Shown: in pieces, positions 1 to 59,305 of the stretch
How the letters are laid out: each line of letters starts with the position of its first letter
Numbering within the stretch: the first letter of the stretch is position 1
Source: an uncultured Gammaproteobacteria bacterium
GTDB taxonomy: Bacteria > Patescibacteriota > Microgenomatia > Levybacterales > UBA12049
Length of the DNA: 59,305 nucleotides
Assembly (NCBI GenBank): GCA_964565795.1
Contig: CAZMGC010000001.1
Coordinates: forward strand, 8,855 to 68,159
Reading direction: 5' to 3'
Made by a program: the position numbers and the translations under genes
The notes under the pieces: generated by a model
Told to the model about the DNA's origin: nothing
Seen by the model: only the letters and a program-made list of their open reading frames with translations
Database searches by the model: none

Positions 1-319
1 GGGTTATATCGACATTTGTTAATGCTTTTGGATCAAATGATAATTCGATTTGCGCTCCGCTTATTTCGTCCCCGTTTGTATTTATGATGACATCGGTTTC
101 ATATTTTCCATTTGCCAACTGCCTTATGTCTTCAGAAACTGCTAGGGAAGTGTGAGCGAAATCAACCTTTACTTCTTTTGGAGTTGACTTTAGAGGGGAA
201 AAACTTTTTGAGGTTAGACTTACTACTAAAAGAACGACAGTTAAAATTACAAGTCCAGCAACAAGAAGCCAAGTTTTATTTAATCCATTTTTCTTAGCGC
301 TGTTCAAATTTTCTTCCAT
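1..319 (-). CDS. Membrane-anchored cohesin-like protein; only the N-terminal 106 codons are visible because the 3' part runs off the window edge
   Basis: Own translation of the minus strand from the ATG (rc of 317-319): MEENLNSAKKNGLNKTWLLVAGLVILTVVLLVVSL...DEISGAQIELSFDPKALTNVDIT. It is a collinear paralogue of ORF 2829..3398, with the same N-terminal TM helix and the same ISGAQIEL.F.P motif. Absent from the ORF track because it is truncated. Confidence 0.6.
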   Translation of the reverse strand, partial: MEENLNSAKKNGLNKTWLLVAGLVILTVVLLVVSLTSKSFSPLKSTPKEVKVDFAHTSLAVSEDIRQLANGKYETDVIINTNGDEISGAQIELSFDPKALTNVDIT

Positions 320-325
320 AGTTAA

Positions 326-354
326 TTATTAGTTTTGTACCCGCCTAATGTCAA
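326..354 (-). promoter_or_regulatory. Putative promoter TTGACA-17-TAATAA, 6 nt upstream of the ATG of the truncated cohesin-like gene
   Basis: rc of 349-354 is TTGACA and rc of 326-331 is TAATAA, with a 17-nt spacer. It starts just after the stop codon of the upstream gene (357-359). Confidence 0.4.
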
Positions 355-356
355 TC

Positions 357-2759
357 TTAATCAGGTAAGATTACGCCTTGCTGATTAGCAAATTCTTTAA
401 GGAAAAGTGTGTAATCATCTTCATTTACGATTCCATTGTCATCTAAATCTGAATAAGATGCATTATTTGGGTTTTGATCGCAAGCTGAAGTGTCCTGAGA
501 ATAAATAGAGCAGGAGAGAAGTACATTGTAATCCATTAGATCGATTCTATTTTCAGAAAGATCTACGTTATTTACATTTCCTGTAACTAAATAAAAGTTT
601 TGAGAATTAAGATTTAATGTCTGACCCTTAGAGATTAAGACTGATCCGGGATATTGACCATATAGATATCTTGGACCTTGAATATAGACATTAAAGTTTC
701 CTCTATCAAGTTCGGACAAGAATGGAATCTCTAGCTGGGATTCAAATTTTTCCGATGATGGGCTGTATGTAAATGTGTGTTCAGAATATTCAGCGAATTT
801 TGTGTTATCGCTGGTATTGTAAAGTTTGATCGTTAAATTTCTATTTTTGTGATCAGGATTTTTATTTCCTCCGATTGGAATTCTAGGGGTTGTTCCAATT
901 CCGTCAATTCCAAGCGTTAAATTCATAAAAGTTCTACCGAAGGTCATGGTAGGGGTTGGGGTTATTTGAGTTGGAGTAGGTGTAATTGTGAATGTTGGCG
1001 TGGGAGAATCACCAATAACATAATATATTTGTCTAGAGCTAAGAAGCTGACCGTTAGATGATTTTAAATTTACTGTAATTCTATTTGTACTTGGTTGTGG
1101 AGCATCAGCGGGAGCTTTAACCCTGACGTTTGTGATTTCTCTTGCGCCCGGCGACAGTTGAAAAGAATTTTTACCGAAGAATGCAGTCCATTGACCAGCA
1201 GGCAGTTCTGCTGAAAGGTTAAAGGTTCTTGCCTGACAAGAGCCAGAATCCGAGTTTGTTACTTCGATTCTGTAATCCGCTTCTTCTCCTGGATCAGCAT
1301 TAATTGAATTAGGTGTTACGCCAAAATTTGGAGTGCGTGTTACGCATTTAGGAGTTGGTGTAGGCGTTGGTTCATCAGCGACCACATTATAAATGGCGTT
1401 GTAAGTTTTTGGTGCGCCTCCTGGTCTTTGTGAAGATACAGTAATTGTTTTAGGCCCGTTTGGAGCGCTTGGTGGAGAAGTAACTCTTAGTTTAGTAGTA
1501 GTGCTTTGTCCTGATGCAATAGATAAAGAGGTTTTATCAAATTTATAAGTCCAGGAATTATTTGTATTATTTAAGATAGAAGCAGATAAATTAAATGTTG
1601 TTTCGGCGCAATTTTTATTGTTATTACCAATTTTAACTGTGTAAACGACTTCTTCTCCTGGTTTTCCAATCCCATTTCCATTATCTGGGGTAACTGTGAT
1701 TGATTCAGGATTCTGTTCACATTTTGGTTCAGGAGTTGGGGGGATCTGAGCATTTCCAAAATTTTTATTAGTTTGAGTATTTCCATTTGAAAGAGCTATA
1801 GAGTAAGAAGCGTTATTTAATGGTAGGGTTTGTTGCCATCCTGTTTTTATGGTTTGTTTAACCGTATATGATCCGTCGCAAAGGTCCGTGAATGAATAAG
1901 CACCATTGGTGTCGGACGTATCAGCTTTTTTGGTTCCTCCAGGAAGAGTGAGTTCTACATTCCAACCTGATAAATTTTGTTCTCCGGAATCAAGCGTTGC
2001 ATTTTTATTCAAGTCATTAAATACCACTCCGCTAATAGTTCCTTTTGCAATGATTTGAGAAATTTTGTCATAAATTGTATTAAGATCATCACTTGTTGGG
2101 CTTGCATAATATCTGCCACCGGTTACACTTGCCATCTTTTTTAAGAAGTCCGCATTAATCTGATCGCCAACTCCAATTGTAAATATAATAGTTCCCTGGG
2201 TTTGATGTGCATTTTTAGCCTCAGCAATAGCTTTATTTTCTGCTACTGTCGTATTCACTTTATCTGGGCTACCTTGAATCACATTTGCTTTTCCATCTGT
2301 AAGTAGGATTATTACTTTTTTAGTGTTTGTTCTTCCGTTTTGTTTTAGATTAATAAAGCCTTTATAAATTCCACACTCGATGCATGTTTCGCCCTCAGGT
2401 GTGAGAGAGCCAATTTCTGTTTTTGCGGATTCCCAGTTGTTAGTAAGGGTTCTATCAATTGTTCCTAGATTAGCATAAGAAGAGACTCCAACTCTGTTTC
2501 TGGAATCTTTCGCTAATATATCTACGAATCTTCTAGCCGCTGATTTGGCTTTAGACATTTTTGTACCTGTTGTACCTGAAATTGTATTTTTCATGCTTCC
2601 AGAGCGATCTAGGACAAGCACAACGTCACTTGGAGAATTTCCACACGTGGCAGCTGGATTAACTTGAGCTGAAGCTTCATTTTTTTTAAATTGATAGAAA
2701 ATACCAGCAATTAAAAAAATTATTGAGAGAAGAAAAAACTTTGCGAGCTTGGATTTCAT
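357..2759 (-). CDS. Secreted multidomain surface protein: vWA domain, SdrD-B/Cna-B-like domain, two NEW3/CARDB-like beta-sandwich repeats, conserved C-terminal module ending in a dockerin-like segment
   Basis: 800-aa ORF. N-terminal hydrophobic signal (FFLLSIIFLIAGIFY). vWA MIDAS motif VVLVLDRSGSM. ISGVVFNDLNKNATLDSGE...GSYTVKQ resembles SdrD-B. Two ~120-aa Cys-bracketed repeats (C..TP.F.VTP...PGEE..Y.I.V.N...C..R.F.LSA.LP..W). Two Ca-loop-like motifs at the C-terminus: DLSENRIDLMDYN and DLDDNGIVNEDDYTLF. Confidence 0.85.
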   Translation of the reverse strand: MKSKLAKFFLLSIIFLIAGIFYQFKKNEASAQVNPAATCGNSPSDVVLVLDRSGSMKNTISGTTGTKMSKAKSAARRFVDILAKDSRNRVGVSSYANLGTIDRTLTNNWESAKTEIGSLTPEGETCIECGIYKGFINLKQNGRTNTKKVIILLTDGKANVIQGSPDKVNTTVAENKAIAEAKNAHQTQGTIIFTIGVGDQINADFLKKMASVTGGRYYASPTSDDLNTIYDKISQIIAKGTISGVVFNDLNKNATLDSGEQNLSGWNVELTLPGGTKKADTSDTNGAYSFTDLCDGSYTVKQTIKTGWQQTLPLNNASYSIALSNGNTQTNKNFGNAQIPPTPEPKCEQNPESITVTPDNGNGIGKPGEEVVYTVKIGNNNKNCAETTFNLSASILNNTNNSWTYKFDKTSLSIASGQSTTTKLRVTSPPSAPNGPKTITVSSQRPGGAPKTYNAIYNVVADEPTPTPTPKCVTRTPNFGVTPNSINADPGEEADYRIEVTNSDSGSCQARTFNLSAELPAGQWTAFFGKNSFQLSPGAREITNVRVKAPADAPQPSTNRITVNLKSSNGQLLSSRQIYYVIGDSPTPTFTITPTPTQITPTPTMTFGRTFMNLTLGIDGIGTTPRIPIGGNKNPDHKNRNLTIKLYNTSDNTKFAEYSEHTFTYSPSSEKFESQLEIPFLSELDRGNFNVYIQGPRYLYGQYPGSVLISKGQTLNLNSQNFYLVTGNVNNVDLSENRIDLMDYNVLLSCSIYSQDTSACDQNPNNASYSDLDDNGIVNEDDYTLFLKEFANQQGVILPD

Positions 2760-2776
2760 ATAAAAGCGCTATTCTC

Positions 2777-2805
2777 AGATTATTATAGTACGTTTCCCAT
2801 GTCAA
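2777..2805 (-). promoter_or_regulatory. Putative promoter TTGACA-17-TAATCT for the 800-aa surface protein gene (17-nt leader)
   Basis: rc of 2800-2805 is TTGACA and rc of 2777-2782 is TAATCT. It shares the 16-nt block TACTATAATAATCTGA with the promoter at 6830-6858. Confidence 0.55.
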
Positions 2806-2828
2806 GACTACTGAGAGTTTATAAAAGT

Positions 2829-3398
2829 TTATGGGATATCAGCGGAGATTGTTTCTTTAAGGATCGATTGATTAAGTCCAGTTGTTGAGACCTGGGAAGT
2901 AGGCAGGAATCCTATGTTTGTAGGCTCTTGACTCGTTTTAGTAAAACTTAAAGTAGCTATAACACCTGTTCCATCTATTGTTTCGTCTCCTGGTTTTATG
3001 GCTATTATATATCTTATTACTCCGTTAGTTGTGTCGATAGTTTTAGTTAATACAGTTGGGTTGCTAAGGAAATTTCCAGGAGTAATGTCTACGTTAGTCA
3101 AAAGTGTAGGTTCAAAAGCTAGTTCTATTTGTGCTCCACTAATTTTGTTCCCATTTGTGTTAATTACGATATCGGTTTCGTATGTGGATTCACTCGTGCT
3201 TCTAATATCTTCTGAGACGGAAAGAGAAGTGTTAGCTTCTGCAATCTGTTGATTATTCCCATTTTTGGAAATAAGATTTAGTCCCTTGGAGGAAAGTAAA
3301 ATAATTATTGGAGCAGCAATTAAAATTATTAATCCGGCGACCAAAAGCCACTTTTTATTAGATTCATTTCTTATTGTATTTGTAGAATTTTTTTCCAT
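2829..3398 (-). CDS. Membrane-anchored cohesin-like protein
   Basis: 189-aa ORF with one N-terminal TM helix (WLLVAGLIILIAAPIIILL). This is followed by a beta-rich domain with cohesin-like signature ISGAQIELAFEPTLLTNVDITPGNF...GVIATLSFTKT. Its start lies 1 nt after the stop of the upstream dockerin-bearing gene. Confidence 0.7.
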   Translation of the reverse strand: MEKNSTNTIRNESNKKWLLVAGLIILIAAPIIILLSSKGLNLISKNGNNQQIAEANTSLSVSEDIRSTSESTYETDIVINTNGNKISGAQIELAFEPTLLTNVDITPGNFLSNPTVLTKTIDTTNGVIRYIIAIKPGDETIDGTGVIATLSFTKTSQEPTNIGFLPTSQVSTTGLNQSILKETISADIP

Positions 3399-3399
3399 A

Positions 3400-6300
3400 T
3401 TATTCAGGTAGAATTACGCCTTGTTGGTTTGCGAATTCTTTAAGGAAAAGTGTGTAATCATCTTCGTTCACAAATCCGTCATCGTTTAGATCTGTGTATT
3501 TTTCATTATTTTCATCTGCGTCGCATGCGGATCTATTCTGTGAGTAAACAGAGCAGGAAAGTAAAAGATTATAATCCATTAAATCGATTCTGTTTTCAGA
3601 GAGGTCTGTGTTATTAACATTTCCTGTTATTAAATAGAAATTATTTGAAGTTAAGTCTGTAACTTGTCCTTGAGTGATTGAGAATGACCCCGGATATTGG
3701 TTAGTTAAATATCCTGGGCCGTCAACATAAATATTATATGAGCCATTAGGAAGATTTTCTACAGATGGGAGGTCATACAGTAATTCAAATTTTTCACTAT
3801 TTTGATTGTATGTAAACGTAATATTCGTTCCTGTGAAGCTAAGAGTATTTGTAATAGTATTATAGATTTTGAAATTTAAACCCCTCCAAATATTAGTAGG
3901 ATTTTTATTTCCGCCAATTGGAATTCTAGGAGTAGATCCAATCCCATCGATTCCAATTCTAAAATTTAAGTATGTTTTTCCAGGAATTGGCGTAATTTGA
4001 TCTTGTACGAGATAAACTGCAACGATTGAGGAAATTTCTGTATTGTTTTCAATAAGCTTAAGAACGGTAATATGTTCACCTGTAGTAGAGTTTGATGGAG
4101 AAGTAATTACCACGTTTACATCTCTTGATTCATTCTTGCTAATATTGCTTAGGTTGTCTTGTGATAGGCTTGCGCTCCATCCAGTTGGTGGAGTAGCCTC
4201 GATAGAAAAGGTTCTACCTGCGCAATCTCCTTGATCAATATTTCTTACTGTCACATTATATGTAACTGCTTCACTAGGATTTCCTGTTTTTGTTTGTGGT
4301 GTGATGCTAAATTCTGGATTGTTTTGAACGCATTCATTTGTTTGATCTCCTGGTACAACATAGGCAATATCTTTGGTTGCAATTATTGTATTATTAGGGT
4401 TTTTAATATTTAAAGTTATTTTTTTAGTGCCTGCAGTTGCATTAGTAGGGGATTTTATTTTAACATTTGTAATTTGCTTATCGCCTTGAGCGAGTTCGAA
4501 TGGACTATTTTTCCCAAAAGTAGCTTCCCAATTGGTATTTGGTAAATTAGCAGTAAGCGATAGTGTTTTTGGTGAGCATTCGCCAGTATCTTTATTTAGT
4601 ATTTCGATACTATAACTTGCTTCCTGTCCTGGATTTGCTTCTTGGGAATCTGGAGTAACTGTAAATTCTGGATCTTTTCTAGTACAGGTTGTTGGTGTGT
4701 CAGTAGGATTAGCCACATTGACAGTATAAGTTGCATTTACTTGAACTTGTGCTGTTGTCTGGCCTTCACGTCTTACTCCCAGTGTAAATGTTTTTGGGCC
4801 CTGTGTAGCTCCATTTGGAGATTTAACCTTAAATGTAGTTGATTTATTTCCGCCATTTTTTGAGATACTGCTTAGCGTGTTGTCAGTAAAACTTGCGGTC
4901 CAATTATCGTTTGGTAATCGTTCTTTTGAAAGGACAAAACTTACAGGATTACATGCTTCACCTTTATCATTGTTAGTAACTTTTACACTGTATTCTCTCT
5001 CATCTCCTGGATTTCCGTTTCTGCTATTTGGCGTTATGTCTAAAGTTGGAGCATTCTTGTCGCAGGTTGGTTGAGGTGTTGTAGATGTTCCGCCTCCAGT
5101 TCCTCCTCCAGACTTGGTCGTTTCGTATGAATCCTGAACAATGTTATTACCTTCATTGGTTTCGGAGATTTTTCCTTCTGAATCTACAAAAGCCACTGCC
5201 TTATATTTTCCAGCTGCTGGTCTTGGCATGCCAGTAAAATGACTTGATAGATCGATCTCTTCATTTGCAGATACGACCTGGGTAACGGTCCATAATTTAA
5301 CTGCGCCTCCATCTCTATTTATAACTCTAACTTTAAAATCACCAGTTATTTGAGTATTTCCGATATTTTTAATCTTTACAGTAGGGTTAGAGTTTCCAGT
5401 GTCTACGCCGCCAGGGAAGTTAAAAGCAGAGATTACTAGATCTTTAGTAGCGCCATTAGCTTGTGTTTTTTTAATACCAAAGTTAACTGTATTATTTGCG
5501 CTGAATGTTTTAGAACTACCATCAACGCTTGCTGTGATAGCATTACCACCTACAAAATCTTGATAATTTAATTTAGTGGCAGTATATCCAGATGGAACTA
5601 TTAATCTTACGTTTACTTGACTTGCAGTAGTGGTTCTTTTTAGATCATATGCAAATCCAGTAAGTGTACTGTTAACCGTACTGTCTGCTTGAACAATGTA
5701 TGGGTCTTTATAGAAGAGTTCAGTGTCTCCTTTTCTTCCGTTTCCATCTTCATCTATAAATACGTATCCAGTAAATGAGAGCGTTTTTTGATTTGCTCTA
5801 GTTTCGCATTTGTTTGATGAATTACAAAATTGACCCGAAGTACAATTTTTTAGATTTGAAGTGGTGCATTGTACGCATTTTCCGATACTGCAAATTCCCG
5901 AAGAGCAAACATCAGTAGCGTTAGGTGTGCAGTCCTGAGGTGTCGTAGCTGTTTCTTTACAAGTAGAGAATCCTGGTCTATCTGTAAATGTTCTAGTTTG
6001 AGTTCCAGCAATTGAGCTACATGCAGATCCATTTCCTTGAGGTCTTCCTGATTTTGGTTCACATTTTCCTAGCTTTACTGCGGTAGTGCAATTAGGTGTA
6101 CTGACACAGGTGTGTGTATTTGTATTACAGGAATTTCCGTTTCCGCAACCTCCGCACGCTAAACTTGTTCCGCCGACTGTAAATGTTCCGCAGTAATTAT
6201 TTTGCCTACAAAGGCTTTGTTTATATGTTGTTAAGTCAGAGCATCTGTCTGTAGTAGGCGCACAATATTTAAATGTGGCATTTGAAGAGCACTGACTATT

Positions 6301-6816
6301 TGATGAACATTTTATGCAGTTGGTTGTAACACTTTCATTGCAGTATGGTTTAATTCCGAAAACAATTTGCTTATGTCCCGCAGTAATATTAGCAGTTTTT
6401 GAGTTATCTCTTTTTGTATCAGACGAAGTAAAATTATAAATATATATAAAGTTTAAATCTCTGTTTGGTGCTGTCAGTGTAATTCGGAAATAATCTTCTC
6501 CAAGTTCGTATAAATCTGGATCATTTACTCGCAAGGTAACAGAAGTATTTAAAAATGAACTAACGCAATTTTCTTGCGAGTCTTTAGAAATCGTTCGAGT
6601 TCCTGATGCATCCGTAATAGTGACTTTAAATGTACCATCATAGCAATGATCCGTATTTGTAGTATTAAAATTTCGATTACCATTATCCATAACAGCACCT
6701 ATGTTTAGATTGTAGCTAGCTGCTTGGGCTTTTCCGATAAAGTTAGCTTGAGAGCCAATTAAAAATAGGAAAGAAAGAGAAAATAAAAAGAATAAAAACT
6801 TTTTCACAGTAAACAT
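3400..6816 (-). CDS. Giant secreted surface protein: Cys-rich module, SdrD-B-like domain, CARDB domain, three NEW3/CARDB-like repeats, conserved C-terminal module with dockerin-like end
   Basis: 1138-aa ORF with signal peptide (FLFFLFSLSFLFLIGSQA). About 36 Cys between residues ~160 and ~345. CARDB-like segment DLVISAFNFPGG..PTVKIKNIGNT...ETNEGNN. Three Cys-bracketed ~120-aa repeats. The C-terminal ~190 aa align with the 800-aa protein, including DLSENRIDLMDYN and DLNDDGFVNEDDYTLFLKEFANQQGVILPE. Confidence 0.85.
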   Translation of the reverse strand: MFTVKKFLFFLFSLSFLFLIGSQANFIGKAQAASYNLNIGAVMDNGNRNFNTTNTDHCYDGTFKVTITDASGTRTISKDSQENCVSSFLNTSVTLRVNDPDLYELGEDYFRITLTAPNRDLNFIYIYNFTSSDTKRDNSKTANITAGHKQIVFGIKPYCNESVTTNCIKCSSNSQCSSNATFKYCAPTTDRCSDLTTYKQSLCRQNNYCGTFTVGGTSLACGGCGNGNSCNTNTHTCVSTPNCTTAVKLGKCEPKSGRPQGNGSACSSIAGTQTRTFTDRPGFSTCKETATTPQDCTPNATDVCSSGICSIGKCVQCTTSNLKNCTSGQFCNSSNKCETRANQKTLSFTGYVFIDEDGNGRKGDTELFYKDPYIVQADSTVNSTLTGFAYDLKRTTTASQVNVRLIVPSGYTATKLNYQDFVGGNAITASVDGSSKTFSANNTVNFGIKKTQANGATKDLVISAFNFPGGVDTGNSNPTVKIKNIGNTQITGDFKVRVINRDGGAVKLWTVTQVVSANEEIDLSSHFTGMPRPAAGKYKAVAFVDSEGKISETNEGNNIVQDSYETTKSGGGTGGGTSTTPQPTCDKNAPTLDITPNSRNGNPGDEREYSVKVTNNDKGEACNPVSFVLSKERLPNDNWTASFTDNTLSSISKNGGNKSTTFKVKSPNGATQGPKTFTLGVRREGQTTAQVQVNATYTVNVANPTDTPTTCTRKDPEFTVTPDSQEANPGQEASYSIEILNKDTGECSPKTLSLTANLPNTNWEATFGKNSPFELAQGDKQITNVKIKSPTNATAGTKKITLNIKNPNNTIIATKDIAYVVPGDQTNECVQNNPEFSITPQTKTGNPSEAVTYNVTVRNIDQGDCAGRTFSIEATPPTGWSASLSQDNLSNISKNESRDVNVVITSPSNSTTGEHITVLKLIENNTEISSIVAVYLVQDQITPIPGKTYLNFRIGIDGIGSTPRIPIGGNKNPTNIWRGLNFKIYNTITNTLSFTGTNITFTYNQNSEKFELLYDLPSVENLPNGSYNIYVDGPGYLTNQYPGSFSITQGQVTDLTSNNFYLITGNVNNTDLSENRIDLMDYNLLLSCSVYSQNRSACDADENNEKYTDLNDDGFVNEDDYTLFLKEFANQQGVILPE

Positions 6817-6829
6817 ACCGCTTACAATC

Positions 6830-6858
6830 AGATTATTATAGTATTAAGATTGTGTCAA
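6830..6858 (-). promoter_or_regulatory. Putative promoter TTGACA-17-TAATCT for the 1138-aa gene plus its cohesin partner (13-nt leader)
   Basis: rc of 6853-6858 is TTGACA and rc of 6830-6835 is TAATCT, with a 17-nt spacer. Confidence 0.6.
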
Positions 6859-6910
6859 TACTCGGAATTTTCCTCTTCCAAAAATATTTTTTTAGTGCTA
6901 AACTTTTGAC

Positions 6911-7480
6911 ATGATTTTATCTGACGGGGATATAAAAAAAGCCCTCAAAGAGAAGAGAATCGAAATAACCCCAACTCCAGATTTTTCAACACAACTTGGA
7001 AGCTGTTCAGTTGATCTTCGCCTAGGAGATACATTTAGAGTTTTTGAACATTCTAAATACAGTTTTATAGATCCTTCTAAAAAAGATTTTTCTAATGAAA
7101 TTACCCGCGAAATAAAAATTAAAAAAGGAGATGTTTTTATGATGCAGCCTGGAGATTTCGTCCTGGCAGTGACGCTTGAAAAAGTAAAAATCCCGCCTGA
7201 TCTTATGGGGCGTCTTGAAGGTCGATCTTCGCTTGGACGTCTAGGAATTGTAGTGCATTCTACAGCTTCAATTTTTGATCCTGGGTGGGATGGAAAACCA
7301 GTTCTTGAGCTGGGAAATCTGGGGAGAATGGCTGTGTCTTTAACTGTCGGGATGAGAATTTGTGCTATGACTTTTGAAGAACTATCAAGTCCTGCAGAAA
7401 CTCCATACACTTCTAAAAAATTCGCAAAATATAAATTTCAAGACACCCCAATTGAAAGCCGAATTCACGAAGAAAAATGA
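6911..7480 (+). CDS. dcd: dCTP deaminase
   Basis: 189 aa. MILSDGDIKKAL...SVDLRLG...GRLEGRSSLGRLGIVVH...DPGW.G...LEL.N is the typical Dcd/dUTPase-fold signature. Confidence 0.9.
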   Translation: MILSDGDIKKALKEKRIEITPTPDFSTQLGSCSVDLRLGDTFRVFEHSKYSFIDPSKKDFSNEITREIKIKKGDVFMMQPGDFVLAVTLEKVKIPPDLMGRLEGRSSLGRLGIVVHSTASIFDPGWDGKPVLELGNLGRMAVSLTVGMRICAMTFEELSSPAETPYTSKKFAKYKFQDTPIESRIHEEK

Positions 7481-8157
7481 AATATCATATAGAGTTTGAT
7501 CTGGAATTAAAGAAGAATCCGTATAAAGGGTTATATATTGCCTTAGAGGGAACTGAAGCTTCTGGAAAAACGACTCAAGCTGAAAAATTAAAAGAATATT
7601 TTGAATCAAAGGGAAAACGGGTGGTAACCACAAGAGAACCAAGAAAAGAAGGAATAATTGGAGATATAGTTCATAAGGTTCTTAAGGGTGAACTCCAGAT
7701 GGATTCTTCGGCTTTTCAATATCTTTTTTCTACCGATAGAGTTCTTAATCACAGAGAAGTAGTTGTGCCAGCTTTAGAATTAGGCAGGGTTGTTATTTCA
7801 GACAGGAGTTTTTGGTCTGCAATTGTTTATGGGGTTTTGGATAAAACGGAAGGGGAATATAAAAAAGAAGCAATAGATCAGCTTTTGGTTGCGCAATCCA
7901 TATTATCTTTTTATCATCAATTTATAGTTCCCGATTACACCTTTTTCTTAAAAATTCCTCTTAATCTTTCCATCGAGAGATTACAAAATGAAAGAAAACA
8001 GGCGAAAGAGATTTATGAAGATGAAGGAAAAATTGAAAAAATTATTAAGGGTTATGAATTTGTATTTAAAAATTTTGAAAATGAAATTATAACCATTGAT
8101 GGATCAGCGGATATTGATACTGTTTCTAAGGAAATTATTGGTAAAATTAAACTATGA
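7477..8157 (+). CDS. tmk: Thymidylate (dTMP) kinase
   Basis: P-loop LYIALEGTEASGKTTQ and TREP..G motif. ATGA overlap with the dcd stop. Confidence 0.9.
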   Translation: MKYHIEFDLELKKNPYKGLYIALEGTEASGKTTQAEKLKEYFESKGKRVVTTREPRKEGIIGDIVHKVLKGELQMDSSAFQYLFSTDRVLNHREVVVPALELGRVVISDRSFWSAIVYGVLDKTEGEYKKEAIDQLLVAQSILSFYHQFIVPDYTFFLKIPLNLSIERLQNERKQAKEIYEDEGKIEKIIKGYEFVFKNFENEIITIDGSADIDTVSKEIIGKIKL

Positions 8158-8221
8158 ACATAAATCCAAACCCTCCTTCGCATAAAGCTTCGGAAGGGCA
8201 AGAGAATTATTAAATATTAAT

Positions 8222-8761
8222 ATGATATTAAATCCGAAAATATTATTAGAGCTAGTTAAAAAAGAAAAGTTGGTTGAAAACTTATCTGAAAGAGAACTCA
8301 CAAATCCAGAGGGAACAGGGTTTGACTTGCGATTAGGAGAGGTTTTTAAGATTTCTGGGAAAGCTTTTTTAGGAGAAACTCACAGACAGACTCCAGATAT
8401 AACTTCAGTTAAAGTTTATGACCCAAAAAAACCCAGTAGTATAAAAATAAAACCCGGGGATTTTTTTTTAGTAAAAACAATTGAGAAAATAAATTTGCCT
8501 CTTAATTTATCTGCAGTAATTTTACCTCGCACCACAACATTCCGTTCGGGTTTGTTTATCCGCACCGGACCCATTCAGCCAGGTTACAGTGGTGAGTTGA
8601 CGTTTGGTTTGAAGAACGAGGGTCCTATCACAGTCGAAATCGAAATGGGAGCGCGTTTTACGCATCTTATATTCCACGAAATAAAAGGAGAGGGGTCTAA
8701 ATATAGAGGCCAATGGCAAGGCGGCCGCGTTAGTGCCACAAAAAGAGAAAAACAGGTATGA
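8222..8761 (+). CDS. Second dCTP deaminase/dUTPase-superfamily protein (candidate dUTP-to-dUMP step)
   Basis: 179 aa. GFDLRLGEVF...PGDFFLV.T.E.I.LP..L.A...PR.T..R.GL......I.PGY.G.L.F.L.N matches the dUTPase/Dcd fold pattern. Diverged from the first copy. Confidence 0.75.
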   Translation: MILNPKILLELVKKEKLVENLSERELTNPEGTGFDLRLGEVFKISGKAFLGETHRQTPDITSVKVYDPKKPSSIKIKPGDFFLVKTIEKINLPLNLSAVILPRTTTFRSGLFIRTGPIQPGYSGELTFGLKNEGPITVEIEMGARFTHLIFHEIKGEGSKYRGQWQGGRVSATKREKQV

Positions 8762-8792
8762 AATACTACCAATGTCAAATACTACAAATATT
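8762..8792 (+). repeat. Left repeat arm (two copies of AATACTAC[C/A]AAT); contains the ATG of the four-helix-bundle gene
   Basis: 29/31 nt identical to 19370-19400. Begins 1 nt after the stop codon of ORF 8222..8761. Confidence 0.8.
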
Positions 8793-9143
8793 CCAATAAG
8801 GAAATACGATATTCATGAGCGAATTTATAAGTTTGTGGTGGAAGTAATAAAATTAGTAAATTCTCTTCCCAAAACAGAATCGAATATCGTAATAATAAGA
8901 CAAATTTTAAGATCTGTGACCTCGATGGGTGCAAACGATCAAGAAGCGGACGGAACATTAACGAAAAAAGATTTTTTACATACATACACGATTGTTCGTA
9001 AAGAAGGAAAAGAAACAAATTTTTGGCTTTCGCTAATTTCTGACACAAACCTAACAATAAAAATAAGGTCAGACAAGCTTCTATCGGAGGGAAAAGAAAT
9101 TGTTTTGATTCTTAGCTCGATAATAAATAAAACGAGAAAATGA
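8772..9143 (+). CDS. Four-helix-bundle protein (23S rRNA intervening-sequence protein / Avd-like family)
   Basis: IHERIYKFVVEVIKLVNSLPK...IIRQILRSVTSMGANDQEADGTLTKKDFLHTYTIVRKEGKETNFWLSLI matches the conserved pattern of this family (LP...Q..RS.TS.GAN..EA......DF.....I..KE..ET..WL). I prefer the ATG at 8772 over the track start 8733, which overlaps the preceding gene by 29 nt. Confidence 0.8.
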   Translation: MSNTTNIPIRKYDIHERIYKFVVEVIKLVNSLPKTESNIVIIRQILRSVTSMGANDQEADGTLTKKDFLHTYTIVRKEGKETNFWLSLISDTNLTIKIRSDKLLSEGKEIVLILSSIINKTRK

Positions 9144-9161
9144 CCTATTGAAATATTAAGA

Positions 9162-9195
9162 AATATTGGTAGTATTGGTATGTATTTGTAGTATT
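9162..9195 (+). repeat. Right repeat arm (inverted copies of the 12-mers)
   Basis: Its reverse complement AATACTACAAATacataccAATACTACCAATATT matches the left arm. It ends 5 nt before the thyA ATG. Confidence 0.8.
9166..9194 (+). promoter_or_regulatory. Putative thyA promoter TTGGTA-17-TAGTAT embedded in the right repeat arm, 5 nt before the ATG
   Basis: TTGGTA at 9166-9171, TAGTAT at 9189-9194, ATG at 9200. Confidence 0.4.
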
Positions 9196-9199
9196 AATT

Positions 9200-10192
9200 A
9201 TGGCAGGAAAGAGACACCCCGAATATCAGTACCTCGAAATTGGAAAAGAAATTCTAAAAGATGGAATTAAGCAAACAGACCGCGGAACTGGAGTAGTCAC
9301 ATATAGTTTGTTTGGTCGAAAATCTGAATATGATTTATCAGAGAGTTTTCCGCTTCTTACAACTAAAAGAGTTTACTGGAATGGAGTAATTCAGGAGCTT
9401 TACTGGTTTTTCTCAGGTCAAACCAACATCAAATATTTAGTCGATCATAATACCCATATTTGGGATGATTATCCTTATAAAATTTTTAAAGAAAAAAATC
9501 CTAAGTCGAAAATGACTAAGGATGAATTTATAGAAAAAATTAAAACTGATGCAAAATTTGCAAAACTTCATGGTGAACTTCCGAGAATTTATGGAGAAAT
9601 GTGGAGAAAATGGCCGACTAGGAAAAAAGGAAAGACCGTAGATCAACTTCAGTGGATAGTGGACGAGGTAAAAGCTGATCCAAATGCACATAACTTGATA
9701 GTAAATTCCTGGAATCCTGAGTATCTATATACAATGGCGGATAAGGAAGATGCCTCCAGATTTCCAATTTGCCATAACATGTATCAGGTAAGTAACAGAA
9801 ATGGAAAACTCGATCTTATTCTTTATCAAAGAAGCTGTGATTATTTCCTGGGTGTTCCATTTAATATAGCTAGCTATTCACTTCTTTGTATAGTGCTCGC
9901 AAAGGTTATGGGGCTTAAGCCCGGTAAATTTATTCATATGTACGGAGATATTCATATTTATGAAAATCATATAGAGCAAGTAAAAGAAGAGATAAAAAGA
10001 AAACCAAAGCCATTTCCAAAAGTAAAGATAAATGGGAAAATTTCTAAATTAAATGATTTTAAGCCTGAAATGGTAGAGTTAGTCGGATACGAGCCTCACC
10101 CTTCAATTAAAGCCGAGCTCACTGTCGCCGGCGGTTTTTATCAGGGAAAGTTGAGTAAAGCGAAATCCGCCTCAGGAGGAAAAAAGAAGTAA
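9200..10192 (+). CDS. thyA: Thymidylate synthase (ThyA, long form with small-domain insert and Lys-rich tail)
   Basis: YLEIGKEIL..G....DRGTG..S.FG......L...FPLLTTKRV...G...EL.WF..G.TN, catalytic Cys context RFPICHNMYQ and LYQRSCD..LG.PFNIASY. Confidence 0.9.
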   Translation: MAGKRHPEYQYLEIGKEILKDGIKQTDRGTGVVTYSLFGRKSEYDLSESFPLLTTKRVYWNGVIQELYWFFSGQTNIKYLVDHNTHIWDDYPYKIFKEKNPKSKMTKDEFIEKIKTDAKFAKLHGELPRIYGEMWRKWPTRKKGKTVDQLQWIVDEVKADPNAHNLIVNSWNPEYLYTMADKEDASRFPICHNMYQVSNRNGKLDLILYQRSCDYFLGVPFNIASYSLLCIVLAKVMGLKPGKFIHMYGDIHIYENHIEQVKEEIKRKPKPFPKVKINGKISKLNDFKPEMVELVGYEPHPSIKAELTVAGGFYQGKLSKAKSASGGKKK

Positions 10193-10193
10193 T

Positions 10194-10937
10194 TTATTCT
10201 CCTCCTTTTTTCCAATCGACAGATTTTAGAATTCCTGTAAAAACATCTTCTCCTAAATCTATTTTCATTTCATTAATTTCTTCTTTACTTGGAGTTCTGT
10301 CTACAAAATTTATCTGCCCAATTTCATTTACTATTCCAAGCGGAGTCTGTTCATAAGCTTCTCCCATCTCGAGAACTGATGCTGCTGCGATGCAATCCAC
10401 GATATTTAGAGTTTCCACATGAAGAGGGCGTCCGAAAATATCTGGTTTTCCGATATAGCTTCTAATTGGCTCAAATCCGCACCATGAAAGTCCGACGGCT
10501 GTAACTCCGCGCCTCATAGGTGCCAGTTTGCTATCAGTTACAACCACTCCTAAATTTTTTATCTTATGTTTTTCTCTTAAATATTCCCAGATTTTATTTG
10601 TCGTTTCTGTCAAGTTTTCAGGCCAGAAAATATAGTATCCATTACCATTTGATTCATCAATTCCAGCTGATGCGATTAGAATATTATTTTTAATAGTTAA
10701 AAATACACCGAAGTTTACATATTCCTCAGGTAAATAAAGATCTGCTTCTTTTTTTACCAAGTCCGCTTTATTAATTTTTCCATTGTTTTTGAGAACTCTT
10801 CCCTGGGTAATAGAAATAATTTTCGAGGTAATAACTACGACATCTTTTTCCTGAAGCTTTGGTAATGATTTGTCAAGGATGTCAATAAGTTTATCTGAAA
10901 CTTCTACTTTTTTGGTTTTTATTGGTGTTACTTTCAT
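10194..10937 (-). CDS. CofE-like gamma-glutamyl ligase family protein (F420-0:gamma-glutamyl ligase homologue)
   Basis: 247 aa. VVVITSKIISITQGRV...ASAGIDESNG...VVVTDSKLAPMRRGVTAVGLSW.G...YIGKPDIFGRPL.VE..N..D.IAAA..LEMGE follows the CofE signature. Confidence 0.7.
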   Translation of the reverse strand: MKVTPIKTKKVEVSDKLIDILDKSLPKLQEKDVVVITSKIISITQGRVLKNNGKINKADLVKKEADLYLPEEYVNFGVFLTIKNNILIASAGIDESNGNGYYIFWPENLTETTNKIWEYLREKHKIKNLGVVVTDSKLAPMRRGVTAVGLSWCGFEPIRSYIGKPDIFGRPLHVETLNIVDCIAAASVLEMGEAYEQTPLGIVNEIGQINFVDRTPSKEEINEMKIDLGEDVFTGILKSVDWKKGGE

Positions 10938-11401
10938 GCTGTTTGAATTAAATCAGAAAGACCGTGTTCTTCTAGGAACGCGTGATCAGCTCCGTTTGGA
11001 TTTTCCCCCACAGGCCTTTTTATCCCTGCGATTGTACCATATGAAGGATGAGCAACGGCATCCTCTAATCTTTCTATTACGGCAGTTCCATGATGGGTCG
11101 CGTTATGGGTAAGCCAACTTGCGCCATCTTCAGCGACTAAAACAACTCCTACATGAAATAGTCTAGGGTCTTTATCGGGATTGTCAGTCAGAAAAGCGAT
11201 ATCACCTGTAGCTAATGGTTCATCTGGGGGTACAAATTTTGTGTGTTCTTCATCAACCCAGAGCTCAGCTGAGCGGGGAACATCAAGCATGCTTCTTCCA
11301 AGCGCCTCCACTACAATTCCAGTGTAAAGCTGACAATTCATTCCATCTCCTGGACTTTGTCTTGCAGCTTGTTTGGAAGTATTGCCTGGATGTCGATCCA
11401 A
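10934..11401 (-). CDS. NlpC/P60-like (papain-fold) hydrolase, compositionally atypical; start codon uncertain (TTG in the track)
   Basis: Cys23 (NCQLYTG), GDIAF at 66-70, H83 in FHVGVV and H99 in LTHN give the canonical Cys...GD[IL]xF...HVG...H spacing. The stop overlaps the CofE-like start (ATGA at 10934-10937). The only in-frame ATG is 2 codons before the catalytic Cys, so a non-ATG start or N-terminal decay is implied. Confidence 0.5.
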   Translation of the reverse strand: MDRHPGNTSKQAARQSPGDGMNCQLYTGIVVEALGRSMLDVPRSAELWVDEEHTKFVPPDEPLATGDIAFLTDNPDKDPRLFHVGVVLVAEDGASWLTHNATHHGTAVIERLEDAVAHPSYGTIAGIKRPVGENPNGADHAFLEEHGLSDLIQTA

Positions 11402-11493
11402 TCTGTACGGGATTTGAAGAATTCTTCTTTCTCTAATGAATTTATTTACCTCTTTCGCTGTATAATATAATGGTTAGAGTTCGATTTGTAAAT

Positions 11494-11997
11494 ATGATTA
11501 GTATAATTGCTGCAATTGATTCTAAAAGGGGACTTGGGAAAAATAATGATCTTTTATTTAGAATCCCTGAAGATTTTAAAAGAATGCAAAAAATCACAAT
11601 GGGTCACCCGATCATTATGGGCCGCCGCACTTTCGAATCAATCGGACGACTTCTTCCAGGACGCACTAACATTATTATAACTCGCGATCCTGAGTCTTAT
11701 AGTCTTCCAGCCTCGCAAGGCCAGGCCTTACGAGGCTACTTGGCTTCATCGCTTGATGAGGCGATTGAGATAGCTAAAGAAAGTCCTGGAGGCGAGGAGA
11801 TAGTTATTTTCGGGGGTGGACAGATTTTTACAGAAGCCATAGAAAAAGATTTAGTAGATGTTTTACATCTGACGGTTGTTGAAGGGGATTTCGGAGCTGA
11901 TACCTTTTTCCCAGATTATTCAAAATATACAGAAACAAACAGGGAAGAAAGAGAAGATGAAAATTATAAGTTTACTTTTCTAGATCTTTTGAGATAA
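11494..11997 (+). CDS. folA: Dihydrofolate reductase
   Basis: MISIIAAIDSKRGLGKNNDLLFRIPEDFKRMQKITMGHPIIMGRRTFESIG..LPGR.NII.TR is classical DHFR. The track start 11470 lies only 3 nt after a TATAAT (11461-11466), so the second ATG at 11494 is preferred. Confidence 0.85.
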   Translation: MISIIAAIDSKRGLGKNNDLLFRIPEDFKRMQKITMGHPIIMGRRTFESIGRLLPGRTNIIITRDPESYSLPASQGQALRGYLASSLDEAIEIAKESPGGEEIVIFGGGQIFTEAIEKDLVDVLHLTVVEGDFGADTFFPDYSKYTETNREEREDENYKFTFLDLLR

Positions 11998-12870
11998 TAG
12001 GGCACGCTCTGTAGCTGCTTCTAGTAAGGGATAAGAGTCGATAAACTCATGAATGTTTGGTACGATTTGCCTCATAACTCCAGGATTAAATCCAAATAAT
12101 GCTTTATTAAGTGCGCTTTTTACAGCAGATCTAAAATTGGGATCATTTTTTCCAACTTCATCAAGGCTTTTAACAGCGTCTAAGCTTAGAAGAGTTCCTA
12201 ACGATAGTCCTCCTGCGACGTCTGTAAGTTTCGGAACTCCTAAGCCCTGAATTTGTTCCGCTGAATAAAATCTATAAAATCCTTCGACATAATCAGTAAA
12301 ACCCTGAGGAGAGGAAAAATGTCTAATCAAGTTGGTGTCCAGCACTGCCGTTACTGAATCTGGATTCCCATTTCTTGATCCGCGACCTATAATATAGGTG
12401 CCTGTTTCTACTTCATAATATCCATCTCTGTGCTGTTCTGTTGCGCGTGCCATTTTACCTAAAGTGCGTCTAACGTCTTCAAGGGTTTGTGGTTTTCCAA
12501 GGCTTACAGCTGTCGCTGGGCGATCAGGGGTCAGTCTTTGACCTATATCTGAACTGTGAAGAACCAATGGTCTAGTTCTTACATCAGAGGCTATTACAAA
12601 ATTTCCTGGCCCGCTTGCAAAAGTTCCAATCCTATTATTAGGGTTTGAAGGATCCAGCACAAAATCAGCTTTATGTCTAGCTATTTGAACCATATCCGGA
12701 TGCTCGAGTTCCGGGTTTGGGCCTTCTATAAACATAACTCTATAATTAGAAAAAGATGCTAGTGACAATAGGTAGTGTTGTCTTCGGGGGCTTGTAGTTA
12801 CGCCAATAATTACAGAATCGGGTCGTGGTTCAGGTTCTCTGGCAGAATTGCCCAGAGTTTCTCTTGGCAT
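11980..12870 (-). CDS. Maf-like nucleoside-triphosphate pyrophosphatase homologue with insertions and a C-terminal extension, compositionally atypical
   Basis: IIGVTTSPRRQHYL (Maf: ASxSPRRxxLL), VIASDVRT (Maf: GADTVV) and LGKPQTLEDVRRTLGKM....H.....VETGTYII (Maf: GKP.....A...L..lsG..H.V.TG). 23 Arg against 9 Lys by hand count. The 3' end overlaps the folA 3' end by 18 nt. Confidence 0.5.
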   Translation of the reverse strand: MPRETLGNSAREPEPRPDSVIIGVTTSPRRQHYLLSLASFSNYRVMFIEGPNPELEHPDMVQIARHKADFVLDPSNPNNRIGTFASGPGNFVIASDVRTRPLVLHSSDIGQRLTPDRPATAVSLGKPQTLEDVRRTLGKMARATEQHRDGYYEVETGTYIIGRGSRNGNPDSVTAVLDTNLIRHFSSPQGFTDYVEGFYRFYSAEQIQGLGVPKLTDVAGGLSLGTLLSLDAVKSLDEVGKNDPNFRSAVKSALNKALFGFNPGVMRQIVPNIHEFIDSYPLLEAATERALLSQKI

Positions 12871-12879
12871 AATGCGCGC

Positions 12880-12908
12880 ATTTTATCACGATTATTTCGT
12901 ATTGACAA
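12880..12908 (-). promoter_or_regulatory. Putative promoter TTGTCA-17-TAAAAT, 9 nt before the ATG of the Maf-like gene
   Basis: rc of 12903-12908 is TTGTCA and rc of 12880-12885 is TAAAAT. Confidence 0.55.
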
Positions 12909-12930
12909 AATAAAGCACCCATAGTATTAT
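12902..12930 (+). promoter_or_regulatory. Putative guaB promoter TTGACA-17-TATTAT, 5 nt before the ATG (leaderless)
   Basis: TTGACA at 12902-12907, TATTAT at 12925-12930, ATG at 12936. Its -35 hexamer overlaps the -35 of the divergent promoter on the other strand. Confidence 0.6.
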
Positions 12931-12935
12931 TAATT

Positions 12936-14111
12936 ATGGACCACCAAAAAACTTCTTTCCCAATTTCCCTCACTTTTGACGACATTTTATTAGTTCCTGA
13001 TTACGCTGGATTTTCCCGCGATGATATCGATCTATCCACAAAACTTACAAAAAAGATCAAATTAAACCTTCCTTTTGTCTCGTCTCCTATGGATACTGTT
13101 ACTGAGTTTGAATTGGCAACCAAACTTGCCGAACTTGGTGGAATTGGAATAATTCACAGAAATCTATCTATCAAAGACCAAGCAGATCAGGTTCAAAAAG
13201 TTGTAAAAAAAGGCTTGATGGTCGGCGCCGCAGTGGGAGCTGGTAAAGGATTTGAGGATAGAGTGGAAGCATTGGTTAAGGCAAACGTTTCAGTTGTTGT
13301 TGTAGATAGTGCACACGGATACAGTAAGCAAATAATTGATGTAATTAAATTTATAAAAAAGAAATATCCAAAACTGGAAATAATTGGTGGAAATATAGCG
13401 ACCGGAGACGGTGCGAAAGCACTAATTTCAGCGGGAGCATCAGGACTTCGTGTAGGAATGGGGCCTGGGGCAATTTGCACTACCAGAGTTATTTCTGGAA
13501 TGGGAGTGCCACAGGTAACTGCAATAATGGAAACTGTAAAAGTTGCAAATAAATTTGGGATTCCTGTGATTGCTGATGGAGGAATTAAATATTCTGGGGA
13601 CATGGTAAAGGCTTTAGCGCTTGGCGCAAGTACTGTCATGATGGGAAGTTTTTTTGCTTCATGTGAAGAGGCGCCTGGAATTATTCATAAACTTCTGCCA
13701 TCTGAGGTGCCTGCAAGGTTTAAAAGTATTACTACTTGCGGTGGAGCATGTGAAACAATTGAAATTCATGCAAAGAAGCATATTTATAAATTTAAAGAAT
13801 ACAGAGGAATGGGCTCAATTGGAGCTATGCAAAAAGGCGCAAAAATAAAATCTGAAGGAGAGTTTCACGGAAAAAGTTATAAGGAAAGAGTGCTTGTTGC
13901 TGAAGGAGTAGAGGGATTAGTTCCAGTTAAAGGTTCTGTTTCAGATTTATTAGATCAAGCAACTGGAGGAATAAAGTCGGGAATGTATTATGTAGGTGCA
14001 AAAAATTTAAACCTTCTCAAGAAAGCTAAATTCACTCAGATTACACAAGCGTCTCTTACAGAATCACATCCACATGACGTTTTGATTACAAATGCAGGAC
14101 AAAACTATTAA
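12936..14111 (+). CDS. guaB: IMP dehydrogenase lacking the CBS/Bateman subdomain
   Basis: LTFDDILLVP, SSPMDTVTE, VVVDSAHGYS, catalytic loop VGMGPGAICTTR and YRGMGS. 391 aa is about 100 aa shorter than the canonical enzyme. Followed by guaA. Confidence 0.85.
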   Translation: MDHQKTSFPISLTFDDILLVPDYAGFSRDDIDLSTKLTKKIKLNLPFVSSPMDTVTEFELATKLAELGGIGIIHRNLSIKDQADQVQKVVKKGLMVGAAVGAGKGFEDRVEALVKANVSVVVVDSAHGYSKQIIDVIKFIKKKYPKLEIIGGNIATGDGAKALISAGASGLRVGMGPGAICTTRVISGMGVPQVTAIMETVKVANKFGIPVIADGGIKYSGDMVKALALGASTVMMGSFFASCEEAPGIIHKLLPSEVPARFKSITTCGGACETIEIHAKKHIYKFKEYRGMGSIGAMQKGAKIKSEGEFHGKSYKERVLVAEGVEGLVPVKGSVSDLLDQATGGIKSGMYYVGAKNLNLLKKAKFTQITQASLTESHPHDVLITNAGQNY

Positions 14112-15636
14112 TAATAAAAGAATATTTGTTATAGATTTCGGTGGACAAACCGCTCACCTCATAACCCGAAGATTAAAAGATCTTGGAATAGATTCTTCTT
14201 TAATTGATCCCGATAAATCTCTAAAAATTATTACTAAAGAAAATCCAGCAGGGATAATTTTTTCAGGAGGCCCTGCATCAGTATATGAAATTGGAGCGCC
14301 TAGTATAGACAAGAAAATCTTTGAACTTGGAATTCCAATTCTAGGAATTTGCTACGGATGGCAGTTAATGGCGTATCTTCTGGGGGGAGAAGTGGAGTCT
14401 GGAAATAAAGAGTATGGTCCAACGATTCTAACTATTTCAGGTTTTGATAACGTCTTTTATGGTCTTCCGAATTTTACAAAGGTAATTGAATCCCATGGAG
14501 ATACGGTTAAAAAAATGCCTGCAGGTTTTGTTTCAACGGCCAAAACAGAAACTGTAAAATTCGCTGCAGTAGAGAATTCTAAGAAAAAGTTTTACGGAGT
14601 TCAATTTCATCCTGAAGCACATCATTCAGAAAAAGGATCTGAAATGCTTGCAAATTTCGCTACTAGAGTTTGTAATTTAGGGCTCAGTCCTCAAAAAATT
14701 AATGTAGAGGAAATCGTAAATGAGATAAAAGAAAAAGTAGGAAATAAAAAAGTGATCGGAGCTTTTTCAGGAGGAACTGATTCCGCTGTGGCTGGAGCAC
14801 TTGTCGCAAAAGCAATTGGGAAAAATTTCATTCCATTTTTTGTAGACAGTGGCTTAATGCGAGAAGAAACAATCGGGCGAATTAAAAAAGATTTTCCAAA
14901 AGTTCTGGGAGTACCGGTCGAAATAATTTCAGCGCGTCCAGAGTTTTTAAAAGTTTTGAAAGGCGTAACGGATCCTGAGGAAAAAAGAAAAGCTGTAGGA
15001 AAGTTATATGTTGAGCTTTTTGAAAAAGAAATGAAGAGACACAAGGATGCGATCTTTCTTCTTCAAGGAACAACTTATGCAGACTTTATCCATTCTCAAG
15101 GTACAAAACTTTCTGCTAGAATTAAATCTCATCACAACGTAGGGGGTCTTCCAAAGGATATGAAGTTAAAGCTTCTTGAACCACTGAGATACTATTACAC
15201 AGATCAAGTTAGAGAAATTGGTGTAAAAATTGGTTTACCTCGTGATATGGTTTATCAACAGCCATTTCCTGGACCTGGGCATGCTGTAAGAATTGTCGGG
15301 GAAGTGACACCTGAGCGTTTGAAGCAGCAAATTCAAGCAGACATGATTGTCGTTGATGAGCTTAGAAAGAGCGGATGGTATAAAAAAGTTTTTCAGTGTT
15401 GGAGTATTATGACCGGGACAAATTCTACTGCTGTAAAAGGGGATGGGAGATTTTATGGAGAAGTTATAGCAGTGCGCATTGTAAATTCTAAGGACAGAAT
15501 GACTGCTGAGATTTCTCGTATTCCTTTTCCGGTTCTTGAGAAAATCGCTTCAAGAATAGTGAATGAAGTCCCAAATATTTCGAGAGTTGTTTATGATATT
15601 ACTTCCAAGCCGCCCGCAACTATGGAGTGGGAATGA
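14092..15636 (+). CDS. guaA: GMP synthase (glutamine-hydrolysing)
   Basis: GATase motif GICYGWQLM and HPE, ATP-PPase P-loop SGGTDSAV, C-terminal dimerisation end PPATMEWE. Confidence 0.92.
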   Translation: MQDKTINNKRIFVIDFGGQTAHLITRRLKDLGIDSSLIDPDKSLKIITKENPAGIIFSGGPASVYEIGAPSIDKKIFELGIPILGICYGWQLMAYLLGGEVESGNKEYGPTILTISGFDNVFYGLPNFTKVIESHGDTVKKMPAGFVSTAKTETVKFAAVENSKKKFYGVQFHPEAHHSEKGSEMLANFATRVCNLGLSPQKINVEEIVNEIKEKVGNKKVIGAFSGGTDSAVAGALVAKAIGKNFIPFFVDSGLMREETIGRIKKDFPKVLGVPVEIISARPEFLKVLKGVTDPEEKRKAVGKLYVELFEKEMKRHKDAIFLLQGTTYADFIHSQGTKLSARIKSHHNVGGLPKDMKLKLLEPLRYYYTDQVREIGVKIGLPRDMVYQQPFPGPGHAVRIVGEVTPERLKQQIQADMIVVDELRKSGWYKKVFQCWSIMTGTNSTAVKGDGRFYGEVIAVRIVNSKDRMTAEISRIPFPVLEKIASRIVNEVPNISRVVYDITSKPPATMEWE

Positions 15637-15650
15637 TATAGTTTTGCCCA

Positions 15651-15679
15651 TTGCAACGGGCTAATTCATTTAATATACT
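15651..15679 (+). promoter_or_regulatory. Putative glyA promoter TTGCAA-17-TATACT, 12 nt before the ATG at 15692
   Basis: TTGCAA at 15651-15656 and TATACT at 15674-15679. Confidence 0.5.
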
Positions 15680-15691
15680 CGCTGTAGTTTG

Positions 15692-17011
15692 ATGACAAAT
15701 TTAAAGAAAACTGACCCTCAAATTTATAATTTAGTTAAAGACGAAGAAGAAAGACAGCTAAAAGTTCTCGAAATGATCCCCTCAGAAAATTACACATCTT
15801 CCTCAGTTCTTGAGGCACTCGGAACAGTTCTAAATAATAAATATTCTGAAGGATATCCTAAGAAAAGATATTATCAAGGAAACGCAGTCGCAGACGAAGT
15901 AGAACAGCTGGCAATTGATCGTGCAAAGAAATTATTTGGTGTCCCTTTTGCAAATGTTCAGGCTTTGTCCGGGGCTCCAGCGAATTCTGCAGTTCAAATG
16001 GCAGTTTTAAAACCAGGGGACACGCTCATGGGTTTGAGTTTGCCATTCGGAGGACACTTAACTCACGGAGCTCCTAAAACTTTTTCTTCTACCTTTTTTA
16101 GATCTGTTCAATATGAATTAAATAAAGATGGTAAATTTGATTTTGATGCGATTTTAAAACTGGCAAAAAAAGAAAAACCAAAACTTATAATTTGTGGATT
16201 TACTGCATATCCTAGAATAATAGAGTTTAAGAAATTTGCAGAAGTAGCTGATAAAGTTGGTGCTTATTTGCTTGCTGACATTTCTCACATCGCGGGATTG
16301 GTCGCAGCTGGAGTACATCCAAGTCCAGTTAATCATGCGCATATCGTTACTACTACAACCCACAAGACTTTAAGGGGGCCTCGCGGAGCTATAATTATGG
16401 TCACGAATAAAGGACTTAAAAAAGACCCAGAATTAGGAAAAAAGATTGATTCTGCTATTATCCCAGGTTTGCAAGGTGGGCCTCATGATAATCAGACTGC
16501 AGCAATTGCAGTAGCTCTTAAAGAAGCAAGTACTGCAAACTTTAAGAAGTATTCCGAGCAGATTGTAAAGAATTCAAAAGCACTCGCAAAAGAGCTAAAT
16601 GGATATGGGTTTAATCTTGTATCAGGTGGATCAGATAATCATTTAATTCTTATAGACCTTCGAAATAAAAATGTGGATGGCGCAACTGCTGCTATCGCAC
16701 TTGAGGTCGCAGGAATTGTCCTAAATAAAAACGGAGTTCCATTTGATCCAAGTCCACCATTTTACCCAGCGGGAATAAGACTTGGAACTCCAGCGATTAC
16801 AACTCGAGGTTTGAAAGAACGTGACATGATTAAGGTTGCTAAGTGGATGTCGGAGGCGATTTCTGAAGTAGAGGGAAAAAATTTGCCAAGCGACAAGGAA
16901 GAAAGAAAAGAATATTGGAAAAATTATAAGGCAAGTGTTTGGAAAAACAAAAAACTTTTAGGAATTGGCTCAGAAGTAAAATCTTTAATGAAAAAATACC
17001 CACTGCCCTAA
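15692..17011 (+). CDS. glyA: Serine hydroxymethyltransferase
   Basis: LEMIPSENYTS..V..A.G....NKYSEGYP..RYY.G and the PLP-Lys context TTTTHKTLRGPRG. The track start 15689 is a TTG one codon upstream of the ATG. Confidence 0.95.
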   Translation: MTNLKKTDPQIYNLVKDEEERQLKVLEMIPSENYTSSSVLEALGTVLNNKYSEGYPKKRYYQGNAVADEVEQLAIDRAKKLFGVPFANVQALSGAPANSAVQMAVLKPGDTLMGLSLPFGGHLTHGAPKTFSSTFFRSVQYELNKDGKFDFDAILKLAKKEKPKLIICGFTAYPRIIEFKKFAEVADKVGAYLLADISHIAGLVAAGVHPSPVNHAHIVTTTTHKTLRGPRGAIIMVTNKGLKKDPELGKKIDSAIIPGLQGGPHDNQTAAIAVALKEASTANFKKYSEQIVKNSKALAKELNGYGFNLVSGGSDNHLILIDLRNKNVDGATAAIALEVAGIVLNKNGVPFDPSPPFYPAGIRLGTPAITTRGLKERDMIKVAKWMSEAISEVEGKNLPSDKEERKEYWKNYKASVWKNKKLLGIGSEVKSLMKKYPLP

Positions 17012-17015
17012 AGTA

Positions 17016-17043
17016 TTGCAAGCCAAATAAAAAGAATTATAAT
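17016..17043 (+). promoter_or_regulatory. Putative promoter TTGCAA-16-TATAAT, 11 nt before the ATG at 17055
   Basis: TTGCAA at 17016-17021 and TATAAT at 17038-17043. It starts 5 nt after the glyA stop. Confidence 0.55.
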
Positions 17044-17054
17044 TGCAACCGAAT

Positions 17055-17399
17055 ATGGTAAGTGAATATAGAGAATATAGCCGTGACGGGATTGGAAAGA
17101 TCCATAAGCCTAAAAATTTTAGGTACAACAGGCTTCCTGAACGCGTAGCTTCGTTTGTCTCATTTGGCCGACCAGTTCCCCATGTTCCGGAAGTGCCATT
17201 ACATGAAGGTGTAGAAATTCCTCTCCGTTACGACAGGAGCCATCTTGATATAGATCATAGATTGGTGGTTTCTGTCGGAGAAGATAGACCATTACCAATA
17301 AGAGAAGTTGTTATAGTAAGCTTACAGCAGCATGCATGGAGAGAATTTTTTGGTCGAATTCTTCATCAATCAGAAGCCCCGTTGCAAAATTCAGGCTGA
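17055..17399 (+). CDS. Hypothetical protein (114 aa, Arg/Pro/His/Val-rich, compositionally atypical orphan)
   Basis: Uninterrupted 114-codon frame in a region of visibly raised G+C, with its own promoter. No family recognised by eye. Coding status uncertain. Confidence 0.35.
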   Translation: MVSEYREYSRDGIGKIHKPKNFRYNRLPERVASFVSFGRPVPHVPEVPLHEGVEIPLRYDRSHLDIDHRLVVSVGEDRPLPIREVVIVSLQQHAWREFFGRILHQSEAPLQNSG

Positions 17400-17410
17400 G
17401 GCTGTATAAT
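17381..17410 (+). promoter_or_regulatory. Putative rpsB promoter TTGCAA-18-TATAAT, giving a ~68-nt leader
   Basis: TTGCAA at 17381-17386 (inside the end of ORF 17055..17399) and TATAAT at 17405-17410. Confidence 0.5.
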
Positions 17411-17424
17411 TGCTTATCACTCAC

Positions 17425-17478
17425 ATTCAGATATTTGCTCTGAAGAATACTTCGATCTGAATGGCGGTTTAAGAGCAA
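17425..17478 (+). promoter_or_regulatory. Candidate H-type pseudoknot in the rpsB 5' leader (possible S2 autoregulatory element)
   Basis: Helix 1: ATTCAGAT (17425-17432) pairs with ATCTGAAT (17455-17462), 8 bp perfect. Helix 2: TTGCTCT (17435-17441) pairs with AGAGCAA (17472-17478), 7 bp perfect. The arms interleave, and helix 2 ends 6 nt before the ATG. Confidence 0.35.
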
Positions 17479-17484
17479 AGAAAT

Positions 17485-18357
17485 ATGAAAGAAATCACAT
17501 TAGAACAACTTCTAGAAGCAGGGTGCCATTTTGGTCATCAGGTAACGCGCTCAAATCCAAAAGCTCGGGATTTTATTTTCGAAGCTCGTGACGGAATTCA
17601 CATCATTGATCTCGCAAAAACAAAAGAAGGATTAGAGGAAGCTGCAAAATACTTAAAGAACCTGGGAAAGACTCCCGGCTCTACACTTCTTATAGTTGGA
17701 ACTAAAAGACAAAGTCATGAGACTCTTTTAAAGGAATTAGACAGAGTTAAGGGGACAATTAAAGGCGATTCAGGACTTTTCTATGTAACTAATAAATGGA
17801 TCGGTGGACTTTTAACAAACTTCCCAGAAGTAAGTAAAAACTTTAAAAAGCTTATAGATCTTACTCATAATTTAGCAACTCCATCAGCACAAGAAGGATA
17901 TACAAAGAAAGAAATTGGTGGATGGGGAAAAGAAAAAGAAAAACTTAATGGTTTTTATGGTGGAGTTTTCCAAATGACAAAAAGACCAGATGCGCTATTT
18001 ATAATTGATTCTCGCCTCGAGGATCTAGCAGTTAGAGAGGCCTTAAGAATGAATGTTCCAACTGTAGCAATCACTGATACAAATGCAGATCCAGCTTTAG
18101 TTGATTATTCAATTCCTGCAAATGATGACGCGGTTGGAAGTTTGGAATTGATCATAGGTTATTTAATGGATGCATGGGCTGAAGGGAAAAATTCAGTAAA
18201 AGAAGTTTCTGTAGAAGCTTCAAAGGGTAAAGAAAAACCAGCTGCACCTGCAAAAGAAAAACCAGTAAAAAAAGAAGTTAAGGAAGAAGCTCCAAAAAAA
18301 GAAGTTAAAAAAGCACCAGTTAAGAAAGCAAAGGCTCCAAAAGAGAAAAAGGCTTAG
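17485..18357 (+). CDS. rpsB: 30S ribosomal protein S2 with Lys/Glu/Pro-rich C-terminal tail
   Basis: LLEAGCHFGHQ..R.NPK and ITDTNADP motifs. Tail KEKPAAPAKEKPVKKEVKEEAPKKEVKK. Confidence 0.95.
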   Translation: MKEITLEQLLEAGCHFGHQVTRSNPKARDFIFEARDGIHIIDLAKTKEGLEEAAKYLKNLGKTPGSTLLIVGTKRQSHETLLKELDRVKGTIKGDSGLFYVTNKWIGGLLTNFPEVSKNFKKLIDLTHNLATPSAQEGYTKKEIGGWGKEKEKLNGFYGGVFQMTKRPDALFIIDSRLEDLAVREALRMNVPTVAITDTNADPALVDYSIPANDDAVGSLELIIGYLMDAWAEGKNSVKEVSVEASKGKEKPAAPAKEKPVKKEVKEEAPKKEVKKAPVKKAKAPKEKKA

Positions 18358-18367
18358 CTGAAATCTT

Positions 18368-18820
18368 ATGGCAATTGATATTGAATTATTAAAACAAATT
18401 AGAGAAGAGACATCCGCTTCTATTGCAGATTGCAGAAAAGCACTTGAAGAGTCAGGCGGAGACTATAAAAAAGCAATTGAATGGCTTAGAAAAAGAGGAG
18501 CAGAAATTGCTGAGAAAAAAGCGGATCGCGAAACTAGTCAGGGAGTAGTAGAGTCATACATTCATGGAAATGGAAAAATTGGAGTAATTGTAGCTCTTTT
18601 ATGTGAGACAGATTTTGTAGCTAGAACTCAAGAATTTAAAGATTTAGCGCATGAAGTTGCTATGCAGATTTCAGCTATGAATCCAAAAGATGTCGAAGAA
18701 CTTCTTTCACAGGAATATATTAGAGATCCAAAGCTTACAATTGCAGATTTAGTAAAAACTACGATCGGAAAAACTGGAGAGAACATAAAAGTCCGAGAAT
18801 TTAGTAGAATAGAATTATAA
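18368..18820 (+). CDS. tsf: Elongation factor Ts, short form (150 aa)
   Basis: UBA-like N-terminus LLKQIREETSASIADCRKALEESGGDYKKAIEWLRKRG, then YIH.NGKIGV...L.CETDFVART..F. About half the canonical length. Confidence 0.85.
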   Translation: MAIDIELLKQIREETSASIADCRKALEESGGDYKKAIEWLRKRGAEIAEKKADRETSQGVVESYIHGNGKIGVIVALLCETDFVARTQEFKDLAHEVAMQISAMNPKDVEELLSQEYIRDPKLTIADLVKTTIGKTGENIKVREFSRIEL

Positions 18821-19371
18821 TGGATCCAAATTTAATCGCTAACACACGCGAGCAAATGAGAAAGGCTCTTGATATTCTTCGAGCCGATATTGCAACTATC
18901 AGAACTGGAAAAGCAGCGCCTTCTCTTGTTGAAAATATTTCAGTGACTGTCTATAACGGCACAACAAAACTTAGAGTTATGGAAGTAGCAACTATTAATG
19001 CTTCTGATTCTTCAACTCTAGTTTTAACTCCATTTGATGCTTCGATAATTGAGGATATTAGAAAAGGAATTTTAGAATCCGGAGCTGGTTTAAATCCCGC
19101 AAGCGACGGACAGGTGTTAAGAATTTCTATTCCACCACTTTCAGAGGAAAGAAGACAGGAATTAATTCATCTTATGAATCAGAAATTAGAAAACGGCAGA
19201 GTAATGATTAGGCAATTAAGGCATGAAGCGCTAAGTGATTTAAAAAAAGGCGATTTACCTGAAGATGAAAATGATAGATTAGAAAAAGAAGTGCAAAAAG
19301 CCACTGATGATTTCGTAGCAGAAATTGACGCGCTTGGAAAGAAAAAAGAAGAAGAGCTCCTCCAAATTTAA
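18820..19371 (+). CDS. frr: Ribosome recycling factor
   Basis: L..IRTG.A.PSL...I.V..YG....L...A.I.......L...P.D.......I..AI..S.LGLNP and IP.L.EERR.EL. Confidence 0.95.
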   Translation: MDPNLIANTREQMRKALDILRADIATIRTGKAAPSLVENISVTVYNGTTKLRVMEVATINASDSSTLVLTPFDASIIEDIRKGILESGAGLNPASDGQVLRISIPPLSEERRQELIHLMNQKLENGRVMIRQLRHEALSDLKKGDLPEDENDRLEKEVQKATDDFVAEIDALGKKKEEELLQI

Positions 19372-19444
19372 TACTACCAATCTCAAATTCTACAAATATT
19401 TAAATATTGGATTATTGGTATTTATTGGTAGTATTTGTAGTATT
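19370..19444 (+). repeat. ORF-less copy of the repeat arms seen around the four-helix-bundle gene (miniature element)
   Basis: 19370-19400 is AATACTACCAATctcaAATTCTACAAATATT, 29/31 identical to 8762-8792. It is followed after 2 nt by AATATTGGattATTGGTAtttATTGGTAGTATTTGTAGTATT (19403-19444), related to 9162-9195. The element fills the frr-rseP spacer, starting within the frr stop codon. Confidence 0.75.
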
Positions 19445-19467
19445 CCAATGTTATACTTTTATTTTAT

Positions 19468-20571
19468 ATGCTAATTACAATTCTTGTCTTCGTCATAATG
19501 CTCTCAGTACTCGTACTTATACACGAGCTAGGTCATTTTTTGGTTGCACGAAAATTCGGAATTAAAGTAGAGGAATTCGGATTTGGGTTTCCGCCACGTG
19601 TTTGGGGTAAAAAAATAGGGGAGACACTTTACACAATAAATCTTCTCCCAATTGGAGGATTTGTAAAACTTTACGGAGAGGATGAAGCAGGTGCAGGACG
19701 CGTAAGTTCTGGGAAAAAAGTTACCAAGGATCTTCATCGGGCTTTTTTCGCAAAGCCAATTTATCAAAGAATTTTAGTTGTTGTAGCAGGGGTAACTATG
19801 AATTTTATTCTAGCTGTTCTTATAGTTACCTACCTTTTTACAACAGATGGAATTCCTACACCCGGAACTACGGTTACTTTAACTGAAATTGCAAAAGGAT
19901 CTCCTGCAGAAATAGCTGGACTTAAAAAGGGAGATATAGTGCAACGAATTGGGAATGTAGAAATTAAAGATACCCAAACTTTGGTAACAGAAGCGCGAAA
20001 GAGTCTCGGTCAGGAAATAAATCTTACAGTTAAAAGAGGGGATGCGCTTCAAGAAATAAAAGTTACTCCTAGAAAAAATTTTCCAGAAGGAGAAGGCCCC
20101 ATGGGAATTGCGATATCTCAAAGCGTAAATGTTCAGAAGTATCCCTTTCCGCAAAGCTTGATTAAAGGAACTGAGCAGGCTTTTAAAGATTCCTGGCAAG
20201 TTGTTGTAGGATTCAAAACTGTAGTAGTAGATATTATTACTCGATTTACTGTTCCTCAAGGAGTAGCAGGCCCAATTGGAATGGCTCAGCTTACTGGAGA
20301 ATTTGTAAGAGTTGGACCAAGTGCAGTTCTAGCATTGGTCTATACACTTAGCTTGAGCCTTGCAGTTCTTAATATTCTCCCAATTCCAGCATTAGATGGA
20401 GGACGCTTATTGTTTATTTTAATTGAAGCTGTCACTCGAAGAAAAGTTAATGCAAAATTTGAAGCATATGCGCATTTAGTTGGTTTGGTTTTGTTACTTA
20501 GCTTCCTCGCTTTAGTTTCTTATAAAGATATTTTAAGAATCATCGCAGGCCAATCAATTCTACCTCAATAA
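19468..20571 (+). CDS. rseP: Site-2 (RIP) zinc metalloprotease RseP/YaeL family with PDZ domain
   Basis: HELGHFLVARKFG zinc motif, PDZ-like GSPAEIAGLKKGDIV, and LNILPIPALDGG near the C-terminus. Confidence 0.88.
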   Translation: MLITILVFVIMLSVLVLIHELGHFLVARKFGIKVEEFGFGFPPRVWGKKIGETLYTINLLPIGGFVKLYGEDEAGAGRVSSGKKVTKDLHRAFFAKPIYQRILVVVAGVTMNFILAVLIVTYLFTTDGIPTPGTTVTLTEIAKGSPAEIAGLKKGDIVQRIGNVEIKDTQTLVTEARKSLGQEINLTVKRGDALQEIKVTPRKNFPEGEGPMGIAISQSVNVQKYPFPQSLIKGTEQAFKDSWQVVVGFKTVVVDIITRFTVPQGVAGPIGMAQLTGEFVRVGPSAVLALVYTLSLSLAVLNILPIPALDGGRLLFILIEAVTRRKVNAKFEAYAHLVGLVLLLSFLALVSYKDILRIIAGQSILPQ

Positions 20572-20583
20572 AGGTTTGACGTT

Positions 20584-20976
20584 ATGATAAAGAAGACAGA
20601 AGAGGAGTGGAAGAAAACACTCACTCCCAAACAATACGAAATTCTTAGAGAAAAAGGGACAGAGCCAGCCTTTACTGGAGAATATGTAGATAACCATGAA
20701 AATGGAATGTATACATGTGTGGCATGCGGAAATACTTTGTTTGATTCAGGAACTAAGTTTGATTCGGGTAGTGGTTGGCCAAGTTTTTATGATGTAGCGA
20801 CTAAAGGGAATGTAATTTTAGAAGATGACATGAGCTATGGAATGAAAAGAACTGAAGTAAAATGTGCAAATTGTGGGGGACATTTGGGTCATGTTTTTAC
20901 TGACGGACCAAGGGATAAAACTGGTTTACGATACTGTATTAATTCCTGCGCACTAGATTTTAAGAAGAAAGATTAA
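20584..20976 (+). CDS. msrB: Peptide-methionine (R)-S-oxide reductase
   Basis: [18 protein letters not shown] and [13 protein letters not shown]. Confidence 0.95.
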
Positions 20977-21935
20977 AGACCCATTCCGTTTGAATGGGGA
21001 ATAGTACTGACAGGTTCGATCGAATATCCGAGTCTTCTTGCTTCTTTAGCCCAAGCTTTAAATGCTGCTCGATCAACTGGTGTGAAATGGAAGATTGCAC
21101 GATCTCCTGGTTTTAGTGGTAATAAATTGTCAATTGCTTCTTCGACAGATGCTCCATTCCATCCCATTGTGTCTTTGTTCCACATGTCTAATCCCAATTT
21201 TAATTGTTTAGCCGCTGCTACAATTTCTGTGTCTCTTTGTCCTGGTAAAGTTCCTGCTCCATAGGGAGTTCCAAGAGTAAGTTCTTCGATAGGTCTTCTT
21301 AATACTGATCTTAATGCGTTACTCTGTGGTATAACGTGATCAATAACTTCATTTTTTGTAAATGGAGTTAAGTCTGAATGATCATCTGTGTGATTATGCC
21401 ATCTTATTCGTCCTGTAGCTTGACCACGTCTATAATCATCAGGGTATGCCAGTACTGATTGTCCCACAGGATAAACATCCACTGTAGTTCCTAAGTCTTC
21501 AAACATGGAAAAAGCTGCTGCGACTTCTGCCTGATCCCATCCATCATCCCATCTTGCGCGAACGACTTTTCTTTTTGTTCTTTCCTTGTAAATAATTGTT
21601 CCAGGTCCAAACGAAGTTACTCCTCCATTTTCTTCTGCTGTTGATCTTACATCAGGTAATCGAGAAGGATGAGTCCGTTCAAGTCTAGTAAGTTTTCTTC
21701 TAACATCAGAAAGTCTTTGATCTGCTGTAAGTGATTCTTGATCTACAATTGGTTCTCTTTGTGCACCTAGTGCTGTGTGGGGAAGCCATAAATTATGTGC
21801 AACAGCAACTGCAGCTACAGCCGCTCCTGTTACAGCACCTCTTCTTAAAAGTGTTCTTCTACTTAACTGTGCGGATTGACCCGCTGATTGCTCAGCTGAT
21901 ACTGGTCCCGGTTGTGGTGTTTCGTGTCCTGCCAT
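20973..21935 (-). CDS. Polysaccharide deacetylase (NodB/CE4-like) with twin-arginine-type signal peptide, compositionally atypical
   Basis: [23 protein letters not shown] resembles a Tat signal. NodB-like motifs RWDDGW (TFDDG), [11 protein letters not shown] and [16 protein letters not shown] (H[ST]xxH). 28 Arg against 11 Lys by hand count. Overlaps the msrB stop by 4 nt. Confidence 0.6.
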
Positions 21936-21947
21936 ATTTGAACGTGA

Positions 21948-21976
21948 AGTTTATAATATTATAGGATATTTGTCAA
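21948..21976 (-). promoter_or_regulatory. Putative promoter TTGACA-17-TAAACT, 12 nt before the ATG of the deacetylase gene
   Basis: rc of 21971-21976 is TTGACA and rc of 21948-21953 is TAAACT. Confidence 0.5.
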
Positions 21977-22028
21977 GCAATTTAGTTATTTATAAACAAA
22001 GCATAATATTTCCTGATATACTTACGGC

Positions 22029-22778
22029 GTGGATAGATTATCACTTCTGGGACTTAATCATTATAAAAATAAGGACAATATTTTGGTTGTAGAATCTCCA
22101 ACGGCGCAATCTGCAAATGAGACCATCACAGAAATTCTCGAGAAATACTCAGATTTAAAAACTGCGCTTTTTCTTTCAGGAGGAAATACACCTAAAAAAC
22201 TTTATGAACTTATCGCTTCACAGAAAAAGTTAAAAGTTGGTGCTGCGGGACAAGTAGATGAAAGATTTGGAGAGAAAAATCATAAGAAAAGTAATGAGCT
22301 AATTATAAAAGAGACTGGGCTTTTGGATTTTTTTGAGAGTTCAAATTTAAGATTTTACCCTATGATTGAAAACGGTGCAGATATTGAAACAGCCACGAGA
22401 AATTATGATGAAGCACTTAGATTTATTCTCAAGTATTTTCCAAAAAGTGTGGGAATAATGGGTTTGGGTATCGACGGGCATACCGCAGGAATTCCAGCAA
22501 TACCTGAAATTTCCAAAAAAATGATTGAGGATGGAAGTTCATTAGTTTCTTTTTATGAAGCTCCTGAATATGGTCCAAGAATTACTATGAATTTCCATGC
22601 GATAAGTGTTTTGGACTTGATAATTGTTTTAGTTTTGGGTCAAGAGAAAAGGGAAATCCTAAATCAAATGTTTAAATTTGAAGGTACTCAGGAAGAGATA
22701 GAGAAGTTTCCAGCTAAATTTTATTTAAAACCCGAAATAGCCTCAAAAACCATCATCATTACGGATCAGATAGTTTAG
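22029..22778 (+). CDS. pgl: 6-phosphogluconolactonase (GTG start)
   Basis: LSGGNTPKKLYELIA and GLGIDGHTAG are typical of the 6PGL/NagB family. The neighbourhood contains zwf and gnd. Confidence 0.75.
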   Translation: MDRLSLLGLNHYKNKDNILVVESPTAQSANETITEILEKYSDLKTALFLSGGNTPKKLYELIASQKKLKVGAAGQVDERFGEKNHKKSNELIIKETGLLDFFESSNLRFYPMIENGADIETATRNYDEALRFILKYFPKSVGIMGLGIDGHTAGIPAIPEISKKMIEDGSSLVSFYEAPEYGPRITMNFHAISVLDLIIVLVLGQEKREILNQMFKFEGTQEEIEKFPAKFYLKPEIASKTIIITDQIV

Positions 22779-22781
22779 ATT

Positions 22782-23582
22782 TTAAGCAGGGGTATTTTCC
22801 GGAGCACTATTAATTTCATCGTGGATAGCAGCTCTGTCAGGAAAAATCGATCTCATGGCTTCTTCCAGATCTCTAATTGGGGCTCGACCTGTATTTACTA
22901 AAGTACCATTTACTAAATCTTGGACTGTAATCCTTGCAGGACGAGCTGGTGTTCCGTCTTCTGATTCTTTGGTGGCAGGGGAAGCTATAATTAATCTAAT
23001 AGTTTCTTTATTTCTCATTTCCCAGATCGTTACATAGTCCTCGTCTGGTTTTACTTCGATTGCCCAGCGATCATTGTGAGCACCTGTCATCTGATGGAGC
23101 TCGGCTCTTGTGATCTCCGCAGCATCTTTTACAGCTTCTTCAGTTGCTTTCTGAGCTTGCAATTCGTACTCAGCAACTAACTCAGTGATTTTAGCTACAT
23201 CTGCATTTTCATCCCAGCTTCTTTCTCCTGTCCTTGGGTGTAAATGGATTCCTCCAACTCTGGTGCCAAACATCTGAAGAACGTCAGCTCGAATTGATTC
23301 AATTGGTAAGTCTCCTTCAGCTTCTGATTGAAGAGTTGCGGTAATACTAATATCTTCACCAAGCCCCAGTAGCTCTTTTTGCACTTGTAAAGTCCAATAG
23401 GTACCCGGTTCTGTAGATATTCTCAAAGCTGAATCTGGGTTTCCTGTAAGGTAAGTGGATTCCGCTACTACAAATCCCATAGACCTATTAAGTGTTGCTA
23501 TGTTTGCTTCGCGATCTGTTACGCGTGCTGGAATGGCGTCTTTTGGTGTAGCTCCACCGCCTGGGGTAATATCTGGTAGCAT
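22782..23582 (-). CDS. Hypothetical protein (266 aa), atypical composition; third gene of a three-gene cluster
   Basis: Long ORF in a raised-GC segment with its own promoter. Central coiled-coil-like stretch (VAKITELVAEYELQAQKATEEAVKDAAE). No signal peptide. Pro-rich tail ending SAPENTPA. Confidence 0.6.
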   Translation of the reverse strand: MLPDITPGGGATPKDAIPARVTDREANIATLNRSMGFVVAESTYLTGNPDSALRISTEPGTYWTLQVQKELLGLGEDISITATLQSEAEGDLPIESIRADVLQMFGTRVGGIHLHPRTGERSWDENADVAKITELVAEYELQAQKATEEAVKDAAEITRAELHQMTGAHNDRWAIEVKPDEDYVTIWEMRNKETIRLIIASPATKESEDGTPARPARITVQDLVNGTLVNTGRAPIRDLEEAMRSIFPDRAAIHDEINSAPENTPA

Positions 23583-23591
23583 AATGTGGGT

Positions 23592-23620
23592 AATATACTA
23601 GTTTAAGCCTATAATGTCAA
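23592..23620 (-). promoter_or_regulatory. Putative promoter TTGACA-17-TATATT, 9 nt before the ATG at 23582
   Basis: rc of 23615-23620 is TTGACA and rc of 23592-23597 is TATATT. Confidence 0.6.
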
Positions 23621-23626
23621 GGCTAC

Positions 23627-24157
23627 TTATTCATTTACTGTAGCTTGAGGAGGCTCAACTGTTGGTTCAGTATTTGCGATTCTATCAATTAAAGTTCTTA
23701 ATCCTGACCTTGCAGAGATTATTCCATCTGCATCATCTGGGCTCATGTTGGGATTTGTGTTTGAAGCATATCGGTCAGAAGTTTCCTCAATTTCTTGTGG
23801 ATATTCTACGTCAAGAAAATTTTTAAATCCGAACGCTGCTGTGGGGCCCGTTACTGGTTCTTCGATTGTTGGTTGAGTGGTTTTGGCATATGGACCTGGC
23901 TCTGGGAGGATTCCCAATTCAAATCTACTAAATTGTGATCCAGGAGTCCTAACCACTAAACTCCATGCATCTCCTTCAGGAGTAGTAGTGAAGTCCACAA
24001 AGCTACCGTCAAGGTTTCCAATATGAACTTGCCGAGCGCCTATTAATCCGCGAGCCTGAAGATATCTATCTTTTAAATCATTAACTGTAGCAGGGGTTAA
24101 GGTTTCTGAAGATGATTCTGATCCGCCAATTCCTGGATTTCTGTCTGGTGCTGCCAT
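23627..24157 (-). CDS. Hypothetical protein (176 aa), atypical composition; second gene of the cluster
   Basis: ORF with its own promoter. No signal peptide or TM helix. Tail EPTVEPPQATVNE. Confidence 0.6.
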   Translation of the reverse strand: MAAPDRNPGIGGSESSSETLTPATVNDLKDRYLQARGLIGARQVHIGNLDGSFVDFTTTPEGDAWSLVVRTPGSQFSRFELGILPEPGPYAKTTQPTIEEPVTGPTAAFGFKNFLDVEYPQEIEETSDRYASNTNPNMSPDDADGIISARSGLRTLIDRIANTEPTVEPPQATVNE

Positions 24158-24165
24158 AAGTTTGT

Positions 24166-24194
24166 AATATACTATTTGAGATTTAGCCTGTCAA
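24166..24194 (-). promoter_or_regulatory. Putative promoter TTGACA-17-TATATT, 8 nt before the ATG at 24157
   Basis: rc of 24189-24194 is TTGACA, immediately after the stop of the upstream gene at 24195-24197. rc of 24166-24171 is TATATT. Confidence 0.6.
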
Positions 24195-24590
24195 TTAGGT
24201 ATTTTCAGGTTGTGGAGGAGTTAGAATTCTTCTCGCTTCGTCTAAAGCAGTTTGAGTAGATGTTCCAGGATTTTGAAAACCAGCTGGATAAACCACCTCA
24301 AAAGATGGATCGATCATGTCTTTACCGCTATAAAAAGTTCTAATAATGAATCTTCTACCATCTTGCGAAGTTCCCGGGAAGGTGACTCTAGTGAGATCTG
24401 GCCCTTTTGTTCCGTCAAACACAAATCCATCTCTTCCAACATACATTTGATCTCTTTTATCCGGTTCTATTCCAGAGCGATTAGCAACTAAATCATTAAT
24501 TTCTGCCACAGCAGATCTCCTCGAAGCACCGTCGAGTCTTGGTTCTTGAGGCGCTAATCCTCTTTTTTCTGCAATAGTTGGGCCTGGCAT
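24195..24590 (-). CDS. Hypothetical protein (131 aa from the ATG), atypical composition; first gene of the cluster
   Basis: The track start 24599 is a TTG. The ATG at 24590 sits 8 nt downstream of a TATATT box, so MPGPTIAEKRG... is the preferred N-terminus. Tail TPPQPENT. Confidence 0.6.
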   Translation of the reverse strand: MPGPTIAEKRGLAPQEPRLDGASRRSAVAEINDLVANRSGIEPDKRDQMYVGRDGFVFDGTKGPDLTRVTFPGTSQDGRRFIIRTFYSGKDMIDPSFEVVYPAGFQNPGTSTQTALDEARRILTPPQPENT

Positions 24591-24598
24591 AAGTGCCA

Positions 24599-24627
24599 AA
24601 TATACTCTTTGAAACTTTTTGTGTCAA
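24599..24627 (-). promoter_or_regulatory. Putative promoter TTGACA-17-TATATT, 8 nt before the ATG at 24590
   Basis: rc of 24622-24627 is TTGACA and rc of 24599-24604 is TATATT. Confidence 0.6.
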
Positions 24628-24637
24628 CTACTATAAT
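24609..24637 (+). promoter_or_regulatory. Putative zwf promoter TTGAAA-17-TATAAT, 8 nt before the ATG (leaderless); interleaved with the divergent promoter
   Basis: TTGAAA at 24609-24614, TATAAT at 24632-24637, ATG at 24646. Confidence 0.6.
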
Positions 24638-24645
24638 CTTTAGAT

Positions 24646-26085
24646 ATGGATTCGCCAGAAGTATTTTCACAAATGCAAAGCCCCTTTGCGATGATTATAT
24701 TTGGTGCCACAGGAGATCTTTCGCATCACAAATTAATTCCCGGACTTCTTTCACTTTTTAATAAAAAAATGCTTCCAGAGGAATTTTTTATAATTGGTTA
24801 TTCTAGGCGCGCTTATTCAGATGTCGATTTTAGAAATTCTTTTGCCTCTCTAGGAAAACAAGAAGGGTGGGATGAATTTTCTAAACATCTTTATTACCAA
24901 AAAGGAACTTTTGAAAAAAAAGAAGGATATGAAAATTTAATTGAACGCCTTAATGAATTAGATAAAAAAATAGGCGCGTGCATTACTCGGTTTTTTTATC
25001 TAGCAACACCACCAGAGCACTACTCTGATATTTTGGACAAATTGGTTAGCACTAAGCTTTCTGAAGGATGTGGACAGGGTAGTAACAAGTGGACCCGGGT
25101 GGTTATAGAAAAACCTTTTGGCAAAGATGCCGAAACAGCGAAAATGCTTGAAGATAAACTCTCAAGTATTTTTGACGAAAAACAAATTTTTAGAGTAGAT
25201 CATTATTTAGGAAAAGAAACAGTCCAAAATTTACTTGCGTTCAGGTTTGCCAACAGTATCTTCGAGCCTATGTGGAGTTCTAAGTTTATAGAGCATGTTC
25301 AAATTACCTGGGCAGAAAAAGAAGGAATTGAAAATCGAGGAAATTTTTTTGATGGAGTAGGAATGCTTAGAGATGTGGTTCAAAATCACATGATGCAACT
25401 TATTTCTGCAGTAGCGATGGAGCAGCCCAGTAGTTTTACAAAAGAAAATGTGAGAAATGAAAGAGCCAAAGTTGCTGCTTCAGTAAAGCTTGCAGACAAA
25501 AACGTAGTGAGAGGTCAATATGATGACTATCAAAATGAAGAAGAGGTAGAGAAGGGATCTGATACAGAAACTTATGTTGCCATGAAATTATTTGTTAACA
25601 CTCCGCGTTTTTCTGGTGTACCATTTTATATTAGAGCAGGAAAACGAATGGAAAAAGAAGTCATAACTATTTCAGTGGTTTTTTATCAAACATGTCACAT
25701 TTTATTTAAAGAATATGGTTGTCCAGAAATTGGAAATGTTTTGACTTTTAGAATTCAACCTGACGAGGGAATTACTCTTCGTTTGATAGCCAAACAGCCA
25801 GGTGCGAAATTAAAATTGGGAAGTGTAAATATGAAATTTAATTATAAAGATGACTTTGGAACATTGGGACTTGATGCATATGAAAAAATTTTACTCGATA
25901 TTTTCAGTGGGGATCAAATTTTGTTCTCTCGATCGGACGAAATTCAAAATTCATGGAAGTTACTAGACAATATTTTAAAAACATGGGAGAATGAGGAAAA
26001 TATTTCCAAGTATATTTCTGGGTCCTGGGGTCCAGAAGAAGGAAATGCTTTAATTGAGCGGGACGGAAAAAAATGGATAAAATAA
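24646..26085 (+). CDS. zwf: Glucose-6-phosphate 1-dehydrogenase
   Basis: IFGATGDLSHHKL.P.L, the active-site peptide RVDHYLGKE, and NH..Q. Confidence 0.95.
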   Translation: MDSPEVFSQMQSPFAMIIFGATGDLSHHKLIPGLLSLFNKKMLPEEFFIIGYSRRAYSDVDFRNSFASLGKQEGWDEFSKHLYYQKGTFEKKEGYENLIERLNELDKKIGACITRFFYLATPPEHYSDILDKLVSTKLSEGCGQGSNKWTRVVIEKPFGKDAETAKMLEDKLSSIFDEKQIFRVDHYLGKETVQNLLAFRFANSIFEPMWSSKFIEHVQITWAEKEGIENRGNFFDGVGMLRDVVQNHMMQLISAVAMEQPSSFTKENVRNERAKVAASVKLADKNVVRGQYDDYQNEEEVEKGSDTETYVAMKLFVNTPRFSGVPFYIRAGKRMEKEVITISVVFYQTCHILFKEYGCPEIGNVLTFRIQPDEGITLRLIAKQPGAKLKLGSVNMKFNYKDDFGTLGLDAYEKILLDIFSGDQILFSRSDEIQNSWKLLDNILKTWENEENISKYISGSWGPEEGNALIERDGKKWIK

Positions 26086-26102
26086 ATTTTGACGAATTTA
26101 AC

Positions 26103-26169
26103 CCGCCGTATCTTGCCGTTCGCCTTTTCAGTTCTTTTCGAACACGGCTCACGGAGCGAATATTGGCGG
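26103..26169 (+). other. Nested-helix structured spacer between zwf and the tRNA-binding-domain gene (terminator or leader of unknown role)
   Basis: CCGCC (26103-26107) pairs with GGCGG (26165-26169). TTCGC (26119-26123) pairs with GCGAA (26156-26160). GTTC (26131-26134) pairs with GAAC (26140-26143). G+C is unusually high for an intergenic region here. Confidence 0.25.
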
Positions 26170-26182
26170 ATTTCAGATTATT

Positions 26183-26530
26183 ATGATTAGTTTTGAGGAC
26201 TTCAAAAAAATAGAAATAAGAATGGGAAAGATTACGGCTTGTGAGAAAGTAGAGGGCGCTGATAAACTTTTACGTTTGCAGGTTGACTTCGGCCCTGCAG
26301 AGCAGGGTTCTGAAGAAAGAATGACAAGGCAAATTATTAGTGGAATTGCCGAGAGCTATTCCCCAGAAGAATTGGTCGGGAAGACATTACCCTTCGTCGT
26401 AAATCTAGAATATAGAAAATTTAAGGGAGAAGAATCACAGGGAATGCTGGTCGCAACTGGAACTGGAAGTGAAAATGTAGTTTTACTTGAACCAAATAAG
26501 GAAATTGAAGCAGGCGCCGAAGTAGTTTAG
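26183..26530 (+). CDS. tRNA-binding domain protein (CsaA/Trbp111/EMAP-II-like)
   Basis: F.K.EIRMGKI...EKVEGADKLLRLQVDFG....RQIISGIAE.Y.PEELVGK..PFVVNL..RK..G..SQGML.A. Confidence 0.8.
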   Translation: MISFEDFKKIEIRMGKITACEKVEGADKLLRLQVDFGPAEQGSEERMTRQIISGIAESYSPEELVGKTLPFVVNLEYRKFKGEESQGMLVATGTGSENVVLLEPNKEIEAGAEVV

Positions 26531-27288
26531 GCCTCAAATTCAGAAAGATCATTTGCACCATAAGTTTCAGAAAATATTGTCTTTGCTTTTTCTACTGCTT
26601 CATTTCGACTTTCTAAAGTTGTATAGATATGTGCGCCAAAATGAGTCAGTATGAGTTTTTTAACATTTTCTTCTTTTGCTAATGTGGCAGCCTGAATGGC
26701 ATCGAAATGTCCCCACTCAGTTTCTGTATTATCTTTTGCAGCACATTCGCAAATAAAAATATCTGAATTATTTGCTAACTTTCTTGCTTGATCTGTAAAT
26801 CCACAGTCACCAGTGTATGAGATAATTTTTCCTTCTAATTCAAATCTATATCCGTGGTCTCTATATGCGTGGTGTTGTTCAATGGCTTGTGCTTTGAATG
26901 GAATACTTTCACCTTCTTCAGAAAGTTCATGGAGTCTAATTTCGGTTTTTAAATTATAAATATTATCAGGTCTTGGTTTGTATCCTACAGTAAAAGGAGG
27001 ATTTACTAAAGTCTCAAAATCTTTTGTTCTCCCAGTTCCAGCATAGACATCAATTCCTTGTTTGAAGTCAAATTTATTTAAAATATGGAGGCCTGATGTG
27101 TGGTCTAAATGAAAATGAGTTATGAACATAGAGATAGGCTTATCTTCTTTAATAAATTGATCAAGTTTATAAATTCCATTACCAGCATCAAGAACTAAAT
27201 AATGGTCTTTGGTGTCAATTAAAATTGATGGAGTGTCGCCAGTGGGTGAAGAGTACCAGCCATTAGTCCCTAAGAATGTAATTTTCAT
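26527..27288 (-). CDS. MBL-fold metallo-hydrolase (RNase Z/BN-like)
   Basis: MKITFLGT.G, the HxHxDH motif THFHLDHTSGL, and a C-terminal LTHF. Confidence 0.8.
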   Translation of the reverse strand: MKITFLGTNGWYSSPTGDTPSILIDTKDHYLVLDAGNGIYKLDQFIKEDKPISMFITHFHLDHTSGLHILNKFDFKQGIDVYAGTGRTKDFETLVNPPFTVGYKPRPDNIYNLKTEIRLHELSEEGESIPFKAQAIEQHHAYRDHGYRFELEGKIISYTGDCGFTDQARKLANNSDIFICECAAKDNTETEWGHFDAIQAATLAKEENVKKLILTHFGAHIYTTLESRNEAVEKAKTIFSETYGANDLSEFEA

Positions 27289-27345
27289 AAAATTATTTTA
27301 ACACCTGTCTTTTAAATTCACAATAAAATTGATAGACTTTATTTG

Positions 27346-28254
27346 ATGAAAATTGGAATTATTGGGCTGGGGAAAATGGGATCGCGTATGGCGCAGAAAT
27401 TAGCAGATGCAGAACACGAAGTTTCTGTTTGGAACCGCTCTTCTGGGGATGTAGCAGAGCTGAAAAAACTGGTAAAAGTTGAAGGTTTTGAATCGATTGA
27501 GGATTTAATTAAAAGTCTTCCGTCTCCCAGGATTATTTGGATCATGGTGCCGCATATTGCCGTTGAAGAAGTTTTAACAGAAATTAAGAAATTTATAGAA
27601 TCGGGAGATATTGTGATTGACGGTGGAAATTCTAATTATAAAGATACGGATAGGAGATTTGAGGAATTTGAGAAAGCTGGAATTAAATTTCTAGGGATTG
27701 GAGTAAGTGGAGGATTAATTGCATTTGAAAAGGGTTATCCTTTAATGGCTGGTGGGAATAGGGAAGCTTATGACTTAATTAAGCCTATCCTAGATACTCT
27801 TTCAAATCCAGATGGTGGATATGGGTATTTCGGAACTGGAGGTGCGGGTCATTTTGTAAAAATGGTTCACAATGGAGTTGAATATGCGCAAATGCAGGCG
27901 ATTGGAGAAGGATTTGAGATTTTGGAGAAATCTAAGTACGATCTTAATCTTTCTAAAGTGGCTAAGGTCTGGCAGAGAGGAAGTATAGTGTCTGGATTTC
28001 TAATTGATCGAACAGCGGAAATATTTAAAGAAGACGTAGTATTGGCAGAATTTAATGGGCCAATTTCCAGGAGTGGAGAGGGAGATTGGACACTCCTGGC
28101 AGCCGAAGAGGAAGGTGTAAAGCCTGAAATAATTCATGAAGCTGTTGAGTTTAGAAAAAAATCTGAAACAGATATCAATATTCAAGATTCGATGACTGCT
28201 AAAGTTATTAATGCTCTTCGGCATGCATTTGGAGGACATCAGATAAAGAAATAA
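27346..28254 (+). CDS. gnd: 6-phosphogluconate dehydrogenase, short (~300 aa) decarboxylating type
   Basis: MKIGIIGLGKMGSRMAQKL Rossmann motif, IDGGNS.Y.D, and GGAGHFVKMVHNG.EY..MQ.I.E. The track start 27343 is a TTG one codon before the ATG. Confidence 0.85.
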   Translation: MKIGIIGLGKMGSRMAQKLADAEHEVSVWNRSSGDVAELKKLVKVEGFESIEDLIKSLPSPRIIWIMVPHIAVEEVLTEIKKFIESGDIVIDGGNSNYKDTDRRFEEFEKAGIKFLGIGVSGGLIAFEKGYPLMAGGNREAYDLIKPILDTLSNPDGGYGYFGTGGAGHFVKMVHNGVEYAQMQAIGEGFEILEKSKYDLNLSKVAKVWQRGSIVSGFLIDRTAEIFKEDVVLAEFNGPISRSGEGDWTLLAAEEEGVKPEIIHEAVEFRKKSETDINIQDSMTAKVINALRHAFGGHQIKK

Positions 28255-28273
28255 TTGTGCTATACTCGAATCT

Positions 28274-29545
28274 GTGAAGTACTCTACATTTTTCCCAAAA
28301 GCGAGAAAGTCAGAATTTAAAGATGATCTTTCCGTTAATGCCAAATATTTGGTAAAAGCTGGCTATATCGATCAGCTTATGGCAGGTTCATACACATTAT
28401 TGCCACTTGGTTTTAGGGTTGTTGAGAAAATTAAAAATATTATCCGCGAAGAATTAGATAAAACCGGCGCGCAGGAATTATCAATGCCTCTTCTTCATCC
28501 TAGAGATGTTTGGGATAAAACAGGGAGATGGTCTGACCCTGGCGTGCAAACTATTATGTATCAGTTTAAAGATATCCATGAGAGAGAATTTGGTCTTTCA
28601 TTTACACACGAAGAAATAGTAATGGATTTACTTGGGAAAATGGTGCAATCGTACAAAGATCTTCCAGTAAAGGTCTATCAATTTTCTACCAAATTTAGAA
28701 ATGAACCTCGTGCAAAATCTGGAATTTTAAGAGGAAGAGAGTTTTTAATGAAAGATCTTTATTCGGCTCACGTAAGCGAAGAAGATATGTATGTTTATTA
28801 TAACGCTGTAAAAGAAGCATATCCAAAAATTTTCAAACGTCTTGGTCTAGATTCCATAACAGTTGAAGCCTCTGGGGGAGTATTTACTGAAAAAAATAGT
28901 CACGAATTCCAAGTAATAAGCGACGTTGGGGAAGACACTATCTATTTTTGCGATTGTTCTGGAAAAGACTGTCACTGTAAATTTGCGCAGAATAAAGAAT
29001 TGTTTAAAGGCAACGATGGAGATAAATGCCCAGAGTGTGATGATTGCACAGTAAAATCAGCCAAGTCCATAGAGGTAGGAAATATTTTCCCACTTGGAAC
29101 TAAATATTCTCAAAACATGAAAGTTTTATTTACAGATGAAGAGGGAGCGCAGCAAAATATTTGGTTTGCGTCATATGGAATTGGGCCAACTAGAGTCATG
29201 GGAACTCTTGTAGAAATATTTCATGATGACAGAGGGATTATCTGGCCAAAAAGTGTTGCACCATACCATGTTTATTTAGTAAGTCTTGGAAGAAATGAAG
29301 AGGCTGAGGAAATAGAAAAAAAGCTAGAAGAAAAAGGAATAGAGGTTTTATATGACGATAGAGATGTCTCAGCTGGAGAAAAATTCGCAAACGCGGATTT
29401 ACTCGGTCTTCCATATCGCTTGGTTATTTCTCAAAAAACAGGAGATAGGATCGAATTTAAGGAAAGAAATAGTCAGGACATAGAACTTTTAACTTTAGAA
29501 GAAATTATTTCTAAAATTGGGGAAGAAAAGGAATTTGTAGTTTAA
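28274..29545 (+). CDS. proS: Prolyl-tRNA synthetase, short form without an editing insertion (GTG start)
   Basis: YLVKAGYIDQL.AGSYT.LPLG.RV..KI, class II motif 2 FRNE.R...G..R.REF, motif 3 near SYGIG..R, and a Cys cluster CDCSGKDCHC...CPECDDC at the insertion point. Confidence 0.85.
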   Translation: MKYSTFFPKARKSEFKDDLSVNAKYLVKAGYIDQLMAGSYTLLPLGFRVVEKIKNIIREELDKTGAQELSMPLLHPRDVWDKTGRWSDPGVQTIMYQFKDIHEREFGLSFTHEEIVMDLLGKMVQSYKDLPVKVYQFSTKFRNEPRAKSGILRGREFLMKDLYSAHVSEEDMYVYYNAVKEAYPKIFKRLGLDSITVEASGGVFTEKNSHEFQVISDVGEDTIYFCDCSGKDCHCKFAQNKELFKGNDGDKCPECDDCTVKSAKSIEVGNIFPLGTKYSQNMKVLFTDEEGAQQNIWFASYGIGPTRVMGTLVEIFHDDRGIIWPKSVAPYHVYLVSLGRNEEAEEIEKKLEEKGIEVLYDDRDVSAGEKFANADLLGLPYRLVISQKTGDRIEFKERNSQDIELLTLEEIISKIGEEKEFVV

Positions 29546-29927
29546 ATACGTAAATCCATACAAAAGTGTAGGCTACCAATAAGACTATTACTCCAAGACC
29601 TAAAACCAAAGACATCATTTTTGATCCTCCATGCTTTACGGTAGCGCCTTGATTTTTACCAGGATTATTTGCGTTAAAGGCTATAGTTCCGCCGCCGATT
29701 GGAGAAGGAGCTGCTGGAGCTGCGGGTGCAGCTTGTGGCATAACTGGAGCAGCAGGTTGAACAGGAGCTGGAGCTATAGGTTGTGCGCCGATTGCAGGAT
29801 TAAAGGGTGGAGGAGCTACAGGCGGAGGAGGTGGAACAGCTCCACCAGGAGGTGTAGCGGGTCCATTCATAACTCTATCGTATGCTTCTTGAAGTTTTGG
29901 GTCAGTAGCGGACAGCTTTGGATCCAT
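29511..29927 (-). CDS. Pro/Ala-rich tail-anchored membrane protein, atypical composition
   Basis: 138 aa with ~70 residues of P/A-rich low complexity, then one C-terminal TM helix (MMSLVLGLGVIVLLVAYTFVWIYVF). The 3' end overlaps the proS 3' end by 35 nt. Confidence 0.5.
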   Translation of the reverse strand: MDPKLSATDPKLQEAYDRVMNGPATPPGGAVPPPPPVAPPPFNPAIGAQPIAPAPVQPAAPVMPQAAPAAPAAPSPIGGGTIAFNANNPGKNQGATVKHGGSKMMSLVLGLGVIVLLVAYTFVWIYVFKLQIPFLPQF

Positions 29928-29934
29928 ACTATTT

Positions 29935-29962
29935 AGTTTAACGCATCGGTGGTTTTTGTCAA
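29935..29962 (-). promoter_or_regulatory. Putative promoter TTGACA-16-TAAACT, 7 nt before the ATG at 29927
   Basis: rc of 29957-29962 is TTGACA and rc of 29935-29940 is TAAACT. Confidence 0.55.
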
Positions 29963-29990
29963 CCCCGATCTAATCAGGATAAAGTATAAC

Positions 29991-30902
29991 TTACTGTGCT
30001 TTTGTAATAAGAATTTCTAAAAATTCATTGAAATTTATACCTGCAGCTTTTGCCTCTTTGGGTAAAAGGCTTTCTGAAGTTAGTCCTGGGATTGTATTTA
30101 CGTCCAAAACATAAGGAACATTTTCAAATACCATAAAATCAGTTCGTGAATAAGTTCCTAAATCAAAATGATTGTGAATTTTAAGTGTTATGTCTTGTAT
30201 CTTTTTTTGCATTTCATCATTTAATGATGGAGCAAAGGGAATTTCCTGAGTTTTTCCAGTATATTTATTTTCATAATCAAAGAACTCTCCATCCGGTGGG
30301 ATAATTTCAATAATCGGCAGAGGTTTATCGTTTAATATACCAACGGTCACTTCAATTCCTTGAAAACATTTTTCAACGAAAATGTCCGTATCCATATCTA
30401 GTATTCGTTTTACTTCGGTGCTAGCTAGATCATCCTTACTTTTAATTATTGCAACTTCACGAGACGAGCCACCATTTGATGATTTTAAAACACAAGGAAG
30501 CCCAAATTTTTCTATGTCATTTTTAGTTTTAATAATTTTCCAAGGCGAAGTTGGAATATTATTTTTATTGCAATAGATCTTGAAGGGAATTTTAAACCAA
30601 GCATTTTGTAAACCTCTATAATTTCTAGTTCCAACTATTGGTTTGTTTATATTGCTTAAAAACTTATGGAGTTTTCCGCCTTCTCCTTCTTCGCCGTGGA
30701 GAACTGGAAAAAGGATATCGTACTTATTGCTAGACTTAGTGATAGGTTCGTATCCATCTCTAAGATCATAAAGCTTAACGACGTGGCCATTTTCTTCTAA
30801 TGCAGCTGAAACATTTTTTGCAGAATTTAAAGAAACTTCTCGTTCCGAGGAATCACCGCCTGTGATTATTAGAACTTTCATGATGGAAAATAAAGATAAC
30901 AT
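29991..30902 (-). CDS. ddl: D-alanine--D-alanine ligase
   Basis: ITGGDSSEREVSL.S......AL, HG..GE.G, ATP-grasp features and the C-terminal LDVNTIPGLT..S. Homologues usually begin at MKVLIITGG, so the ATG at 30881 is an alternative start. Confidence 0.9.
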   Translation of the reverse strand: MLSLFSIMKVLIITGGDSSEREVSLNSAKNVSAALEENGHVVKLYDLRDGYEPITKSSNKYDILFPVLHGEEGEGGKLHKFLSNINKPIVGTRNYRGLQNAWFKIPFKIYCNKNNIPTSPWKIIKTKNDIEKFGLPCVLKSSNGGSSREVAIIKSKDDLASTEVKRILDMDTDIFVEKCFQGIEVTVGILNDKPLPIIEIIPPDGEFFDYENKYTGKTQEIPFAPSLNDEMQKKIQDITLKIHNHFDLGTYSRTDFMVFENVPYVLDVNTIPGLTSESLLPKEAKAAGINFNEFLEILITKAQ

Positions 30903-30906
30903 AAAA

Positions 30907-30935
30907 TTGTTAGTAAATCAAAAATGGGGTATACT
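30907..30935 (+). promoter_or_regulatory. Putative promoter TTGTTA-17-TATACT, 6 nt before the ATG at 30942
   Basis: TTGTTA at 30907-30912 and TATACT at 30930-30935. The -10 box lies inside the track ORF start (30924), which argues for the downstream ATG. Confidence 0.5.
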
Positions 30936-30941
30936 TGCGAT

Positions 30942-31835
30942 ATGAAAATAATCGTAACTCACTCAGCACCAGATCTTGATGCTGTAACTTCAGTTTGGCT
31001 TATAAAAAGATTTTTACAAGGCTGGAAAGACGCAGAAATAAAGTTTGTACCCGCCGGTTCCCGTTTGGATAAATCTCGCGCAGATAAAATTTCAGATCCG
31101 ATTGAAAAAATTAACGACGCTGAAGTCATACACGTGGATACGGGGATGGGCCCACTTGATCATCATCAAATTTTTTCAGATAAAGTTTGCGGTGCAACTC
31201 TTACTTGGGATTTCGTTCGCGAAAATGGGCAAATGTTTGAGAATGAAGCTACTTCGGATAAGGTTCAGACTCGTGAACAGGCGATTGCCCGAATGATGAA
31301 CGTAGTGGTAGAAGACGATCATTTTAAGCAAGTTTTTTATCCCGAACCAAATGCAGATCATTATGAATTTATGCTTTCAGATATGCTAGACGGATTAAAA
31401 CTTCAGAAGCCAGGGCAGGATCAGGCATGTTTGGATTTTAGTTTCTTAGCGCTGGATGCCATAATGCACAATTTTGAAAATAAAATTTGGGCTGAAAAAG
31501 AAATTGAAGTGAATGGTAAAAAATTTGAATCTAAATGGGGAAGAGCGATAGCATTTGAGACCATAAATGATGATGTAATAAAAATTAGTCAGAAAATGGG
31601 GTACGCAATAGCCGTAAGAAAAGATCCCAGAAAAGGTTATGTAAGAATTAAGGCAACCCCTGCTGTAAATGTAGATCTTACTCCAGTTTATGAACAACTG
31701 CGAAAAATGGATCCTGATGCCACATGGTTTCTTCATGTAGGAAAGAGAATGCTTTTAAATGGAACACCAAAAAATCCCAAAATGATTCCAACTAAATTAA
31801 AACTTGACCAAATAATAAATGTATTAAAAGTATGA
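30942..31835 (+). CDS. DHH-family-like phosphoesterase (tentative)
   Basis: MKIIVTHSAPDLDAV (DxD motif) and DTGMGPLDHHQ (DHH motif). The remainder is not recognisable by eye. Confidence 0.45.
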   Translation: MKIIVTHSAPDLDAVTSVWLIKRFLQGWKDAEIKFVPAGSRLDKSRADKISDPIEKINDAEVIHVDTGMGPLDHHQIFSDKVCGATLTWDFVRENGQMFENEATSDKVQTREQAIARMMNVVVEDDHFKQVFYPEPNADHYEFMLSDMLDGLKLQKPGQDQACLDFSFLALDAIMHNFENKIWAEKEIEVNGKKFESKWGRAIAFETINDDVIKISQKMGYAIAVRKDPRKGYVRIKATPAVNVDLTPVYEQLRKMDPDATWFLHVGKRMLLNGTPKNPKMIPTKLKLDQIINVLKV

Positions 31836-32236
31836 AAGACTGTATTTTTTGTAAAGTAATTGCCAAAGAGGTTCCAGGGTATTTTATCTTAGAAGAAAAA
31901 GAATATGTCGCTTTTTTAGATATTTTTGGTTCAACGGATGGGCATACTATGGTGGTTCCACGAAAGCATGGATTAAGTATCTTAGATTATTCCAAAGAAG
32001 AATTAGGGGAATTTATGGAAGGTGTTCAAGCTGTTGCTAAAAAATTGGAAAAGAATCTAAATGTTGATTCAATTACAATCGGAATAAACCACAAAGAAGA
32101 AAAAGGTGTACCACATCTTCATATACATTTGATTCCAAGGTTTAAATCGGATGGCGGAAAAGTGATCCAATCACTAGTTTCCAAAGATCTTGATCAAGAT
32201 TTAGCTAAAACAGCAGAGAAAATCCGCGCGAATTAA
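31832..32236 (+). CDS. HIT-family (histidine triad) nucleotide hydrolase
   Basis: CIFCKVI..E.P, GHTMVVPRKH, and the histidine triad VPHLHIHLIPR. Confidence 0.9.
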   Translation: MKDCIFCKVIAKEVPGYFILEEKEYVAFLDIFGSTDGHTMVVPRKHGLSILDYSKEELGEFMEGVQAVAKKLEKNLNVDSITIGINHKEEKGVPHLHIHLIPRFKSDGGKVIQSLVSKDLDQDLAKTAEKIRAN

Positions 32237-32237
32237 C

Positions 32238-32266
32238 TTGTTAATTGGCTTCATTTGGGGTACAAT
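32238..32266 (+). promoter_or_regulatory. Putative rpsU promoter TTGTTA-17-TACAAT (leader ~67 nt with SD-like GGGGGTG at 32321-32327)
   Basis: TTGTTA at 32238-32243 and TACAAT at 32261-32266. It begins 2 nt after the stop of the HIT gene. Confidence 0.5.
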
Positions 32267-32339
32267 TTAACACACATTCGTTAAACCGTAGCCACGTATC
32301 ATCGTAGCTATGAATTAAAAGGGGGTGTTTATTTAATTT

Positions 32340-32519
32340 ATGGTAGTAGTAAAAAAGTCACCAGGAGATTCTGATGATTCATTAATTAGAAAATTTTCAA
32401 GAAAAGTCATGTCTGAGGGTATCGTTCAGGAAGCTAAAAGAAGAGAATTTTATTTAAAACCTTCTCTTGCACGTAAACAAAAACTTGAAGATGCCAGAAG
32501 GGTAAAGAAGGTCTGGTAA
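32340..32519 (+). CDS. rpsU: 30S ribosomal protein S21 (59 aa, below the ORF-track length cutoff)
   Basis: Own translation: MVVVKKSPGDSDDSLIRKFSRKVMSEGIVQEAKRREFYLKPSLARKQKLEDARRVKKVW. Matches the S21 pattern (..V.V....D.AL.RF.R.....G...E...R..Y.KPS..RK.K). An SD-like element lies upstream. Confidence 0.8.
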   Translation: MVVVKKSPGDSDDSLIRKFSRKVMSEGIVQEAKRREFYLKPSLARKQKLEDARRVKKVW

Positions 32520-32521
32520 AA

Positions 32522-32908
32522 ATGAGTAACCTCAACGTTCTAATTTTTGTTGAAAGTAGATACAAGGTTAATAGAAAGAGGATTCGAACTGCGCTAGCAA
32601 ACTTACTTAGTGAACAAGGCGTTAATTCTCCTGTGGAAGTTTCAATTGCAATTGTAGGGGATCGCAAAATGCGTGAGCTTTCAAAAAAATATAAGGGAGA
32701 AGACAAAACACGAAATATTTTATCTTTTTCTTTAACTGAAGGAGAAAAACATGCGACTCCATCTGACATAATCAGACTTGGAGATATCGTAATTTCTTAT
32801 CCCGTTGTAATTACAGAGGCAGCTCGTGACGAAGTTTTAGTGGATGACAAAATTGATGAGCTAGTAGTTCATGGAATGAGTCATCTTTTGGGATTACACC
32901 ACGAGTAA
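32522..32908 (+). CDS. ybeY: rRNA maturation endoribonuclease YbeY
   Basis: The zinc motif VHGMSHLLGLHH at the C-terminus, and LSFSL...GDI.IS. Confidence 0.85.
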   Translation: MSNLNVLIFVESRYKVNRKRIRTALANLLSEQGVNSPVEVSIAIVGDRKMRELSKKYKGEDKTRNILSFSLTEGEKHATPSDIIRLGDIVISYPVVITEAARDEVLVDDKIDELVVHGMSHLLGLHHE

Positions 32909-32913
32909 GTTTG

Positions 32914-34269
32914 ATGGTTTTTTATTTAAAATATCGCCCCAAGAAAATATCTGATTTAGATAGTAGTGAACTTGTCGAAAAATTAACAAGTATATTAAAA
33001 GGAAAGCTTCCAGATAAAATTCCGCACGCCTTTCTTTTTACTGGACCAAAAGGGCTTGGAAAAACTTCTACGGCTAGAATTTTAGCAAAAGCTATTAATT
33101 GTACCAATAGAAAAAATGACGAAATCGAGCCATGTAATAAATGCGACTCATGTAACTCTATAAATAATGGATCTAATTTAGATGTTTTGGAAATTGATGG
33201 CGCATCTAACAGGGGAATTGATGAAATAAGAGATCTTCGCGAGAAAATTCGTTTGGCACCAGTTAATTCTCTTAAGAAAATTTATATAATTGATGAGGTT
33301 CACATGCTTACGACTGAGGCTTTTAACGCACTTCTTAAGACTTTAGAGGAGCCGCCTGATCACGCATTTTTCATGCTTTGTACTACTGAAGTTCAAAAAG
33401 TCCCTGAAACAATTCTATCAAGATGCACAAACATTAAGTTTACTAAAGCAACACTTGCAGACTTTATAAGTTCTTTTGGGCGTATTTCAAAAGGCGAAGA
33501 TTTAAGAATAGATAAAGAAGCGCTGGAGCAATTAGCTAGACTTTCTGATGGATCATTTAGGGATGGCGCAAAGATTTTGGAAGAGTTGAGTGCGTCTAGT
33601 AAAAATATAACACTCAACTTAATTGAAGAGAAATACAAAACTCAGTCGATTGATAAATCAGTAACAGATTTGATTGAAAGCTTTAAAAATAAAGATTCAA
33701 AAAAAGGAATTCAAATTGTTTCTGAGCTTTCAAATGAAGCCGCTGACTTTAAGTTAATAGTAGAAAGTCTTATAGACAGATTGCATAAAAATTTGCTTTC
33801 TGGGGTTAACGGAGAAAAAACCGATTTAGGTTTGGAAAGCACAAAAAAGCTTATCGAAATGTTAGTTAAAACTCATACGAGCATTAAGTATGCAGTTTTA
33901 CCACAACTTCCATTAGAGTTAACAATTATAGAATGGGCAGCGATTTCAGGCAATGTAATTGAGTCAAAACAGGTGGATAAAGAGGAGAAGTTTGTTGCGC
34001 TATCAGCAAAAAAGCCTCTTCCAAAAGCTACTGAAAATGGTAATATATTAGAGTCTCTTATTGAAGAAATTAAAAAAGAAAATTTCTCAATCGCCGGAGT
34101 TTTACGAGGTTGTAAAATAGAGAAATCAAATGACAAAGAACTAGTTCTTTCTACGGAATTTAATTTTCATAAAGAAAGGCTAAGTGACGAAAAAATAATA
34201 AAATTGGTAGAAGAAAAGATTGAAAAATTAACAGGGAAAAAGATTAAATTTATAATTGAATTAAAGTAG
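32914..34269 (+). CDS. dnaX: DNA polymerase III subunit gamma/tau (short form)
   Basis: KYRP..I.DL, P-loop-like FTGPKGLGKTSTARILAKAINC, Zn module C.KC.SC, DEVHMLT..AFNALLKTLEEPP and SRC. The track start 32911 is a TTG one codon upstream of the ATG. Confidence 0.9.
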   Translation: MVFYLKYRPKKISDLDSSELVEKLTSILKGKLPDKIPHAFLFTGPKGLGKTSTARILAKAINCTNRKNDEIEPCNKCDSCNSINNGSNLDVLEIDGASNRGIDEIRDLREKIRLAPVNSLKKIYIIDEVHMLTTEAFNALLKTLEEPPDHAFFMLCTTEVQKVPETILSRCTNIKFTKATLADFISSFGRISKGEDLRIDKEALEQLARLSDGSFRDGAKILEELSASSKNITLNLIEEKYKTQSIDKSVTDLIESFKNKDSKKGIQIVSELSNEAADFKLIVESLIDRLHKNLLSGVNGEKTDLGLESTKKLIEMLVKTHTSIKYAVLPQLPLELTIIEWAAISGNVIESKQVDKEEKFVALSAKKPLPKATENGNILESLIEEIKKENFSIAGVLRGCKIEKSNDKELVLSTEFNFHKERLSDEKIIKLVEEKIEKLTGKKIKFIIELK

Positions 34270-34315
34270 CCCATTCGTTGTTTTAAAAACAACTTAGGGC
34301 AAAGGAGGTGATTTT

Positions 34316-34594
34316 ATGAACAATCCATTTGGACAAATAGGTGAACTTAAAAAAATGAGAGATCAGGCTATGCAAATTCAACGTTTGCTATCAGCAGAGG
34401 AGGTAGAGGTTAACAAAAACGGAGTTGACATTACAATCACTGGGGACCAAAAAATTAAAGAGATTAAGACTAACGGAAGAAGCGATAATGACATTAAAGA
34501 AGCAATAAATGAAGCTGTAAAGAAATCTCAAGAAATCGCAGCAAAAAAACTTGCAGGAATGCAAGGAGGATTAGGAGGATTACTAGGAAAGTAA
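34316..34594 (+). CDS. ybaB: YbaB/EbfC-family nucleoid-associated protein
   Basis: 92 aa in the conserved dnaX-ybaB-recR neighbourhood. Pattern M....Q.Q..L....VE........ITI.GD.KI..I. A perfect SD, AAGGAGGTGAT, lies upstream. Confidence 0.85.
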   Translation: MNNPFGQIGELKKMRDQAMQIQRLLSAEEVEVNKNGVDITITGDQKIKEIKTNGRSDNDIKEAINEAVKKSQEIAAKKLAGMQGGLGGLLGK

Positions 34595-35499
34595 TGTTAA
34601 TTTTTTCAGGAACTTCAAATCCTGCATTAGCTAAAAAAATTGCCGGAAAATTAGATACCAAATTATCTTCTCTGGAAATATTTAAATTTCCGGATAAGGA
34701 AGTGAGGATTAGAGTATTAGAGAAGGTTTTAGATAAGCACGCTATTGTTGTGCAGTCAACCGGAGTACACCCCAACCACTATTATATGCAGCTTTTCTTT
34801 ATCCTGGATGCTTTAAAAAGAAGCGGAGGATCTGAAGTTACGCTTGTGATTCCATATTTAGGCTATCAAAGACAAGACCACATTTTTAGAAGTGGAGAAG
34901 CAGTTTCTCTGGAAGTTATTGTAAACCTTATTAAGGCGATGAAAGTTGATAGGGTAATTTCATTTGATCTTCATGCGCCACGCATTTCAGAGTTTTTTAT
35001 TAATAAAAGAATAAAGATGGATCATCTTTCAGCTCTTCCTGTTTTTGCAAAAGAAATCGAGAAAATGGATTTAAAAAATGTGGTTTTAGTAAGTCCAGAT
35101 ATGGGAGGAATCAGAAGAATTAAAATTTTAGCAGGACTTTTAGGAGATCAAGTGCCTTGTATTTCAATAGAGAAGAATAGAGACCTTAACACAGGAGAAA
35201 TCGAATCAAACAAGATTAATGGAGAGGTTAAAAAAATTGCTGTTGTTGTGGATGACGTAATTTCTACAGGAGGCACACTTATTGCGGCAGCGGATTTACT
35301 TAAGAAAAATGGCGCAGAGGAAGTGTACGTATTTGCCACACACGGAATTTTTGCTGGAGATGCACCCACAAATCTTCAGAAATCAATTATAAAAAGGGTA
35401 ACAATTGCTGATACGATTGAGGTTAGACCAAAGAGAAGATTTGAAAAACTCCATGTGGTTTCTGTTTCTCCTTTAATTGCCGAAGCACTCAAGAAATGA
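34594..35499 (+). CDS. prs: Ribose-phosphate pyrophosphokinase
   Basis: IFSG.SNP.LA..IA..L, YLGY.RQD, and the PRPP-binding loop VVVDDVISTGGTL. Confidence 0.9.
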   Translation: MLIFSGTSNPALAKKIAGKLDTKLSSLEIFKFPDKEVRIRVLEKVLDKHAIVVQSTGVHPNHYYMQLFFILDALKRSGGSEVTLVIPYLGYQRQDHIFRSGEAVSLEVIVNLIKAMKVDRVISFDLHAPRISEFFINKRIKMDHLSALPVFAKEIEKMDLKNVVLVSPDMGGIRRIKILAGLLGDQVPCISIEKNRDLNTGEIESNKINGEVKKIAVVVDDVISTGGTLIAAADLLKKNGAEEVYVFATHGIFAGDAPTNLQKSIIKRVTIADTIEVRPKRRFEKLHVVSVSPLIAEALKK

Positions 35500-36098
35500 A
35501 AGTACCCAAGTCTATCCAAAATCTAATCGAGTCGTTCGAGAAGCTTCCGGGCGTTGGTCCGAAAACGGCCCAGCGTTTGACCTTTTATCTTCTTCATGTT
35601 CCTCAGTACGAGCTCGATAAATTTGCCTCGAGTTTAACTTCCTTAAAAACGGGGACAACCATTTGCTCTAATTGTTTTACTGTAGGAGAAAGTGATCCAT
35701 GCGAAATTTGTGAAGACACTAATCGTGATCAAGGACTGATTTGTGTGGTTGAAGAGCCGCTTGACGTTTTGGCATTGGAGCGCGGAGGAAAATACAAGGG
35801 TGTATATCATGTTTTACATGGAAGAATTGATCCTTTAAATAACATAGGTCCGGATGAAATTTACATTGATAAATTACTTGAAAGAATTAAAAAATCACAA
35901 ATTTCAGAAATTATTTTAGCGACCAATCCGACTATGGAGGGAGAAGCTACTGCAATGTACATAACTAAGCAAATAAAATCTCATAATCCAGACATTAAGT
36001 TATCTAGAATTGGGCGTGGTTTGCCAATAGGCGCGGATTTAGAGTATGCTGATGAAGTAACCCTCCAAAGAGCTTTAGAGGGAAGAAGTGAATTATGA
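35496..36098 (+). CDS. recR: Recombination protein RecR
   Basis: L...F.KLPGVGPKTAQRL.F.LL, Cys4 zinc finger C..C........C.IC, and a Toprim segment. Confidence 0.95.
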   Translation: MKVPKSIQNLIESFEKLPGVGPKTAQRLTFYLLHVPQYELDKFASSLTSLKTGTTICSNCFTVGESDPCEICEDTNRDQGLICVVEEPLDVLALERGGKYKGVYHVLHGRIDPLNNIGPDEIYIDKLLERIKKSQISEIILATNPTMEGEATAMYITKQIKSHNPDIKLSRIGRGLPIGADLEYADEVTLQRALEGRSEL

Positions 36099-36838
36099 AT
36101 CAGCTCGGAAGTTTTGAGGACGTAATTGAAAAAGGGCAGACCACAGTAAAAAATGCAGCTAAGGCTGCGCAAGCTGGAGCCACGAACTTTGCAAATACCG
36201 CAACAGGCCAAGTTTCAAATAATACTCCAAGTGATCACGGAACTGGCGAAGCAAATAATGCTAATGCATCAGGACAGCAGATGTCAGATGATGATGCAAA
36301 AAAATTTCTTCAGGATTTATATGGTGTAAAAAGTCCTACCCAAGATCCGCATGCACAAAACCCCACTCAACCCACTCAAGCGAATAATGCCTCTGCAAAA
36401 AAACCAGCCCAAAATCAGCAAACAGTAAAAGCCGCATTAGGTTTGGAGCGCGCTAAAAAGCCTCAAGAGAAAGTGCCAACTCCAAAGGAAACTATTAAAG
36501 CCGCATTAGGAATTCCAGGAGAAAAGCCAAAGACAGAAACTCCAACTACTAGAGAAACCGTGGTAACTGCAATGGGTTTGCCAAATGCATTAAGTGATAC
36601 GAAAACCCCAGAGGAGCAGGCAAAAATTGAAGCTTTAAGAGGAGAGCTTCATGGTGCATATTATAGGGATTTAACAAAACCACAACAGCAACAAGAGGAG
36701 TCAGTAGTCGAAAAATTGGAGAGGGAAGATCAGGAGAAAAAGCTCGCAGATCTTGAAGAATCTAAGAAGAAACCACCACCTCTCCCCGCAACTACAAAGC
36801 AGGGAACAGGTGAAAATGTAGTTGGAGTTTCGGGATAG
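36095..36838 (+). CDS. Low-complexity Gln/Pro/Thr/Lys-rich protein with three ~22-aa internal repeats
   Basis: Repeats TVKAALGLERAKKPQEKVPTPKE, TIKAALGIPGEKPKTETPTTRE and TVVTAMGLPNALSDTKTPEE. ATGA overlap with the recR stop. Confidence 0.55.
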   Translation: MNQLGSFEDVIEKGQTTVKNAAKAAQAGATNFANTATGQVSNNTPSDHGTGEANNANASGQQMSDDDAKKFLQDLYGVKSPTQDPHAQNPTQPTQANNASAKKPAQNQQTVKAALGLERAKKPQEKVPTPKETIKAALGIPGEKPKTETPTTRETVVTAMGLPNALSDTKTPEEQAKIEALRGELHGAYYRDLTKPQQQQEESVVEKLEREDQEKKLADLEESKKKPPPLPATTKQGTGENVVGVSG

Positions 36839-36890
36839 TTTGCAATTTTCCTCAGAGCAGTTTGCCTCAATTTAAGGTAAAATAAGAAAA

Positions 36891-38198
36891 ATGAGAATTT
36901 ATAATTCACTAACTCGTAGTGTTGAGGATTTTAAGCCCCAGATAGACACAGTAACAATATACACCTGCGGGCCTACTACTTATGACTTCATGCACATCGG
37001 AAATCTTAGAACTTTTCTTATGGCGGATCTTTTTGAAAGAGCCTTGAGATTTAACGGTTTGAATCTTAAGACGGTTCAAAACATAACTGATATTGATGAT
37101 AAGATTATTCGAAGAGCACAGGAGCGGGGAATAGGAATTTCAGAGCTTTCACATGAATTTGAAGAGTTTTTCTTTAGTGATATAAAAAGTTTGAACATAT
37201 TACCTAAAGACATGGTAACGAAAGCTACAGCTTATGTTCAAAAAATGGAAGACTACATCGCAGATCTTATAAAAAAAGGATTTGCTTATGTCGAGAAAGA
37301 TGGATCTGTTTATTTTGATATTTCTAAATTTTCAGACTACGGAAAATTATCAAGAATTGAAGCCGCAAATCTAAAATCGGGCACAAGAGTTTTATCTGAT
37401 GATTATTCTAAAGATGATGTTCAGGATTTCGCACTGTGGAAAGCAGAACCAAAAGACGCCGTAGGTTACGCTTCACAGTGGGGATGGGGAAGACCTGGCT
37501 GGCATATAGAGTGCTCTGTCATGAGTCAGGAAAATTTAGGCGAAACTCTAGATGTCCACATGGGTGGAATTGATTTGCTTTTTCCTCATCACGAAAATGA
37601 AATTGCCCAATCAGAAGCTAAAACCGGAAAACAATTTGTAAATTATTGGATACACGGTGCATTTATATTAGTGGATGGAAAAAAGATGAGTAAATCTTTA
37701 GGAAACTTTTATAAATTAAAAGACATTATTGATAAAGGAATTGACCCTCTAGCTTTAAGATATTTATATTTACAAACTCACTACAGACAGGAAATGAATT
37801 TTACATGGGAAGCTTTGGAGGCCGCACAAACAGCTTTAAATAAATTGCGAAGGAATTATTCCGAAGCAAAATCAGGTAACGAAAAACTCCCATCAGGATT
37901 TTCTGAAGCAATTAATGATGATTTAAATATGCCACGTGCTTTAGGAGTTGTCTGGGAAAATATTGGGAGCTTGTCAAAAGTATCACTTGATAAAATTGAT
38001 TCTGTTTTAGGTTTGAATTTATCCCAAAAAGAAGAAGAAATTGAAATTCCATCAGATATTAAAGTGTTGGTAGATAAAAGGGAGGAAGCAAGAAAATCAG
38101 GAGATTATGAGAATGCAGACAAGATTCGTAATGAGGTTGAAAGCAAAGGATTTGTTATTGAAGATTCTAAGGGTAGAATAAGGATTAGAAAAGCTTAA
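36891..38198 (+). CDS. cysS: Cysteinyl-tRNA synthetase
   Basis: YTCGPT.YD..HIGN.R (HIGH motif), WHIECS, HHENE and KMSKSLGN. Confidence 0.95.
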   Translation: MRIYNSLTRSVEDFKPQIDTVTIYTCGPTTYDFMHIGNLRTFLMADLFERALRFNGLNLKTVQNITDIDDKIIRRAQERGIGISELSHEFEEFFFSDIKSLNILPKDMVTKATAYVQKMEDYIADLIKKGFAYVEKDGSVYFDISKFSDYGKLSRIEAANLKSGTRVLSDDYSKDDVQDFALWKAEPKDAVGYASQWGWGRPGWHIECSVMSQENLGETLDVHMGGIDLLFPHHENEIAQSEAKTGKQFVNYWIHGAFILVDGKKMSKSLGNFYKLKDIIDKGIDPLALRYLYLQTHYRQEMNFTWEALEAAQTALNKLRRNYSEAKSGNEKLPSGFSEAINDDLNMPRALGVVWENIGSLSKVSLDKIDSVLGLNLSQKEEEIEIPSDIKVLVDKREEARKSGDYENADKIRNEVESKGFVIEDSKGRIRIRKA

Positions 38199-38524
38199 AC
38201 TTTTCCTTCTCCAGGCTGACGGGGAGCTTCTGGTTGTGCTGGTTTTGGAGCCTGATCGCTAAGAGATCCTACTTGATGAGGAGCTAAACCTCTTATTTCA
38301 TCGACTACAGCTTCTGTTTCATGTTCACCTAACCTATTTACGTCATCAACTCCAATAATTTCTCCCATTGTTCTGTTTGGTCTATTTCCCGTAACTCTTC
38401 TCAGAATTCTTGTTGCTAATGATGGGGCTTGTTGTTCGGTAAAAGGAGCTCCAGTAGAATCAAGTCGTCCATGTTTTTCATCTGTTACTTTTTCTAAATC
38501 AATATCTGGATCTAGGTTAGTCAT
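38195..38524 (-). CDS. Hypothetical protein (109 aa), atypical composition with a Pro-rich tail
   Basis: ORF in a raised-GC segment with its own promoter. Overlaps the cysS stop by 4 nt. Tail APKPAQPEAPRQPGEGKV. Confidence 0.5.
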   Translation of the reverse strand: MTNLDPDIDLEKVTDEKHGRLDSTGAPFTEQQAPSLATRILRRVTGNRPNRTMGEIIGVDDVNRLGEHETEAVVDEIRGLAPHQVGSLSDQAPKPAQPEAPRQPGEGKV

Positions 38525-38535
38525 ATCAATAATCT

Positions 38536-38564
38536 AATATAGCAGAAATTCTTTTCCTTGACAA
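38536..38564 (-). promoter_or_regulatory. Putative promoter TTGTCA-17-TATATT, 11 nt before the ATG at 38524
   Basis: rc of 38559-38564 is TTGTCA and rc of 38536-38541 is TATATT. Confidence 0.55.
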
Positions 38565-38626
38565 AATTCTGACATGAAAAACTGTAAAGTATTTGTTCAA
38601 ATCTGAATTTATGTTAATCTTTAATT

Positions 38627-39562
38627 ATGCTGCTGAGTCTGGCTCTATATGTAATAGCATTTATTTTCATTTGGTTTGGTTCTGGGTTTATTGTTTCATC
38701 TACTAGCAAATTTTCCAATAAGCTTAGATTGTCTTCATTTGCCTTTTCGTTTATTTTCTTAGGTCTTCTAACTTCGGTTCCAGAGTTTTCAGTGGGAATT
38801 CAGGCTGTTGCTGAAAATGATCCGGAAATATTTGTAGGTAATCTTATTGGAGGAATACCAGTGCTTTTTCTGATTGTTATTCCTACTCTTGCCATTTTTG
38901 GTAGGGGGATTAATCTAAAGAATGAGTTAAAGAATAATACTTTGTTTATTACAATGGGTGTAATTTTGGCACCATCAATTGTAGTTCTGGATAAAAAAGT
39001 ATCAAGTTTTGAGGGAATAATTCTTGTAATTCTTTATATCATTTTAATTTTTAGCATAGAAAGAAGAAATGGAATATTTGATAACGAAAACTCCAAGTTT
39101 TTCAGTATTAAATCCTATTCCTATAAAGATATATTAAAAATTCTAATGGGGATCGGAATCGTTTTTATATCAAGTAATATTATTGTTGAAAAGACAATTT
39201 ATTTTGCAGATATATTGAATATTTCGGCTTTTTATGTGGGTTTAATAGCAGTTTCTCTGGGCACAAATATCCCTGAGCTATCAATTGCGATAAGATCAGT
39301 GATCGAAGGTAAAAAAGATATAGCTATGGGAGATTATTTGGGTTCGGCAGCCGCAAATACACTTCTATTTGGAATTTTTACAATTCTTAATAAGGGAGAA
39401 GTTTTAACAGTTAATAATTTTTACATAACATTTTTATTTGTATCAACCGCCCTTTTTATTTTTTACTATTTTTCCAGAGTGAAAAATTTTATATCCGGAA
39501 AAAATGGGATTTTTATGATTGCAATTTACTTAATTTTCGTTCTGCTTGAAGTCACTCGTTAA
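38627..39562 (+). CDS. Ca2+/cation antiporter (CaCA / YrbG-like sodium-calcium exchanger family)
   Basis: About 10 TM helices with two alpha-repeat-like motifs, LGLLTSVPEFSVGI and LGTNIPELSIAI. Confidence 0.8.
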   Translation: MLLSLALYVIAFIFIWFGSGFIVSSTSKFSNKLRLSSFAFSFIFLGLLTSVPEFSVGIQAVAENDPEIFVGNLIGGIPVLFLIVIPTLAIFGRGINLKNELKNNTLFITMGVILAPSIVVLDKKVSSFEGIILVILYIILIFSIERRNGIFDNENSKFFSIKSYSYKDILKILMGIGIVFISSNIIVEKTIYFADILNISAFYVGLIAVSLGTNIPELSIAIRSVIEGKKDIAMGDYLGSAAANTLLFGIFTILNKGEVLTVNNFYITFLFVSTALFIFYYFSRVKNFISGKNGIFMIAIYLIFVLLEVTR

Positions 39563-39563
39563 C

Positions 39564-39592
39564 TTGACATTGATTTCTAAAATAAGTAGTCT
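39564..39592 (+). promoter_or_regulatory. Putative promoter TTGACA-17-TAGTCT, 7 nt before the ATG at 39600
   Basis: TTGACA at 39564-39569 (2 nt after the upstream stop) and TAGTCT at 39587-39592. Confidence 0.55.
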
Positions 39593-39599
39593 AATTTAG

Positions 39600-40316
39600 A
39601 TGGGTAAATTCTTGAGAAATATTCTATTGGTTTCTTCAGTAATACTTTTAGCAGGAGTATTTTACACTACAAACTCATTTGCTAATGAAGAGGAAGATGC
39701 TGATGTTGCGTCCGAGGCGACTCAGTCTGTTAATGCTACTCCTACGATAAAAAACTTTAAGGCAGAAAATGTTAAAGAGAGAATTCAAAACGCTAAAGAG
39801 AAGAATAAGGATCTTAAGGAGAAAAGAGAAGCGAGAATAACGGAAATGAAACAAAAAAAGGAAGAAAGATTGTCTGAAGCGAGACTTAAAGTATGCGAAG
39901 CAAAAGAAAAAAATATTGAAAATCGTGTTGAGATGATGAAAAAAAGAGCAGAGGTAATACATAAGGGGCACGAAAAAATTTATCAAAGAGTAGATGAATT
40001 TTATAATAATAAGTTGGTTCAAAATGGATACATTCTTTCAAATTATGCCGACTTGAAATCAGAGGTGGTTGCTAATAAGGAAAATGTTAAAACTGCTTTT
40101 GAAACTGCAAAAGCAAGTCGTGAAGAGTTTGACTGCAATTCCGCAGATCCAAAAGCTCAAGTAGACGCATTTAAAGATGATATGAAGGAATTGATCGAAG
40201 CGAATAAAGCTTATAAAGAATCAATCCATGTATTCGTAAAAGCGGTTCGTGATTTAGCAAAAACTGTAACTCCCGTAAAAGTTAGCCCATCGTCAGTAGA
40301 GGAGGTAAGTGAATAA
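39600..40316 (+). CDS. Secreted Lys/Glu-rich coiled-coil protein (hypothetical)
   Basis: Signal-like N-terminus (ILLVSSVILLAGVFYTTNSFA), then a charged helical sequence. Confidence 0.6.
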   Translation: MGKFLRNILLVSSVILLAGVFYTTNSFANEEEDADVASEATQSVNATPTIKNFKAENVKERIQNAKEKNKDLKEKREARITEMKQKKEERLSEARLKVCEAKEKNIENRVEMMKKRAEVIHKGHEKIYQRVDEFYNNKLVQNGYILSNYADLKSEVVANKENVKTAFETAKASREEFDCNSADPKAQVDAFKDDMKELIEANKAYKESIHVFVKAVRDLAKTVTPVKVSPSSVEEVSE

Positions 40317-40708
40317 TGGATCCAGTAAATAACCAAACTCAGCAAGTAAATCCGATTAATCCAAATCCTGTTTCAGTTCCGCCCTCAAGTCCAGCCCCTG
40401 AACAAGTCGGAAATCCAGTCAGAAAAACTGATAAAAAATTCTTACTTTATGGTGTTTTGATTGGCCTAATAGTAGTTGCAGTAGTAGGGGTTGCGGGTTT
40501 CTATATGATGTTTGGTGTTAATAAGGACGCTAATGAGGTTTCCGTAGTTTCCTCGGATGTGCCTCAAGTTACAACTACGCCTGTATCTAGTGAGATTTCG
40601 GAAGTAAAAGACACAACCGATCTGGACAATCTTATCGTGAGTCTTGCCGAAGCAGATGGAGAGCTTGATAAAGAATTAGCAACATTAGAAAAAGACTCCG
40701 AATTTTAA
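40316..40708 (+). CDS. Single-pass membrane protein with Pro-rich N-terminus (hypothetical)
   Basis: 130 aa with a central TM helix (FLLYGVLIGLIVVAVVGVAGFYMMF). Start overlaps the upstream stop (TAATG). Confidence 0.55.
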   Translation: MDPVNNQTQQVNPINPNPVSVPPSSPAPEQVGNPVRKTDKKFLLYGVLIGLIVVAVVGVAGFYMMFGVNKDANEVSVVSSDVPQVTTTPVSSEISEVKDTTDLDNLIVSLAEADGELDKELATLEKDSEF

Positions 40709-41826
40709 ATTTGATTTGGGTCCACTTTTATAATTCGGTCGTCTCCGCTGCTTGGATTTCCTCTACCATCTCGGTTACTTGTTGAGATGTATAAAAGATT
40801 ATCAGGTCCTAAAATGACATCTCTAATTCTTCCAAATTCATTTAAGAAATGTTTGGTAATTAAAGCATTTCCGTTATTAACTTTTAATTCATATAAGGCT
40901 TCGCCTCGAAGTCCTGTGTAAAACAGTGAATCTTTATAAAACACAGCTCCTCCTGGTGCCCACGTCTCATTCCCACTTTGAGCAAGAGGAGATTGCATCC
41001 CAGATTTAGATTCTGAGCCTTGAATTCCAGGCCATCCGTAATTTCTACCAGAAAGAATAATATTTACTTCATCATACCCTGATGGGCTTGATCTTCCATG
41101 TTCAGTTTCCCAAAGTCTGTCAGTAGAATCCCAAGTGATTCCCTGTGGATTTCGGTGTCCGTATGAATATATAAGGTTGTTAAATGGATTCCCTGGGGCT
41201 GCCTTTCCGTCATCTGTTGTTCTTAAAATTTTTCCAGCAAGTGAATTTGTGTTTTGCGCTAATGATGGCTCTAGAGAATCTCCGGTGGTCACATATAGAA
41301 AATTATCAGGGCCAAACTTAATTCTTCCTCCATTATGGTAAATGGCGCCTGGAATGTTATCGATTATTACAGTTCTTTCAGATAGGGAATTGTTGCTGAA
41401 TTTATATCTTACAACTTTATTTTTTGTGTTATTTCCATCTCCCTGATATGTATACATGACATACAAATATTTATTTTTGGAAAAATTAGGATGAAGCGCT
41501 AAACCCATAAGTCCTCCTTCACCATATTCCAAAACATCTGAGATTTTTTCAATTGTAGTGATATTTTTATTTGAAATTAATTTCAATGATCCATTCCTTT
41601 CTGTAAATAAGATTTCATTGGTAGGGAGGAATACCAAAGACCACGGTGTTTCTAGATTTTGTGCGACAATTGCTACTTTCTCTGGAGTTCCATTAGTAGA
41701 ATCAGTGTTAATAGTGTTGTTAACTACGATAGGATTTTTATTATTCGGAATAAGACCATTTTTGTATTGGTTAATAAAAACGCCTGCGATAATTACTACT
41801 GCAATAAATAGAATAATCTTTTTCAC
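40705..41826 (-). CDS. PQQ-dependent sugar (glucose/sorbosone) dehydrogenase-like beta-propeller
   Basis: Signal/TM N-terminus, GL.GLALHP.F, YGHRNPQG..WD and NYGWP. Confidence 0.8.
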   Translation of the reverse strand: MKKIILFIAVVIIAGVFINQYKNGLIPNNKNPIVVNNTINTDSTNGTPEKVAIVAQNLETPWSLVFLPTNEILFTERNGSLKLISNKNITTIEKISDVLEYGEGGLMGLALHPNFSKNKYLYVMYTYQGDGNNTKNKVVRYKFSNNSLSERTVIIDNIPGAIYHNGGRIKFGPDNFLYVTTGDSLEPSLAQNTNSLAGKILRTTDDGKAAPGNPFNNLIYSYGHRNPQGITWDSTDRLWETEHGRSSPSGYDEVNIILSGRNYGWPGIQGSESKSGMQSPLAQSGNETWAPGGAVFYKDSLFYTGLRGEALYELKVNNGNALITKHFLNEFGRIRDVILGPDNLLYISTSNRDGRGNPSSGDDRIIKVDPNQI

Positions 41827-41885
41827 AATATTATCTTATAATTTTTTAGGTTCTTTTAGAAGCTGCATTTTTAATATTAAGTTCG

Positions 41886-41914
41886 TTGACTTTAGCCTCA
41901 AATGAGAGTATAAT
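41886..41914 (+). promoter_or_regulatory. Putative promoter TTGACT-17-TATAAT, 13 nt before the ATG at 41928
   Basis: TTGACT at 41886-41891 and TATAAT at 41909-41914. Confidence 0.6.
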
Positions 41915-41921
41915 TTGAGGC
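41895..41921 (+). promoter_or_regulatory. Perfect 9-bp inverted repeat (operator-like) spanning the spacer, -10 box and start site of the AlkD-like gene promoter
   Basis: GCCTCAAAT (41895-41903) and ATTTGAGGC (41913-41921), separated by 9 nt. Confidence 0.4.
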
Positions 41922-41927
41922 ACAAAA

Positions 41928-42626
41928 ATGTTACTAAATCTCCAAAAAGATGTTAAGAAATTGGAAAATAAAAAGAAGGCTAAGCTTTTAGCCGGTTTTT
42001 TCAAGACCGGAGAAGGCGAATATGGTTTTGGGGACATTTTTTTAGGAATTCCAGTTCCAGAGAGTCGTAAAATAGCACTTAAATATAGGGATCTTGGTTT
42101 TGAAGATATACTAAAACTTCTAAGAAGTGAAATTCATGAGGAAAGACTTATTGCGCTTCTAATTTTAGTCCACCAGTTTCAGCATGATGAAATGCTCCAA
42201 AGAAGAATTTACGAATTCTATATTAAAAATATAAAATTTGTTAATAACTGGGATCTTGTAGATTCATCTGCAGATAAAATAGTTGGAGCATATTTAACAG
42301 ATAAGCCTAAGACATTAATTTATAAACTGGCAAAATCTACAAATCTTTGGGAAAGAAGAATCGCCATGATTTCTACATTTTATTTTATTAAAAATAATGA
42401 ATACGAAGATGCGCTAGGAGTTGCGGAAGTTTTAATAACGGACGAAAATGATTTAATTCAAAAAGCTGTGGGTTGGATGTTAAGAGAAGTTGGTAATAGA
42501 GATAAAAAAACTGAAGAAAAATTCTTAAAAAAATATTATAAAACAATGGGCAGAACTGCTCTTAGATATGCAATAGAAAAATTCACAGAAGAAGAACGAA
42601 TTAAATATCTTGAAGGAAAAGTTTAA
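41928..42626 (+). CDS. DNA alkylation repair protein (AlkD-like HEAT-repeat glycosylase family)
   Basis: A....FFKTG.GEYG.GD.F.G...P..R..A......L......LL.S..HE.R..A, NNWDLVD..A and W.RR.A. Confidence 0.8.
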   Translation: MLLNLQKDVKKLENKKKAKLLAGFFKTGEGEYGFGDIFLGIPVPESRKIALKYRDLGFEDILKLLRSEIHEERLIALLILVHQFQHDEMLQRRIYEFYIKNIKFVNNWDLVDSSADKIVGAYLTDKPKTLIYKLAKSTNLWERRIAMISTFYFIKNNEYEDALGVAEVLITDENDLIQKAVGWMLREVGNRDKKTEEKFLKKYYKTMGRTALRYAIEKFTEEERIKYLEGKV

Positions 42627-43399
42627 GCCTCAAATTCTACCGAAAGTGGTAGGTGATCAGAAATTTCATCTTTCATAATTTCAAATTTTTTAACAGAGAT
42701 TCCTTTAGCAAATATGTAGTCTGCAAATTTATCATTTTTCCTCCATTTAATGTCGTATAAAGAGCTCCTAGTAGTTGGTGCATTAATTTCTTTTACAAGA
42801 TTACTGAATCCTGCTTCTTCAAGCATAAGAATTGAGCGGGTATTTATTCCTAAATTAAAATCTCCAACTAAGATTTTTGGCTTCTCATATTTTTTAAAGA
42901 ATTCTAATATTAATTCTGATTGTCTAATTCTTTGCGGGGTATCATATTTAGGAAGAGGTGCCCAATAGCCATGAAGATTTGTAACTAAGAATTTATCAAA
43001 TTCCACAAACTGCATATTTCTAGACGGAATGATTTGATTTTTTCCTGGAAGTTCCTCAAATTTATTTTCTTCGCCAAAAATAAAAATCTCGCCTTTATCT
43101 TTTTCTTTGAGTGATTTTTTCCAAAATGTAGCAACACCCTGAGAAATGGGATAGTCAAGTGAAAAATGAAAATCTCTGCCATGAAACTGAGGAGAAAAGT
43201 GATATGAAAATTCTGGTATCATCTCATGAATTTTTTCAACAAGGTTTGATTGATAATCGCTTGGGGTTTTTATGTCTTTTGTTGAAGAGTAAGCTTCTTG
43301 AAAACAAAACACATCAGTGTCTTTGCTGGTGTGTTTTATAAAATCTAGGACTTCATCTAGAAGTGTCCCACCCCAAAGATTTAAACAAATTAATTTCAT
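42623..43399 (-). CDS. Endonuclease/exonuclease/phosphatase (EEP) family protein
   Basis: MKLICLNLWGG...D.FCFQE ... GDFN ... SDH.P. I prefer the ATG at 43399. The track start 43471 would overlap the divergent DUF2207 gene and its promoter. Confidence 0.7.
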   Translation of the reverse strand: MKLICLNLWGGTLLDEVLDFIKHTSKDTDVFCFQEAYSSTKDIKTPSDYQSNLVEKIHEMIPEFSYHFSPQFHGRDFHFSLDYPISQGVATFWKKSLKEKDKGEIFIFGEENKFEELPGKNQIIPSRNMQFVEFDKFLVTNLHGYWAPLPKYDTPQRIRQSELILEFFKKYEKPKILVGDFNLGINTRSILMLEEAGFSNLVKEINAPTTRSSLYDIKWRKNDKFADYIFAKGISVKKFEIMKDEISDHLPLSVEFEA

Positions 43400-43437
43400 T
43401 CTTAGATTATACATAAATCTAATGTATAATTTGGATA

Positions 43438-45102
43438 ATGAAGCAAAAATTATTTGTACTCTCACTTTCATTGTTTGTTTTCCTTACATTTAGGACAAGT
43501 GCATATGCCGAAAAAATCGATTCTTTTGATGTAGGTATCGTTGCGCATAAAAATGGCGTAATGGATGTTACGGAGACTATAAAATACGATTTTGAATATG
43601 GTAATAGACATGGAATTTTTAGATATATTCCTCTTTATTCAAGAGTAGGGGATTTATATCGAGTAATTAAGATTGATAATGTTAAGGTTGAGAGAAATGG
43701 TAAGAAAGAAAAGTTTGAAACCACTAAAACTCGCGAACAAATATATTTTAAAATTGGAAACGCAAATAAAGAAATAACCGGAAAACATACTTATAAAATT
43801 TCTTACACTGTAGAAAATGGGATTGGAAGTAATTATGAAACACATGATGAGATTTATTGGAATGTAACAGGAAATGACTGGCTTATTCCAATTGAAAAAG
43901 CATCTGTAAATTTAACAACTGATTTTGGGGTTAAAACTGACAGAGTAGCTTGTTTTACCAGAGACGCGACATTAAACGCACAGTTTTGTAGGTTCCCAAT
44001 AAATGTTTATAATCCTATTACAACCACTTCAAGATTAAATCCAGGTGAAGGTCTGACGGTCGTTTATGGATTCCCGGTAAATACATTTCCTAAAAGTATA
44101 CTTCTTAAAGAGTTACCAAAAAGTATTGGAGAGAAATTATTAGGATTTATTCTTGAAAACATATTGATTATTTATCTATTTATTAATTTATTTATTCCAG
44201 CTGTAATTTTTTCCTGGTACCAAAAAACAAAAAACAAAAAACGATTTGGAAAACCAACTGTTAATTTTGAAATTCCAAAAGATGAATCTGGGAAAAGAAT
44301 TGCACCGGCTTTAGCAGGAACGATTGATACCGCACGGCTTGAGCGAGATGATGTGGTAGCGACACTTTTTGATTTGGCGATTAGAAAATATATAAAACTA
44401 GAAGAAGTAAAAAATAAAAAAACTTTAGCACCAGATAAAGTGACGCAAAAAATTATAAAACTTAAAGAAAAGGATAGTAGTCTCACGAAATTTGAAGAAG
44501 ATTTATATGATCGTTTGTTTGAGAATGGGAAAGAAGTGGATGCAGATACACTAAAAAAAGATTTCTATAAAACATATGCGGATATGGAAAAAAGCGTATT
44601 TGCGTCTCTTGTTGAAAGGAAATATTTTATTAAAAATCCAAAAGTTCAAAGAGGATTTTTATTAGTCTTTGGTTTGATGGCACTCTTTACATCAAATATT
44701 ATCTTAGGTGTAATTCTAATTTATCTCTCAAGAAAACTTATTGGCAGAACTATTTTAGGAGATGAGCTTGACCACAAGATTGATGGATTAAAATTATTTC
44801 TTAAGTCGATGGACAGAAATTATAAATGGCAAGCTGAAAAATTTTATACTGTCGAAGCAATGATTCCATATGCAATGGCGTTAGGGTACATTGATGAATT
44901 TATGGAGCAACTGAAAATTATAAAACCAGATTATAATCCTATTTGGTATCATGGATATTCAGGAGGTTTTTACAAATCTTATTCTTCTTTTTCATCAGGA
45001 ATGAGCGCAAATATGACTACTTCGGCTCCGAGTTCTTCATCTGGTTTTTCTGGAGGTTCATCAGGTGGTGGGGGTGGAGGAGGTGGAGGGGGAAGCTGGT
45101 AA
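43438..45102 (+). CDS. DUF2207-family membrane protein with poly-Gly C-terminal tail
   Basis: Signal peptide, I.SFDV.I....G...V.E.I.YDF, TM helices in the middle and end, and the terminal SSSGFSGGSSGGGGGGGGGGSW typical of this family. A TATAAT at 43425-43430 lies 7 nt before the ATG. Confidence 0.8.
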   Translation: MKQKLFVLSLSLFVFLTFRTSAYAEKIDSFDVGIVAHKNGVMDVTETIKYDFEYGNRHGIFRYIPLYSRVGDLYRVIKIDNVKVERNGKKEKFETTKTREQIYFKIGNANKEITGKHTYKISYTVENGIGSNYETHDEIYWNVTGNDWLIPIEKASVNLTTDFGVKTDRVACFTRDATLNAQFCRFPINVYNPITTTSRLNPGEGLTVVYGFPVNTFPKSILLKELPKSIGEKLLGFILENILIIYLFINLFIPAVIFSWYQKTKNKKRFGKPTVNFEIPKDESGKRIAPALAGTIDTARLERDDVVATLFDLAIRKYIKLEEVKNKKTLAPDKVTQKIIKLKEKDSSLTKFEEDLYDRLFENGKEVDADTLKKDFYKTYADMEKSVFASLVERKYFIKNPKVQRGFLLVFGLMALFTSNIILGVILIYLSRKLIGRTILGDELDHKIDGLKLFLKSMDRNYKWQAEKFYTVEAMIPYAMALGYIDEFMEQLKIIKPDYNPIWYHGYSGGFYKSYSSFSSGMSANMTTSAPSSSSGFSGGSSGGGGGGGGGGSW

Positions 45103-45169
45103 GTTTGCGTATTGCAATCGGCGGTAATAATTGATCTAATCATATTAGACAGAGAAGGGGGTGAATTAA

Positions 45170-45592
45170 ATGATCGAAGTAAATTACTTAGCATTAATTT
45201 TAGCAGTGGTCGTATCGATGGCGATTGGATTTGCATATTACATGAATCCGATTATTGCAAAACCATGGATGAAATTGATGGGGTATTCCAAAGAAGACGT
45301 GAAGCCAACTGGAAATGAAATGGCAAAAATGTACGGAACTAGTGCGGTGCTAGCTTTAGTTACAGCTTTTGTTTTGTCTCATGTCATGACTATGTCAATT
45401 GCGTATTTTAATTATTCTCCTGTAATGACTGGATTAATGAGTGCGTTCTGGATGTGGTTAGGATTTATAATGCCGGTCCAGGCAACAGATGTTTTATTTA
45501 GCAAAAAACCAATTAAGCTTTTTGCAATAAATACATTTCATCAATTGCTTTCATTACTGGGAATGGGAATTGTGATTGGGTTGGTTAGATAG
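45170..45592 (+). CDS. DUF1761-family small membrane protein
   Basis: 140 aa with 4 TM helices. N-terminus VNYLALILAVVVSMAIGFAYY is typical of the family. SD-like AAGGGGGTG lies upstream. Confidence 0.65.
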   Translation: MIEVNYLALILAVVVSMAIGFAYYMNPIIAKPWMKLMGYSKEDVKPTGNEMAKMYGTSAVLALVTAFVLSHVMTMSIAYFNYSPVMTGLMSAFWMWLGFIMPVQATDVLFSKKPIKLFAINTFHQLLSLLGMGIVIGLVR

Positions 45593-45601
45593 GAAATTCC
45601 T

Positions 45602-45615
45602 CCCGATTAATCGGG
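45602..45615 (+). promoter_or_regulatory. 14-nt perfect palindrome CCCGATTAATCGGG abutting the -35 box of the pur promoter (terminator hairpin or operator)
   Basis: Self-complementary sequence at 45602-45615. TTGACA begins at 45617. Confidence 0.35.
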
Positions 45616-45616
45616 G

Positions 45617-45644
45617 TTGACAAAAGCTAGAAAATAAATAAAAT
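45617..45644 (+). promoter_or_regulatory. Putative pur-operon promoter TTGACA-16-TAAAAT, 9 nt before the purK ATG
   Basis: TTGACA at 45617-45622, TAAAAT at 45639-45644, ATG at 45654. Confidence 0.55.
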
Positions 45645-45653
45645 CAAAGCATA

Positions 45654-46787
45654 ATGATTTATCCCGCAGTTATTGGCATAGTGGGCGGTGGGCAATTAGG
45701 AAAAATGATGACGTACGCTGCCAAGAAAATGGGATTTACTGTTATTGTTACGGATCCTACCCCTGAAAGTCCCGCTGGTCAAATTGCAGATAGACAGTTA
45801 ATTGGTGGATACAAAGACGAAAAAGTTACAAGAGAACTCGCCAAGTTAGTGGATGTAATCACAGTAGATGCAGAATTTGTAAACGATGAAGTTTTATTAG
45901 AGATTGAAAAGACTGGAAAAGAAATTCATCCAAAACCAATAACAATTACCATAATTAAAGACAAATTAAAGCAAAAAGAATTCCTCAAAAAAAATAAGAT
46001 TCCAACTGCAGATTTTATATCAGTAAGCTCCAAGGAAGATATTGAAAAGGCAATTAAAAAATTTGGATTACCGATTTTATTGAAAGCGCGTGAAGATGCA
46101 TACGATGGGAAGGGGAATTTCGTAATTAGAAAAGTAAGTGATATTGAAAAAGGAATTGAAAAACTTTCAGGCAGGAGTCTTTATGTGGAAAAATTTGTTC
46201 CTTTTACTAAAGAGCTTGCGGTTATGGTTGCGAAAAGTATAAAAGGAGAAATTAAAACCTACCCGGTCGTAGAGACAATTCACATAAATAATGTTTGCGA
46301 TACTGTCATAGCGCCAGCGAAAATTTCAAGAGCGGCTTCTAAGAATGCTGAGAAATTGGCAAGAAAAACTGTTAATAAATTAAAAGGCGCAGGCGTATTC
46401 GGAATTGAAATGTTTCTTATAAAAGGAGAAAAAGTATTGATAAATGAAATTGCACCCCGTGTTCATAACTCCGGGCACTATTCGATTGAAGCTTCGATAA
46501 CTTCTCAATTTGAACAACACATTAGAGCAATTACAGGTTTACCTCTTGGCTCAACTGATTTAATTGTTAAGTCTGCAGTGATGAAAAATATTTTGGGTAA
46601 AAAAGAGGGGCCAGGATATCCTAAGGGAATTGAAAAAGCATTAAGAATTCCTGGAGTTTCATATCATCTTTATGGAAAAAAAGATTCAAGGGTTGGGAGA
46701 AAAATGGGGCATATAACTGTGGTAGGAGACTCACTTGAAGAGAATTTAAAGAAAGCTAATAAAGCAAGAAAGGCATTAACTATATGA
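45654..46787 (+). CDS. purK: N5-carboxyaminoimidazole ribonucleotide synthase
   Basis: [20 protein letters not shown]-grasp features and the end GHIT. Confidence 0.9.
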
Positions 46788-47299
46788 AAAAAGATGTTGC
46801 CATAGTTATGGGTTCTGATTCAGATTTGCCAATTATGAAAGAAGCAGCAGAAATTCTTGAGGCATTTAATATTTCTTTCGAACTCACAATCGTTTCAGCA
46901 CATAGAACTCCAGAAAGATTATTTAATTTCGCAAAATCAGCAGAAAAAAAAGGTTTTAAAGTAATTATTGCAGGTGCGGGAGGATCAGCGCATTTACCAG
47001 GAATGCTAGCATCTTTGACACCTCTTCCAGTTATAGGTGTTCCAGTTAAAGGAAGATCGTTTGAAGGGTTAGATTCATTAATGTCTATCGTTCAAATGCC
47101 ACCTGGTATTCCAGTAGCGACAGTAGCAGTAAATGGTGCAAAAAACGCAGGAATTTTAGCTGCTAGTATAATTGGATCTAGTAATAAAAAGATATTAAAT
47201 AAAGTTTCTGATTATAAAAAAGCCTTAGAAGAAGAAGTGTCTGAGAAATTTACAAAACTTGAAAAAATTGGATATAAAAAATATTTAGATGAAAAATAA
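46784..47299 (+). CDS. purE: N5-CAIR mutase (PurE class I)
   Basis: V.IVMGS.SD...M..A...L......E..IVSAHRTP and [20 protein letters not shown]. Confidence 0.95.
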
Positions 47300-48746
47300 A
47301 AGTCAAAACGAAAAAGTTGATATTGTAGACAAGAATTTAGAAACTCTTTATAAAACCACGAAAAAAGACGCTCACGAAAAAGGATTATTGCATAAAACTG
47401 TAATTGCAGAGGTAGTAGATTCAAAAGGAAATTACCTATTGGTAAAACAGGCGCCTGACAGGCAGGACGCTGGGAAGTTTGTTTCTCCAGTGGGTGGGCA
47501 CGTGAGATCAAGAGAATCCGATGAAGATGCACTAAAAAGGGAAGCATTAGAAGAATTGGGAATAAAAAATTTTAATTATGAATATCTAGGAAAGATTATT
47601 TTTAATCGTAAGATTCTGGGTAGACGCGAAAATCACTATTTTATAATTTACAAAATTAGATGGGATAAAAAAATAAAACTAAATCACGAGTCTGTAGATT
47701 TTAAGTGGTTTAGCGTTAAAGAGCTTAGAAATGACTTAAAAAATAATCGGGATATTTTTGGAGCAGCTTATTTAACATGTCCACTGGAGATGTATTTAGG
47801 TGAAGTTAAAAAAAGTTCCCAAAAAACTAAAAATGAATTAATCAAATCTGTAGATCTGAAAGGATACGGTAAAAAATATCAGGGGAAAGTTAGAGACTGT
47901 TATATAGTTGGAGAAAAAAGAATTTTAATTACAACTGATAGAATTTCTGCATTTGATGTGATTCTCGGATTTATACCAGAAAAGGGTGCAGTTTTAAATC
48001 AACTGGCAGCATTTTGGTTTGAAAAAACAAAGGACATTATTCCGAATCATCTTATTTCTGTTCCTCATCCCAATGTTAGTATTGTTAAAAATGTAAAACT
48101 TATTCCAATTGAAATGGTTGTAAGGGGCTATATTAGCGGAGTTACTAATACATCAATTTGGGGAAGTTATCAAAAAGGCGAAAGAGTTATATATGGAATT
48201 AAATTTCCGGATGGACTTAAGAAAAATCAAAAACTAAAAACACCAGTCATAACTCCGACAACAAAAGCTGAAAGCGGACATGATGAGCGGCTAACGGAGA
48301 AAGAAGTAATTGATCGAAAAATAGTTACTCTTGCTATTTGGAGACAGATGAAAAAAGCTGCGCTGAAATTATACGAGAGAGGATCGAATATCTGTGGTAA
48401 GGCAGGGATTATTTTGGTAGACACCAAATATGAGTTTGGTTTGGATTCAAATGGGAAACTAGTCTTAATAGATGAAATTCATACGCCTGATTCATCTAGG
48501 TTTTGGATTAAAAAAACATATAAAGATCGCATTGAGAAAGGTTTAGAGCCGGAAAATTTTGATAAAGAATTTTTAAGACTTTGGTATGCAAAAAGAGGTT
48601 ATAAAGGGGATGGAAAACCACCAAAAATGCCGACAGCACTTGCAAATCAGGTAAGTAAACGTTATATTCAAGTATATAAAAAGATCACTGGTAGAAGACT
48701 AGAGAAAGAAAGCATTTCGATAAAAAACATAAAAATTCAAATCTAG
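47289..48746 (+). CDS. purC: Fusion protein: N-terminal Nudix hydrolase domain plus SAICAR synthetase
   Basis: Nudix box [23 protein letters not shown] in residues ~60-95. The C-terminal ~300 aa carry SAICAR synthase features (GKVRD.Y........[14 protein letters not shown] and LVDTK.EFG). Confidence 0.85.
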
Positions 48747-48749
48747 CTG

Positions 48750-50165
48750 ATGACTTTAAAAGATCCAGACAAGATTAACGAAAAGTGTGCACTTTTTGGA
48801 ATATACGGTAGAAAGGGACTTCAGGCTGCAAGATTAACTTACTTCGGGCTTTACACACTTCAGCATAGAGGGCAAGAGAGCTCAGGAATTTCCGCATCCA
48901 ATGGAAAACAACTCAGGACACATAAGGCACAGGGATTAGTCGCTCAGGTTTATAGTGAAGAAAATTTAAAAGAATTAAAAGGGCATATGGCAATCGGGCA
49001 TAATCGATATGCTACTTCTGGGGGTGTTCACGATACACATATTCAGCCAGTTACTTCACGAAGGGGCCCTGATGATGTATTGGTTTTAGCTCATAACGGA
49101 AATCTTCCGGTTACGGATAATCTTTCTAAATTTCTTAAAGAGCAGGGATTTTATACTGATGGATTAAATGATTCGGAATTAATGCACCAAGTAATTAGAT
49201 ATTTTTTAGTAAAAACAGGATCAATTGAAGAAGCAATTAAAAAATCTTTTCCAATGTTTAAGGGAGCATTTTGTCTTTTAGTTATGACAAAAGATAAGAT
49301 TGTAGCAGTTAGAGATTCATATGGAATTAGACCACTTTCAATTGGAAGATTAGGGGGAGGGTATGTATTCTCTTCGGAAACTTGCGCAATAGATACAGTA
49401 GATGGAATTTATTTAAGAGATATAAAGCCAGGGGAAATGGTAGTTGTTGATTCAAAAGGAATGAAGTCGTATCAGCTAGAAAAGCCCAATCCTAAATTAG
49501 ACATTTTCGAATTTGTTTATTTTGCAAGACCTGATAGTTATTTAATGGGAAAAAGTGTATATGAGGTTAGAAAAAATATGGGAATTCAGCTTGCTAAGGA
49601 AAATCCTATAAAAGCAGATATGGTAATTCCAGTTCCGGATTCATCAGTTCCTGCAGCAATCGGTTATGCATCTAAGTTAAAAATTCCCTTAGAGTTTGCG
49701 CTAACAAAAAATAGGTATATTGGACGTACTTTTATTATGCCGGATCAGCATTTGAGAGAAAGAGGAGTTGAGATGAAGCATAATCCAATTGGAGAAACTA
49801 TAAAGGGAAAAACAGTAGTAGTGATTGATGATTCAATAGTCAGGGGAACAACATCAAAAAAACTCGTGTCGATGCTAAAAAGAAATGGAGCTAAAAAAGT
49901 CCATCTAATTTCTTCATCGCCTCCTGTGAAATATCCAGACTTCTATGGAATCGATACGCCAACCCAAAAGCATTTAATTGGAGCAAATATGAGTATTCCA
50001 GCGATTAAAAAATTTACCGGTGCAGACTCTTTATATTTTCTGTCATATAAAGGGCTCTTAAAAGCAATCGGCATTCCAGAGGATAATTTATGCACAGCAT
50101 GTTTTACTGGAGAATACCCGATTGATATAGGTAAAAAAGCTAGACAAATAAATTTTAATTGTTAA
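48750..50165 (+). CDS. purF: Amidophosphoribosyltransferase
   Basis: N-terminal nucleophile context EKCALFGIYG, LQHRGQES.GI, HNRYAT.G and the PRPP loop VVVIDDSIVRGTT. Confidence 0.95.
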   Translation: MTLKDPDKINEKCALFGIYGRKGLQAARLTYFGLYTLQHRGQESSGISASNGKQLRTHKAQGLVAQVYSEENLKELKGHMAIGHNRYATSGGVHDTHIQPVTSRRGPDDVLVLAHNGNLPVTDNLSKFLKEQGFYTDGLNDSELMHQVIRYFLVKTGSIEEAIKKSFPMFKGAFCLLVMTKDKIVAVRDSYGIRPLSIGRLGGGYVFSSETCAIDTVDGIYLRDIKPGEMVVVDSKGMKSYQLEKPNPKLDIFEFVYFARPDSYLMGKSVYEVRKNMGIQLAKENPIKADMVIPVPDSSVPAAIGYASKLKIPLEFALTKNRYIGRTFIMPDQHLRERGVEMKHNPIGETIKGKTVVVIDDSIVRGTTSKKLVSMLKRNGAKKVHLISSSPPVKYPDFYGIDTPTQKHLIGANMSIPAIKKFTGADSLYFLSYKGLLKAIGIPEDNLCTACFTGEYPIDIGKKARQINFNC

Positions 50166-50761
50166 TGAAGTATCTTGCAGTATTAATCTCCAATGCAGGA
50201 ACGGGATCAAATCTACAGGCAATAATTGACGCAATAAAAAATAAAAAACTTAATGCTAAGATAAGCGTTGTCATTAGTAGTGATAAAGATGCGTATGGTC
50301 TAGTAAGGGCAAAAGAAAATAATTTAAAAATTGAAATATCAAATCGAGAAAATTTATTACAAACTTTAAAAAAATACGACATCGATTATATTTGTTTGGC
50401 GGGTTGGAAATTGATAATTAATAATGATGTGATAAGCTATTATGAAAATAAAATTTTAAATCTTCATCCTGGTCTTATTCCTGACAGAATTAATAGTAAG
50501 GTAATTAATCCCGATGGGACTTTTGGGTTTTGGAATAGGGGGAAATTAACAAATGTTGCAATTAAAAATTTTTTAGACAATAATTCAACCTATGCTGGAT
50601 CATCAATCCATTTTTTATCTAATGAATTTGATTTTGGAAAAGTAGTAGGTCGAACATTTGAAAAAATTAAAAAAAATGATGACATTGAAAGTTTATATAG
50701 GCGATTGAAAGTTAAGGAGAATAAATTGTATATTTCGGTTTTAAAAAAACTTTGCAAATGA
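50165..50761 (+). CDS. purN: Phosphoribosylglycinamide formyltransferase (diverged)
   Basis: LAVLISNAGTGSNLQAIIDAI, CLAGW..I and LNLHPGLIP. The ATG at 50165 overlaps the purF stop (TAATG). The track start is an upstream TTG. Confidence 0.75.
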   Translation: MKYLAVLISNAGTGSNLQAIIDAIKNKKLNAKISVVISSDKDAYGLVRAKENNLKIEISNRENLLQTLKKYDIDYICLAGWKLIINNDVISYYENKILNLHPGLIPDRINSKVINPDGTFGFWNRGKLTNVAIKNFLDNNSTYAGSSIHFLSNEFDFGKVVGRTFEKIKKNDDIESLYRRLKVKENKLYISVLKKLCK

Positions 50762-52056
50762 ATATTTTAATACTTGGTTCAGGTGGAAGAGAACATGCTA
50801 TAGCAAATGCTTATGCAAAAAATAAAAAAATAAAAAAGATTTTTGTGTTACCAGGAAATCCATTTATGGATTTAACAAATAAAAAAGTCACATCAGTTCT
50901 GGATGTTTCTTCGACTGATTTTGAAAAAATAAAAGAAATAATTAATAAAAATAAAATTGATCTTGTTGATGTAGCGCAGGATGATCCGCTGGCACTTGGA
51001 TTTGTAGATAAGATTACTGAACTTGGAATTAAAGCCTTTGGTCCCACAAAAAAGGCTTCTGAAATTGAATGGAATAAAGAATGGTCAAGAAATTTTATGC
51101 TTAAATATCATTTACCTATTCCAAAATTTAAATCTTTCAATTCTTTGTCTTCAGGTAGGTTTTATGTTAAATCACTTCGCGAACAAGAGTTATTCGTAAA
51201 AGCATCAGGACTAGCGTTAGGAAAAGGTGCGATTAAAGCAAAAAATAAAAAAGAAGCATTAGTGGCGATTGATCAAATGAGGAATTTCGGAAATGCAGGA
51301 AAAACTTATATCGTTGAAGAGGCAATGAATGGTGAAGAATTTTCACTTTTTGTAGTATGCGATGGAAATAATTACAAAATGCTTGGTTCTGCTCAAGATC
51401 ATAAAACTGTTTTTAACGGAGATGAGGGATTGAATACGGGAGGAATGGGTTGTGTTTCAAATCCTAAGATTATTTCAGCAAAAGTTCTAAAAGAAGTTGA
51501 AAATAAGATTTTAATCCCTTTTATGAAGGGGATGAAAAAAGAAGGCAGGGAGTATGCAGGAATATTATATGTAGGAGGAATGATTACTGGAAGTGGAATT
51601 AAGATTGTAGAATTTAATTCAAGATGGGGGGATCCAGAGGCTGAAGTTTTGATTCCTGGTCTTAAAACAGATTATTTAGAAATTGTCGAAAGCGTAATAA
51701 ATAAAAAACTTAATAGATTAAAAATAAAAACTGATAATCTTGTTCGAGTAAGTATTGCAGGTTGTAGTAAAGGGTATCCAGATAATTATTCAAGCGTAAA
51801 AGGAAAGAAGATAAATGGACTTGAAAATATTAATAAGCTGCCAAACATAACATTATTTGGAGCAGGAATTTCTAAATCGGGAAATAATTTTTTAGCAAAT
51901 GGGGGAAGATTATTTCATGTTATGGCAGAAGGGTTAACAATATTACAAGCTAGACTCAGAGCATACGGAGCGATATCGATGATAAATATTTCAGGAAATA
52001 ATTTACATTACAGAACGGATATAGGTTGGAGGGATTTGGAAAGGGAAAATTCATGA
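50758..52056 (+). CDS. purD: Phosphoribosylamine--glycine ligase
   Basis: MNILILGSGGREHAI starts at the ATG 50758 (ATGA overlap with purN). ATP-grasp core and EFN.R.GDPE. Confidence 0.9.
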   Translation: MNILILGSGGREHAIANAYAKNKKIKKIFVLPGNPFMDLTNKKVTSVLDVSSTDFEKIKEIINKNKIDLVDVAQDDPLALGFVDKITELGIKAFGPTKKASEIEWNKEWSRNFMLKYHLPIPKFKSFNSLSSGRFYVKSLREQELFVKASGLALGKGAIKAKNKKEALVAIDQMRNFGNAGKTYIVEEAMNGEEFSLFVVCDGNNYKMLGSAQDHKTVFNGDEGLNTGGMGCVSNPKIISAKVLKEVENKILIPFMKGMKKEGREYAGILYVGGMITGSGIKIVEFNSRWGDPEAEVLIPGLKTDYLEIVESVINKKLNRLKIKTDNLVRVSIAGCSKGYPDNYSSVKGKKINGLENINKLPNITLFGAGISKSGNNFLANGGRLFHVMAEGLTILQARLRAYGAISMINISGNNLHYRTDIGWRDLERENS

Positions 52057-54899
52057 TCCAGACAGTTAGGGTTTTATCAAAACTAGAAGAAGAGGATTTG
52101 AAGGGAAGTTCTCTTTTAAAAAATTTAAAAAATCCTAAAATTACGAAGGTCCGTTCTGTTAGGGTTTATAGGCTTGAAGGAATAGATAAAAAATCTGCTA
52201 AATATTTAGCAGAAAAATTATTATCAGAATCTATTAATCAAAAATACACAATTAATGAACCGGTATTTAATGCTCGCTCAAGAATAGAAATCGCTTATAA
52301 ACCAGGAGTTATGAATCCTGAAGCAGCATCGCTTTTAAAATCTGCAAAAGATTTAAAAATAAAATTAAAAGCAGCAGATTCTTCATGGGAATATTATTTT
52401 TTTGGGCCTTTTAATATTGAAAATATTAATAATCTTGGACTTTTTAACCCACTTATAGAATATTTAGTTGATGCTCCACCGAAAACTTTATTGATTGAGG
52501 GAAAAACAGGTCCGACAAATATCGTAAAGGTTAGGGAGTCGACAGACGAAGAGCTTATGGCGCTCTCTAAAGATAAGTTATTTTTAAATTTATCGGAAAT
52601 GAAAGTAATTCAAAATTACTTTAATAAAATTAAAAGGGATCCGACAGATATAGAGCTTGAAACCTTAGCTCAAACTTGGAGTGAGCATTGCGCGCATAAA
52701 ACATTTAAAGCAAATTTAATTGTTGATGGAAAAAAGAAAGCGCCATTAATTCAAAGAATTAAAAATGAAGCATTGCGACATCCAAAAAATATTGTTTCAG
52801 CTTTTGGTGATAACTCAGGTGTAATGAAATTTTATGATGGATACTCGATTTGCGGAAAAGTAGAAACTCACAATTCTCCTTCAGCCATTGAGCCATATGG
52901 AGGAGCAATGACAGGTAGCGGTGGGGTTTTTAGAGATGTTTTGGGAACTGGTCATGGAGCTAAAGCAATAGCTAGTACTGATATGTTTTGTTTTGCGGAT
53001 CCAAATTTGCCTAGAAAAGATTTACCGCCAGGTTGTCTCCATCCGGAATATCTATTTAAAAGGGTGGTCGCCGGAGTTAGAGACTATGGAAATAGAATGG
53101 GTATTCCAACAAATAACGGTTCTGTGCATTTTCATAATGATTTCCGAGCAAAACCTACTATTATAGTTGGAGCTTATGGATTAATTCCGACAAAATTTGC
53201 ACAGAAAGGAAAACCAAAATCTGGAGATGTGGTAATCGCAGTCGGGGGTCGTACTGGGAGAGATGGAGTACACGGTGCAACTTTTTCTTCTGGTGAAATG
53301 ACAGATAAGACAATTTCGGTGAATTCTTCTGCAGTTCAAATAGGCAATGCGATAGAAGAAAAAAGAATGTTCGATGCAATTCTTGAGGCGAGAGACCAGG
53401 GATTAATTCGTGCAATTACAGATTGTGGTGCTGGTGGATTTTCTTCAGCTGTCGGAGAAATTGGTTCAAAGACAGGTGTAAAAGTTGATTTATCTCTTGC
53501 ACCACTTAAATACCATGGGCTTTCTCCATGGGAAATTTGGGTTTCTGAATCCCAGGAGAGAATGGTATTAGCGGTAAGTAAAAAATATTCAAAAAAAGTT
53601 TTGGAAATATGTAAGAAGTTTAATGTAGAAGCAACTATTCTAGGTAAATTTACTAACACAAAAAAGCTTGAAGTTTATTTTGGTAAAAACAAAATTGCAG
53701 ATTTGTCTATGGATTTTTTGCATGATGGTCTTCCTCAAAGAACTATGATTGCAAGAAAATCTGACATTCAAATTTCTAAAAATAAAAAATTACCAAAGGA
53801 GCCAAGAAGTGAAACTGAATGGATTGATATATTTAAAAAAATACTTTCTCATGGGAATGTAAACTCTAAAGAACCAATCGTTAGGCTTTATGATCATTCT
53901 GTTCAGGGTACCAATGATCTCCAGCCATATTCTGGAGAGAAAATGGACTCGCCAAATGACAGTGTAGTAATTAGACCAATTTTAAATAAAAAATATGGAA
54001 TGGTATTGTCACATGGAATGAACCCTATTTTAAATAGAATTGATCCTTACAATGGGAGTATTTGGGCAGGGATAGAAGCGCTTTCGAATTATGTAGCGGT
54101 TGGGGGAAATATCGAAGAAGCATCTTTAATAAATAATTACATTTGGCCATTCCCCGACGAAGAGTCATTATATCGTCTGGATAAATCGGTTGATGCTGTA
54201 GTGGATATTATGAAAGCGCTAAGGATTCCGGTTATTTCTGGAAAAGATAGTCTATCTTCAACTTACAGAAAAGGGGATTTGATAATAAAAATTCCTCCAG
54301 TTTTATGTATTTCTGTTTTTGGAAGAATTCCAGATACATCAAAAACTGTTTCAACAGACTTTAAAAATCCTGGCCGCCATGGAAAGCAAGGCATTGCAGG
54401 CGGGGAAAATTCTGTTATTTGTCTTGTCGGAGACTTGGATATTAATTCCATGGGAGGATCTACTTATTTTGACGTGAATAATATTTTAGGGGAAAGTGTT
54501 CCTAAAATTGATTTAAAGAAATTTGAAAAAATTGCAAAAGCCATTAATAAAGGAATTAATTCGGGAGAAATTTTATCTTGTCATGATATCTCAGAGGGAG
54601 GTTTGTTCTCAAGCATTTTTGATATGTGTTCTGGAGGAGATATGGGGGCTAATTTAAAAATTAACAAAAAAGAAAAACTGGACTATTTTCTCTTCAATGA
54701 AACTGCAGGAACTTTTGTAGTTGAGTTAGGAAATGAAAAAATTGCAAAAAAAATATTTAAAGATGTTAAATTTAAAATTTTAGGAAAAACTCAAAAAGAA
54801 AAAAAGATAAACATAAATTTTGAAAATAAAAAAATATCAGCTGACCTTTATGATTTAAAGAAGGCATGGCAAAAACCAATGAAGGAGATGTTTGCATGA
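52053..54899 (+). CDS. purL: FGAM synthase II with fused N-terminal PurS-like domain (PurS-PurL)
   Basis: The N-terminal ~80 aa are PurS-like (...KLLSESINQKYTINE). Then L..IE.......WSEHC.HK.F, ETHN.PSA.EPY.GA.TG.GG..RD and GG.TGRDG..GA.FSS. The ATG at 52053 overlaps the purD stop (ATGA). Confidence 0.9.
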   Translation: MIQTVRVLSKLEEEDLKGSSLLKNLKNPKITKVRSVRVYRLEGIDKKSAKYLAEKLLSESINQKYTINEPVFNARSRIEIAYKPGVMNPEAASLLKSAKDLKIKLKAADSSWEYYFFGPFNIENINNLGLFNPLIEYLVDAPPKTLLIEGKTGPTNIVKVRESTDEELMALSKDKLFLNLSEMKVIQNYFNKIKRDPTDIELETLAQTWSEHCAHKTFKANLIVDGKKKAPLIQRIKNEALRHPKNIVSAFGDNSGVMKFYDGYSICGKVETHNSPSAIEPYGGAMTGSGGVFRDVLGTGHGAKAIASTDMFCFADPNLPRKDLPPGCLHPEYLFKRVVAGVRDYGNRMGIPTNNGSVHFHNDFRAKPTIIVGAYGLIPTKFAQKGKPKSGDVVIAVGGRTGRDGVHGATFSSGEMTDKTISVNSSAVQIGNAIEEKRMFDAILEARDQGLIRAITDCGAGGFSSAVGEIGSKTGVKVDLSLAPLKYHGLSPWEIWVSESQERMVLAVSKKYSKKVLEICKKFNVEATILGKFTNTKKLEVYFGKNKIADLSMDFLHDGLPQRTMIARKSDIQISKNKKLPKEPRSETEWIDIFKKILSHGNVNSKEPIVRLYDHSVQGTNDLQPYSGEKMDSPNDSVVIRPILNKKYGMVLSHGMNPILNRIDPYNGSIWAGIEALSNYVAVGGNIEEASLINNYIWPFPDEESLYRLDKSVDAVVDIMKALRIPVISGKDSLSSTYRKGDLIIKIPPVLCISVFGRIPDTSKTVSTDFKNPGRHGKQGIAGGENSVICLVGDLDINSMGGSTYFDVNNILGESVPKIDLKKFEKIAKAINKGINSGEILSCHDISEGGLFSSIFDMCSGGDMGANLKINKKEKLDYFLFNETAGTFVVELGNEKIAKKIFKDVKFKILGKTQKEKKININFENKKISADLYDLKKAWQKPMKEMFA

Positions 54900-55675
54900 A
54901 GCCTAGAGCAATAATAATAAAAGCTGATGGAATAAATCGTGATGAAGATATGGTTTTCGCATTTAATCTGGCTGGAGCGGATGCAAAACTAGTACACATA
55001 AATGATTTAAAAACAAAAAAGGAAAAATTATCTGATTATCAAATTCTAGGAATACCGGGAGGATTTGCTTATGGAGATGACATAGTTTCTGGGAAAGTTT
55101 TAGCAACTGAAATTGTGGCTTTTCTTGGGGAAGAAATCCGGAGGTTTGTAAAGCGACCAAATACAGCAGTATTGGGAGTTTGTAATGGTTTTCAGGTTTT
55201 AGTTAGAACAGGGCTTGTTCCATTTAATCGAATAGGAGATATGGATGCAACACTTGTTAATAATGATTCAGGACATTTTGAATGTAGATGGGTAAAAGTA
55301 AAAGCAGAGAAAAATTCAAAATCAAAATTTTTGAATACATATAATGATGAAATAATCTGGATGCCAATAGCTCATGGAGAAGGAAAGTTTTTGGCAGAAC
55401 AGAAAGTTTTGGACAGAGTTGAAAAAGAAAATTTGGTCGCTTTTAGATATGTAGATGAAAAGGGAAATCCAACCCAGAAATATCCAGATAATCCTAACGG
55501 ATCAATGAATGCGATAGTTGGAATAACAGATGAGACCGGAAGAGTATTGGGTCTTATGCCGCATCCGGAATGTTTCGTAAGACGCGAACAACACCCAAAC
55601 TGGCGCCGAGGTTTGATTGAATCGCCTCAAGGTTTACCTTTATTTAAGAATATTGTTAAATTTGTCACTTCCTAA
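54896..55675 (+). CDS. purQ: FGAM synthase I (glutaminase subunit)
   Basis: PGGF.YGD, the catalytic Cys context GVCNGFQ.L, and the C-terminal MPHPE. The ATG at 54896 overlaps the purL stop (ATGA), with SD GAAGGAG upstream. Confidence 0.9.
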   Translation: MKPRAIIIKADGINRDEDMVFAFNLAGADAKLVHINDLKTKKEKLSDYQILGIPGGFAYGDDIVSGKVLATEIVAFLGEEIRRFVKRPNTAVLGVCNGFQVLVRTGLVPFNRIGDMDATLVNNDSGHFECRWVKVKAEKNSKSKFLNTYNDEIIWMPIAHGEGKFLAEQKVLDRVEKENLVAFRYVDEKGNPTQKYPDNPNGSMNAIVGITDETGRVLGLMPHPECFVRREQHPNWRRGLIESPQGLPLFKNIVKFVTS

Positions 55676-55681
55676 TATAAT
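55653..55681 (+). promoter_or_regulatory. Putative internal promoter TTGTTA-17-TATAAT straddling the purQ stop, 7 nt before the ATG at 55689
   Basis: TTGTTA at 55653-55658, TATAAT at 55676-55681, purQ stop at 55673-55675. Confidence 0.5.
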
Positions 55682-55688
55682 TTCCAGC

Positions 55689-55997
55689 ATGACAAGGCCT
55701 AATGAGAATCCAGAGTTTATGGGAGAAATTGATTTAGTAATAATGCCAGGTAGAAGTTCTATGTTAGGTTTTGGAGAGCCCAAAGGATATTTTCAAATAC
55801 TGCAAGGTGAGTGTTTAGTGAGATATGGAAATGTAACGGAAACTGTGGATGGGAGAAGAATTGGTTGGAGTGAAGATGGTGGTGGTAAGGAGGTTTTTAA
55901 AAGAGGCGATGTTTTTGGGGCAGGAGATGGGAGAGTGGTAAATCTTAGAAATGCAGGTGTGGAATTAGCTGTAGTGCATAAAATTAATACACAATGA
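55689..55997 (+). CDS. Small Gly/Arg/Val-rich beta-type protein (cupin-like?) inserted between purQ and purM
   Basis: 102 aa: MTRPNENPEFMGEIDLVIMPG...GDVFGAGDGRVVNLRNAGVELAVVHKI. The stop overlaps the purM ATG (ATGA at 55994-55997). Composition differs from the flanking pur proteins. Confidence 0.5.
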   Translation: MTRPNENPEFMGEIDLVIMPGRSSMLGFGEPKGYFQILQGECLVRYGNVTETVDGRRIGWSEDGGGKEVFKRGDVFGAGDGRVVNLRNAGVELAVVHKINTQ

Positions 55998-57088
55998 AGA
56001 AAATTACATATAAATCATCGGGGGTAGATTATTCAAAATTAGATCCTATTAAAAAACTTGCGCAGGATTCTGCTAGAAAAACTGCAAAAAATTTTTCTAA
56101 AAGTTTTAATGAAATATCAGATAGTAGAGGTGAGTCAGCGTTTGTTTGGAAGCAAGGAAATAACTTGATGGCATTTGTTATGGAAGGGCTGGGAACTAAA
56201 AGTCTTATTGCAGATGCGATTTGGGAAAAACAAAAAAAATCTTTTTATAAAGAAATTGCGCAAGATACGGTCGCAACAATTATTAATGATTTAGTCTCTG
56301 TCGGAGCAAGGCCTTTGGTATTAAATGCATATTGGGCTGATGCGGGAGATGGATTTTTACAGGACCCGATTAGGATGAAGGAGTTTATTAAGGGTTGGGA
56401 GACATCCTGTAATCTAGCAGAAGTCGTTTGGGGTGGGGGGGAAACACCGACACTTAAGGGAATTATTGAATCTAAATCTGTTGATTTAGGCGGCTCGGCA
56501 ATCGGGATTATTGAATCGGATAAATTTTTAACAACTGACAAAAAAATAAAAACAGGGGATCGTATAATACTCATAAAAAGTAATGGGGTTAATGCGAATG
56601 GGATTTCTTTAACTCGGGCGATTGCAAAAAAATTACCTAAAGGCTATCAAACAAAAGTTGGAAATAAAACTTTTGGAGAGAGTTTATTAACTTCTTCAAA
56701 TATCTACGCAAAAGTTATTCAGGATTTGCAGAAAAATAATATTGATATTCATTACATTTCAAATATCACTGGTCACGGAATGCGAAAAATAATGAGAGGT
56801 CGACCAAAATTTAGTTATGTAATTGAAAAGATGTTTAAGCCTCATTCGGTTTTTGATTTTATAAAAGAACAAGCAAACCTTTCTGATTATGAAATGTATG
56901 AAACTTATAACATGGGCCAAGATTATTGCTTGATAATTTCTTCAAAAGATGTTGAAAAGACTTTAAGAATAATTTCGAAAAATAAATTTAAAGCGATCGA
57001 AGCAGGATATGTAGAAAAAGGGGAAAAGCAAGTAATAATAAAATCATTAAATCTCGTTTATAAAGGGGAAACTTTAGACTTAAGATAA
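55994..57088 (+). CDS. purM: Phosphoribosylformylglycinamidine cyclo-ligase (AIR synthase)
   Basis: YK.SGVD........K, DG.GTK and the PurM N/C-domain pattern. Operon context. Confidence 0.82.
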   Translation: MKKITYKSSGVDYSKLDPIKKLAQDSARKTAKNFSKSFNEISDSRGESAFVWKQGNNLMAFVMEGLGTKSLIADAIWEKQKKSFYKEIAQDTVATIINDLVSVGARPLVLNAYWADAGDGFLQDPIRMKEFIKGWETSCNLAEVVWGGGETPTLKGIIESKSVDLGGSAIGIIESDKFLTTDKKIKTGDRIILIKSNGVNANGISLTRAIAKKLPKGYQTKVGNKTFGESLLTSSNIYAKVIQDLQKNNIDIHYISNITGHGMRKIMRGRPKFSYVIEKMFKPHSVFDFIKEQANLSDYEMYETYNMGQDYCLIISSKDVEKTLRIISKNKFKAIEAGYVEKGEKQVIIKSLNLVYKGETLDLR

Positions 57089-59305
57089 TTATCTCTTCTG
57101 ATAGATATAGACAAGAGTAGCTTCATCTGCTTTTATTTCATGAATTAATTTATAGTTTTGTTTGATCATAGAATCGTCGAATCCCTCTCTTAAAATATTA
57201 AAGTAATTTACAACTACATAATCATACTTTTTGTTTAGATTAAATTTTTCACTTTTATATTCGCTATATTTGGGGAAAGAGTGGAGAGGGGAAATAGCAA
57301 GGCCTATGCTTGAATTCTTAGGGGCATTATCCCTTAGGTAAATTCCAGCTTCTCGATTTCCCTGACCCCACCAGCCAATTTGGAATAATTTTTTTTCATA
57401 TACACCATTTACTCCACCAGGAATTATATTAAAATAATCTAAATAGTAGGGAGTTATTGATTTAAGAATAAGAAGAAAATAAATTATTAATGTAAATATT
57501 CCAAAATATTTAACCTTAAATTTTTCTTTAAACATTCCAAGAATTGATTCGAATCCAATTGCTGCAATTAATGCGAGAGGAGCATAGACTTGAATAATAT
57601 ATCTAAGGCCATGTTGCTTGAAAGGATAGAAGGTTTGAAAAAATGGAAGAATAAACCAAAGTAGCACTGCGTACAAAATAAATTTCTTTTTAATGTCGAT
57701 TACTCTCAACCCTGCAAAAAATAAAATAATTATTAAAAATGGAGTTGTAATTAAGAAATAAATTGGATAGTAGGGGAATGGTACAAGCATCAGTTTTCCA
57801 AAGAAAACTTCTGGGGGCGGAAGCTTTACTTCATGAGAAAACCACATGGCTTTTTCTACCGCTATTGCTTCGTTAAAGTTTATTAATGCTGTTGGCCAGA
57901 ATAAAATAAATGTGATGCAGGAAATTAAAAATATTAAAAAGAATGGAATTAATATTTTTCTCAAAATATTTGGTCTTTCAGTTTTATTTTTTGTAATGTA
58001 CCAAAGAAAATAAATTGATAAGAATAGAGGGTAAATAAAAATGTTTGTTTGTTTTACTCCCAGCGCAAGACCTGTAGAAACTCCTACCAATAACAAATAT
58101 TTTAATGAAAATTTATTAATAAATTTTATAAAAAGATAAATTGATAAGGTAAAGAAAAACATTACAAGACTTTCTAGGGTTGCGATTTGTGAATACCCCA
58201 AGAATGTGGGTAGCATTCCAAGGATAATTCCTGATGCAACACCTACAAATGGAGAAATATATTTCCATCCAAAAAGAGTAATCAGTAATACAGAGAGAGT
58301 CGAAAATAAAATTGAAATAAGTCTTGAATATGTATAGTCAAAATAAAAAATTGGATTTCCATTTTTGTCTATTTCTTGTAAATCGAGACGAGAGGTAGCA
58401 CCATATATATAGCGAGCCATTGGAGGATGATCAAATGTGGAATGGTAATAGGGATTTCTGAAATCACCATTTAGCATTAGATCGGTCATAACAAAACCCC
58501 CCTCAACATAAGCACCCTCATCCCATGTTTTACCCATTTCGTTTAGATTCCATAAGCGTAATAAAATAGCAATAGTAACCACAAACCCTATGCAGAATAT
58601 TTTTATATTTTTAGGAGTTCCAAATCTTATCCATAAAATGTTTGCTAATGCAGTTACGAGTTCACGATTTCCATATGAGGATTTTCCAAATTGCCTTTCA
58701 ACAAATGTAGTTGGAACTTCTGAAATTTTAAAACCATTTTTTTTAAGCTTGTATACTGTTTCTGAAAGTACAATAAAACCCTTTGACTCGATTTTAATAT
58801 TTGTTAAAAACTCAACAGACTTTCTGTTATACAGCCTATAACCATTGGTGTAATCTGAAAGTTTGAGTCCGAGTAAGAGGCTTAAAAATTTATTTATTAT
58901 TTTACTCATTATCACTCTCCATTTAGCCCATTTTATAATTTCACTTCCAGACAGATATCGAGATCCAACAATTAAGTCAGAATTATCTTTTTTCATTTTT
59001 GAAATAAATTTATTTGCTTCTTTTGGGTTGTGGGAAAGATCTGCATCCATTTCAAAAAGATGTGTAATTTTTTTATCTTTTAATCCAATTCTGAAACCTT
59101 CAATGACTGCGCTTCCTCTTCCCATTTTTTTCTTACGCGGAAAATATGTAATTTCTTTATCTTTTTGTTGAGATAATAGTTTTTTAATTTTTAATTTTTC
59201 CCTAGAATTCGAATCATCGACTATTATTATTTTAGATTTTGGGAAATATTTTCTAATTTTATTAATAAGAAGAATAATGTTTTGTGACTCATTATATGAG
59301 GGAAT
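57089..59305 (-). CDS. Fusion glycosyltransferase: GT2 (dolichyl/polyprenyl-phosphate sugar synthase-like) domain plus multi-pass GT-C (ArnT/PMT-like) membrane domain; 5' end outside the window
   Basis: The frame is open to the window edge. Own translation of 59126-59305 (rc) gives IPSYNESQNIILLINKIRKYFPKSKIIIVDDSNS...KKKMGRGSAV, a typical GT2 N-terminus. It is followed by DADLSH and about 12 TM helices. Confidence 0.8.
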   Translation of the reverse strand: MPSYNESQNIILLINKIRKYFPKSKIIIVDDSNSREKLKIKKLLSQQKDKEITYFPRKKKMGRGSAVIEGFRIGLKDKKITHLFEMDADLSHNPKEANKFISKMKKDNSDLIVGSRYLSGSEIIKWAKWRVIMSKIINKFLSLLLGLKLSDYTNGYRLYNRKSVEFLTNIKIESKGFIVLSETVYKLKKNGFKISEVPTTFVERQFGKSSYGNRELVTALANILWIRFGTPKNIKIFCIGFVVTIAILLRLWNLNEMGKTWDEGAYVEGGFVMTDLMLNGDFRNPYYHSTFDHPPMARYIYGATSRLDLQEIDKNGNPIFYFDYTYSRLISILFSTLSVLLITLFGWKYISPFVGVASGIILGMLPTFLGYSQIATLESLVMFFFTLSIYLFIKFINKFSLKYLLLVGVSTGLALGVKQTNIFIYPLFLSIYFLWYITKNKTERPNILRKILIPFFLIFLISCITFILFWPTALINFNEAIAVEKAMWFSHEVKLPPPEVFFGKLMLVPFPYYPIYFLITTPFLIIILFFAGLRVIDIKKKFILYAVLLWFILPFFQTFYPFKQHGLRYIIQVYAPLALIAAIGFESILGMFKEKFKVKYFGIFTLIIYFLLILKSITPYYLDYFNIIPGGVNGVYEKKLFQIGWWGQGNREAGIYLRDNAPKNSSIGLAISPLHSFPKYSEYKSEKFNLNKKYDYVVVNYFNILREGFDDSMIKQNYKLIHEIKADEATLVYIYQKR

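Follow-up and report, generated by a model that had tools for sequence, protein, structure and literature searches.

Several described systems share features with the locus analysed here. In type II cohesin/XDoc anchoring, exemplified by the Acetivibrio thermocellus CipA XDoc with the SdbA, OlpB and Orf2p cohesins (PDB 2B59, 3KCP, 4FL4, 5K39, 5M0Y) and by the A. cellulolyticus ScaA XDoc with ScaB Coh3 (4U3S, 4WI0), the common ground is a C-terminal β-sandwich X module packed on a two-helix dockerin, a cell-held cohesin partner and a presumed role in fastening a large extracellular protein. Among cellulosome producers, some anchoring scaffoldins are of a non-SLH type and carry, besides a cohesin, an LPXTG sorting signal, LysM or a C-terminal TM helix (PMC11557425), R. 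flavefaciens ScaE being the sortase-anchored case; the shared feature is an envelope-fixed mono- or oligovalent cohesin that receives a dockerin-bearing partner. As at the present locus, cohesins and dockerins that play no part in breaking down plant cell walls occur on putative adhesins and further surface proteins; examples come from the survey of Peer et al. (2009) and the Clostridium perfringens toxin/glycosidase cohesin–dockerin complexes (PDB 2JH2, 2VO8, 2W1N). Non-cellulosomal dockerins also include the dockerin-bearing giant proteins of Omnitrophota and the essential SEML1_0315 of the Saccharibacterium Southlakia, and two reports describe dockerins for which no cohesin partner was identified (PMC10633639, PMC10066038). 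Gram-positive wall-anchored adhesins (MSCRAMM and pilus-tip proteins) offer a functional analogy to protein B below, with an N-terminal VWA/MIDAS head, an SdrD_B/Ig-like stalk and a C-terminal anchoring element.

The window, the whole stretch of 59,305 nucleotides that was analysed, comes from a tiny uncultured CPR bacterium that is Levybacteria-like. Its positions 1–6816 hold, on the minus strand, two tandem modules, each a Sec-secreted multidomain protein followed by a small protein with a TM helix and a β-domain. The ORFs agree with this arrangement as given in a preliminary description, which had called the secreted proteins giant; with 1138 and 800 aa they are large rather than giant. No further module copies occurred in the rest of the window. 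The features are as follows.

3400..6816, minus strand: gene A, 1138-aa secreted multidomain protein (ORF listing)
6721..6816, minus strand: predicted Sec signal peptide of A, residues 1-32, cleavage between AQA and A
3637..4002, minus strand: X module of A, residues 939-1060, β-sandwich against the dockerin (AF2, Foldseek)
3403..3636, minus strand: dockerin-like module of A, residues 1061-1138 (profile, AF2, Foldseek)
2829..3398, minus strand: gene C, 189-aa membrane-anchored single-cohesin protein, subtype 1 (ORF listing, Pfam Cohesin)
3288..3350, minus strand: TM signal-anchor of C, residues ~17-37, WLLVAGLIILIAAPIIILLSS (sequence; AF2 helix at residues 13-36)
2832..3233, minus strand: cohesin domain of C, residues ~56-189 (AF2 pLDDT ~87-96 in the fusion model)
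357..2759, minus strand: gene B, 800-aa secreted protein (ORF listing)
2067..2627, minus strand: VWA domain of B, residues 45-231 (67.1 bits with Pfam PF00092, cut-off 23.8)
594..959, minus strand: X module of B, residues 601-722 (family HMM match; 49% identity to the X module of A)
360..593, minus strand: dockerin-like module of B, residues 723-800 (79.5% identity to its counterpart in A)
1..319, minus strand: gene D, 106-aa N-terminal part of a second TM-cohesin, clipped at the window edge

A single nucleotide separates the stop of A from the start of C (TAA-T-ATG), as the preliminary description had it, and the corresponding spacing in orthologous loci is equally tight (1–8 nt). Protein A consists of a signal peptide, a Cys-rich N-terminal region, CARDB, three NEW3/fn3-like Ig domains, an X module and a dockerin, with Pfam matches to CARDB (2e-8), NPCBM_assoc/NEW3 (4e-20, three stretches) and, weakly, fn3_6. 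Its N-terminus, MFTVKKFLFFLFSLSFLFLIGSQANFIGKAQA followed by AS after the cleavage point, was read by eye as a positive n-region, a hydrophobic core and an AXA motif, which suggests that residues 1–32 are a Sec signal peptide. Protein B runs from a signal peptide through VWA (3e-18), SdrD_B (5e-12), two NEW3 domains (NPCBM_assoc, 1e-9) and a PT linker to an X module and a dockerin. The one feature that suggests an adhesin-like function for B is the VWA domain with its MIDAS motif (DRSGS, at residue 51).

Sequence profiles and structural models support the assignment of the small proteins as cohesins, in agreement with the earlier proposal. Pfam Cohesin (PF00963) matched the small protein with 38 bits (gathering score 24.1) and matched 14/14 members of its family, and the best 44 Foldseek PDB matches of the C cohesin domain were all cohesins (best E 1.4e-8; target-normalised TM ≤0.77), C. 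perfringens cohesins among the matches. The previously listed motifs were present in C (ISGAQIELAFEP..LTNVDIT), in D (ISGAQIELSFDP..LTNVDIT) and in the tails of A and B (DLSENRIDLMDYN, VNEDDYTLFLKEFANQQGVILP). C begins with a Lys-rich segment followed by a hydrophobic helix of 21 residues, which points to an N-in/C-out topology. D is a truncated paralogue with 51% identity to C and belongs to subtype 2 (e.g. P0008; coh HMM 1e-57), whose orthologues have ~207 aa. The wider family of small TM-cohesins comprised 780 clusters at 50% identity (E≤1e-10; median length 204 aa), and an N-terminal hydrophobic 19-mer was found in 146 of 149 representatives. Since the linker from TM helix to cohesin is short (~20–40 residues), a complex with a TM-cohesin would lie near the membrane and not at the outermost surface.

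The partner module is less canonical. A and B share a conserved C-terminal unit of ~200 aa, a β-sandwich plus dockerin, that contains the motif ...DLSENRIDLMDYN...DL(N/D)D(D/N)G(F/I)VNEDDYTLFLKEFANQQGVILP(E/D). When the last ~75–80 aa were searched with Pfam Dockerin_1, as the preliminary description had suggested, A scored 15.9 bits and B had no match, against a cut-off of 22.9. A profile of the tails nevertheless retrieved dockerins as its first 11 PDB matches (E 7.5e-4 to 0.017); homologous tails of relatives passed Dockerin_1 (25.3 and 25.9 bits), and in the wider family, where canonical dockerins occur, PF00404 matched 22 of 30 members (best E 3.5e-11). AF2 modelled the 200-aa tail of A with pLDDT 91.8 and pTM 0.87 (strands at 11–128). 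The best nine Foldseek PDB matches were all X-module/type II dockerin (XDoc) chains, aligned over ~190–200 columns at E 3e-6 to 4e-5, with the tenth onward starting at E 2.5e-3; the likeness is architectural only (17% identity, TM 0.45–0.60, rmsd ~6 Å). The profile matches and the homology to these relatives support a dockerin-type module in both tails. The type I label given earlier did not hold: a bare type I dockerin was rejected in favour of an X-module + dockerin dyad, whose best structural matches were exclusively type II XDoc. As for the duplicated Ca-binding signature, loop 2 (DLNDDGFVNEDDY in A) is a canonical Ca-binding F-hand, whereas loop 1 (GNVNNTDLSENRIDLMDYN in A) differs from the wider family by a 4-residue insertion, D1->N and D5->T, which makes Ca2+ binding at site 1, and hence normal dockerin folding and binding, uncertain. 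The linker of the A module holds a conserved Cys pair. Between the two paralogues, conservation is highest in the dockerin, with 79.5% identity over the last 78 residues against 49% for the X modules and ~45% upstream. The DNA encoding the dockerins is 77% identical, and 24 of the 62 shared residues are encoded by different synonymous codons, which rules out recent gene conversion and indicates purifying selection.

The expected pairing of large and small genes was retained in related genomes, where an XDoc gene followed by a TM-cohesin gene was found as 22 pairs in 17 loci, down to 33–35% cohesin identity and including lineages with canonical dockerins. Each small TM-cohesin gene with upstream sequence had an XDoc-ending gene immediately 5′ on the same strand. 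XDoc proteins outnumbered adjacent cohesins: one locus (L020) had XDoc proteins beyond its cohesin count, such as a third HEXXH protein and a 334-aa protein, and another (L021) had an XDoc gene without a neighbouring cohesin gene, so adjacency is not obligatory. The additional XDoc cargo included a protein resembling HEXXH metallopeptidases as well as relatives that contain subtilase or lyase. P0048, a relative of the small cohesins, carries a TM segment, nine cohesins and a dockerin, and in L008 a cohesin protein of 412 aa, also with TM segments, is encoded nearby.

With two folds, extracytoplasmic topology signals and a conserved pairing established, we consider it probable that the locus encodes a non-cellulosomal cohesin/X-dockerin surface-tethering system. 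In such a system, Sec would export A and B, and an uncleaved N-terminal signal-anchor would hold C and D in the cytoplasmic membrane with the cohesin domain outside. The cohesins of C and D would capture the X-module + dockerin dyads of A and B non-covalently, presumably through a Ca2+-dependent contact, so that the base of each large protein is fixed at the membrane while the Ig-like string (NEW3, CARDB, SdrD_B) projects the N-terminal region outward, VWA/MIDAS in B and Cys-rich in A. Tight gene adjacency, with the 1-nt gap between A and C, suggests that cargo and anchor are co-expressed. As noted earlier, no LPXTG, sortase motif or SLH domain was detected for these proteins; the sortase search, by motif regex and Pfam, covered the 20 largest other ORFs, which leaves room for a sortase elsewhere in the window. 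The word cognate, used previously for the pairing, was not supported, because both dockerin helices are almost the same in A and B, and dockerin proteins outnumber cohesins in relatives; both dockerins may well react with both cohesins. A role in host or substrate attachment is speculative.

Tight operon coupling between a cargo and its small partner is a usual feature of dedicated chaperones too. The TM-cohesin might accordingly be an assembly or export helper, a membrane chaperone or holdase that grips the XDoc tail transiently around Sec export before the large proteins are released or passed to the wall, an S-layer or a pilus; the short linker and the excess of dockerin proteins would fit such a role. 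We regard it as unlikely: A and B have no other visible anchoring signal, dockerin conservation fits a permanent interface equally well, and the characterised cohesin–dockerin pairs of cellulosomes are stable, high-affinity structural contacts. An anchoring use of such pairs has been described (PMC5141474, PMC11557425). It is very improbable that the two halves do not bind each other at all, with the tail serving as a Ca-binding, structural or ligand-binding module (e.g. for glycan or host surface), the cohesin-fold protein unrelated and adjacency reflecting co-regulation only. The sub-threshold Dockerin_1 score and degenerate loop 1 point that way, and many non-cellulosomal cohesin and dockerin modules are without a demonstrated partner in what PMC10066038 relays of Peer et al. 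(2009). An exploratory AF2 fusion of tail and small protein, made with a partly misaligned tail MSA, reached pTM 0.59, with dockerin pLDDT down to 69–87, and speaks neither for nor against binding. Against it, both halves of the only known cohesin–dockerin partnership are direct neighbours in 22 pairs across deep divergence, and the XDoc architecture is exactly that of the chains whose crystal structures include a bound cohesin.

The likeness of the A and B dockerins fits a further possibility, namely promiscuous binding, in which a dockerin accepts various cohesins, among them those of poly-cohesin scaffoldin-like proteins or of neighbouring cells, so that a mixed surface complex (adhesin, protease and others) or cell–cell aggregates would be built in place of 1:1 tethering. 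The XDoc cargo lacking its own cohesin, the nine-cohesin P0048 and the 412-aa protein of L008 agree with this. However, the window has no poly-cohesin protein, and the one-cargo/one-cohesin order is kept over wide divergence, which suggests that the neighbouring gene product is a main partner, if not the only one. We therefore doubt promiscuous networking as the main arrangement; it refines the tethering explanation and does not contradict it.

By analogy, the proposed tethering would resemble the type II cohesin–XDoc step that fastens a cellulosome scaffoldin to the cell, and the chains of the CipA and ScaA systems named above were the top structural matches for both halves. Only the clip mechanism of the preliminary "cellulosome-style" label stands: no CAZyme or scaffoldin was found, and the system is therefore not a cellulosome. 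Compared with type II XDoc anchoring, the anchor is a single-pass protein of ~190 aa, with an N-terminal TM helix and a single cohesin, in place of an SLH-domain scaffoldin, and the cargo is neither a poly-cohesin scaffoldin nor equipped with CBM3 or a glycoside hydrolase. The dockerin differs in its non-canonical loop 1 (4-aa insertion), the Cys pair in its linker and its ~17% identity, the cohesin is compact (best TM 0.70–0.77 to type I-sized cohesins versus 0.53–0.60 to type II), and the organism is a CPR bacterium. Unlike in non-SLH anchoring scaffoldins, the anchor here is an N-terminal signal-anchor helix, its gene is paired 1:1 with a cargo gene, and cellulosomal enzymes are absent. Whereas Gram-positive wall-anchored adhesins end in LPXTG, B ends in an XDoc dyad, so that B would be held non-covalently by a membrane protein. 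The cargo appears adhesin-like or protease-like and not cellulolytic, and the anchor a minimal TM protein. In contrast to the reported non-cellulosomal dockerins, the operonic pairing of XDoc cargo with a TM-cohesin provides a specific candidate partner and a topology.

Four successive ORFs, all on the minus strand, occupy positions 1-6816 of the window:

3400-6816, minus strand: A, large secreted cargo protein, ORF of 1138 aa
2829-3398, minus strand: C, small transmembrane (TM) cohesin protein, ORF of 189 aa
357-2759, minus strand: B, large secreted cargo protein, ORF of 800 aa
1-319, minus strand: D, paralogue of C truncated at the window edge, 106 N-terminal aa

C and D share 51% identity across the 106 residues, and both contain the motif ISGAQIEL(A/S)F(E/D)P..LTNVDIT reported in the preliminary description. 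We also confirmed from that description the 1-nt gap that separates the A stop codon from the C start codon (TAA-T-ATG) and the motifs ending A and B, DLSENRIDLMDYN plus DL(N/D)D(D/N)G(F/I)VNEDDYTLF. A promoter and terminator scan returned counts equal to shuffle expectation and was uninformative, so the operon structure was read from gene spacing only. No further copies of either module were found in the window, NCBIfam assigned no name to either A or C, and the tRNA and Rfam scans were empty. A and B are 42% identical over their C-terminal ~445 residues and 79.5% identical over the last 78. Recent gene conversion between the two dockerins was ruled out by their DNA identity of 77% with 24 synonymous differences; the use of different codons at 24 of 62 identical residues points instead to conservation of the tails at the protein level.

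The proposed resemblance of the small proteins to cohesins was upheld. C matched Pfam Cohesin (PF00963) at 38.0 bits (E 2.3e-9; gathering score 24.1), as did 14 of 14 members of its immediate family; D alone, which is truncated ahead of most of the domain, left PF00963 unmatched and matched the family HMM at 1e-57. The cohesin fold is a nine-stranded β-sandwich (jelly-roll), and in an AF2 fusion model the C domain was all-β with a pLDDT of ~87-96. When this domain was searched against the PDB with Foldseek, the top 44 matches were all cohesins (E down to 1.4e-8, target-normalised TM up to 0.77). The best E value (1.4e-8) belonged to type II cohesins crystallised with partners composed of an X module and a dockerin (4U3S_A, 5K39_A, 4WI0_A), and the best target-normalised TM values (0.70-0.77) to the compact type I cohesins 1ANU and 2CCL_A. 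At the sequence level, C as a single query had 0 matches in the PDB, and the small-cohesin family profile matched weakly (E ~0.1), with cohesins making up 10 of the 11 matches. C begins with a Lys-rich segment, after which comes a hydrophobic stretch of 21 residues without an AXA site close by; AF2 modelled residues 13-36 as a helix. Together, the PF00963 and Foldseek matches and the N-terminal hydrophobic helix indicate that the small proteins are single-cohesin proteins with a signal-anchor, for which the sequence predicts an N-in/C-out topology.

The C-terminal tails of A and B had been read as dockerins, with Pfam Dockerin_1 (PF00404; gathering score 22.9 bits) as the proposed test, and individually they fell short of it. 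The A tail, scanned as the last 80 aa, scored 15.9 bits (E 0.016) through loop 2 only, and the B tail gave no match; phmmer searches of single tails against the PDB reached E ~0.1-0.2 only. A profile of nine window-type tails had eleven dockerins as its best PDB matches (E 7.5e-4 to 0.017), followed by EF-hand proteins, all aligned via loop 2 and its helix. Syntenic relatives encode a third cargo whose tails are canonical (GDSNGDGILSNHDY...ADLSDDGRVDQDDY) and, scanned alone, pass Dockerin_1 across the full model (25.3 and 25.9 bits); these tails are homologous to those of the window (BLASTP 9e-14 over the last ~190 aa; tail-only HMM ~1e-10). A profile of the last 200 aa recovered a wider CPR family (Daviesbacteria, Saccharimonadales and others; E 1e-38 to 1e-24), in which 22 of 30 aligned members match Dockerin_1 at E<=0.01 (best 3.5e-11). 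Judged at the family level, and despite the sub-threshold Pfam score, these comparisons show that the tails contain a predicted dockerin.

Canonical dockerins consist of two duplicated 12-residue F-hand loops (D-x-N/D-x-D-G-x-I/V-x-x-x-D), each followed by a helix. Of the duplicated type I Ca-binding signature claimed at the outset, one half stands: loop 2 (DLNDDGFVNEDD) is canonical, whereas loop 1 (NVNNTDLSENRIDLMD) is atypical. In the alignment, loop 1 of the Levybacteria-type subfamily differs from the family consensus GDVNNDNxLxILDYN by a 4-residue insertion and by the replacements D1->N and D5->T, and the window reads GNVNNTDLSENRIDLMDYN at this site. The tail alignment shows conservation of loop 2, of the two helices and of a pair of linker cysteines, C150 and C160 in the numbering of the 200-aa tail unit. 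C150 is invariant and C160 occurs in at least 90% of members; the two could form a disulfide. Dockerins are Ca2+-dependent, and a Na+/Ca2+ exchanger family protein (PF01699) encoded at 38627-39562 on the plus strand may be of incidental interest in this respect.

The ~200 C-terminal residues are conserved as one block across the family, and the two copies in the window each carry the Cys pair and an X-module start motif:

3403-4002, minus strand: X-module + dockerin unit of A
360-959, minus strand: X-module + dockerin unit of B

The start motif reads GIDGIG..IPIGGNKNP, and hGIGxxGDNxNP..GNxNP in the wider family. AF2 modelled the 200-aa unit with a pLDDT of 91.8 and a pTM of 0.87, as a β-sandwich (strands within 11-128) packed on a helical domain that includes both main dockerin helices (H141-150, two short linker helices, H180-190). 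This is the arrangement of an XDoc dyad, in which the X module lies N-terminal to the dockerin and packs on it as a rigid unit. The nine best Foldseek matches in the PDB (E 3e-6 to 4e-5, probability 1.00, ~190-200 aligned columns) were all X-module + type II dockerin chains (4WI0_B, 4U3S_B, 5K39_B, 3KCP_A, 4FL4 I/C/L, 5M0Y_B and 2B59_B), and the tenth was a generic β-sandwich at E 2.5e-3. Because identity to these chains is 15-18% and TM 0.45-0.60, the equivalence seen in the model is architectural and does not prove orthology with type II modules.

We mapped cohesin and XDoc HMMs onto all retrieved loci from other genomes (numbered with L). The pairing of a large and a small gene, predicted for related genomes, was recovered throughout: an XDoc-ending gene lies directly upstream, on the same strand, of each small TM-cohesin gene whose upstream region could be read, giving 22 pairs in 17 loci, where (2) marks two pairs:

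Window (2), L001, L004 (2), L007 (2), L008/L014, L009 (2), L010 (2), L011-L013, L015, L016
L017, L018 (distant, 33-35% cohesin identity), L020 (2), L023, L024

In close relatives the full cluster runs in the order A-type cargo, cohesin subtype 1 (C-type, 188-189 aa), VWA cargo, cohesin subtype 2 (D-type, 200-208 aa) and HEXXH cargo. The last of these, the third cargo, is a protein of ~900-950 aa located at:

L004, 7038-9884
L008, 6840-9551
L009, 13391-16222
L015, 6262-9057

It combines the HEXXH motif and weak matches to M6/M10/M43-type metallopeptidases with a canonical XDoc tail, and its gene follows the second cohesin gene with no cohesin gene of its own behind it. By synteny, this gene should lie just past the left edge of the window. 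XDoc genes without an adjacent cohesin were also found in L021 and for a 334-aa protein of L020, so that dockerins outnumber cohesins. A few genes downstream of the cluster in L008 (10069-11307, minus strand), a 412-aa protein matches Cohesin at 25.5 bits against 24.1. It starts with a TM segment, has a linker rich in PT and ends in a hydrophobic segment, and it might serve as receptor for the canonical dockerin that the third cargo carries. The preliminary description had treated each cargo and its neighbour as cognate. Within one genome, however, identity is 73-80% between the two dockerins and ~65% between the two cohesin domains, and this similarity suggests that the dockerins of A and B would cross-react with both cohesins rather than form diverged cognate pairs.

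With a profile of the small-cohesin alignment, 1.84 billion representatives were searched exhaustively; 2322 proteins reached E<=1e-3, and 780 of these E<=1e-10. Among 149 of the best-scoring matches, 142 were 170-250 aa long (median 204) and 146 had an N-terminal hydrophobic segment. P0048, a JGI metagenome protein of 2276 aa, joins an N-terminal TM segment and nine cohesin repeats to a C-terminal dockerin of the canonical double-loop type, and is by this composition a scaffoldin-like relative of the small TM-cohesins. Judged by how its close homologues are named, the window comes from a Levybacteria-like CPR bacterium. A locus 77% identical to that of the window sits on a 785-kb contig, which fits a reduced genome. 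Several public MAGs with a Levybacteria-type locus (L009-L012, L014-L016, L018) are titled "uncultured Gammaproteobacteria bacterium"; given their CPR-type gene content and homologues named Levybacteria, these titles appear to be a submission-pipeline mislabel.

The remaining genes of the window are housekeeping genes, and no other cohesins or dockerins were found among them. A dCTP-deaminase/thymidylate-kinase/thyA block at 6911-10192 on the plus strand usually adjoins the cohesin/XDoc cluster and is syntenic in most related loci (L001, L007, L008, L020, L024):

6911-7480 and 8222-8761, plus strand: dCTP-deaminase paralogues, flanking thymidylate kinase
7477-8157, plus strand: thymidylate kinase
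9200-10192, plus strand: thymidylate synthase

Within this block, a 136-aa ORF (8733-9143, plus strand) resembles four-helix-bundle "23S rRNA intervening-sequence / bAvd-like" proteins, and an L007 gene in a similar position carries PF05635/PF22296. As bAvd is an accessory protein of diversity-generating retroelements (DGRs), the proximity of this ORF to the cohesin/XDoc genes led us to consider a DGR acting on A or B; this was rejected, with no TR/VR-type repeat in 1-12000 and no reverse transcriptase noticed. In the usual description, CPR bacteria have little capacity for nucleotide synthesis; this CPR-type genome carries IMPDH, GMP synthase and SHMT at 12.9-17 kb and a de novo purine-biosynthesis cluster that includes a NUDIX-PurC fusion, which is unusual:

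45654-57088, plus strand: purine cluster with ATP-grasp PurK-like, PurF-like, PurD, PurL (957 aa) and PurM-like genes
47289-48746, plus strand: NUDIX + SAICAR-synthetase fusion, in the purine cluster

Predicted signal peptides were read from the sequences of both A and B. In A, a Cys-rich N-terminal region precedes CARDB and three NEW3/fn3-like domains. B matches PF00092 (VWA) at 67.1 bits against 23.8 and has the MIDAS sequence DRSGS at residue 51, thus combining the VWA fold and DxSxS motif of VWA/MIDAS extracellular proteins. Among the cargo of relatives are a metallopeptidase-like protein, a subtilase and a polysaccharide-lyase domain; given this variety, the system looks like a means of displaying surface proteins in general and not one specific to adhesins. 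In the best-supported model, A and B would be exported by Sec and would dock, via the XDoc dyad, onto the extracellular cohesin that the adjoining gene encodes, resulting in a non-covalent membrane tether. The folds and the gene pairing are well supported; cohesin-XDoc binding is plausible, short of proof. In an AF2 fusion of natural neighbours, obtained without PAE or contacts, pLDDT was 80.5 and pTM 0.59, only slightly above the ~0.5 roughly estimated for two undocked domains, with ~13-17 tail residues of the MSA spilled over the junction. The role in host attachment raised in the preliminary description is speculative.

To our knowledge, little has been established about surface organisation and host attachment in CPR/Patescibacteria, whose large surface proteins mostly lack annotation. 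The locus offers a testable partner and topology, namely a minimal membrane cohesin beside each XDoc cargo; the pairing is conserved across wide divergence, and the small cohesins form a family of hundreds of sequence clusters. We put forward tentatively, as a generalisation that may well prove too broad, that TM-anchored single cohesins and neighbouring XDoc-cargo genes constitute a widespread, undescribed, sortase-independent display system general to CPR/Patescibacteria, serving adhesins, proteases and polysaccharide-active enzymes, and supply the missing partner of "orphan" dockerin proteins, including the essential one of an epibiotic Saccharibacterium. If true, it would be central to the way in which ultra-small episymbionts construct the surface that meets their host. 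The locus also provides a very small natural candidate cohesin/XDoc pair, in which loop 1 is unusual and the linker could form a disulfide, and which could suit protein-display engineering.

Compared with known systems, the locus is not a cellulosome. Cellulosomes assemble dockerin-bearing CAZymes on a multi-cohesin scaffoldin with a CBM; here, Pfam detected no GH, PL, CE or CBM3 domains in A or B, and each cohesin protein holds one cohesin. As in the preliminary description, no sortase-type or S-layer anchor was visible: SLH was unmatched in A, B and C, and the real ORFs of the window contain no LPXTG or TLxTC motif, the lone match belonging to an antisense ORF that is spurious. The C-termini of A and B, ...GVILP(E/D), have no hydrophobic tail, unlike those of sortase-anchored proteins, which carry LPXTG and such a tail. 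In its layout of N-terminal VWA/MIDAS, SdrD_B + NEW3 stalk and C-terminal anchoring element, B is the same as a Gram-positive adhesin.

Cohesin-dockerin pairs and the anchoring of XDoc to type II cohesins are already known, and in cellulosomes XDoc fastens the scaffoldin to cell-bound cohesins. Non-SLH anchoring scaffoldins, including ones with TM helices, have been described (PMC11557425), as have non-cellulosomal cohesin/dockerin modules (Peer et al. 2009, as cited in PMC10066038). Dockerins have been noted on surface proteins of CPR and Omnitrophota, one of them essential in a cultivated Saccharibacterium (PMC10633639); the literature searched identified no partner for these proteins. A partnered TM-cohesin/XDoc operon in CPR had no description in the searchable literature, whose coverage is incomplete and does not prove novelty. 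Set beside these systems, the locus would extend the X-dockerin anchoring principle beyond cellulosomes.

Follow-up and report, generated by a model that had tools for sequence, protein, structure and literature searches.

Layout of the dcd2-thyA spacer

Within the 59,305-nt stretch of DNA analysed here (the window), the spacer between a dcd-like paralogue, dcd2, and thyA is occupied by a cassette in which a small gene is bracketed by two inverted arms. The features, in order, are:

8222-8761, + strand: dcd2, the dcd-like paralogue and upstream host gene (PF22769 DCD, E = 7.9e-25)
8762-8792, + strand: 5' arm ('type I'), AATACTACCAAT-gtca-AATACTACAAATATT
8772-9143 including the stop, + strand: PF05635/TIGR02436 cargo gene, 123 aa, Avd-like, '23S rRNA IVS protein'
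8790-8798, + strand: left half of the inner inverted repeat, ATTCCAATA, located by aligning filled and empty copies
9146-9154, + strand: right half of the inner inverted repeat, TATTGAAAT, located by the same alignment
9162-9195, + strand: 3' arm ('type II'), AATATTGGTAGTATT-ggtatgt-ATTTGTAGTATT
9200-10192, + strand: thyA, the downstream host gene (PF00303, E = 4.3e-92)

The arms, the 12-mers and the gene positions given in the original prediction were all confirmed on the sequence. The stop codon of dcd2 occupies 8759-8761 and the left arm starts with the very next base, 8762, in agreement with the claim that the cassette begins 1 nt past the dcd-like stop. At the other end, the claimed distance of 5 nt to the thyA ATG is obtained only by counting from 9195 to 9200; the actual gap is 4 nt, AATT.

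Both arms are arrays of a 9-nt repeat unit, AATACTAC[C/A]. The type I arm is composed of unit AATACTACC, AAT-gtca, unit AATACTACA and AATATT, and the 3' arm holds the reverse complements of both left-arm 12-mers. The start codon of the enclosed gene had been placed inside the left arm, and it is indeed found there, at 8772-8774 within AAATGTCAAAT; arm and inner repeat together encode the first nine codons of the cargo gene (MSNTTNIPI), and the N-terminus MSNTTN is kept in 27 homologues. The two halves of the inner inverted repeat form the left and right edges of a ~350-nt segment that is missing from gene-less copies.

The enclosed gene and its protein family

The proposal that the enclosed gene belongs to the 23S-IVS-type four-helix-bundle family agrees with three matches. 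The 123-aa ORF scores 56.8 bits against PF05635 (cut-off 33.8) and 77 bits against TIGR02436 (cut-off 24), and a profile of 27 homologues matches PDB 2RLD, a solved four-helix-bundle structure whose entry has five chains, with E = 3e-20, the match covering positions 15-125 of the 126 in the profile. With a pI of 9.65 the protein is basic, and it is under purifying selection, with dN/dS of 0.08-0.15 against relatives and a dN of 0.17-0.25 that is not above the dN of thyA or tmk. Its dS, 1.4-2.3, is lower than in nearly all of the neighbour-gene comparisons, most of which are saturated. Although the synonymous sites of the cargo gene are saturated, the arms remain exact.

The PF05635/TIGR02436 family is very large and, to our knowledge, has no known function outside diversity-generating retroelements (DGRs). 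Its DGR member Avd is a pentamer that binds nucleic acid and reverse transcriptase. Like the cargo protein, Avd is small, basic and of the same fold family, whereas the cargo gene lies inside an inverted-repeat hairpin with no reverse transcriptase or template/variable repeats nearby. CPR genomes are rich in DGRs, and the cassette might be a DGR remnant, an Avd gene that either has lost its reverse transcriptase and template/variable repeats or is separated from them; PF05635 includes the DGR Avd proteins and is cited in a DGR context (PMC10053308). We find such an origin scarcely credible. No reverse transcriptase is present in the nine neighbouring genes or in the genes called in 20 related loci, the repeats are inverted 9-nt arrays and not a template/variable pair, the same architecture is seen in 84 cassettes, and the PADLOC defence-system models returned 0 families for the cargo protein at E <= 0.01.

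A gene-less copy in the same window

The motif AATACTACMAAT, with at most one mismatch, occurs 11 times in the window compared to 1.31 +/- 1.06 expected, a count that none of 100 shuffles attained. Of the 11 matches, 8 fall into two clusters, at 8762-9195 and 19370-19444. The second cluster is another copy of the element:

19370-19444, + strand: gene-less second copy, located between frr and rseP and built from the same two arms

It consists of the left arm AATACTACCAAT-ctca-AATTCTACAAATATT, a 26-nt loop and the right arm (...ATTGGTAGTATTTGTAGTATT). This copy overlaps the frr stop codon (19369-19371), and its end lies 23 nt upstream of the rseP-like ATG at 19468. No further copies or other cassette-like inverted repeats were found elsewhere in the window.

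A chance repeat is ruled out by the excess of matches (11 versus 1.3 expected) together with the recurrence of the arms in public genomes. A known RNA family was also considered and rejected: Rfam at its gathering thresholds gave no match anywhere in the window, rRNA families included, and at permissive thresholds the two sites yielded only a chance miRNA match (E = 0.62).

Arm pairing and RNA structure

Two perfect 12-mer pairings exist between the arms of the gene-bearing copy, 8762-8773 with 9165-9176 and 8778-8790 with 9183-9195, but they cross each other and thus cannot coexist in one hairpin. The nested pairing of the arms is interrupted by a C.U mismatch, an A.G mismatch and an internal loop of 4 x 7; what is conserved between the two arms is these mismatches and not maximal complementarity. 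As in the intervening sequences (IVSs) of rRNA genes, the ORF is placed in the loop of a stem that the terminal inverted repeats can form, and the gene-sized indel coincides with the hairpin apex.

The energy of the arm duplex was -22.3 kcal/mol (z = -3.4) for 8762-9195 and -16.4 kcal/mol (z = -2.3) for 19370-19444, and the hairpin of the latter, gene-less copy had an energy of -14 to -16 kcal/mol. Folding of the full 471-nt region gave z = -2.2, and folding of the empty copy z = -1.3. Both stems are rich in A and U, and their stability is only moderate. The analogy with 23S IVSs (PMC4990558) makes an RNase III site formed by the paired arms plausible.

Distribution in public genomes

When public genomes were scanned with the arm pattern, these arms turned up in at least 120 stretches. 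The hosts are mostly Microgenomates-type CPR bacteria, with some Chloroflexota and some Thermoplasmata, and they include GC-rich, Shine-Dalgarno-using organisms labelled Dehalococcoidales or Chloroflexota (L031, L074, L106, L238 and L245). These host taxa are MAG labels, some of which are wrong: locus L041, labelled 'uncultured Gammaproteobacteria', has a Levybacteria-type operon.

Among the 120 genome matches listed, 42 had convergent inverted 12-mers within 700 nt, compared to 2 of 72 matches in a viral-contig background. A coding low-complexity repeat (N-T-T-N) accounts for some matches only, such as L011, L026, L034 and giant-virus MAGs; because of this difference between viral and genome matches, it does not explain the inverted intergenic pairs. 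The spacing between the arms is bimodal, with 32 gene-less hairpins having loops of 3-112 nt and 9 filled copies having 375-436 nt, and all nine of the latter contain a PF05635-like ORF. Gene-less copies, which span 60-190 nt in total and carry AT[AT]TCAAT...ATTGAAAT in their loops, are several times commoner than full copies. The original prediction would have been contradicted by a motif common in intergenic DNA with no link to these genes. The motif is common there, because gene-less copies exist; its association with the genes, however, is strong.

An independent, protein-based sample of metagenomes gave 342 relatives, from which 80 loci were kept, 71 of them with complete flanks. Units of AATACTAC were present on both sides in 46 of the 71 loci and on at least one side in 57. 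The flanking genes form at least 70 clusters, nearly all on the same strand as the cassette. When flanks were scored for inverted repeats, the median was ~17 for 15 such ORFs, whereas among 804 other ORFs with lengths of 90-200 aa it was 7 (Mann-Whitney p = 7e-9).

A search of the published literature with six arm strings returned seven matches, all of them unrelated, and a keyword search for CPR MITEs or stand-alone Avd cassettes returned nothing pertinent. TIGR-Tas arrays are repeats with variable guide spacers between them, adjoining a Tas gene, and were set aside, as the arms here have no variable spacers.

The same operon in related genomes

The dcd2-thyA junction is filled with a cassette in both the window and L041. 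In L093, an empty hairpin sits exactly at this junction, and its right arm is the same as that of the window while its left arm is near-identical. The dcd1-tmk junction carries a cassette in L115 and L121, and L101 has one cassette upstream of tmk and a second-type cassette between thyA and folA. Outside this operon, L131 carries a 73%-identical protein upstream of mreB. The arm type (C,A,gtca,A) is present at the 5' end of the cassettes in L041, L115, L121, L131 and L213-L245, and the 3' arm ATTGGTAGTATTggtatgtATTTGTAGTATT is identical in L007, L093, L214 and others. Thus, as is characteristic of MITEs, the element is found at multiple unrelated sites, and an orthologous site exists in a filled and an empty state.

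Cassettes are frequent in the nucleotide operon (the window, L041, L043, L093, L101, L115, L121, L214-L219, L225, L227, L270, L287 and L292), as would be expected if the 12-mers were operator or promoter sites, the encoded protein a dedicated dcd/tmk/thyA/folA transcription factor and the right arm the thyA promoter. This excess, however, derives in part from sampling close relatives of the query protein, and the same arms are found between frr and rseP in the window, as well as beside mreB, cysS, trxB, acyl-CoA dehydratase activase genes and dozens of unrelated genes. As to the promoter itself, the right arm had been predicted to supply a promoter-like pair for thyA. The hexamers TTGGTA (9166-9171) and TAGTAT (9189-9194) are present with a 17-nt spacer, 5 nt upstream of the thyA ATG, and 9148-9175 holds a TTGAAA-16-TAGTAT pair with TG in front of it. 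However, TTGGTA-17-TAGTAT is weak, scoring 8/12 against the consensus, and promoter-like matches are not enriched in the region (13 found versus 16.4 +/- 4.8 expected); furthermore, the left arm would fire antisense into dcd2. We therefore consider it very improbable that the cassette is a dedicated regulator of this operon.

An apparently mobile cassette family

Taken together, we think that 8762-9195 is probably one copy of an IVS-type, MITE-like cassette family that resides in intergenic spacers. Judged from the sequences compared, this family is apparently mobile across many intergenic sites and phyla. The core idea of the original prediction, an IVS-like hairpin element within a protein-coding operon, holds up. 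Among the three alternatives that it offered, a small mobile element with terminal and subterminal repeats is the best supported, because the arms occur with and without the gene, both states are found at an orthologous junction, and the contexts number at least 70 in several phyla.

Like a MITE, the element is small, has terminal inverted repeats and encodes no transposase, the PF05635 gene being its sole ORF. Within 5 kb of it there is no gene for a transposase, an integrase or a reverse transcriptase, and a transposase-encoding relative was not seen in ~290 loci, each covering just 2-14 kb around a copy. Inspection of 88 element borders, with no formal statistic applied, showed no consistent direct repeat that would represent a target-site duplication. 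Recombination breakpoints at the arm were considered and discarded: breaks in population variants near P0103 and P0037 are ~700 nt away and appear IS-related.

A full copy has three parts: a 5' arm of 2-4 units of AATACTAC[C/A], starting at the upstream stop codon or a few bases from it, that supplies the cargo ATG; a ~350-nt cargo gene at the hairpin apex, encoding a basic four-helix-bundle PF05635 protein; and a 3' arm with the same units inverted, ending 0-10 nt before the next start codon. Gene-less copies relate to full copies as MITEs do to their parent elements. Since the cassette is co-oriented with its neighbours, it would most simply be expressed by read-through from the host operon. 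In the transcript, the arms would pair into an imperfect stem that RNase III could cleave as it does in rRNA IVSs, and such a cut would separate the cistrons while doing them no harm.

The position of the elements also invites another explanation. They take up all of the spacer between the stop codon and the last 0-10 nt before the next ATG, in the orientation of their neighbours, and they recur in the same operons (dcd 12, thyA 8, mreB 8, tmk 5, cysS 4). The hairpins could thus be mainly host operon 'punctuation', that is, domesticated intercistronic RNA stems kept for the benefit of the host because they provide sites for RNase III or other processing, stabilise mRNA or act as spacers for translational coupling, with the four-helix-bundle gene as an occasional passenger or cofactor. 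They would have spread long ago, and the copies seen today would descend vertically and not be mobile. Hairpin arrays of other unit families do occur near CPR housekeeping genes (rpiB in L003, a membrane protein in L103), and IVS stems are known RNase III substrates (PMC4990558). However, neither convergence nor vertical descent readily accounts for near-identical 9-mers across phyla and GC contents, proteins that are close relatives have at least 70 different gene neighbourhoods, and the cassette is found at different junctions of one operon in related genomes. In addition, the dS of the cargo is below that of nearly all neighbour comparisons, and the stems are weak with conserved mismatches. 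We consider this explanation unlikely as the main one, and a role in the host operon would in any case be compatible with a mobile origin.

Relation to known elements

IVSs in 23S and 16S rRNA genes and their conserved ORF have been unexplained since ~1990. Those of Leptospira, Coxiella, Xanthomonas and Brucella have the cargo protein family in common with the cassettes described here, and in both the ORF lies at the apex of a terminal-inverted-repeat stem, ORF-bearing and short ORF-less forms exist, and the distribution is sporadic and horizontal-looking. The 23S IVS of Coxiella has a terminal stem, within which RNase III cleaves, and 2-3 tandem copies of the heptamer GACAGAT just upstream of the S23p start; these variable-number 7-nt repeats in the 5' arm closely parallel the 9-nt arrays seen here (PMC4990558). 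PF05635 ORFs have also been seen in CPR rRNA insertions (PMC11270868).

Unlike rRNA IVSs, the element here occupies the interval between the stop codon of one protein-coding gene and the start codon of the next. The cassettes are multi-copy (2 in 59 kb, many per MAG) and mostly gene-less, and their arms are arrays of a sequence-conserved unit common to several phyla. The ORF is under purifying selection here, while that of the Coxiella IVS is decaying. RNase III excision is a feature of rRNA IVSs and is predicted by analogy for the cassettes. By a crude probe test, none of the element-holding loci matches more than one of eight rRNA probes, and the link to rRNA IVSs therefore rests on protein family and architecture, not on sequence.

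Correia elements (NEMIS/CREE) of Neisseria resemble the cassettes in being short, co-transcribed and present in many intergenic copies with terminal inverted repeats. Correia hairpins are RNase III substrates, and their ends can bear promoter-like hexamers. Correia elements duplicate a TA target, and no full version with a protein-coding gene is known for them. Here, in contrast, no duplication was seen, a conserved gene is present in a minority of copies, tandem arrays of units make up the ends, and the family crosses phyla. With REP/REPIN sequences the cassettes share many intergenic palindromes just past stop codons and, as in the REP/REPIN-RAYT system, few protein genes between inverted cognate repeats whose sequence differs by protein clade. 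The gene flanked in that system, however, encodes a Y1/HUH transposase, while here there is only a 123-aa four-helix bundle of PF05635, for which we know of no catalytic activity.

The analysis shows that hairpin-plus-ORF elements of the IVS kind live in multiple copies in ordinary intergenic spacers together with gene-less derivatives. Their arm unit is short and conserved across phyla, and it varies with the subfamily of the protein. What was a curiosity of rRNA genes thereby becomes a tractable element family, which offers cognate protein-site pairs for binding assays and natural filled and empty sites in which to seek movement. The annotation of CPR and Chloroflexota genomes is also affected. 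The elements take up entire spacers and reach up to start codons, and they therefore probably influence how operons are expressed.

Arm units and the protein subfamily

Cassettes whose proteins are less than 40% identical have inverted arrays of other short units. A Mantel test that compared protein identity with the sharing of repeated 7-mers between arms gave r = 0.60, a value reached by 0 of 500 permutations. This co-variation could be explained by plain common descent of whole cassettes. Given that the arms stay exact despite saturated synonymous sites, and that they change with the protein subfamily, the arm units are probably sequence-specific recognition sites. Their most likely partner is an oligomer of the encoded protein, whose basic character also suggests that it may bind the 12-mers.

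If so, the PF05635 protein itself might be a sequence-specific end-recognition factor, for mobility or maintenance, of transposase-less hairpin elements, a possibility that we regard as doubtful at present. In that case the tandem 9-nt units in the two arms would be contacted by a protein oligomer, hairpins lacking the gene would move with help supplied in trans, and the classical rRNA IVSs would be members of the class that landed in rRNA helices. Movement might proceed via an excised RNA hairpin and a reverse transcriptase, echoing the pairing of Avd with reverse transcriptase in DGRs.

Genome-specific homogenisation of the arms was considered separately and amounts to a weak trend only: arm similarity was 0.506 within genomes versus 0.472 between genomes, a difference reached by 56 of 1000 permutations. 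Spacer variants of their own are seen in some MAGs, for example CATCA in JAUXTO01 and GCCACA in JACQKO01.

A cassette between dcd2 and thyA, and a second, gene-less copy

The repeat-bracketed PF05635 gene downstream of dcd2, the dcd-like paralogue in the window, and the gene-less hairpins with the same arms form one family, occurring at many intergenic sites and in several phyla, in which protein and arm sequence are both conserved. The two copies in the window lie as follows.

8759-8761: stop codon of the dcd-like ORF (PF22769), directly 5' of the left arm
8762-8792: left arm of site 1, AATACTACCAAT-gtca-AATACTACAAATATT
8772: start of a 123-aa ORF, its ATG within the left arm
9162-9195: right arm of site 1, AATATTGGTAGTATT-ggtatgt-ATTTGTAGTATT
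9200: start of thyA (PF00303), 4 nt past the right arm
19370-19444: site 2, a gene-less copy that overlaps the frr stop codon and ends 23 nt before an rseP-like gene

Both arms and the ATG within the left one were verified in the sequence as originally described. The assignment of the ORF to the 23S-IVS-type four-helix-bundle family was borne out by matches to PF05635 (56.8 bits; cut-off, 33.8) and TIGR02436. The solved structure 2RLD is a relative of the product (E = 3e-20), which is basic (pI 9.65). Pairing of the arms had also been proposed; the inverted 12-mers are indeed present, but the two perfect pairings cross each other, and the hairpin actually able to form at site 1 is interrupted by two mismatches and by an internal loop (4 x 7). 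Likewise, the promoter-like pair suggested for thyA, TTGGTA-17-TAGTAT, is present but agrees at 8/12 positions, and such matches are not enriched in the region.

With one mismatch allowed, the 12-mer occurs 11 times in the window versus 1.3 expected, a count that no shuffle attained, and four of the remaining matches cluster as site 2. Its left arm is the same as that of site 1, its right arm is of the same kind, and 26 nt without a gene separate them. Window genes lack recognisable Shine-Dalgarno sequences before their starts (e.g., 6911, 8222, 9200 and 19468).

Distribution and anatomy of the arms

The building block of the arms is a 9-nt unit, AATACTAC[C/A], found consecutively at 9-nt phase or split by the recurrent spacers gtca, gccaca, acatacc and aaatacc. 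A scan covering a single genome of each species, for pairs of these units within 30 nt, gave at least 120 stretches; 2-14 kb around each copy was inspected. Among the matches listed, the hosts, named by their MAG labels, are mostly Levy-, Gottesman- and Roizmanbacteria and other Patescibacteria; a further group carries the label Dehalococcoidales or Chloroflexota (GC 0.54-0.59), two are Thermoplasmata archaea, and some are 'uncultured Gammaproteobacteria'. For at least one of the last, L041, the label is evidently wrong because its operon is that of the window. Inverted 12-mers that converge within 700 nt were present in 42/120 genome stretches among the matches listed, versus only 2/72 viral contigs that match the arm pattern and served as the control. 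Coding low-complexity repeats plainly account for some of the listed matches, not for the inverted pairs.

The 5' and 3' arms differ. The typical 5' arm reads C-unit, A-unit, gtca, A-unit, and it holds the start codon within AAATGTCAAAT; therefore, homologues have the N-terminus MSNTTN in common. The typical 3' arm is ATTGGTAGTATT-ggtatgt-ATT[T/G]GTAGTATT. Copies run in the same direction as the host genes. The 5' arm of more than 30 arrays starts between 1 nt before and 12 nt after the stop codon of an upstream ORF on the same strand. In CPR hosts the next ATG follows the 3' arm by 0-10 nt, without a Shine-Dalgarno sequence, and in GC-rich hosts GGAGG lies between the 3' arm and the ATG. Filled (gene-bearing) and empty copies share the arms on either side plus an inner palindrome, ATTCCAATA...TATTGAAAT, and in their alignment the indel is exactly the gene body of ~350 nt, at the hairpin apex.

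In the Thermoplasmata chromosome CP070629.1 (L086:1565-1948 and 7317-7413), inverted pairs of arrays of the same 9-mer (AATACTACA) enclose a GC-rich inner stem, CCACCCCCC...GGGGTGGGGGG; two archaeal MAGs, L025 and L110, likewise have inverted pairs of these arrays. No PF05635 gene was detected in these three archaeal loci.

The arms are tied to the PF05635 gene

The distance from a forward array to the next inverted array is bimodal.

Distance between forward and inverted arrays, number of copies and content
3-112 nt; 32 copies; gene-less
157 and 194 nt; 2 copies; intermediate
375-436 nt; 9 copies; PF05635-like ORF in 9/9
488 nt; 1 copy; 152-aa lipoprotein-like ORF (L031, Dehalococcoidales)
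714 and 1339 nt; 2 copies; probably chance

The flanks of PF05635-like ORFs had a median inverted-repeat score of ~17, compared to 7 for similar-sized ORFs of the same loci (p = 7e-9; 95th percentile of the controls, 10). The reverse test, by protein instead of DNA motif, used a metagenome scan and an alignment of 27 homologues. The scan gave 342 relatives, from which 80 loci were kept; among the 71 with complete flanks, AATACTAC units lay on both sides in 46 and on at least one side in 57. Drifting units (e.g., AAATAAAC, AATTTCAAAT and AATGTCAAATGACAAAT) flank the most divergent relatives (57-62% identity).

In the Dehalococcoidales MAG, the lipoprotein-like ORF, which is not PF05635, lies between a single AATACTACC unit and a complete 3' arm (L031:1436-1966). 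This junction, from an acyl-CoA dehydratase-like gene to its activase, holds a PF05635 cassette in L238 and L245; the lipoprotein-like ORF may be a cargo replacement. Nested or tandem copies also occur, with a gene-less hairpin directly 3' of the cassette-gene stop in L241/L242 and an extra 5' arm ~90 nt upstream of the cassette in L229/L230.

Genomic positions

The cassette occupies different junctions of one nucleotide-metabolism operon in different genomes, a pattern that speaks for movement.

Position of the cassette in the window and related loci
Window and L041; between dcd2 and thyA
L115 and L121 (78% identical protein); between dcd1 and tmk
L101; 5' of tmk, and a second cassette, of another type, in the thyA-folA spacer
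L093; gene-less empty hairpin at the dcd2-thyA junction, right arm the same and left arm near-identical
L131 (73% identical protein); upstream of mreB

At 81 loci we counted at least 70 clusters of flanking genes; nearly all of these genes are on the cassette strand, and dcd (12), thyA (8), mreB (8), tmk (5) and cysS (4) recur. Cassettes with the same arms in L238, L245 and L031 stand in GC-rich contexts, adjoining genes that Dehalococcoidales MAGs also have. We saw no target-site duplication at the element borders, and no transposase, integrase or reverse transcriptase in cassette neighbourhoods.

In the window, two dCTP-deaminase-like paralogues (6911-7480 and 8222-8761) flank a thymidylate kinase gene in an operon that also has thyA and folA, and this gene order is kept in relatives. 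The dcd2-thyA spacer of a Levybacteria-like contig (L121:5784-5915) holds a GC-rich palindromic insert of ~120 nt, ctgtcattgcgagg...cccgcaatgacgaag; because it is unlike the window cassette at the same junction, the junction seems to be one where small palindromic elements of several kinds accumulate. In L131-L139, which carry a cassette by mreB with an identical protein, the contigs differ ~700 nt upstream by the presence or absence of an rve_3 integrase gene, and this variable region does not break at the cassette arm.

Selection and co-variation of arms and protein

The cassette gene is not decaying (dN/dS 0.08-0.15). At 0.17-0.25, its dN does not exceed the values for thyA or tmk. Its dS (1.4-2.3) is below almost all neighbour comparisons, the majority of them saturated, and a common ancestry of the cassettes more recent than that of the host genes would fit this lower dS. 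Exact 12-mers are kept in the arms of L048 and L006 despite proteins only ~50% identical, indicating that the arm sequence itself is constrained, not pairing alone. Cassettes with proteins less than 40% identical (L043, L036, L070, L104, the second cassette of L101 and the frameshifted one of L121) carry short units of quite another kind in their inverted arrays. Protein identity and shared repeated 7-mers in the arms correlate (Mantel r = 0.60; 0/500 permutations as high), a co-variation that could be common descent.

A second PF05635 cassette subfamily, unrelated to the first, lies in the thyA-folA spacer of three genomes (L121:6877-7335, its gene frameshifted into two ORF pieces; L101:4126-4503(-); L070:2231-2623(-)) and has its own arm units, AAATCCTAAAT, GTAGTATGTAGAATG and AGTATTAAGTA. 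Other unit families (AGTATTTAGTAT..., GAAAATT...) make up the gene-less hairpin arrays that flank a gene that by eye, from its N-terminal sequence, is ribose-5-phosphate isomerase B-like (L003:4220-4880) and a small membrane-protein gene (L103:5400-6020); thus, array hairpins of several families fill intergenic spacers of Patescibacteria.

RNA folding and comparison with known systems

Arm pairing in RNA gave -22.3 kcal/mol (z = -3.4) at site 1 and -16.4 (z = -2.3) at site 2; the stems are modest, with z = -2.2 for the whole site 1 region and -1.3 for the empty copy. The cassette would be transcribed by read-through, and, with its ATG 10-35 nt past the upstream stop and the next ATG just after the 3' arm, translation could continue along the operon. 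The arm units are putative binding sites of a sequence-specific factor; the simplest candidate is the oligomeric protein that the cassette encodes. By analogy with rRNA IVSs, the arms may pair in RNA and be cut by RNase III.

The closest known system is the ORF-bearing IVS of rRNA genes, which resembles the cassette in its cargo protein family, its placement of the ORF at the apex of a terminal stem, its short ORF-less forms and its sporadic distribution. In the 5' arm of the Coxiella IVS, two to three tandem heptamers (GACAGAT) immediately precede the start codon, and RNase III cuts in the IVS stem (PMC4990558); rRNA insertions of CPR bacteria also hold PF05635 ORFs (PMC11270868). However, the cassette loci lack the rRNA location that defines an IVS, and we therefore class the cassette as an IVS-type element outside rRNA. 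In function the cassette recalls Correia elements and similar co-transcribed MITEs, but it lacks their target duplication; with REP/RAYT systems it shares the logic of a gene with cognate repeats, but it lacks their transposase. A diversity-generating retroelement was ruled out, as no reverse transcriptase lies in the neighbourhoods. The protein matches none of the PADLOC defence models, and a literature search of incomplete coverage found neither such cassettes nor use of the arm units in a relevant context.

Other features of the window

At the gathering threshold, Rfam gave no family, not even tRNA, in the whole 59 kb window (1-59305). Three minus-strand ORFs, 10934-11401(-), 11980-12870(-) and 20973-21935(-), have Ala/Gly/Pro/Arg-rich products. 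A Pfam scan left the first without a match and gave the second no more than a Maf match below threshold. They look foreign to this genome of ~35% GC; local GC rises only to ~0.40-0.41 there. One of the three starts with a twin-arginine-like signal.

Follow-up and report, generated by a model that had tools for sequence, protein, structure and literature searches.

Nine of the ten dispersed ORFs analysed here are, judging from their sequences, genuine protein-coding accessory genes, and they occupy hypervariable slots at operon boundaries where alleles are replaced. The window (the whole stretch of 59,305 nucleotides that was analysed) comes from what we take to be a tiny-celled groundwater bacterium, and the nine ORFs appear to be restricted to a genus-level clade of Candidatus Levybacteria (CPR). 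Each of them lies in a fixed slot at a core transcription-unit boundary, usually in convergent orientation to the core gene upstream, and is predicted to have its own native leaderless sigma-70-type promoter, F1 being the one for which none was found. Their alleles are discordant with the core-gene tree, which argues for exchange within the gene pool of the clade. The first-pass annotation of this DNA had described ten ORFs, numbered F1 to F10 below, with foreign-looking amino acids and host-like promoters and codon choice; the hypervariable slots, which are the main structural fact, were absent from it.

Composition and coding nature of the ORFs

All ten ORFs were recovered where they had been annotated, and we compared them with the 52 other ORFs of the window. 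GC1 is 0.582 in the flagged ORFs vs 0.465 in the others and GC2 is 0.456 vs 0.344; the mean G+C of positions 1 and 2 therefore differs clearly (0.519 vs 0.405, Mann-Whitney p = 9e-7), whereas GC3 is indistinguishable (0.239 vs 0.248, p = 0.86). The bias, rich in Arg, Pro, Ala and Gly and poor in Lys and Cys, is confined to codon positions 1 and 2. R/(R+K) amounts to 0.66 in the flagged ORFs and 0.29 in the others, and the fraction of K+N+I+F+Y to 0.18 and 0.31. Relative to the background, the pooled flagged proteins are enriched in P (2.05x), R (1.95x), H (1.55x) and A (1.5x) and depleted in K (0.33x) and C (0.13x), with Cys at 0.1% vs 0.8% and an acidic net charge; P+G within residues 1-25 is 0.193 vs 0.080 in core genes (p = 7.5e-11). 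Synonymous codon fractions follow the background (r = 0.92), AGA makes up 64% of the Arg codons (59% in the background), and when the synonymous first-position choices of Arg and Leu are undone the flagged GC1 rises to 0.67.

The contrast between foreign-looking amino acids and host-like codon choice was thus well founded. The hand counts behind it are correct (28 R and 11 K in the 320-aa ORF, 23 R and 9 K in the 296-aa ORF), as is the exclusive use of AGA for Arg (four codons) in the Tat-like signal of 20973..21935. The G+C contrast read from single 60-nt lines had the right direction (42.8% inside, 34.9% outside) but its size was overstated, and the ranges overlap.

A recent direct acquisition from a high-GC organism, for instance the host of the episymbiont, is highly improbable. 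The amino-acid make-up does resemble the proteome of a genome of 55-65% G+C, but GC3 and the synonymous fractions match the host, so that codon usage does not mark the ORFs as transferred, and the promoters are native. As first described, the ORF ends abut or overlap their neighbours by 4-35 nt, and this tight packing also speaks against a recent import. We looked for integrase genes, tRNAs and att-like repeats and found none, and no similar sequence was found in any high-GC context. Native codon choice and promoters together indicate that this is not recent foreign DNA.

Very little credence can be given to an artefact, be it spurious, antisense or frame-shifted relics, de novo ORFs, or a chimeric assembly or binning. 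Most of the ORFs are indeed short, without family assignment and antisense to the main coding strand, eight of the ten being on the minus strand as first reported. However, the order GC1 > GC2 > GC3 in the called frame is impossible from an antisense or shifted host-type gene, at 36% G+C chance would hardly ever produce ORFs of 100-320 codons, and six-frame blastx revealed no relic of another gene. In addition, dN/dS is well under 1, F5 yields a confident model, the catalytic motifs of F4 are intact, and the same genes recur in synteny in independent assemblies from different samples. The ORFans of enterobacteria, reportedly described by Daubin and Ochman in 2004, are similar in being short, lineage-restricted, fast-evolving and without known homologues. 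Classical ORFans are, however, A+T-richer at all positions, whereas the present ORFs exceed their genome in G+C at positions 1 and 2 and match it at position 3.

One ORF has to be removed from the class. F8 (29511..29927, minus strand) encodes a 138-aa Pro/Ala-rich low-complexity protein, tail-anchored through a C-terminal transmembrane helix, with only 1% R and 4% K. Syntenic tblastn matches were found in L005, L007, L008, L013, L037, L043, L045, L056, L074, L077, L078 and L081, and F8 is 96% identical in L083. On this evidence F8 is outside the R-rich class and conserved in position across Levybacteria; its same composition across the lineage contradicts its first assignment, and the proposed class of ten holds for nine.

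Predicted promoters

A promoter of its own was proposed for nine of the ten ORFs, F1 excepted, and this description stands: a TTGACA-like box, 16-17 nt, TAnnnT and 7-12 nt to the ATG. On the minus strand, TTGACA is followed after 17 nt by TAAACT for F4 (21948..21976, 12 nt to the ATG) and by TATATT for F5 (23592..23620, 9 nt), F6 (24166..24194, 8 nt) and F7 (24599..24627, 8 nt); TTGTCA with the same 17 nt is followed by TAAAAT for F2 (12880..12908, 9 nt, a leaderless design) and by TATATT for F9 (38536-38564, 11 nt). On the plus strand, F3 has TTGCAA, 16 nt and TATAAT (17016..17043, 11 nt to the ATG) and F10 has TTGTTA, 17 nt and TATAAT (55653-55681, 7 nt), 22 of these 29 nt lying within the purQ 3' end. 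The F6 promoter is 71% identical to that of F5 (repeat D4), and the F7 promoter is back to back with the G6PD promoter (24609-24637, plus strand). The rpsB promoter (17382-17413; TTGCAA, 17 nt, TATAATTGC) lies inside the 3' end of F3 and is a near-copy of the F3 promoter. The identical leaderless design is used by core genes, namely IMPDH (12902-12930) and G6PD.

Hypervariable slots in relatives

In the comparison with relatives, which covered F1 to F9, homologues of the class ORFs were found only in loci L001-L009, L012, L071 and L083-L090, and the nine ORFs evolve 5-20 times faster than neighbouring genes. The examination of orthologous junctions that had been proposed thus confirmed a distinct class, different from the vertically inherited core, with both clade restriction and slot turnover. 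Where core proteins are 89-100% identical, a slot either is empty or holds an allele that is about 33-70% identical or an unrelated ORF that shares the composition. Compared with L083, whose core proteins are 93-100% identical, F4 is 35%, F7 58%, F3 65% and F5 70% identical. The SHMT/rpsB, msrB/6PGL, 6PGL/G6PD, cysS/Na-Ca-exchanger and guaA/SHMT slots are hypervariable by replacement, and the distribution is patchy with identities discordant with the flanking genes, as in horizontal transfer. dN/dS is about 0.05-0.29 in the flagged ORFs (0.57 in F4) and 0.03-0.10 in core genes, with dS saturated across the clade (0.7 to >2).

Free-living bacteria have replacement flexible genomic islands (known too as hypervariable or metagenomic islands), among them O-antigen, pilin and glycosylation loci. 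The present slots are like them in their fixed, core-flanked positions and in their non-homologous or deeply divergent alleles discordant with the core phylogeny. They differ in that the islands are multi-gene clusters, whereas the present units consist of one to three genes, are spread over about ten operon boundaries within 59 kb, have their own leaderless promoters and share an unusual amino-acid composition. None of the ten ORFs matched an anti-phage defence system in PADLOC at E<=0.1. Concerning a phage origin, PHROGs matches were only weak (E>=0.001), scans of IMG/VR with F1, F2 and F5 gave no match, and neither did tblastn of F1 against GenBank phages.

The CE4 deacetylase F4

F4 (20973..21935, minus strand) encodes a 320-aa protein assigned to the CE4 polysaccharide deacetylases, with a predicted N-terminal twin-arginine signal, and there is a 4-nt overlap with the 3' end of msrB. 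Among the families first proposed, CE4 is above the curated threshold (PF01522, 38.1 bits for a cut-off of 23.1), whereas NlpC/P60 and Maf are both below theirs. CE4 carbohydrate esterases (PF01522) include the peptidoglycan or chitin deacetylases PgdA and NodB. F4 resembles them in passing the Pfam threshold and in its Asp-Asp, His-x3-His and distal His motifs: D130/D131 are kept in nine sequences of 24-94% identity, in which D131, H182, H186 and H283 are invariant. R26 and R27 are also invariant in nine sequences and are followed by an Ala/Val-rich stretch and ALGA; the score against the Tat profile TIGR01409 is 15.4 bits, just below the cut-off of 16.7. F4 differs from known CE4 esterases in belonging to a very divergent, putatively Tat-targeted, small hypervariable and clade-specific subfamily. 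This family is rare (about 8 clusters among 1.84e9 proteins, a search of which gave 143 matches at E<=1e-3), forms an isolated long branch among CE4 proteins and has an identity of 30-35% in relatives with core genes that are 85-97% identical. The nearest CE4 matches outside the family are mostly R-rich proteins with Tat signals, as a recent import would predict, but the query's own composition biases their ranking.

F1 and F2, with weak family signals

F1 (10934..11401, minus strand) is a candidate for an NlpC/P60-like papain fold. In relatives it starts at ATG 11341 (MNCQ...), not at TTG 11401, which gives 135 aa; from the TTG it would be 155 aa. Its GC1, GC2 and GC3 are 0.65, 0.42-0.44 and 0.28. 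The family alignment (A6) shows a conserved GD..H..HN. Of the Cys...His...His/Asn catalytic arrangement of NlpC/P60, the window protein and its counterparts in L007 and L008 have C23, H83 and H99/N100; in L003 and L006 the called ORFs begin downstream of the Cys position. The window protein gave no match to PF00877 at E<=1, one of five family members did (E = 0.0017), and in a PDB profile search NlpC/P60 chains ranked top with E = 0.1-0.2 only. F1 is 90% identical in L007 and 27-33% in L003 and L006, with a dN/dS of 0.05.

The N-terminal half of F2 (11980..12870, minus strand, 296 aa) is weakly Maf-like: it scores 20.5 bits against PF02545 (cut-off 27) over profile positions 7-110 of 187. Sub-threshold Maf matches were obtained for all four family members (best E = 8.9e-5), and PDB gave no match for F2. 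F2 overlaps the 3' end of the convergent DHFR gene by 18 nt and is 57-74% identical in L003, L006 and L007 (dN/dS 0.10-0.27). Its single-sequence AlphaFold model was unusable (pLDDT 37).

The orphan ORFs and their slots

F3 (17055..17399, plus strand), which fills the SHMT/rpsB slot, is an R-rich orphan of 114 aa (R 11%, K 3%) and is 63-67% identical in L002, L003, L005, L006 and L083 (dN/dS 0.24-0.29); in L007, L008, L009 and L012 this slot holds unrelated ORFs of 130-511 aa. For the 266-aa orphan F5 (22782..23582, minus strand), an AlphaFold2 model from a 20-sequence alignment is confident (pLDDT 81.6, pTM 0.75) and predicts two modules of helix and beta-sheet with disordered termini; Foldseek found no match with TM >0.25 in PDB or BFVD. 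Its family consists of 20 rare proteins, and its alleles are 47-89% identical next to a 6PGL gene that is 89-93% identical. F6 (23627..24157, minus strand, 176 aa) occurs only in the present genome and in the contig of the same strain, L001, no homologue being found in any other locus examined; over its 70 N-terminal aa it shows weak similarity to the N-terminus of F5 (hhalign E = 0.008 vs the F5 family). F7 (24195..24590, minus strand, 131 aa, annotated start MPGPT...) is 58-69% identical in L003, L005 and L083 (dN/dS 0.09-0.24).

F9 (38195..38524, minus strand) is a 109-aa acidic orphan in the cysS/Na-Ca-exchanger slot, with a 4-nt overlap onto the 3' end of cysS. In L090, where CysS is 96% identical, the slot holds an ORF of 142 aa that is 36% identical over 84 aa, and in L088 an unrelated 89-aa ORF. 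F10 (55689..55997, plus strand) is a 102-aa orphan between purQ and purM, with a 4-nt overlap onto the start of purM. Of the R-rich class it is the weakest member (GC1 0.53, GC2 0.41, GC3 0.23, R/(R+K) 0.67); its 90% cluster has three members. Separately, a HATPase_c_3-containing gene pair was observed in a neighbouring slot in L010 and L084.

Origin of the biased composition

We tentatively favour an old GC-rich ancestry that erodes slowly while the genes circulate within the clade. The founders of the class would have come from a GC-richer background and arrived before the clade radiated, and the biased composition would be their legacy at the protein level. Synonymous sites and promoters would have equilibrated fully to the host, whose G+C is 36%; purifying selection would keep the constrained residues, and unconstrained ones would drift slowly to A/T-coded amino acids.

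Several observations are compatible with this old transfer, one of the two readings first put forward. Since dS is saturated, GC3 should have ameliorated completely in any gene that predates the clade. In the flagged families, conserved columns contain 8.2% R and 1.0% K (4.2% and 8.7% in core families), and variable columns are nearer to the host (K 6.0%). Polarised singletons at positions 1 and 2 run GC-to-AT/AT-to-GC at 243/174 in flagged vs 428/492 in core genes (Fisher p = 7.5e-5), and R/A/G/P residues show 89 losses and 47 gains in flagged genes, although parsimony polarisation is biased towards common-to-rare changes; when the closest relative serves as ingroup, the excess towards A/T is only 58 vs 45 (p = 0.17, not significant). 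An excess of R over K in rare ORFs is peculiar to the clade and sister loci, and was not found in rare ORFs of other low-GC Levybacteria/Microgenomates (0.357 vs 0.332, p = 0.54), which indicates history and not a generic property of accessory genes.

Lawrence and Ochman are said to have proposed in 1997 a position-specific model for the amelioration of transferred genes. In amelioration the fastest sites are expected to equilibrate first. The present ORFs are like ameliorating genes in their GC-rich positions 1 and 2, recipient-like position 3 and restricted phyletic distribution. They differ in that synonymous amelioration is complete in all of about 38, with no intermediates, in that neither a donor nor mobility genes were found, and in a turnover between very close relatives that simple old transfer does not predict. 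Across 11 genomes, GC3 is raised in none of the 38 ORFs of odd composition (mean difference from background -0.02, maximum +0.04), so all primary acquisitions would have to be old, much like a burst; as this extends to ORFs gained or replaced since the split from close relatives, their immediate source would be other low-GC Levybacteria. The proposed BLASTP, profile and phylogeny search for a donor lineage found no homologue outside low-GC CPR contexts, and for families other than F4 none outside the clade; nothing was found in favour of a donor in the host lineage of the episymbiont.

A less likely but live alternative is that selection holds the composition because the proteins form one functional class; an episymbiont would export them, carry them on its surface or direct them at its host, and they would be under diversifying selection. 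The avoidance of Lys and Cys, the acidity and the disordered Pro/Gly-rich N-termini could then, with similar reserve, be functional in export or in extracellular or in-host survival. Selection on composition also predicts that composition is kept in the F4 family at 24-45% identity and in hypervariable columns, where R/(R+K) is 0.65 in flagged vs 0.2 in core genes. Through this massive turnover in low-GC genomes, the numbers of R and K stay at 21-33 and 10-15 in each of eight F4-family members, and of the 87 R-bearing columns only 9 are common to at least six sequences; F5 alleles retain 10-11% R even at 47% identity, and a CE4 module of the same composition occurs in an unrelated low-GC context (L082). 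The near absence of Cys, a GC3 that is not raised even in a gene gained since the closest-relative split, the conserved predicted Tat signal and cell-wall-type enzyme domain of F4 and the NlpC/P60-like F1 fit as well. Against selection, a recognisable export signal is found in F4 only, the Sec-type secreted proteins encoded in the window are rich in Lys (e.g. 39600..40316, K 13%), Lys is tolerated at variable columns, the rare slot ORFs of other Levybacteria lack the R excess, and the net drift is to A/T-coded residues. Moreover, GC-rich codons rarely reach Lys in a single nucleotide step, so that R-rich variable columns also fit slow decay.

As far as predicted domains and signals go, roles in the cell envelope or at the cell-cell interface are suggested for at least the Tat-signal CE4 deacetylase and the NlpC/P60-like protein.

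Composition of the flagged ORFs

The window is 59.3 kb long with 35.6% G+C and carries housekeeping genes chiefly on the plus strand: IMPDH, GMP synthase, SHMT, rpsB, tsf, frr, rseP, msrB, 6PGL, G6PD, proS, ddl, cysS and a purine-synthesis operon. Ten ORFs had been described in the first-pass annotation as foreign-looking in amino-acid composition and host-like in codon choice: F1 (10934..11401), F2 (11980..12870), F4 (20973..21935), F5 (22782..23582), F6 (23627..24157), F7 (24195..24590), F8 (29511..29927) and F9 (38195..38524) on the minus strand, and F3 (17055..17399) and F10 (55689..55997) on the plus strand. Statistics against the 52 other ORFs confirmed this description. G+C is raised at the first (GC1, 0.582 vs 0.465) and second (GC2, 0.456 vs 0.344) codon positions, with a mean over the two of 0.519 in the flagged ORFs and 0.405 in the others (p=9e-7), whereas the third position (GC3) does not differ (0.239 vs 0.248, p=0.86), and synonymous codon fractions correlate with those of the background (r=0.92). 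The odd composition is thus confined wholly to the protein level. R/(R+K) is 0.66 in the flagged ORFs and 0.29 in the others; relative to background, the pooled flagged proteins are enriched in P (2.05x), R (1.95x), H (1.55x), A (1.5x) and Q (1.4x) and depleted in K (0.33x), C (0.13x) and I/Y/F (~0.65x). They are acidic and nearly Cys-free, and the P+G share of their 25 N-terminal residues is 0.193, against 0.080 (p=7.5e-11).

The hand counts of the first-pass annotation and its observation on AGA codons were exact; the local G+C contrast that it had reported exists (42.8% inside vs 34.9% outside) but is smaller than estimated. Among the flagged ORFs, F10 represents the class most weakly. F8 had been counted among the R-rich ORFs and does not belong there: it encodes a Pro/Ala low-complexity tail-anchored protein, which is kept in position across Levybacteria (in the relatives L005, L007, L008, L013, L037, L043, L045, L056, L074, L077, L078 and L081). 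This protein of ~138 aa has a C-terminal transmembrane helix, and its gene adjoins proS/ddl, sharing 35 nt with the proS 3' end.

Strand or replication bias does not explain the composition, since other minus-strand genes are compositionally normal, and neither does GC-biased gene conversion, since position 3 is not raised. A further compositional outlier, of a kind unlike the flagged ORFs, lies at 36095-36838 downstream of recR and encodes a 247-aa low-complexity Q/A/P/T/K-rich protein (GC1 0.58, GC2 0.43, K 11%); a gene of similar size lacking a Pfam domain occupies the same position in L087-L091. We also observed that the membrane protein encoded at 43438-45102 has the C-terminus SSGFSGGSSGGGGGGGGGGSW, a run of ten glycines.

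The flagged ORFs are genes

In the called frame, the flagged ORFs follow the order GC1 > GC2 > GC3, which no antisense or shifted reading of a gene with host-type composition can produce. An antisense or frame-shift origin was ruled out by position-specific G+C arithmetic together with six-frame blastx, and the latter found no relics of other genes in the flagged ORFs. Nei-Gojobori dN/dS is 0.05-0.27 for F1, F2, F3, F5, F7 and F8 and 0.57-0.59 for the deacetylase F4, compared with 0.03-0.10 for most flanking core genes. The flagged ORFs are genes, not artefacts.

Among the families named in the first-pass annotation, the CE4 deacetylase stands, F4 scoring above the Pfam threshold, whereas NlpC/P60 (F1) and Maf (F2) remain sub-threshold leads. 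Nine sequences of the F4 family, at 24-94% identity, keep the Asp-Asp, His-x3-His and distal His motifs, and the twin arginine is invariant. For F5, a model built from a 20-sequence alignment (pLDDT 81.6, pTM 0.75) predicts two helix plus beta-sheet modules with disordered termini; a Foldseek search with this model gave no match with TM >0.25 in PDB or BFVD. Because the F5 model is confident, intrinsic disorder is not the explanation of the composition, at least for this protein. For F2, AlphaFold run on the single sequence gave no usable model (pLDDT 37). Comparison of the ten flagged ORFs with each other by BLAST and hhalign gave no paralogy beyond a weak N-terminal similarity of F5 and F6.

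Nine flagged ORFs are preceded by a -35/-10 pair whose end lies 7-12 nt from the ATG, a leaderless-transcript design. The core genes IMPDH and G6PD have an identical design, so that the promoters are native in type, and the claim that they are host-like was borne out. At 12902-12930, 24609-24637 and the flagged promoters, the -10 box ends 5-12 nt before the ATG and there is no Shine-Dalgarno sequence; the source genome appears to use leaderless design as a rule, core genes included. The motif TTGCAA, 16-17 nt, TATAATTGC occurs in two copies, at 17016-17046 as the F3 promoter and at 17382-17413, inside the F3 3' end, as the rpsB promoter. The rpsB leader is ~75 nt, unlike the leaderless genes nearby.

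Nine of the flagged genes occupy hypervariable slots

Relatives were gathered by an RseP scan with one genome per species, which gave 80 syntenic loci whose credible titles are nearly all Candidatus Levybacteria/Levyibacteriota (CPR, Microgenomates). RseP identity is 95% for L002, 85-87% for L003-L006, 77-79% for L007-L009, 65-67% for L010/L011 and at most 56% for the others. More loci were added by exact-protein look-ups, including the closest relative, a 169-kb contig (L083/L087). Many of the syntenic Levybacteria-type contigs (L002-L081) were deposited as 'uncultured Gammaproteobacteria bacterium' MAGs and are apparently mislabelled. As judged by reading translations, the window holds an apparently near-complete de novo purine-synthesis set at 45654-57088 (purK/E/C/F/N/D/L/Q/M-like), and oxidative pentose-phosphate genes (6PGL, G6PD and 6PGDH-like) lie at 22029-28254; for a CPR genome, such a biosynthetic set seems broad.

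When the ten proteins were compared with all loci by tblastn, nine had homologues only in the closest relatives, and these were far less identical than the flanking genes. Core proteins of the window and L083 are 93-100% identical (dN ~0.03), against 70% for F5, 65% for F3, 58% for F7 and 35% for F4 (dN 0.72). In L085, 6PGL is 89% identical, but F5 only 47% and the deacetylase 33%. CysS of L090 is 96% identical, and the ORF of 142 aa in its F9 slot is 36% identical over 84 residues only; in L088 this slot is occupied by an unrelated 89-aa ORF. F1 is 90% identical in L007 and 27-33% in L003/L006, the inverse of the core-gene order. Between SHMT and rpsB, F3 is present in five genomes, an unrelated 350-511-aa family in L007, L008 and L012, and an unrelated 130-aa ORF in L009; every occupant of this slot that we compared has the same odd composition. 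F6 was found in the source genome only, among all loci compared.

Between guaA and SHMT, L083 has an extra ORF of 115-123 aa (R 9%, K 1%, GC3 0.23; insertion at L083:17903-18455), where the window has a 52-nt spacer and no ORF (15636-15689). On either side of this ORF lies a 22-nt direct repeat, TTTGCCTGTTGCAATAG[G/T]CTAA, in which a 4-bp hairpin encloses the -35 box TTGCAA; the single copy in the window, GCCCATTGCAACGGGC, differs from L083 by a compensatory pair in the stem. The arrangement looks like a cassette insertion with promoter-hairpin duplication. The slot differences among relatives therefore indicate that, within the clade, alleles are acquired, lost and exchanged at the slots, and the flagged set is one of clade-specific hypervariable accessory genes in fixed slots. 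Across the 59-kb window we detected no tRNA gene, no Rfam family and no convincing flanking repeat that would mark mobile-element flanks.

Other differences were observed in the same loci. The F3 orthologues at L003:7482-7838 and L005:4284-4640 have a dS of 0.31, compared with 0.8-1.2 for neighbouring genes, which reflects either recent exchange between lineages or extra nucleotide-level constraint. In L010 (7632-10929) and L084 (3437-7550), the slot beside rseP/msrB holds a large gene pair, one with a HATPase_c_3 domain, which resembles a defence-type two-gene system; slots thus accept larger accessory cargo too. Core-type genes are also replaced: in L005, L007 and L083 the MBL-fold gene (26527-27288) gives way to an unrelated 222-aa gene (with an HD domain call in L083/L087), and the 6PGDH-like gene (27343-28254) is 58-63% identical in L007, L008 and L083, against 85-95% for its neighbours.

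Immediate source and donor searches

GC3 minus the local core background was computed for 38 odd ORFs of 11 genomes; it averages -0.02 and never exceeds +0.04, and it is likewise not raised in those gained or replaced since the closest relatives split. L008 and L084 have a higher core GC3, and there the odd ORFs fall below their hosts in GC3. A recent acquisition from a high-GC donor is excluded, and the immediate source is other low-GC Levybacteria. The flagged accessory genes are neither core genes nor recent foreign DNA. The first-pass annotation had offered either old horizontal acquisitions with ameliorated synonymous sites or a distinct functional class; this pair of readings is supported in part.

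Searched exhaustively with HMMER, a set of 1.84e9 representative proteins yielded only ~8 clusters of the F4 subfamily, all R-rich, Cys-free and Tat-signalled, followed by distant CE4 proteins. In a neighbour-joining tree of CE4 proteins, the subfamily is on an isolated long branch that is uninformative on the donor. Divergence across the nine-sequence F4 alignment was too great for scanning by pattern, and a five-sequence subset was used, which gave one metagenome locus. L082, of unrelated low-GC CPR-like context, has a CE4 two-gene module with the same compositional signature. Members of the F5 family are rare, 20 in all, and each of those examined in context sits in a Levybacteria synteny block. 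For the orphans, nothing significant was found in PHROGs, NCBIfam, PADLOC, PDB sequences, IMG/VR, GenBank phages or PLSDB plasmids; a phage origin found no support in PHROGs, in IMG/VR (scanned with F1, F2 and F5), in GenBank phages (tblastn of F1) or, for the F5 fold, in BFVD.

Compositional legacy or selection on composition

One explanation of the composition, to which we give a little under an even chance, is legacy: the founding genes of the families would have come from a GC-richer background, ahead of the radiation of the clade, and the families would have circulated within it since. dS is saturated throughout the clade, therefore GC3 amelioration and the switch from CGN to AGA codons would be complete. 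Conserved columns contain 8.2% R and 1.0% K in the flagged families, compared with 4.2% R and 8.7% K in core families, and variable columns of the flagged families have moved host-ward (K 6.0%). R>K in rare ORFs is limited to the clade and sister loci and absent in other low-GC Levybacteria/Microgenomates. Undoing the synonymous first-position Arg/Leu choices gives GC1 0.67 and GC2 0.46, which by our estimate is what a genome of 55-65% G+C encodes. Polarised singletons at positions 1+2 also point to drift towards A/T, with 243 GC-to-AT vs 174 AT-to-GC in flagged genes and 428 vs 492 in core genes (p=7.5e-5), and R/A/G/P residues show 89 losses vs 47 gains. However, the A/T-ward excess is only 58 vs 45 (p=0.17) with the closest relative as ingroup, and parsimony polarisation is biased, third positions giving AT-to-GC far above GC-to-AT even in core genes; the drift result is therefore suggestive only.

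Selection on composition in an exported or host-directed class, which we regard as less likely than legacy but as a serious rival, would account for a signature that persists in low-GC genomes through enormous sequence turnover. In the F4 family, eight members at 24-45% identity each retain 21-33 R and 10-15 K and share few R positions. Hypervariable columns of the F4 and F5 families have R/(R+K) values of 0.65 and 0.42-0.61, respectively, compared with ~0.2 in core families. The near-absence of Cys, the acidity and the Pro/Gly-rich first 25 residues are consistent with it as well. However, most GC-rich codons lie more than one nucleotide change away from Lys, so that persistence in variable columns alone is no proof of selection.

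A more specific scheme, which we consider improbable, is a selected repertoire of hypervariable Lys-/Cys-depleted proteins with Pro/Gly-rich disordered N-termini, sent outside the cell or into a partner. The composition would be selected, e.g. for escape from lysine-directed modification or degradation or from oxidising conditions. The genes would enter slots as promoter-carrying cassettes via promoter-hairpin duplication, as may have occurred in L083. The deacetylase would be delivered by Tat and the others by a signal-less route, e.g. the type IV secretion system of CPR bacteria. As background, a preprint reports such a system in CPR bacteria, Microgenomates among them, akin to monoderm conjugation machinery and probably gained by horizontal transfer (10.1101/2025.01.22.634366).

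The closest known systems are ameliorated horizontally transferred genes and replacement-type flexible islands, from which the flagged genes differ by their single-gene scale, their shared composition and a synonymous equilibration that is complete without intermediates. CPR genomes are tiny and highly syntenic, and little is known of the genes through which these bacteria depend on other cells. Where Levybacteria are near-identical, much of what distinguishes them consists of single-gene slots at operon boundaries, whose genes are recognisable from sequence alone by R>K and by G+C that is high at the first two codon positions and native at the third. This signature allows a cheap listing of candidate strain-specific or interface proteins in CPR genomes. 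Slot genes are also a clean natural test case for compositional legacy against selection on composition: if the composition is selected, it would point to a constraint, so far unrecognised, on the exported or effector proteins that episymbionts make, and if it is a legacy, it would date a burst of foreign-gene uptake to the origin of the clade.
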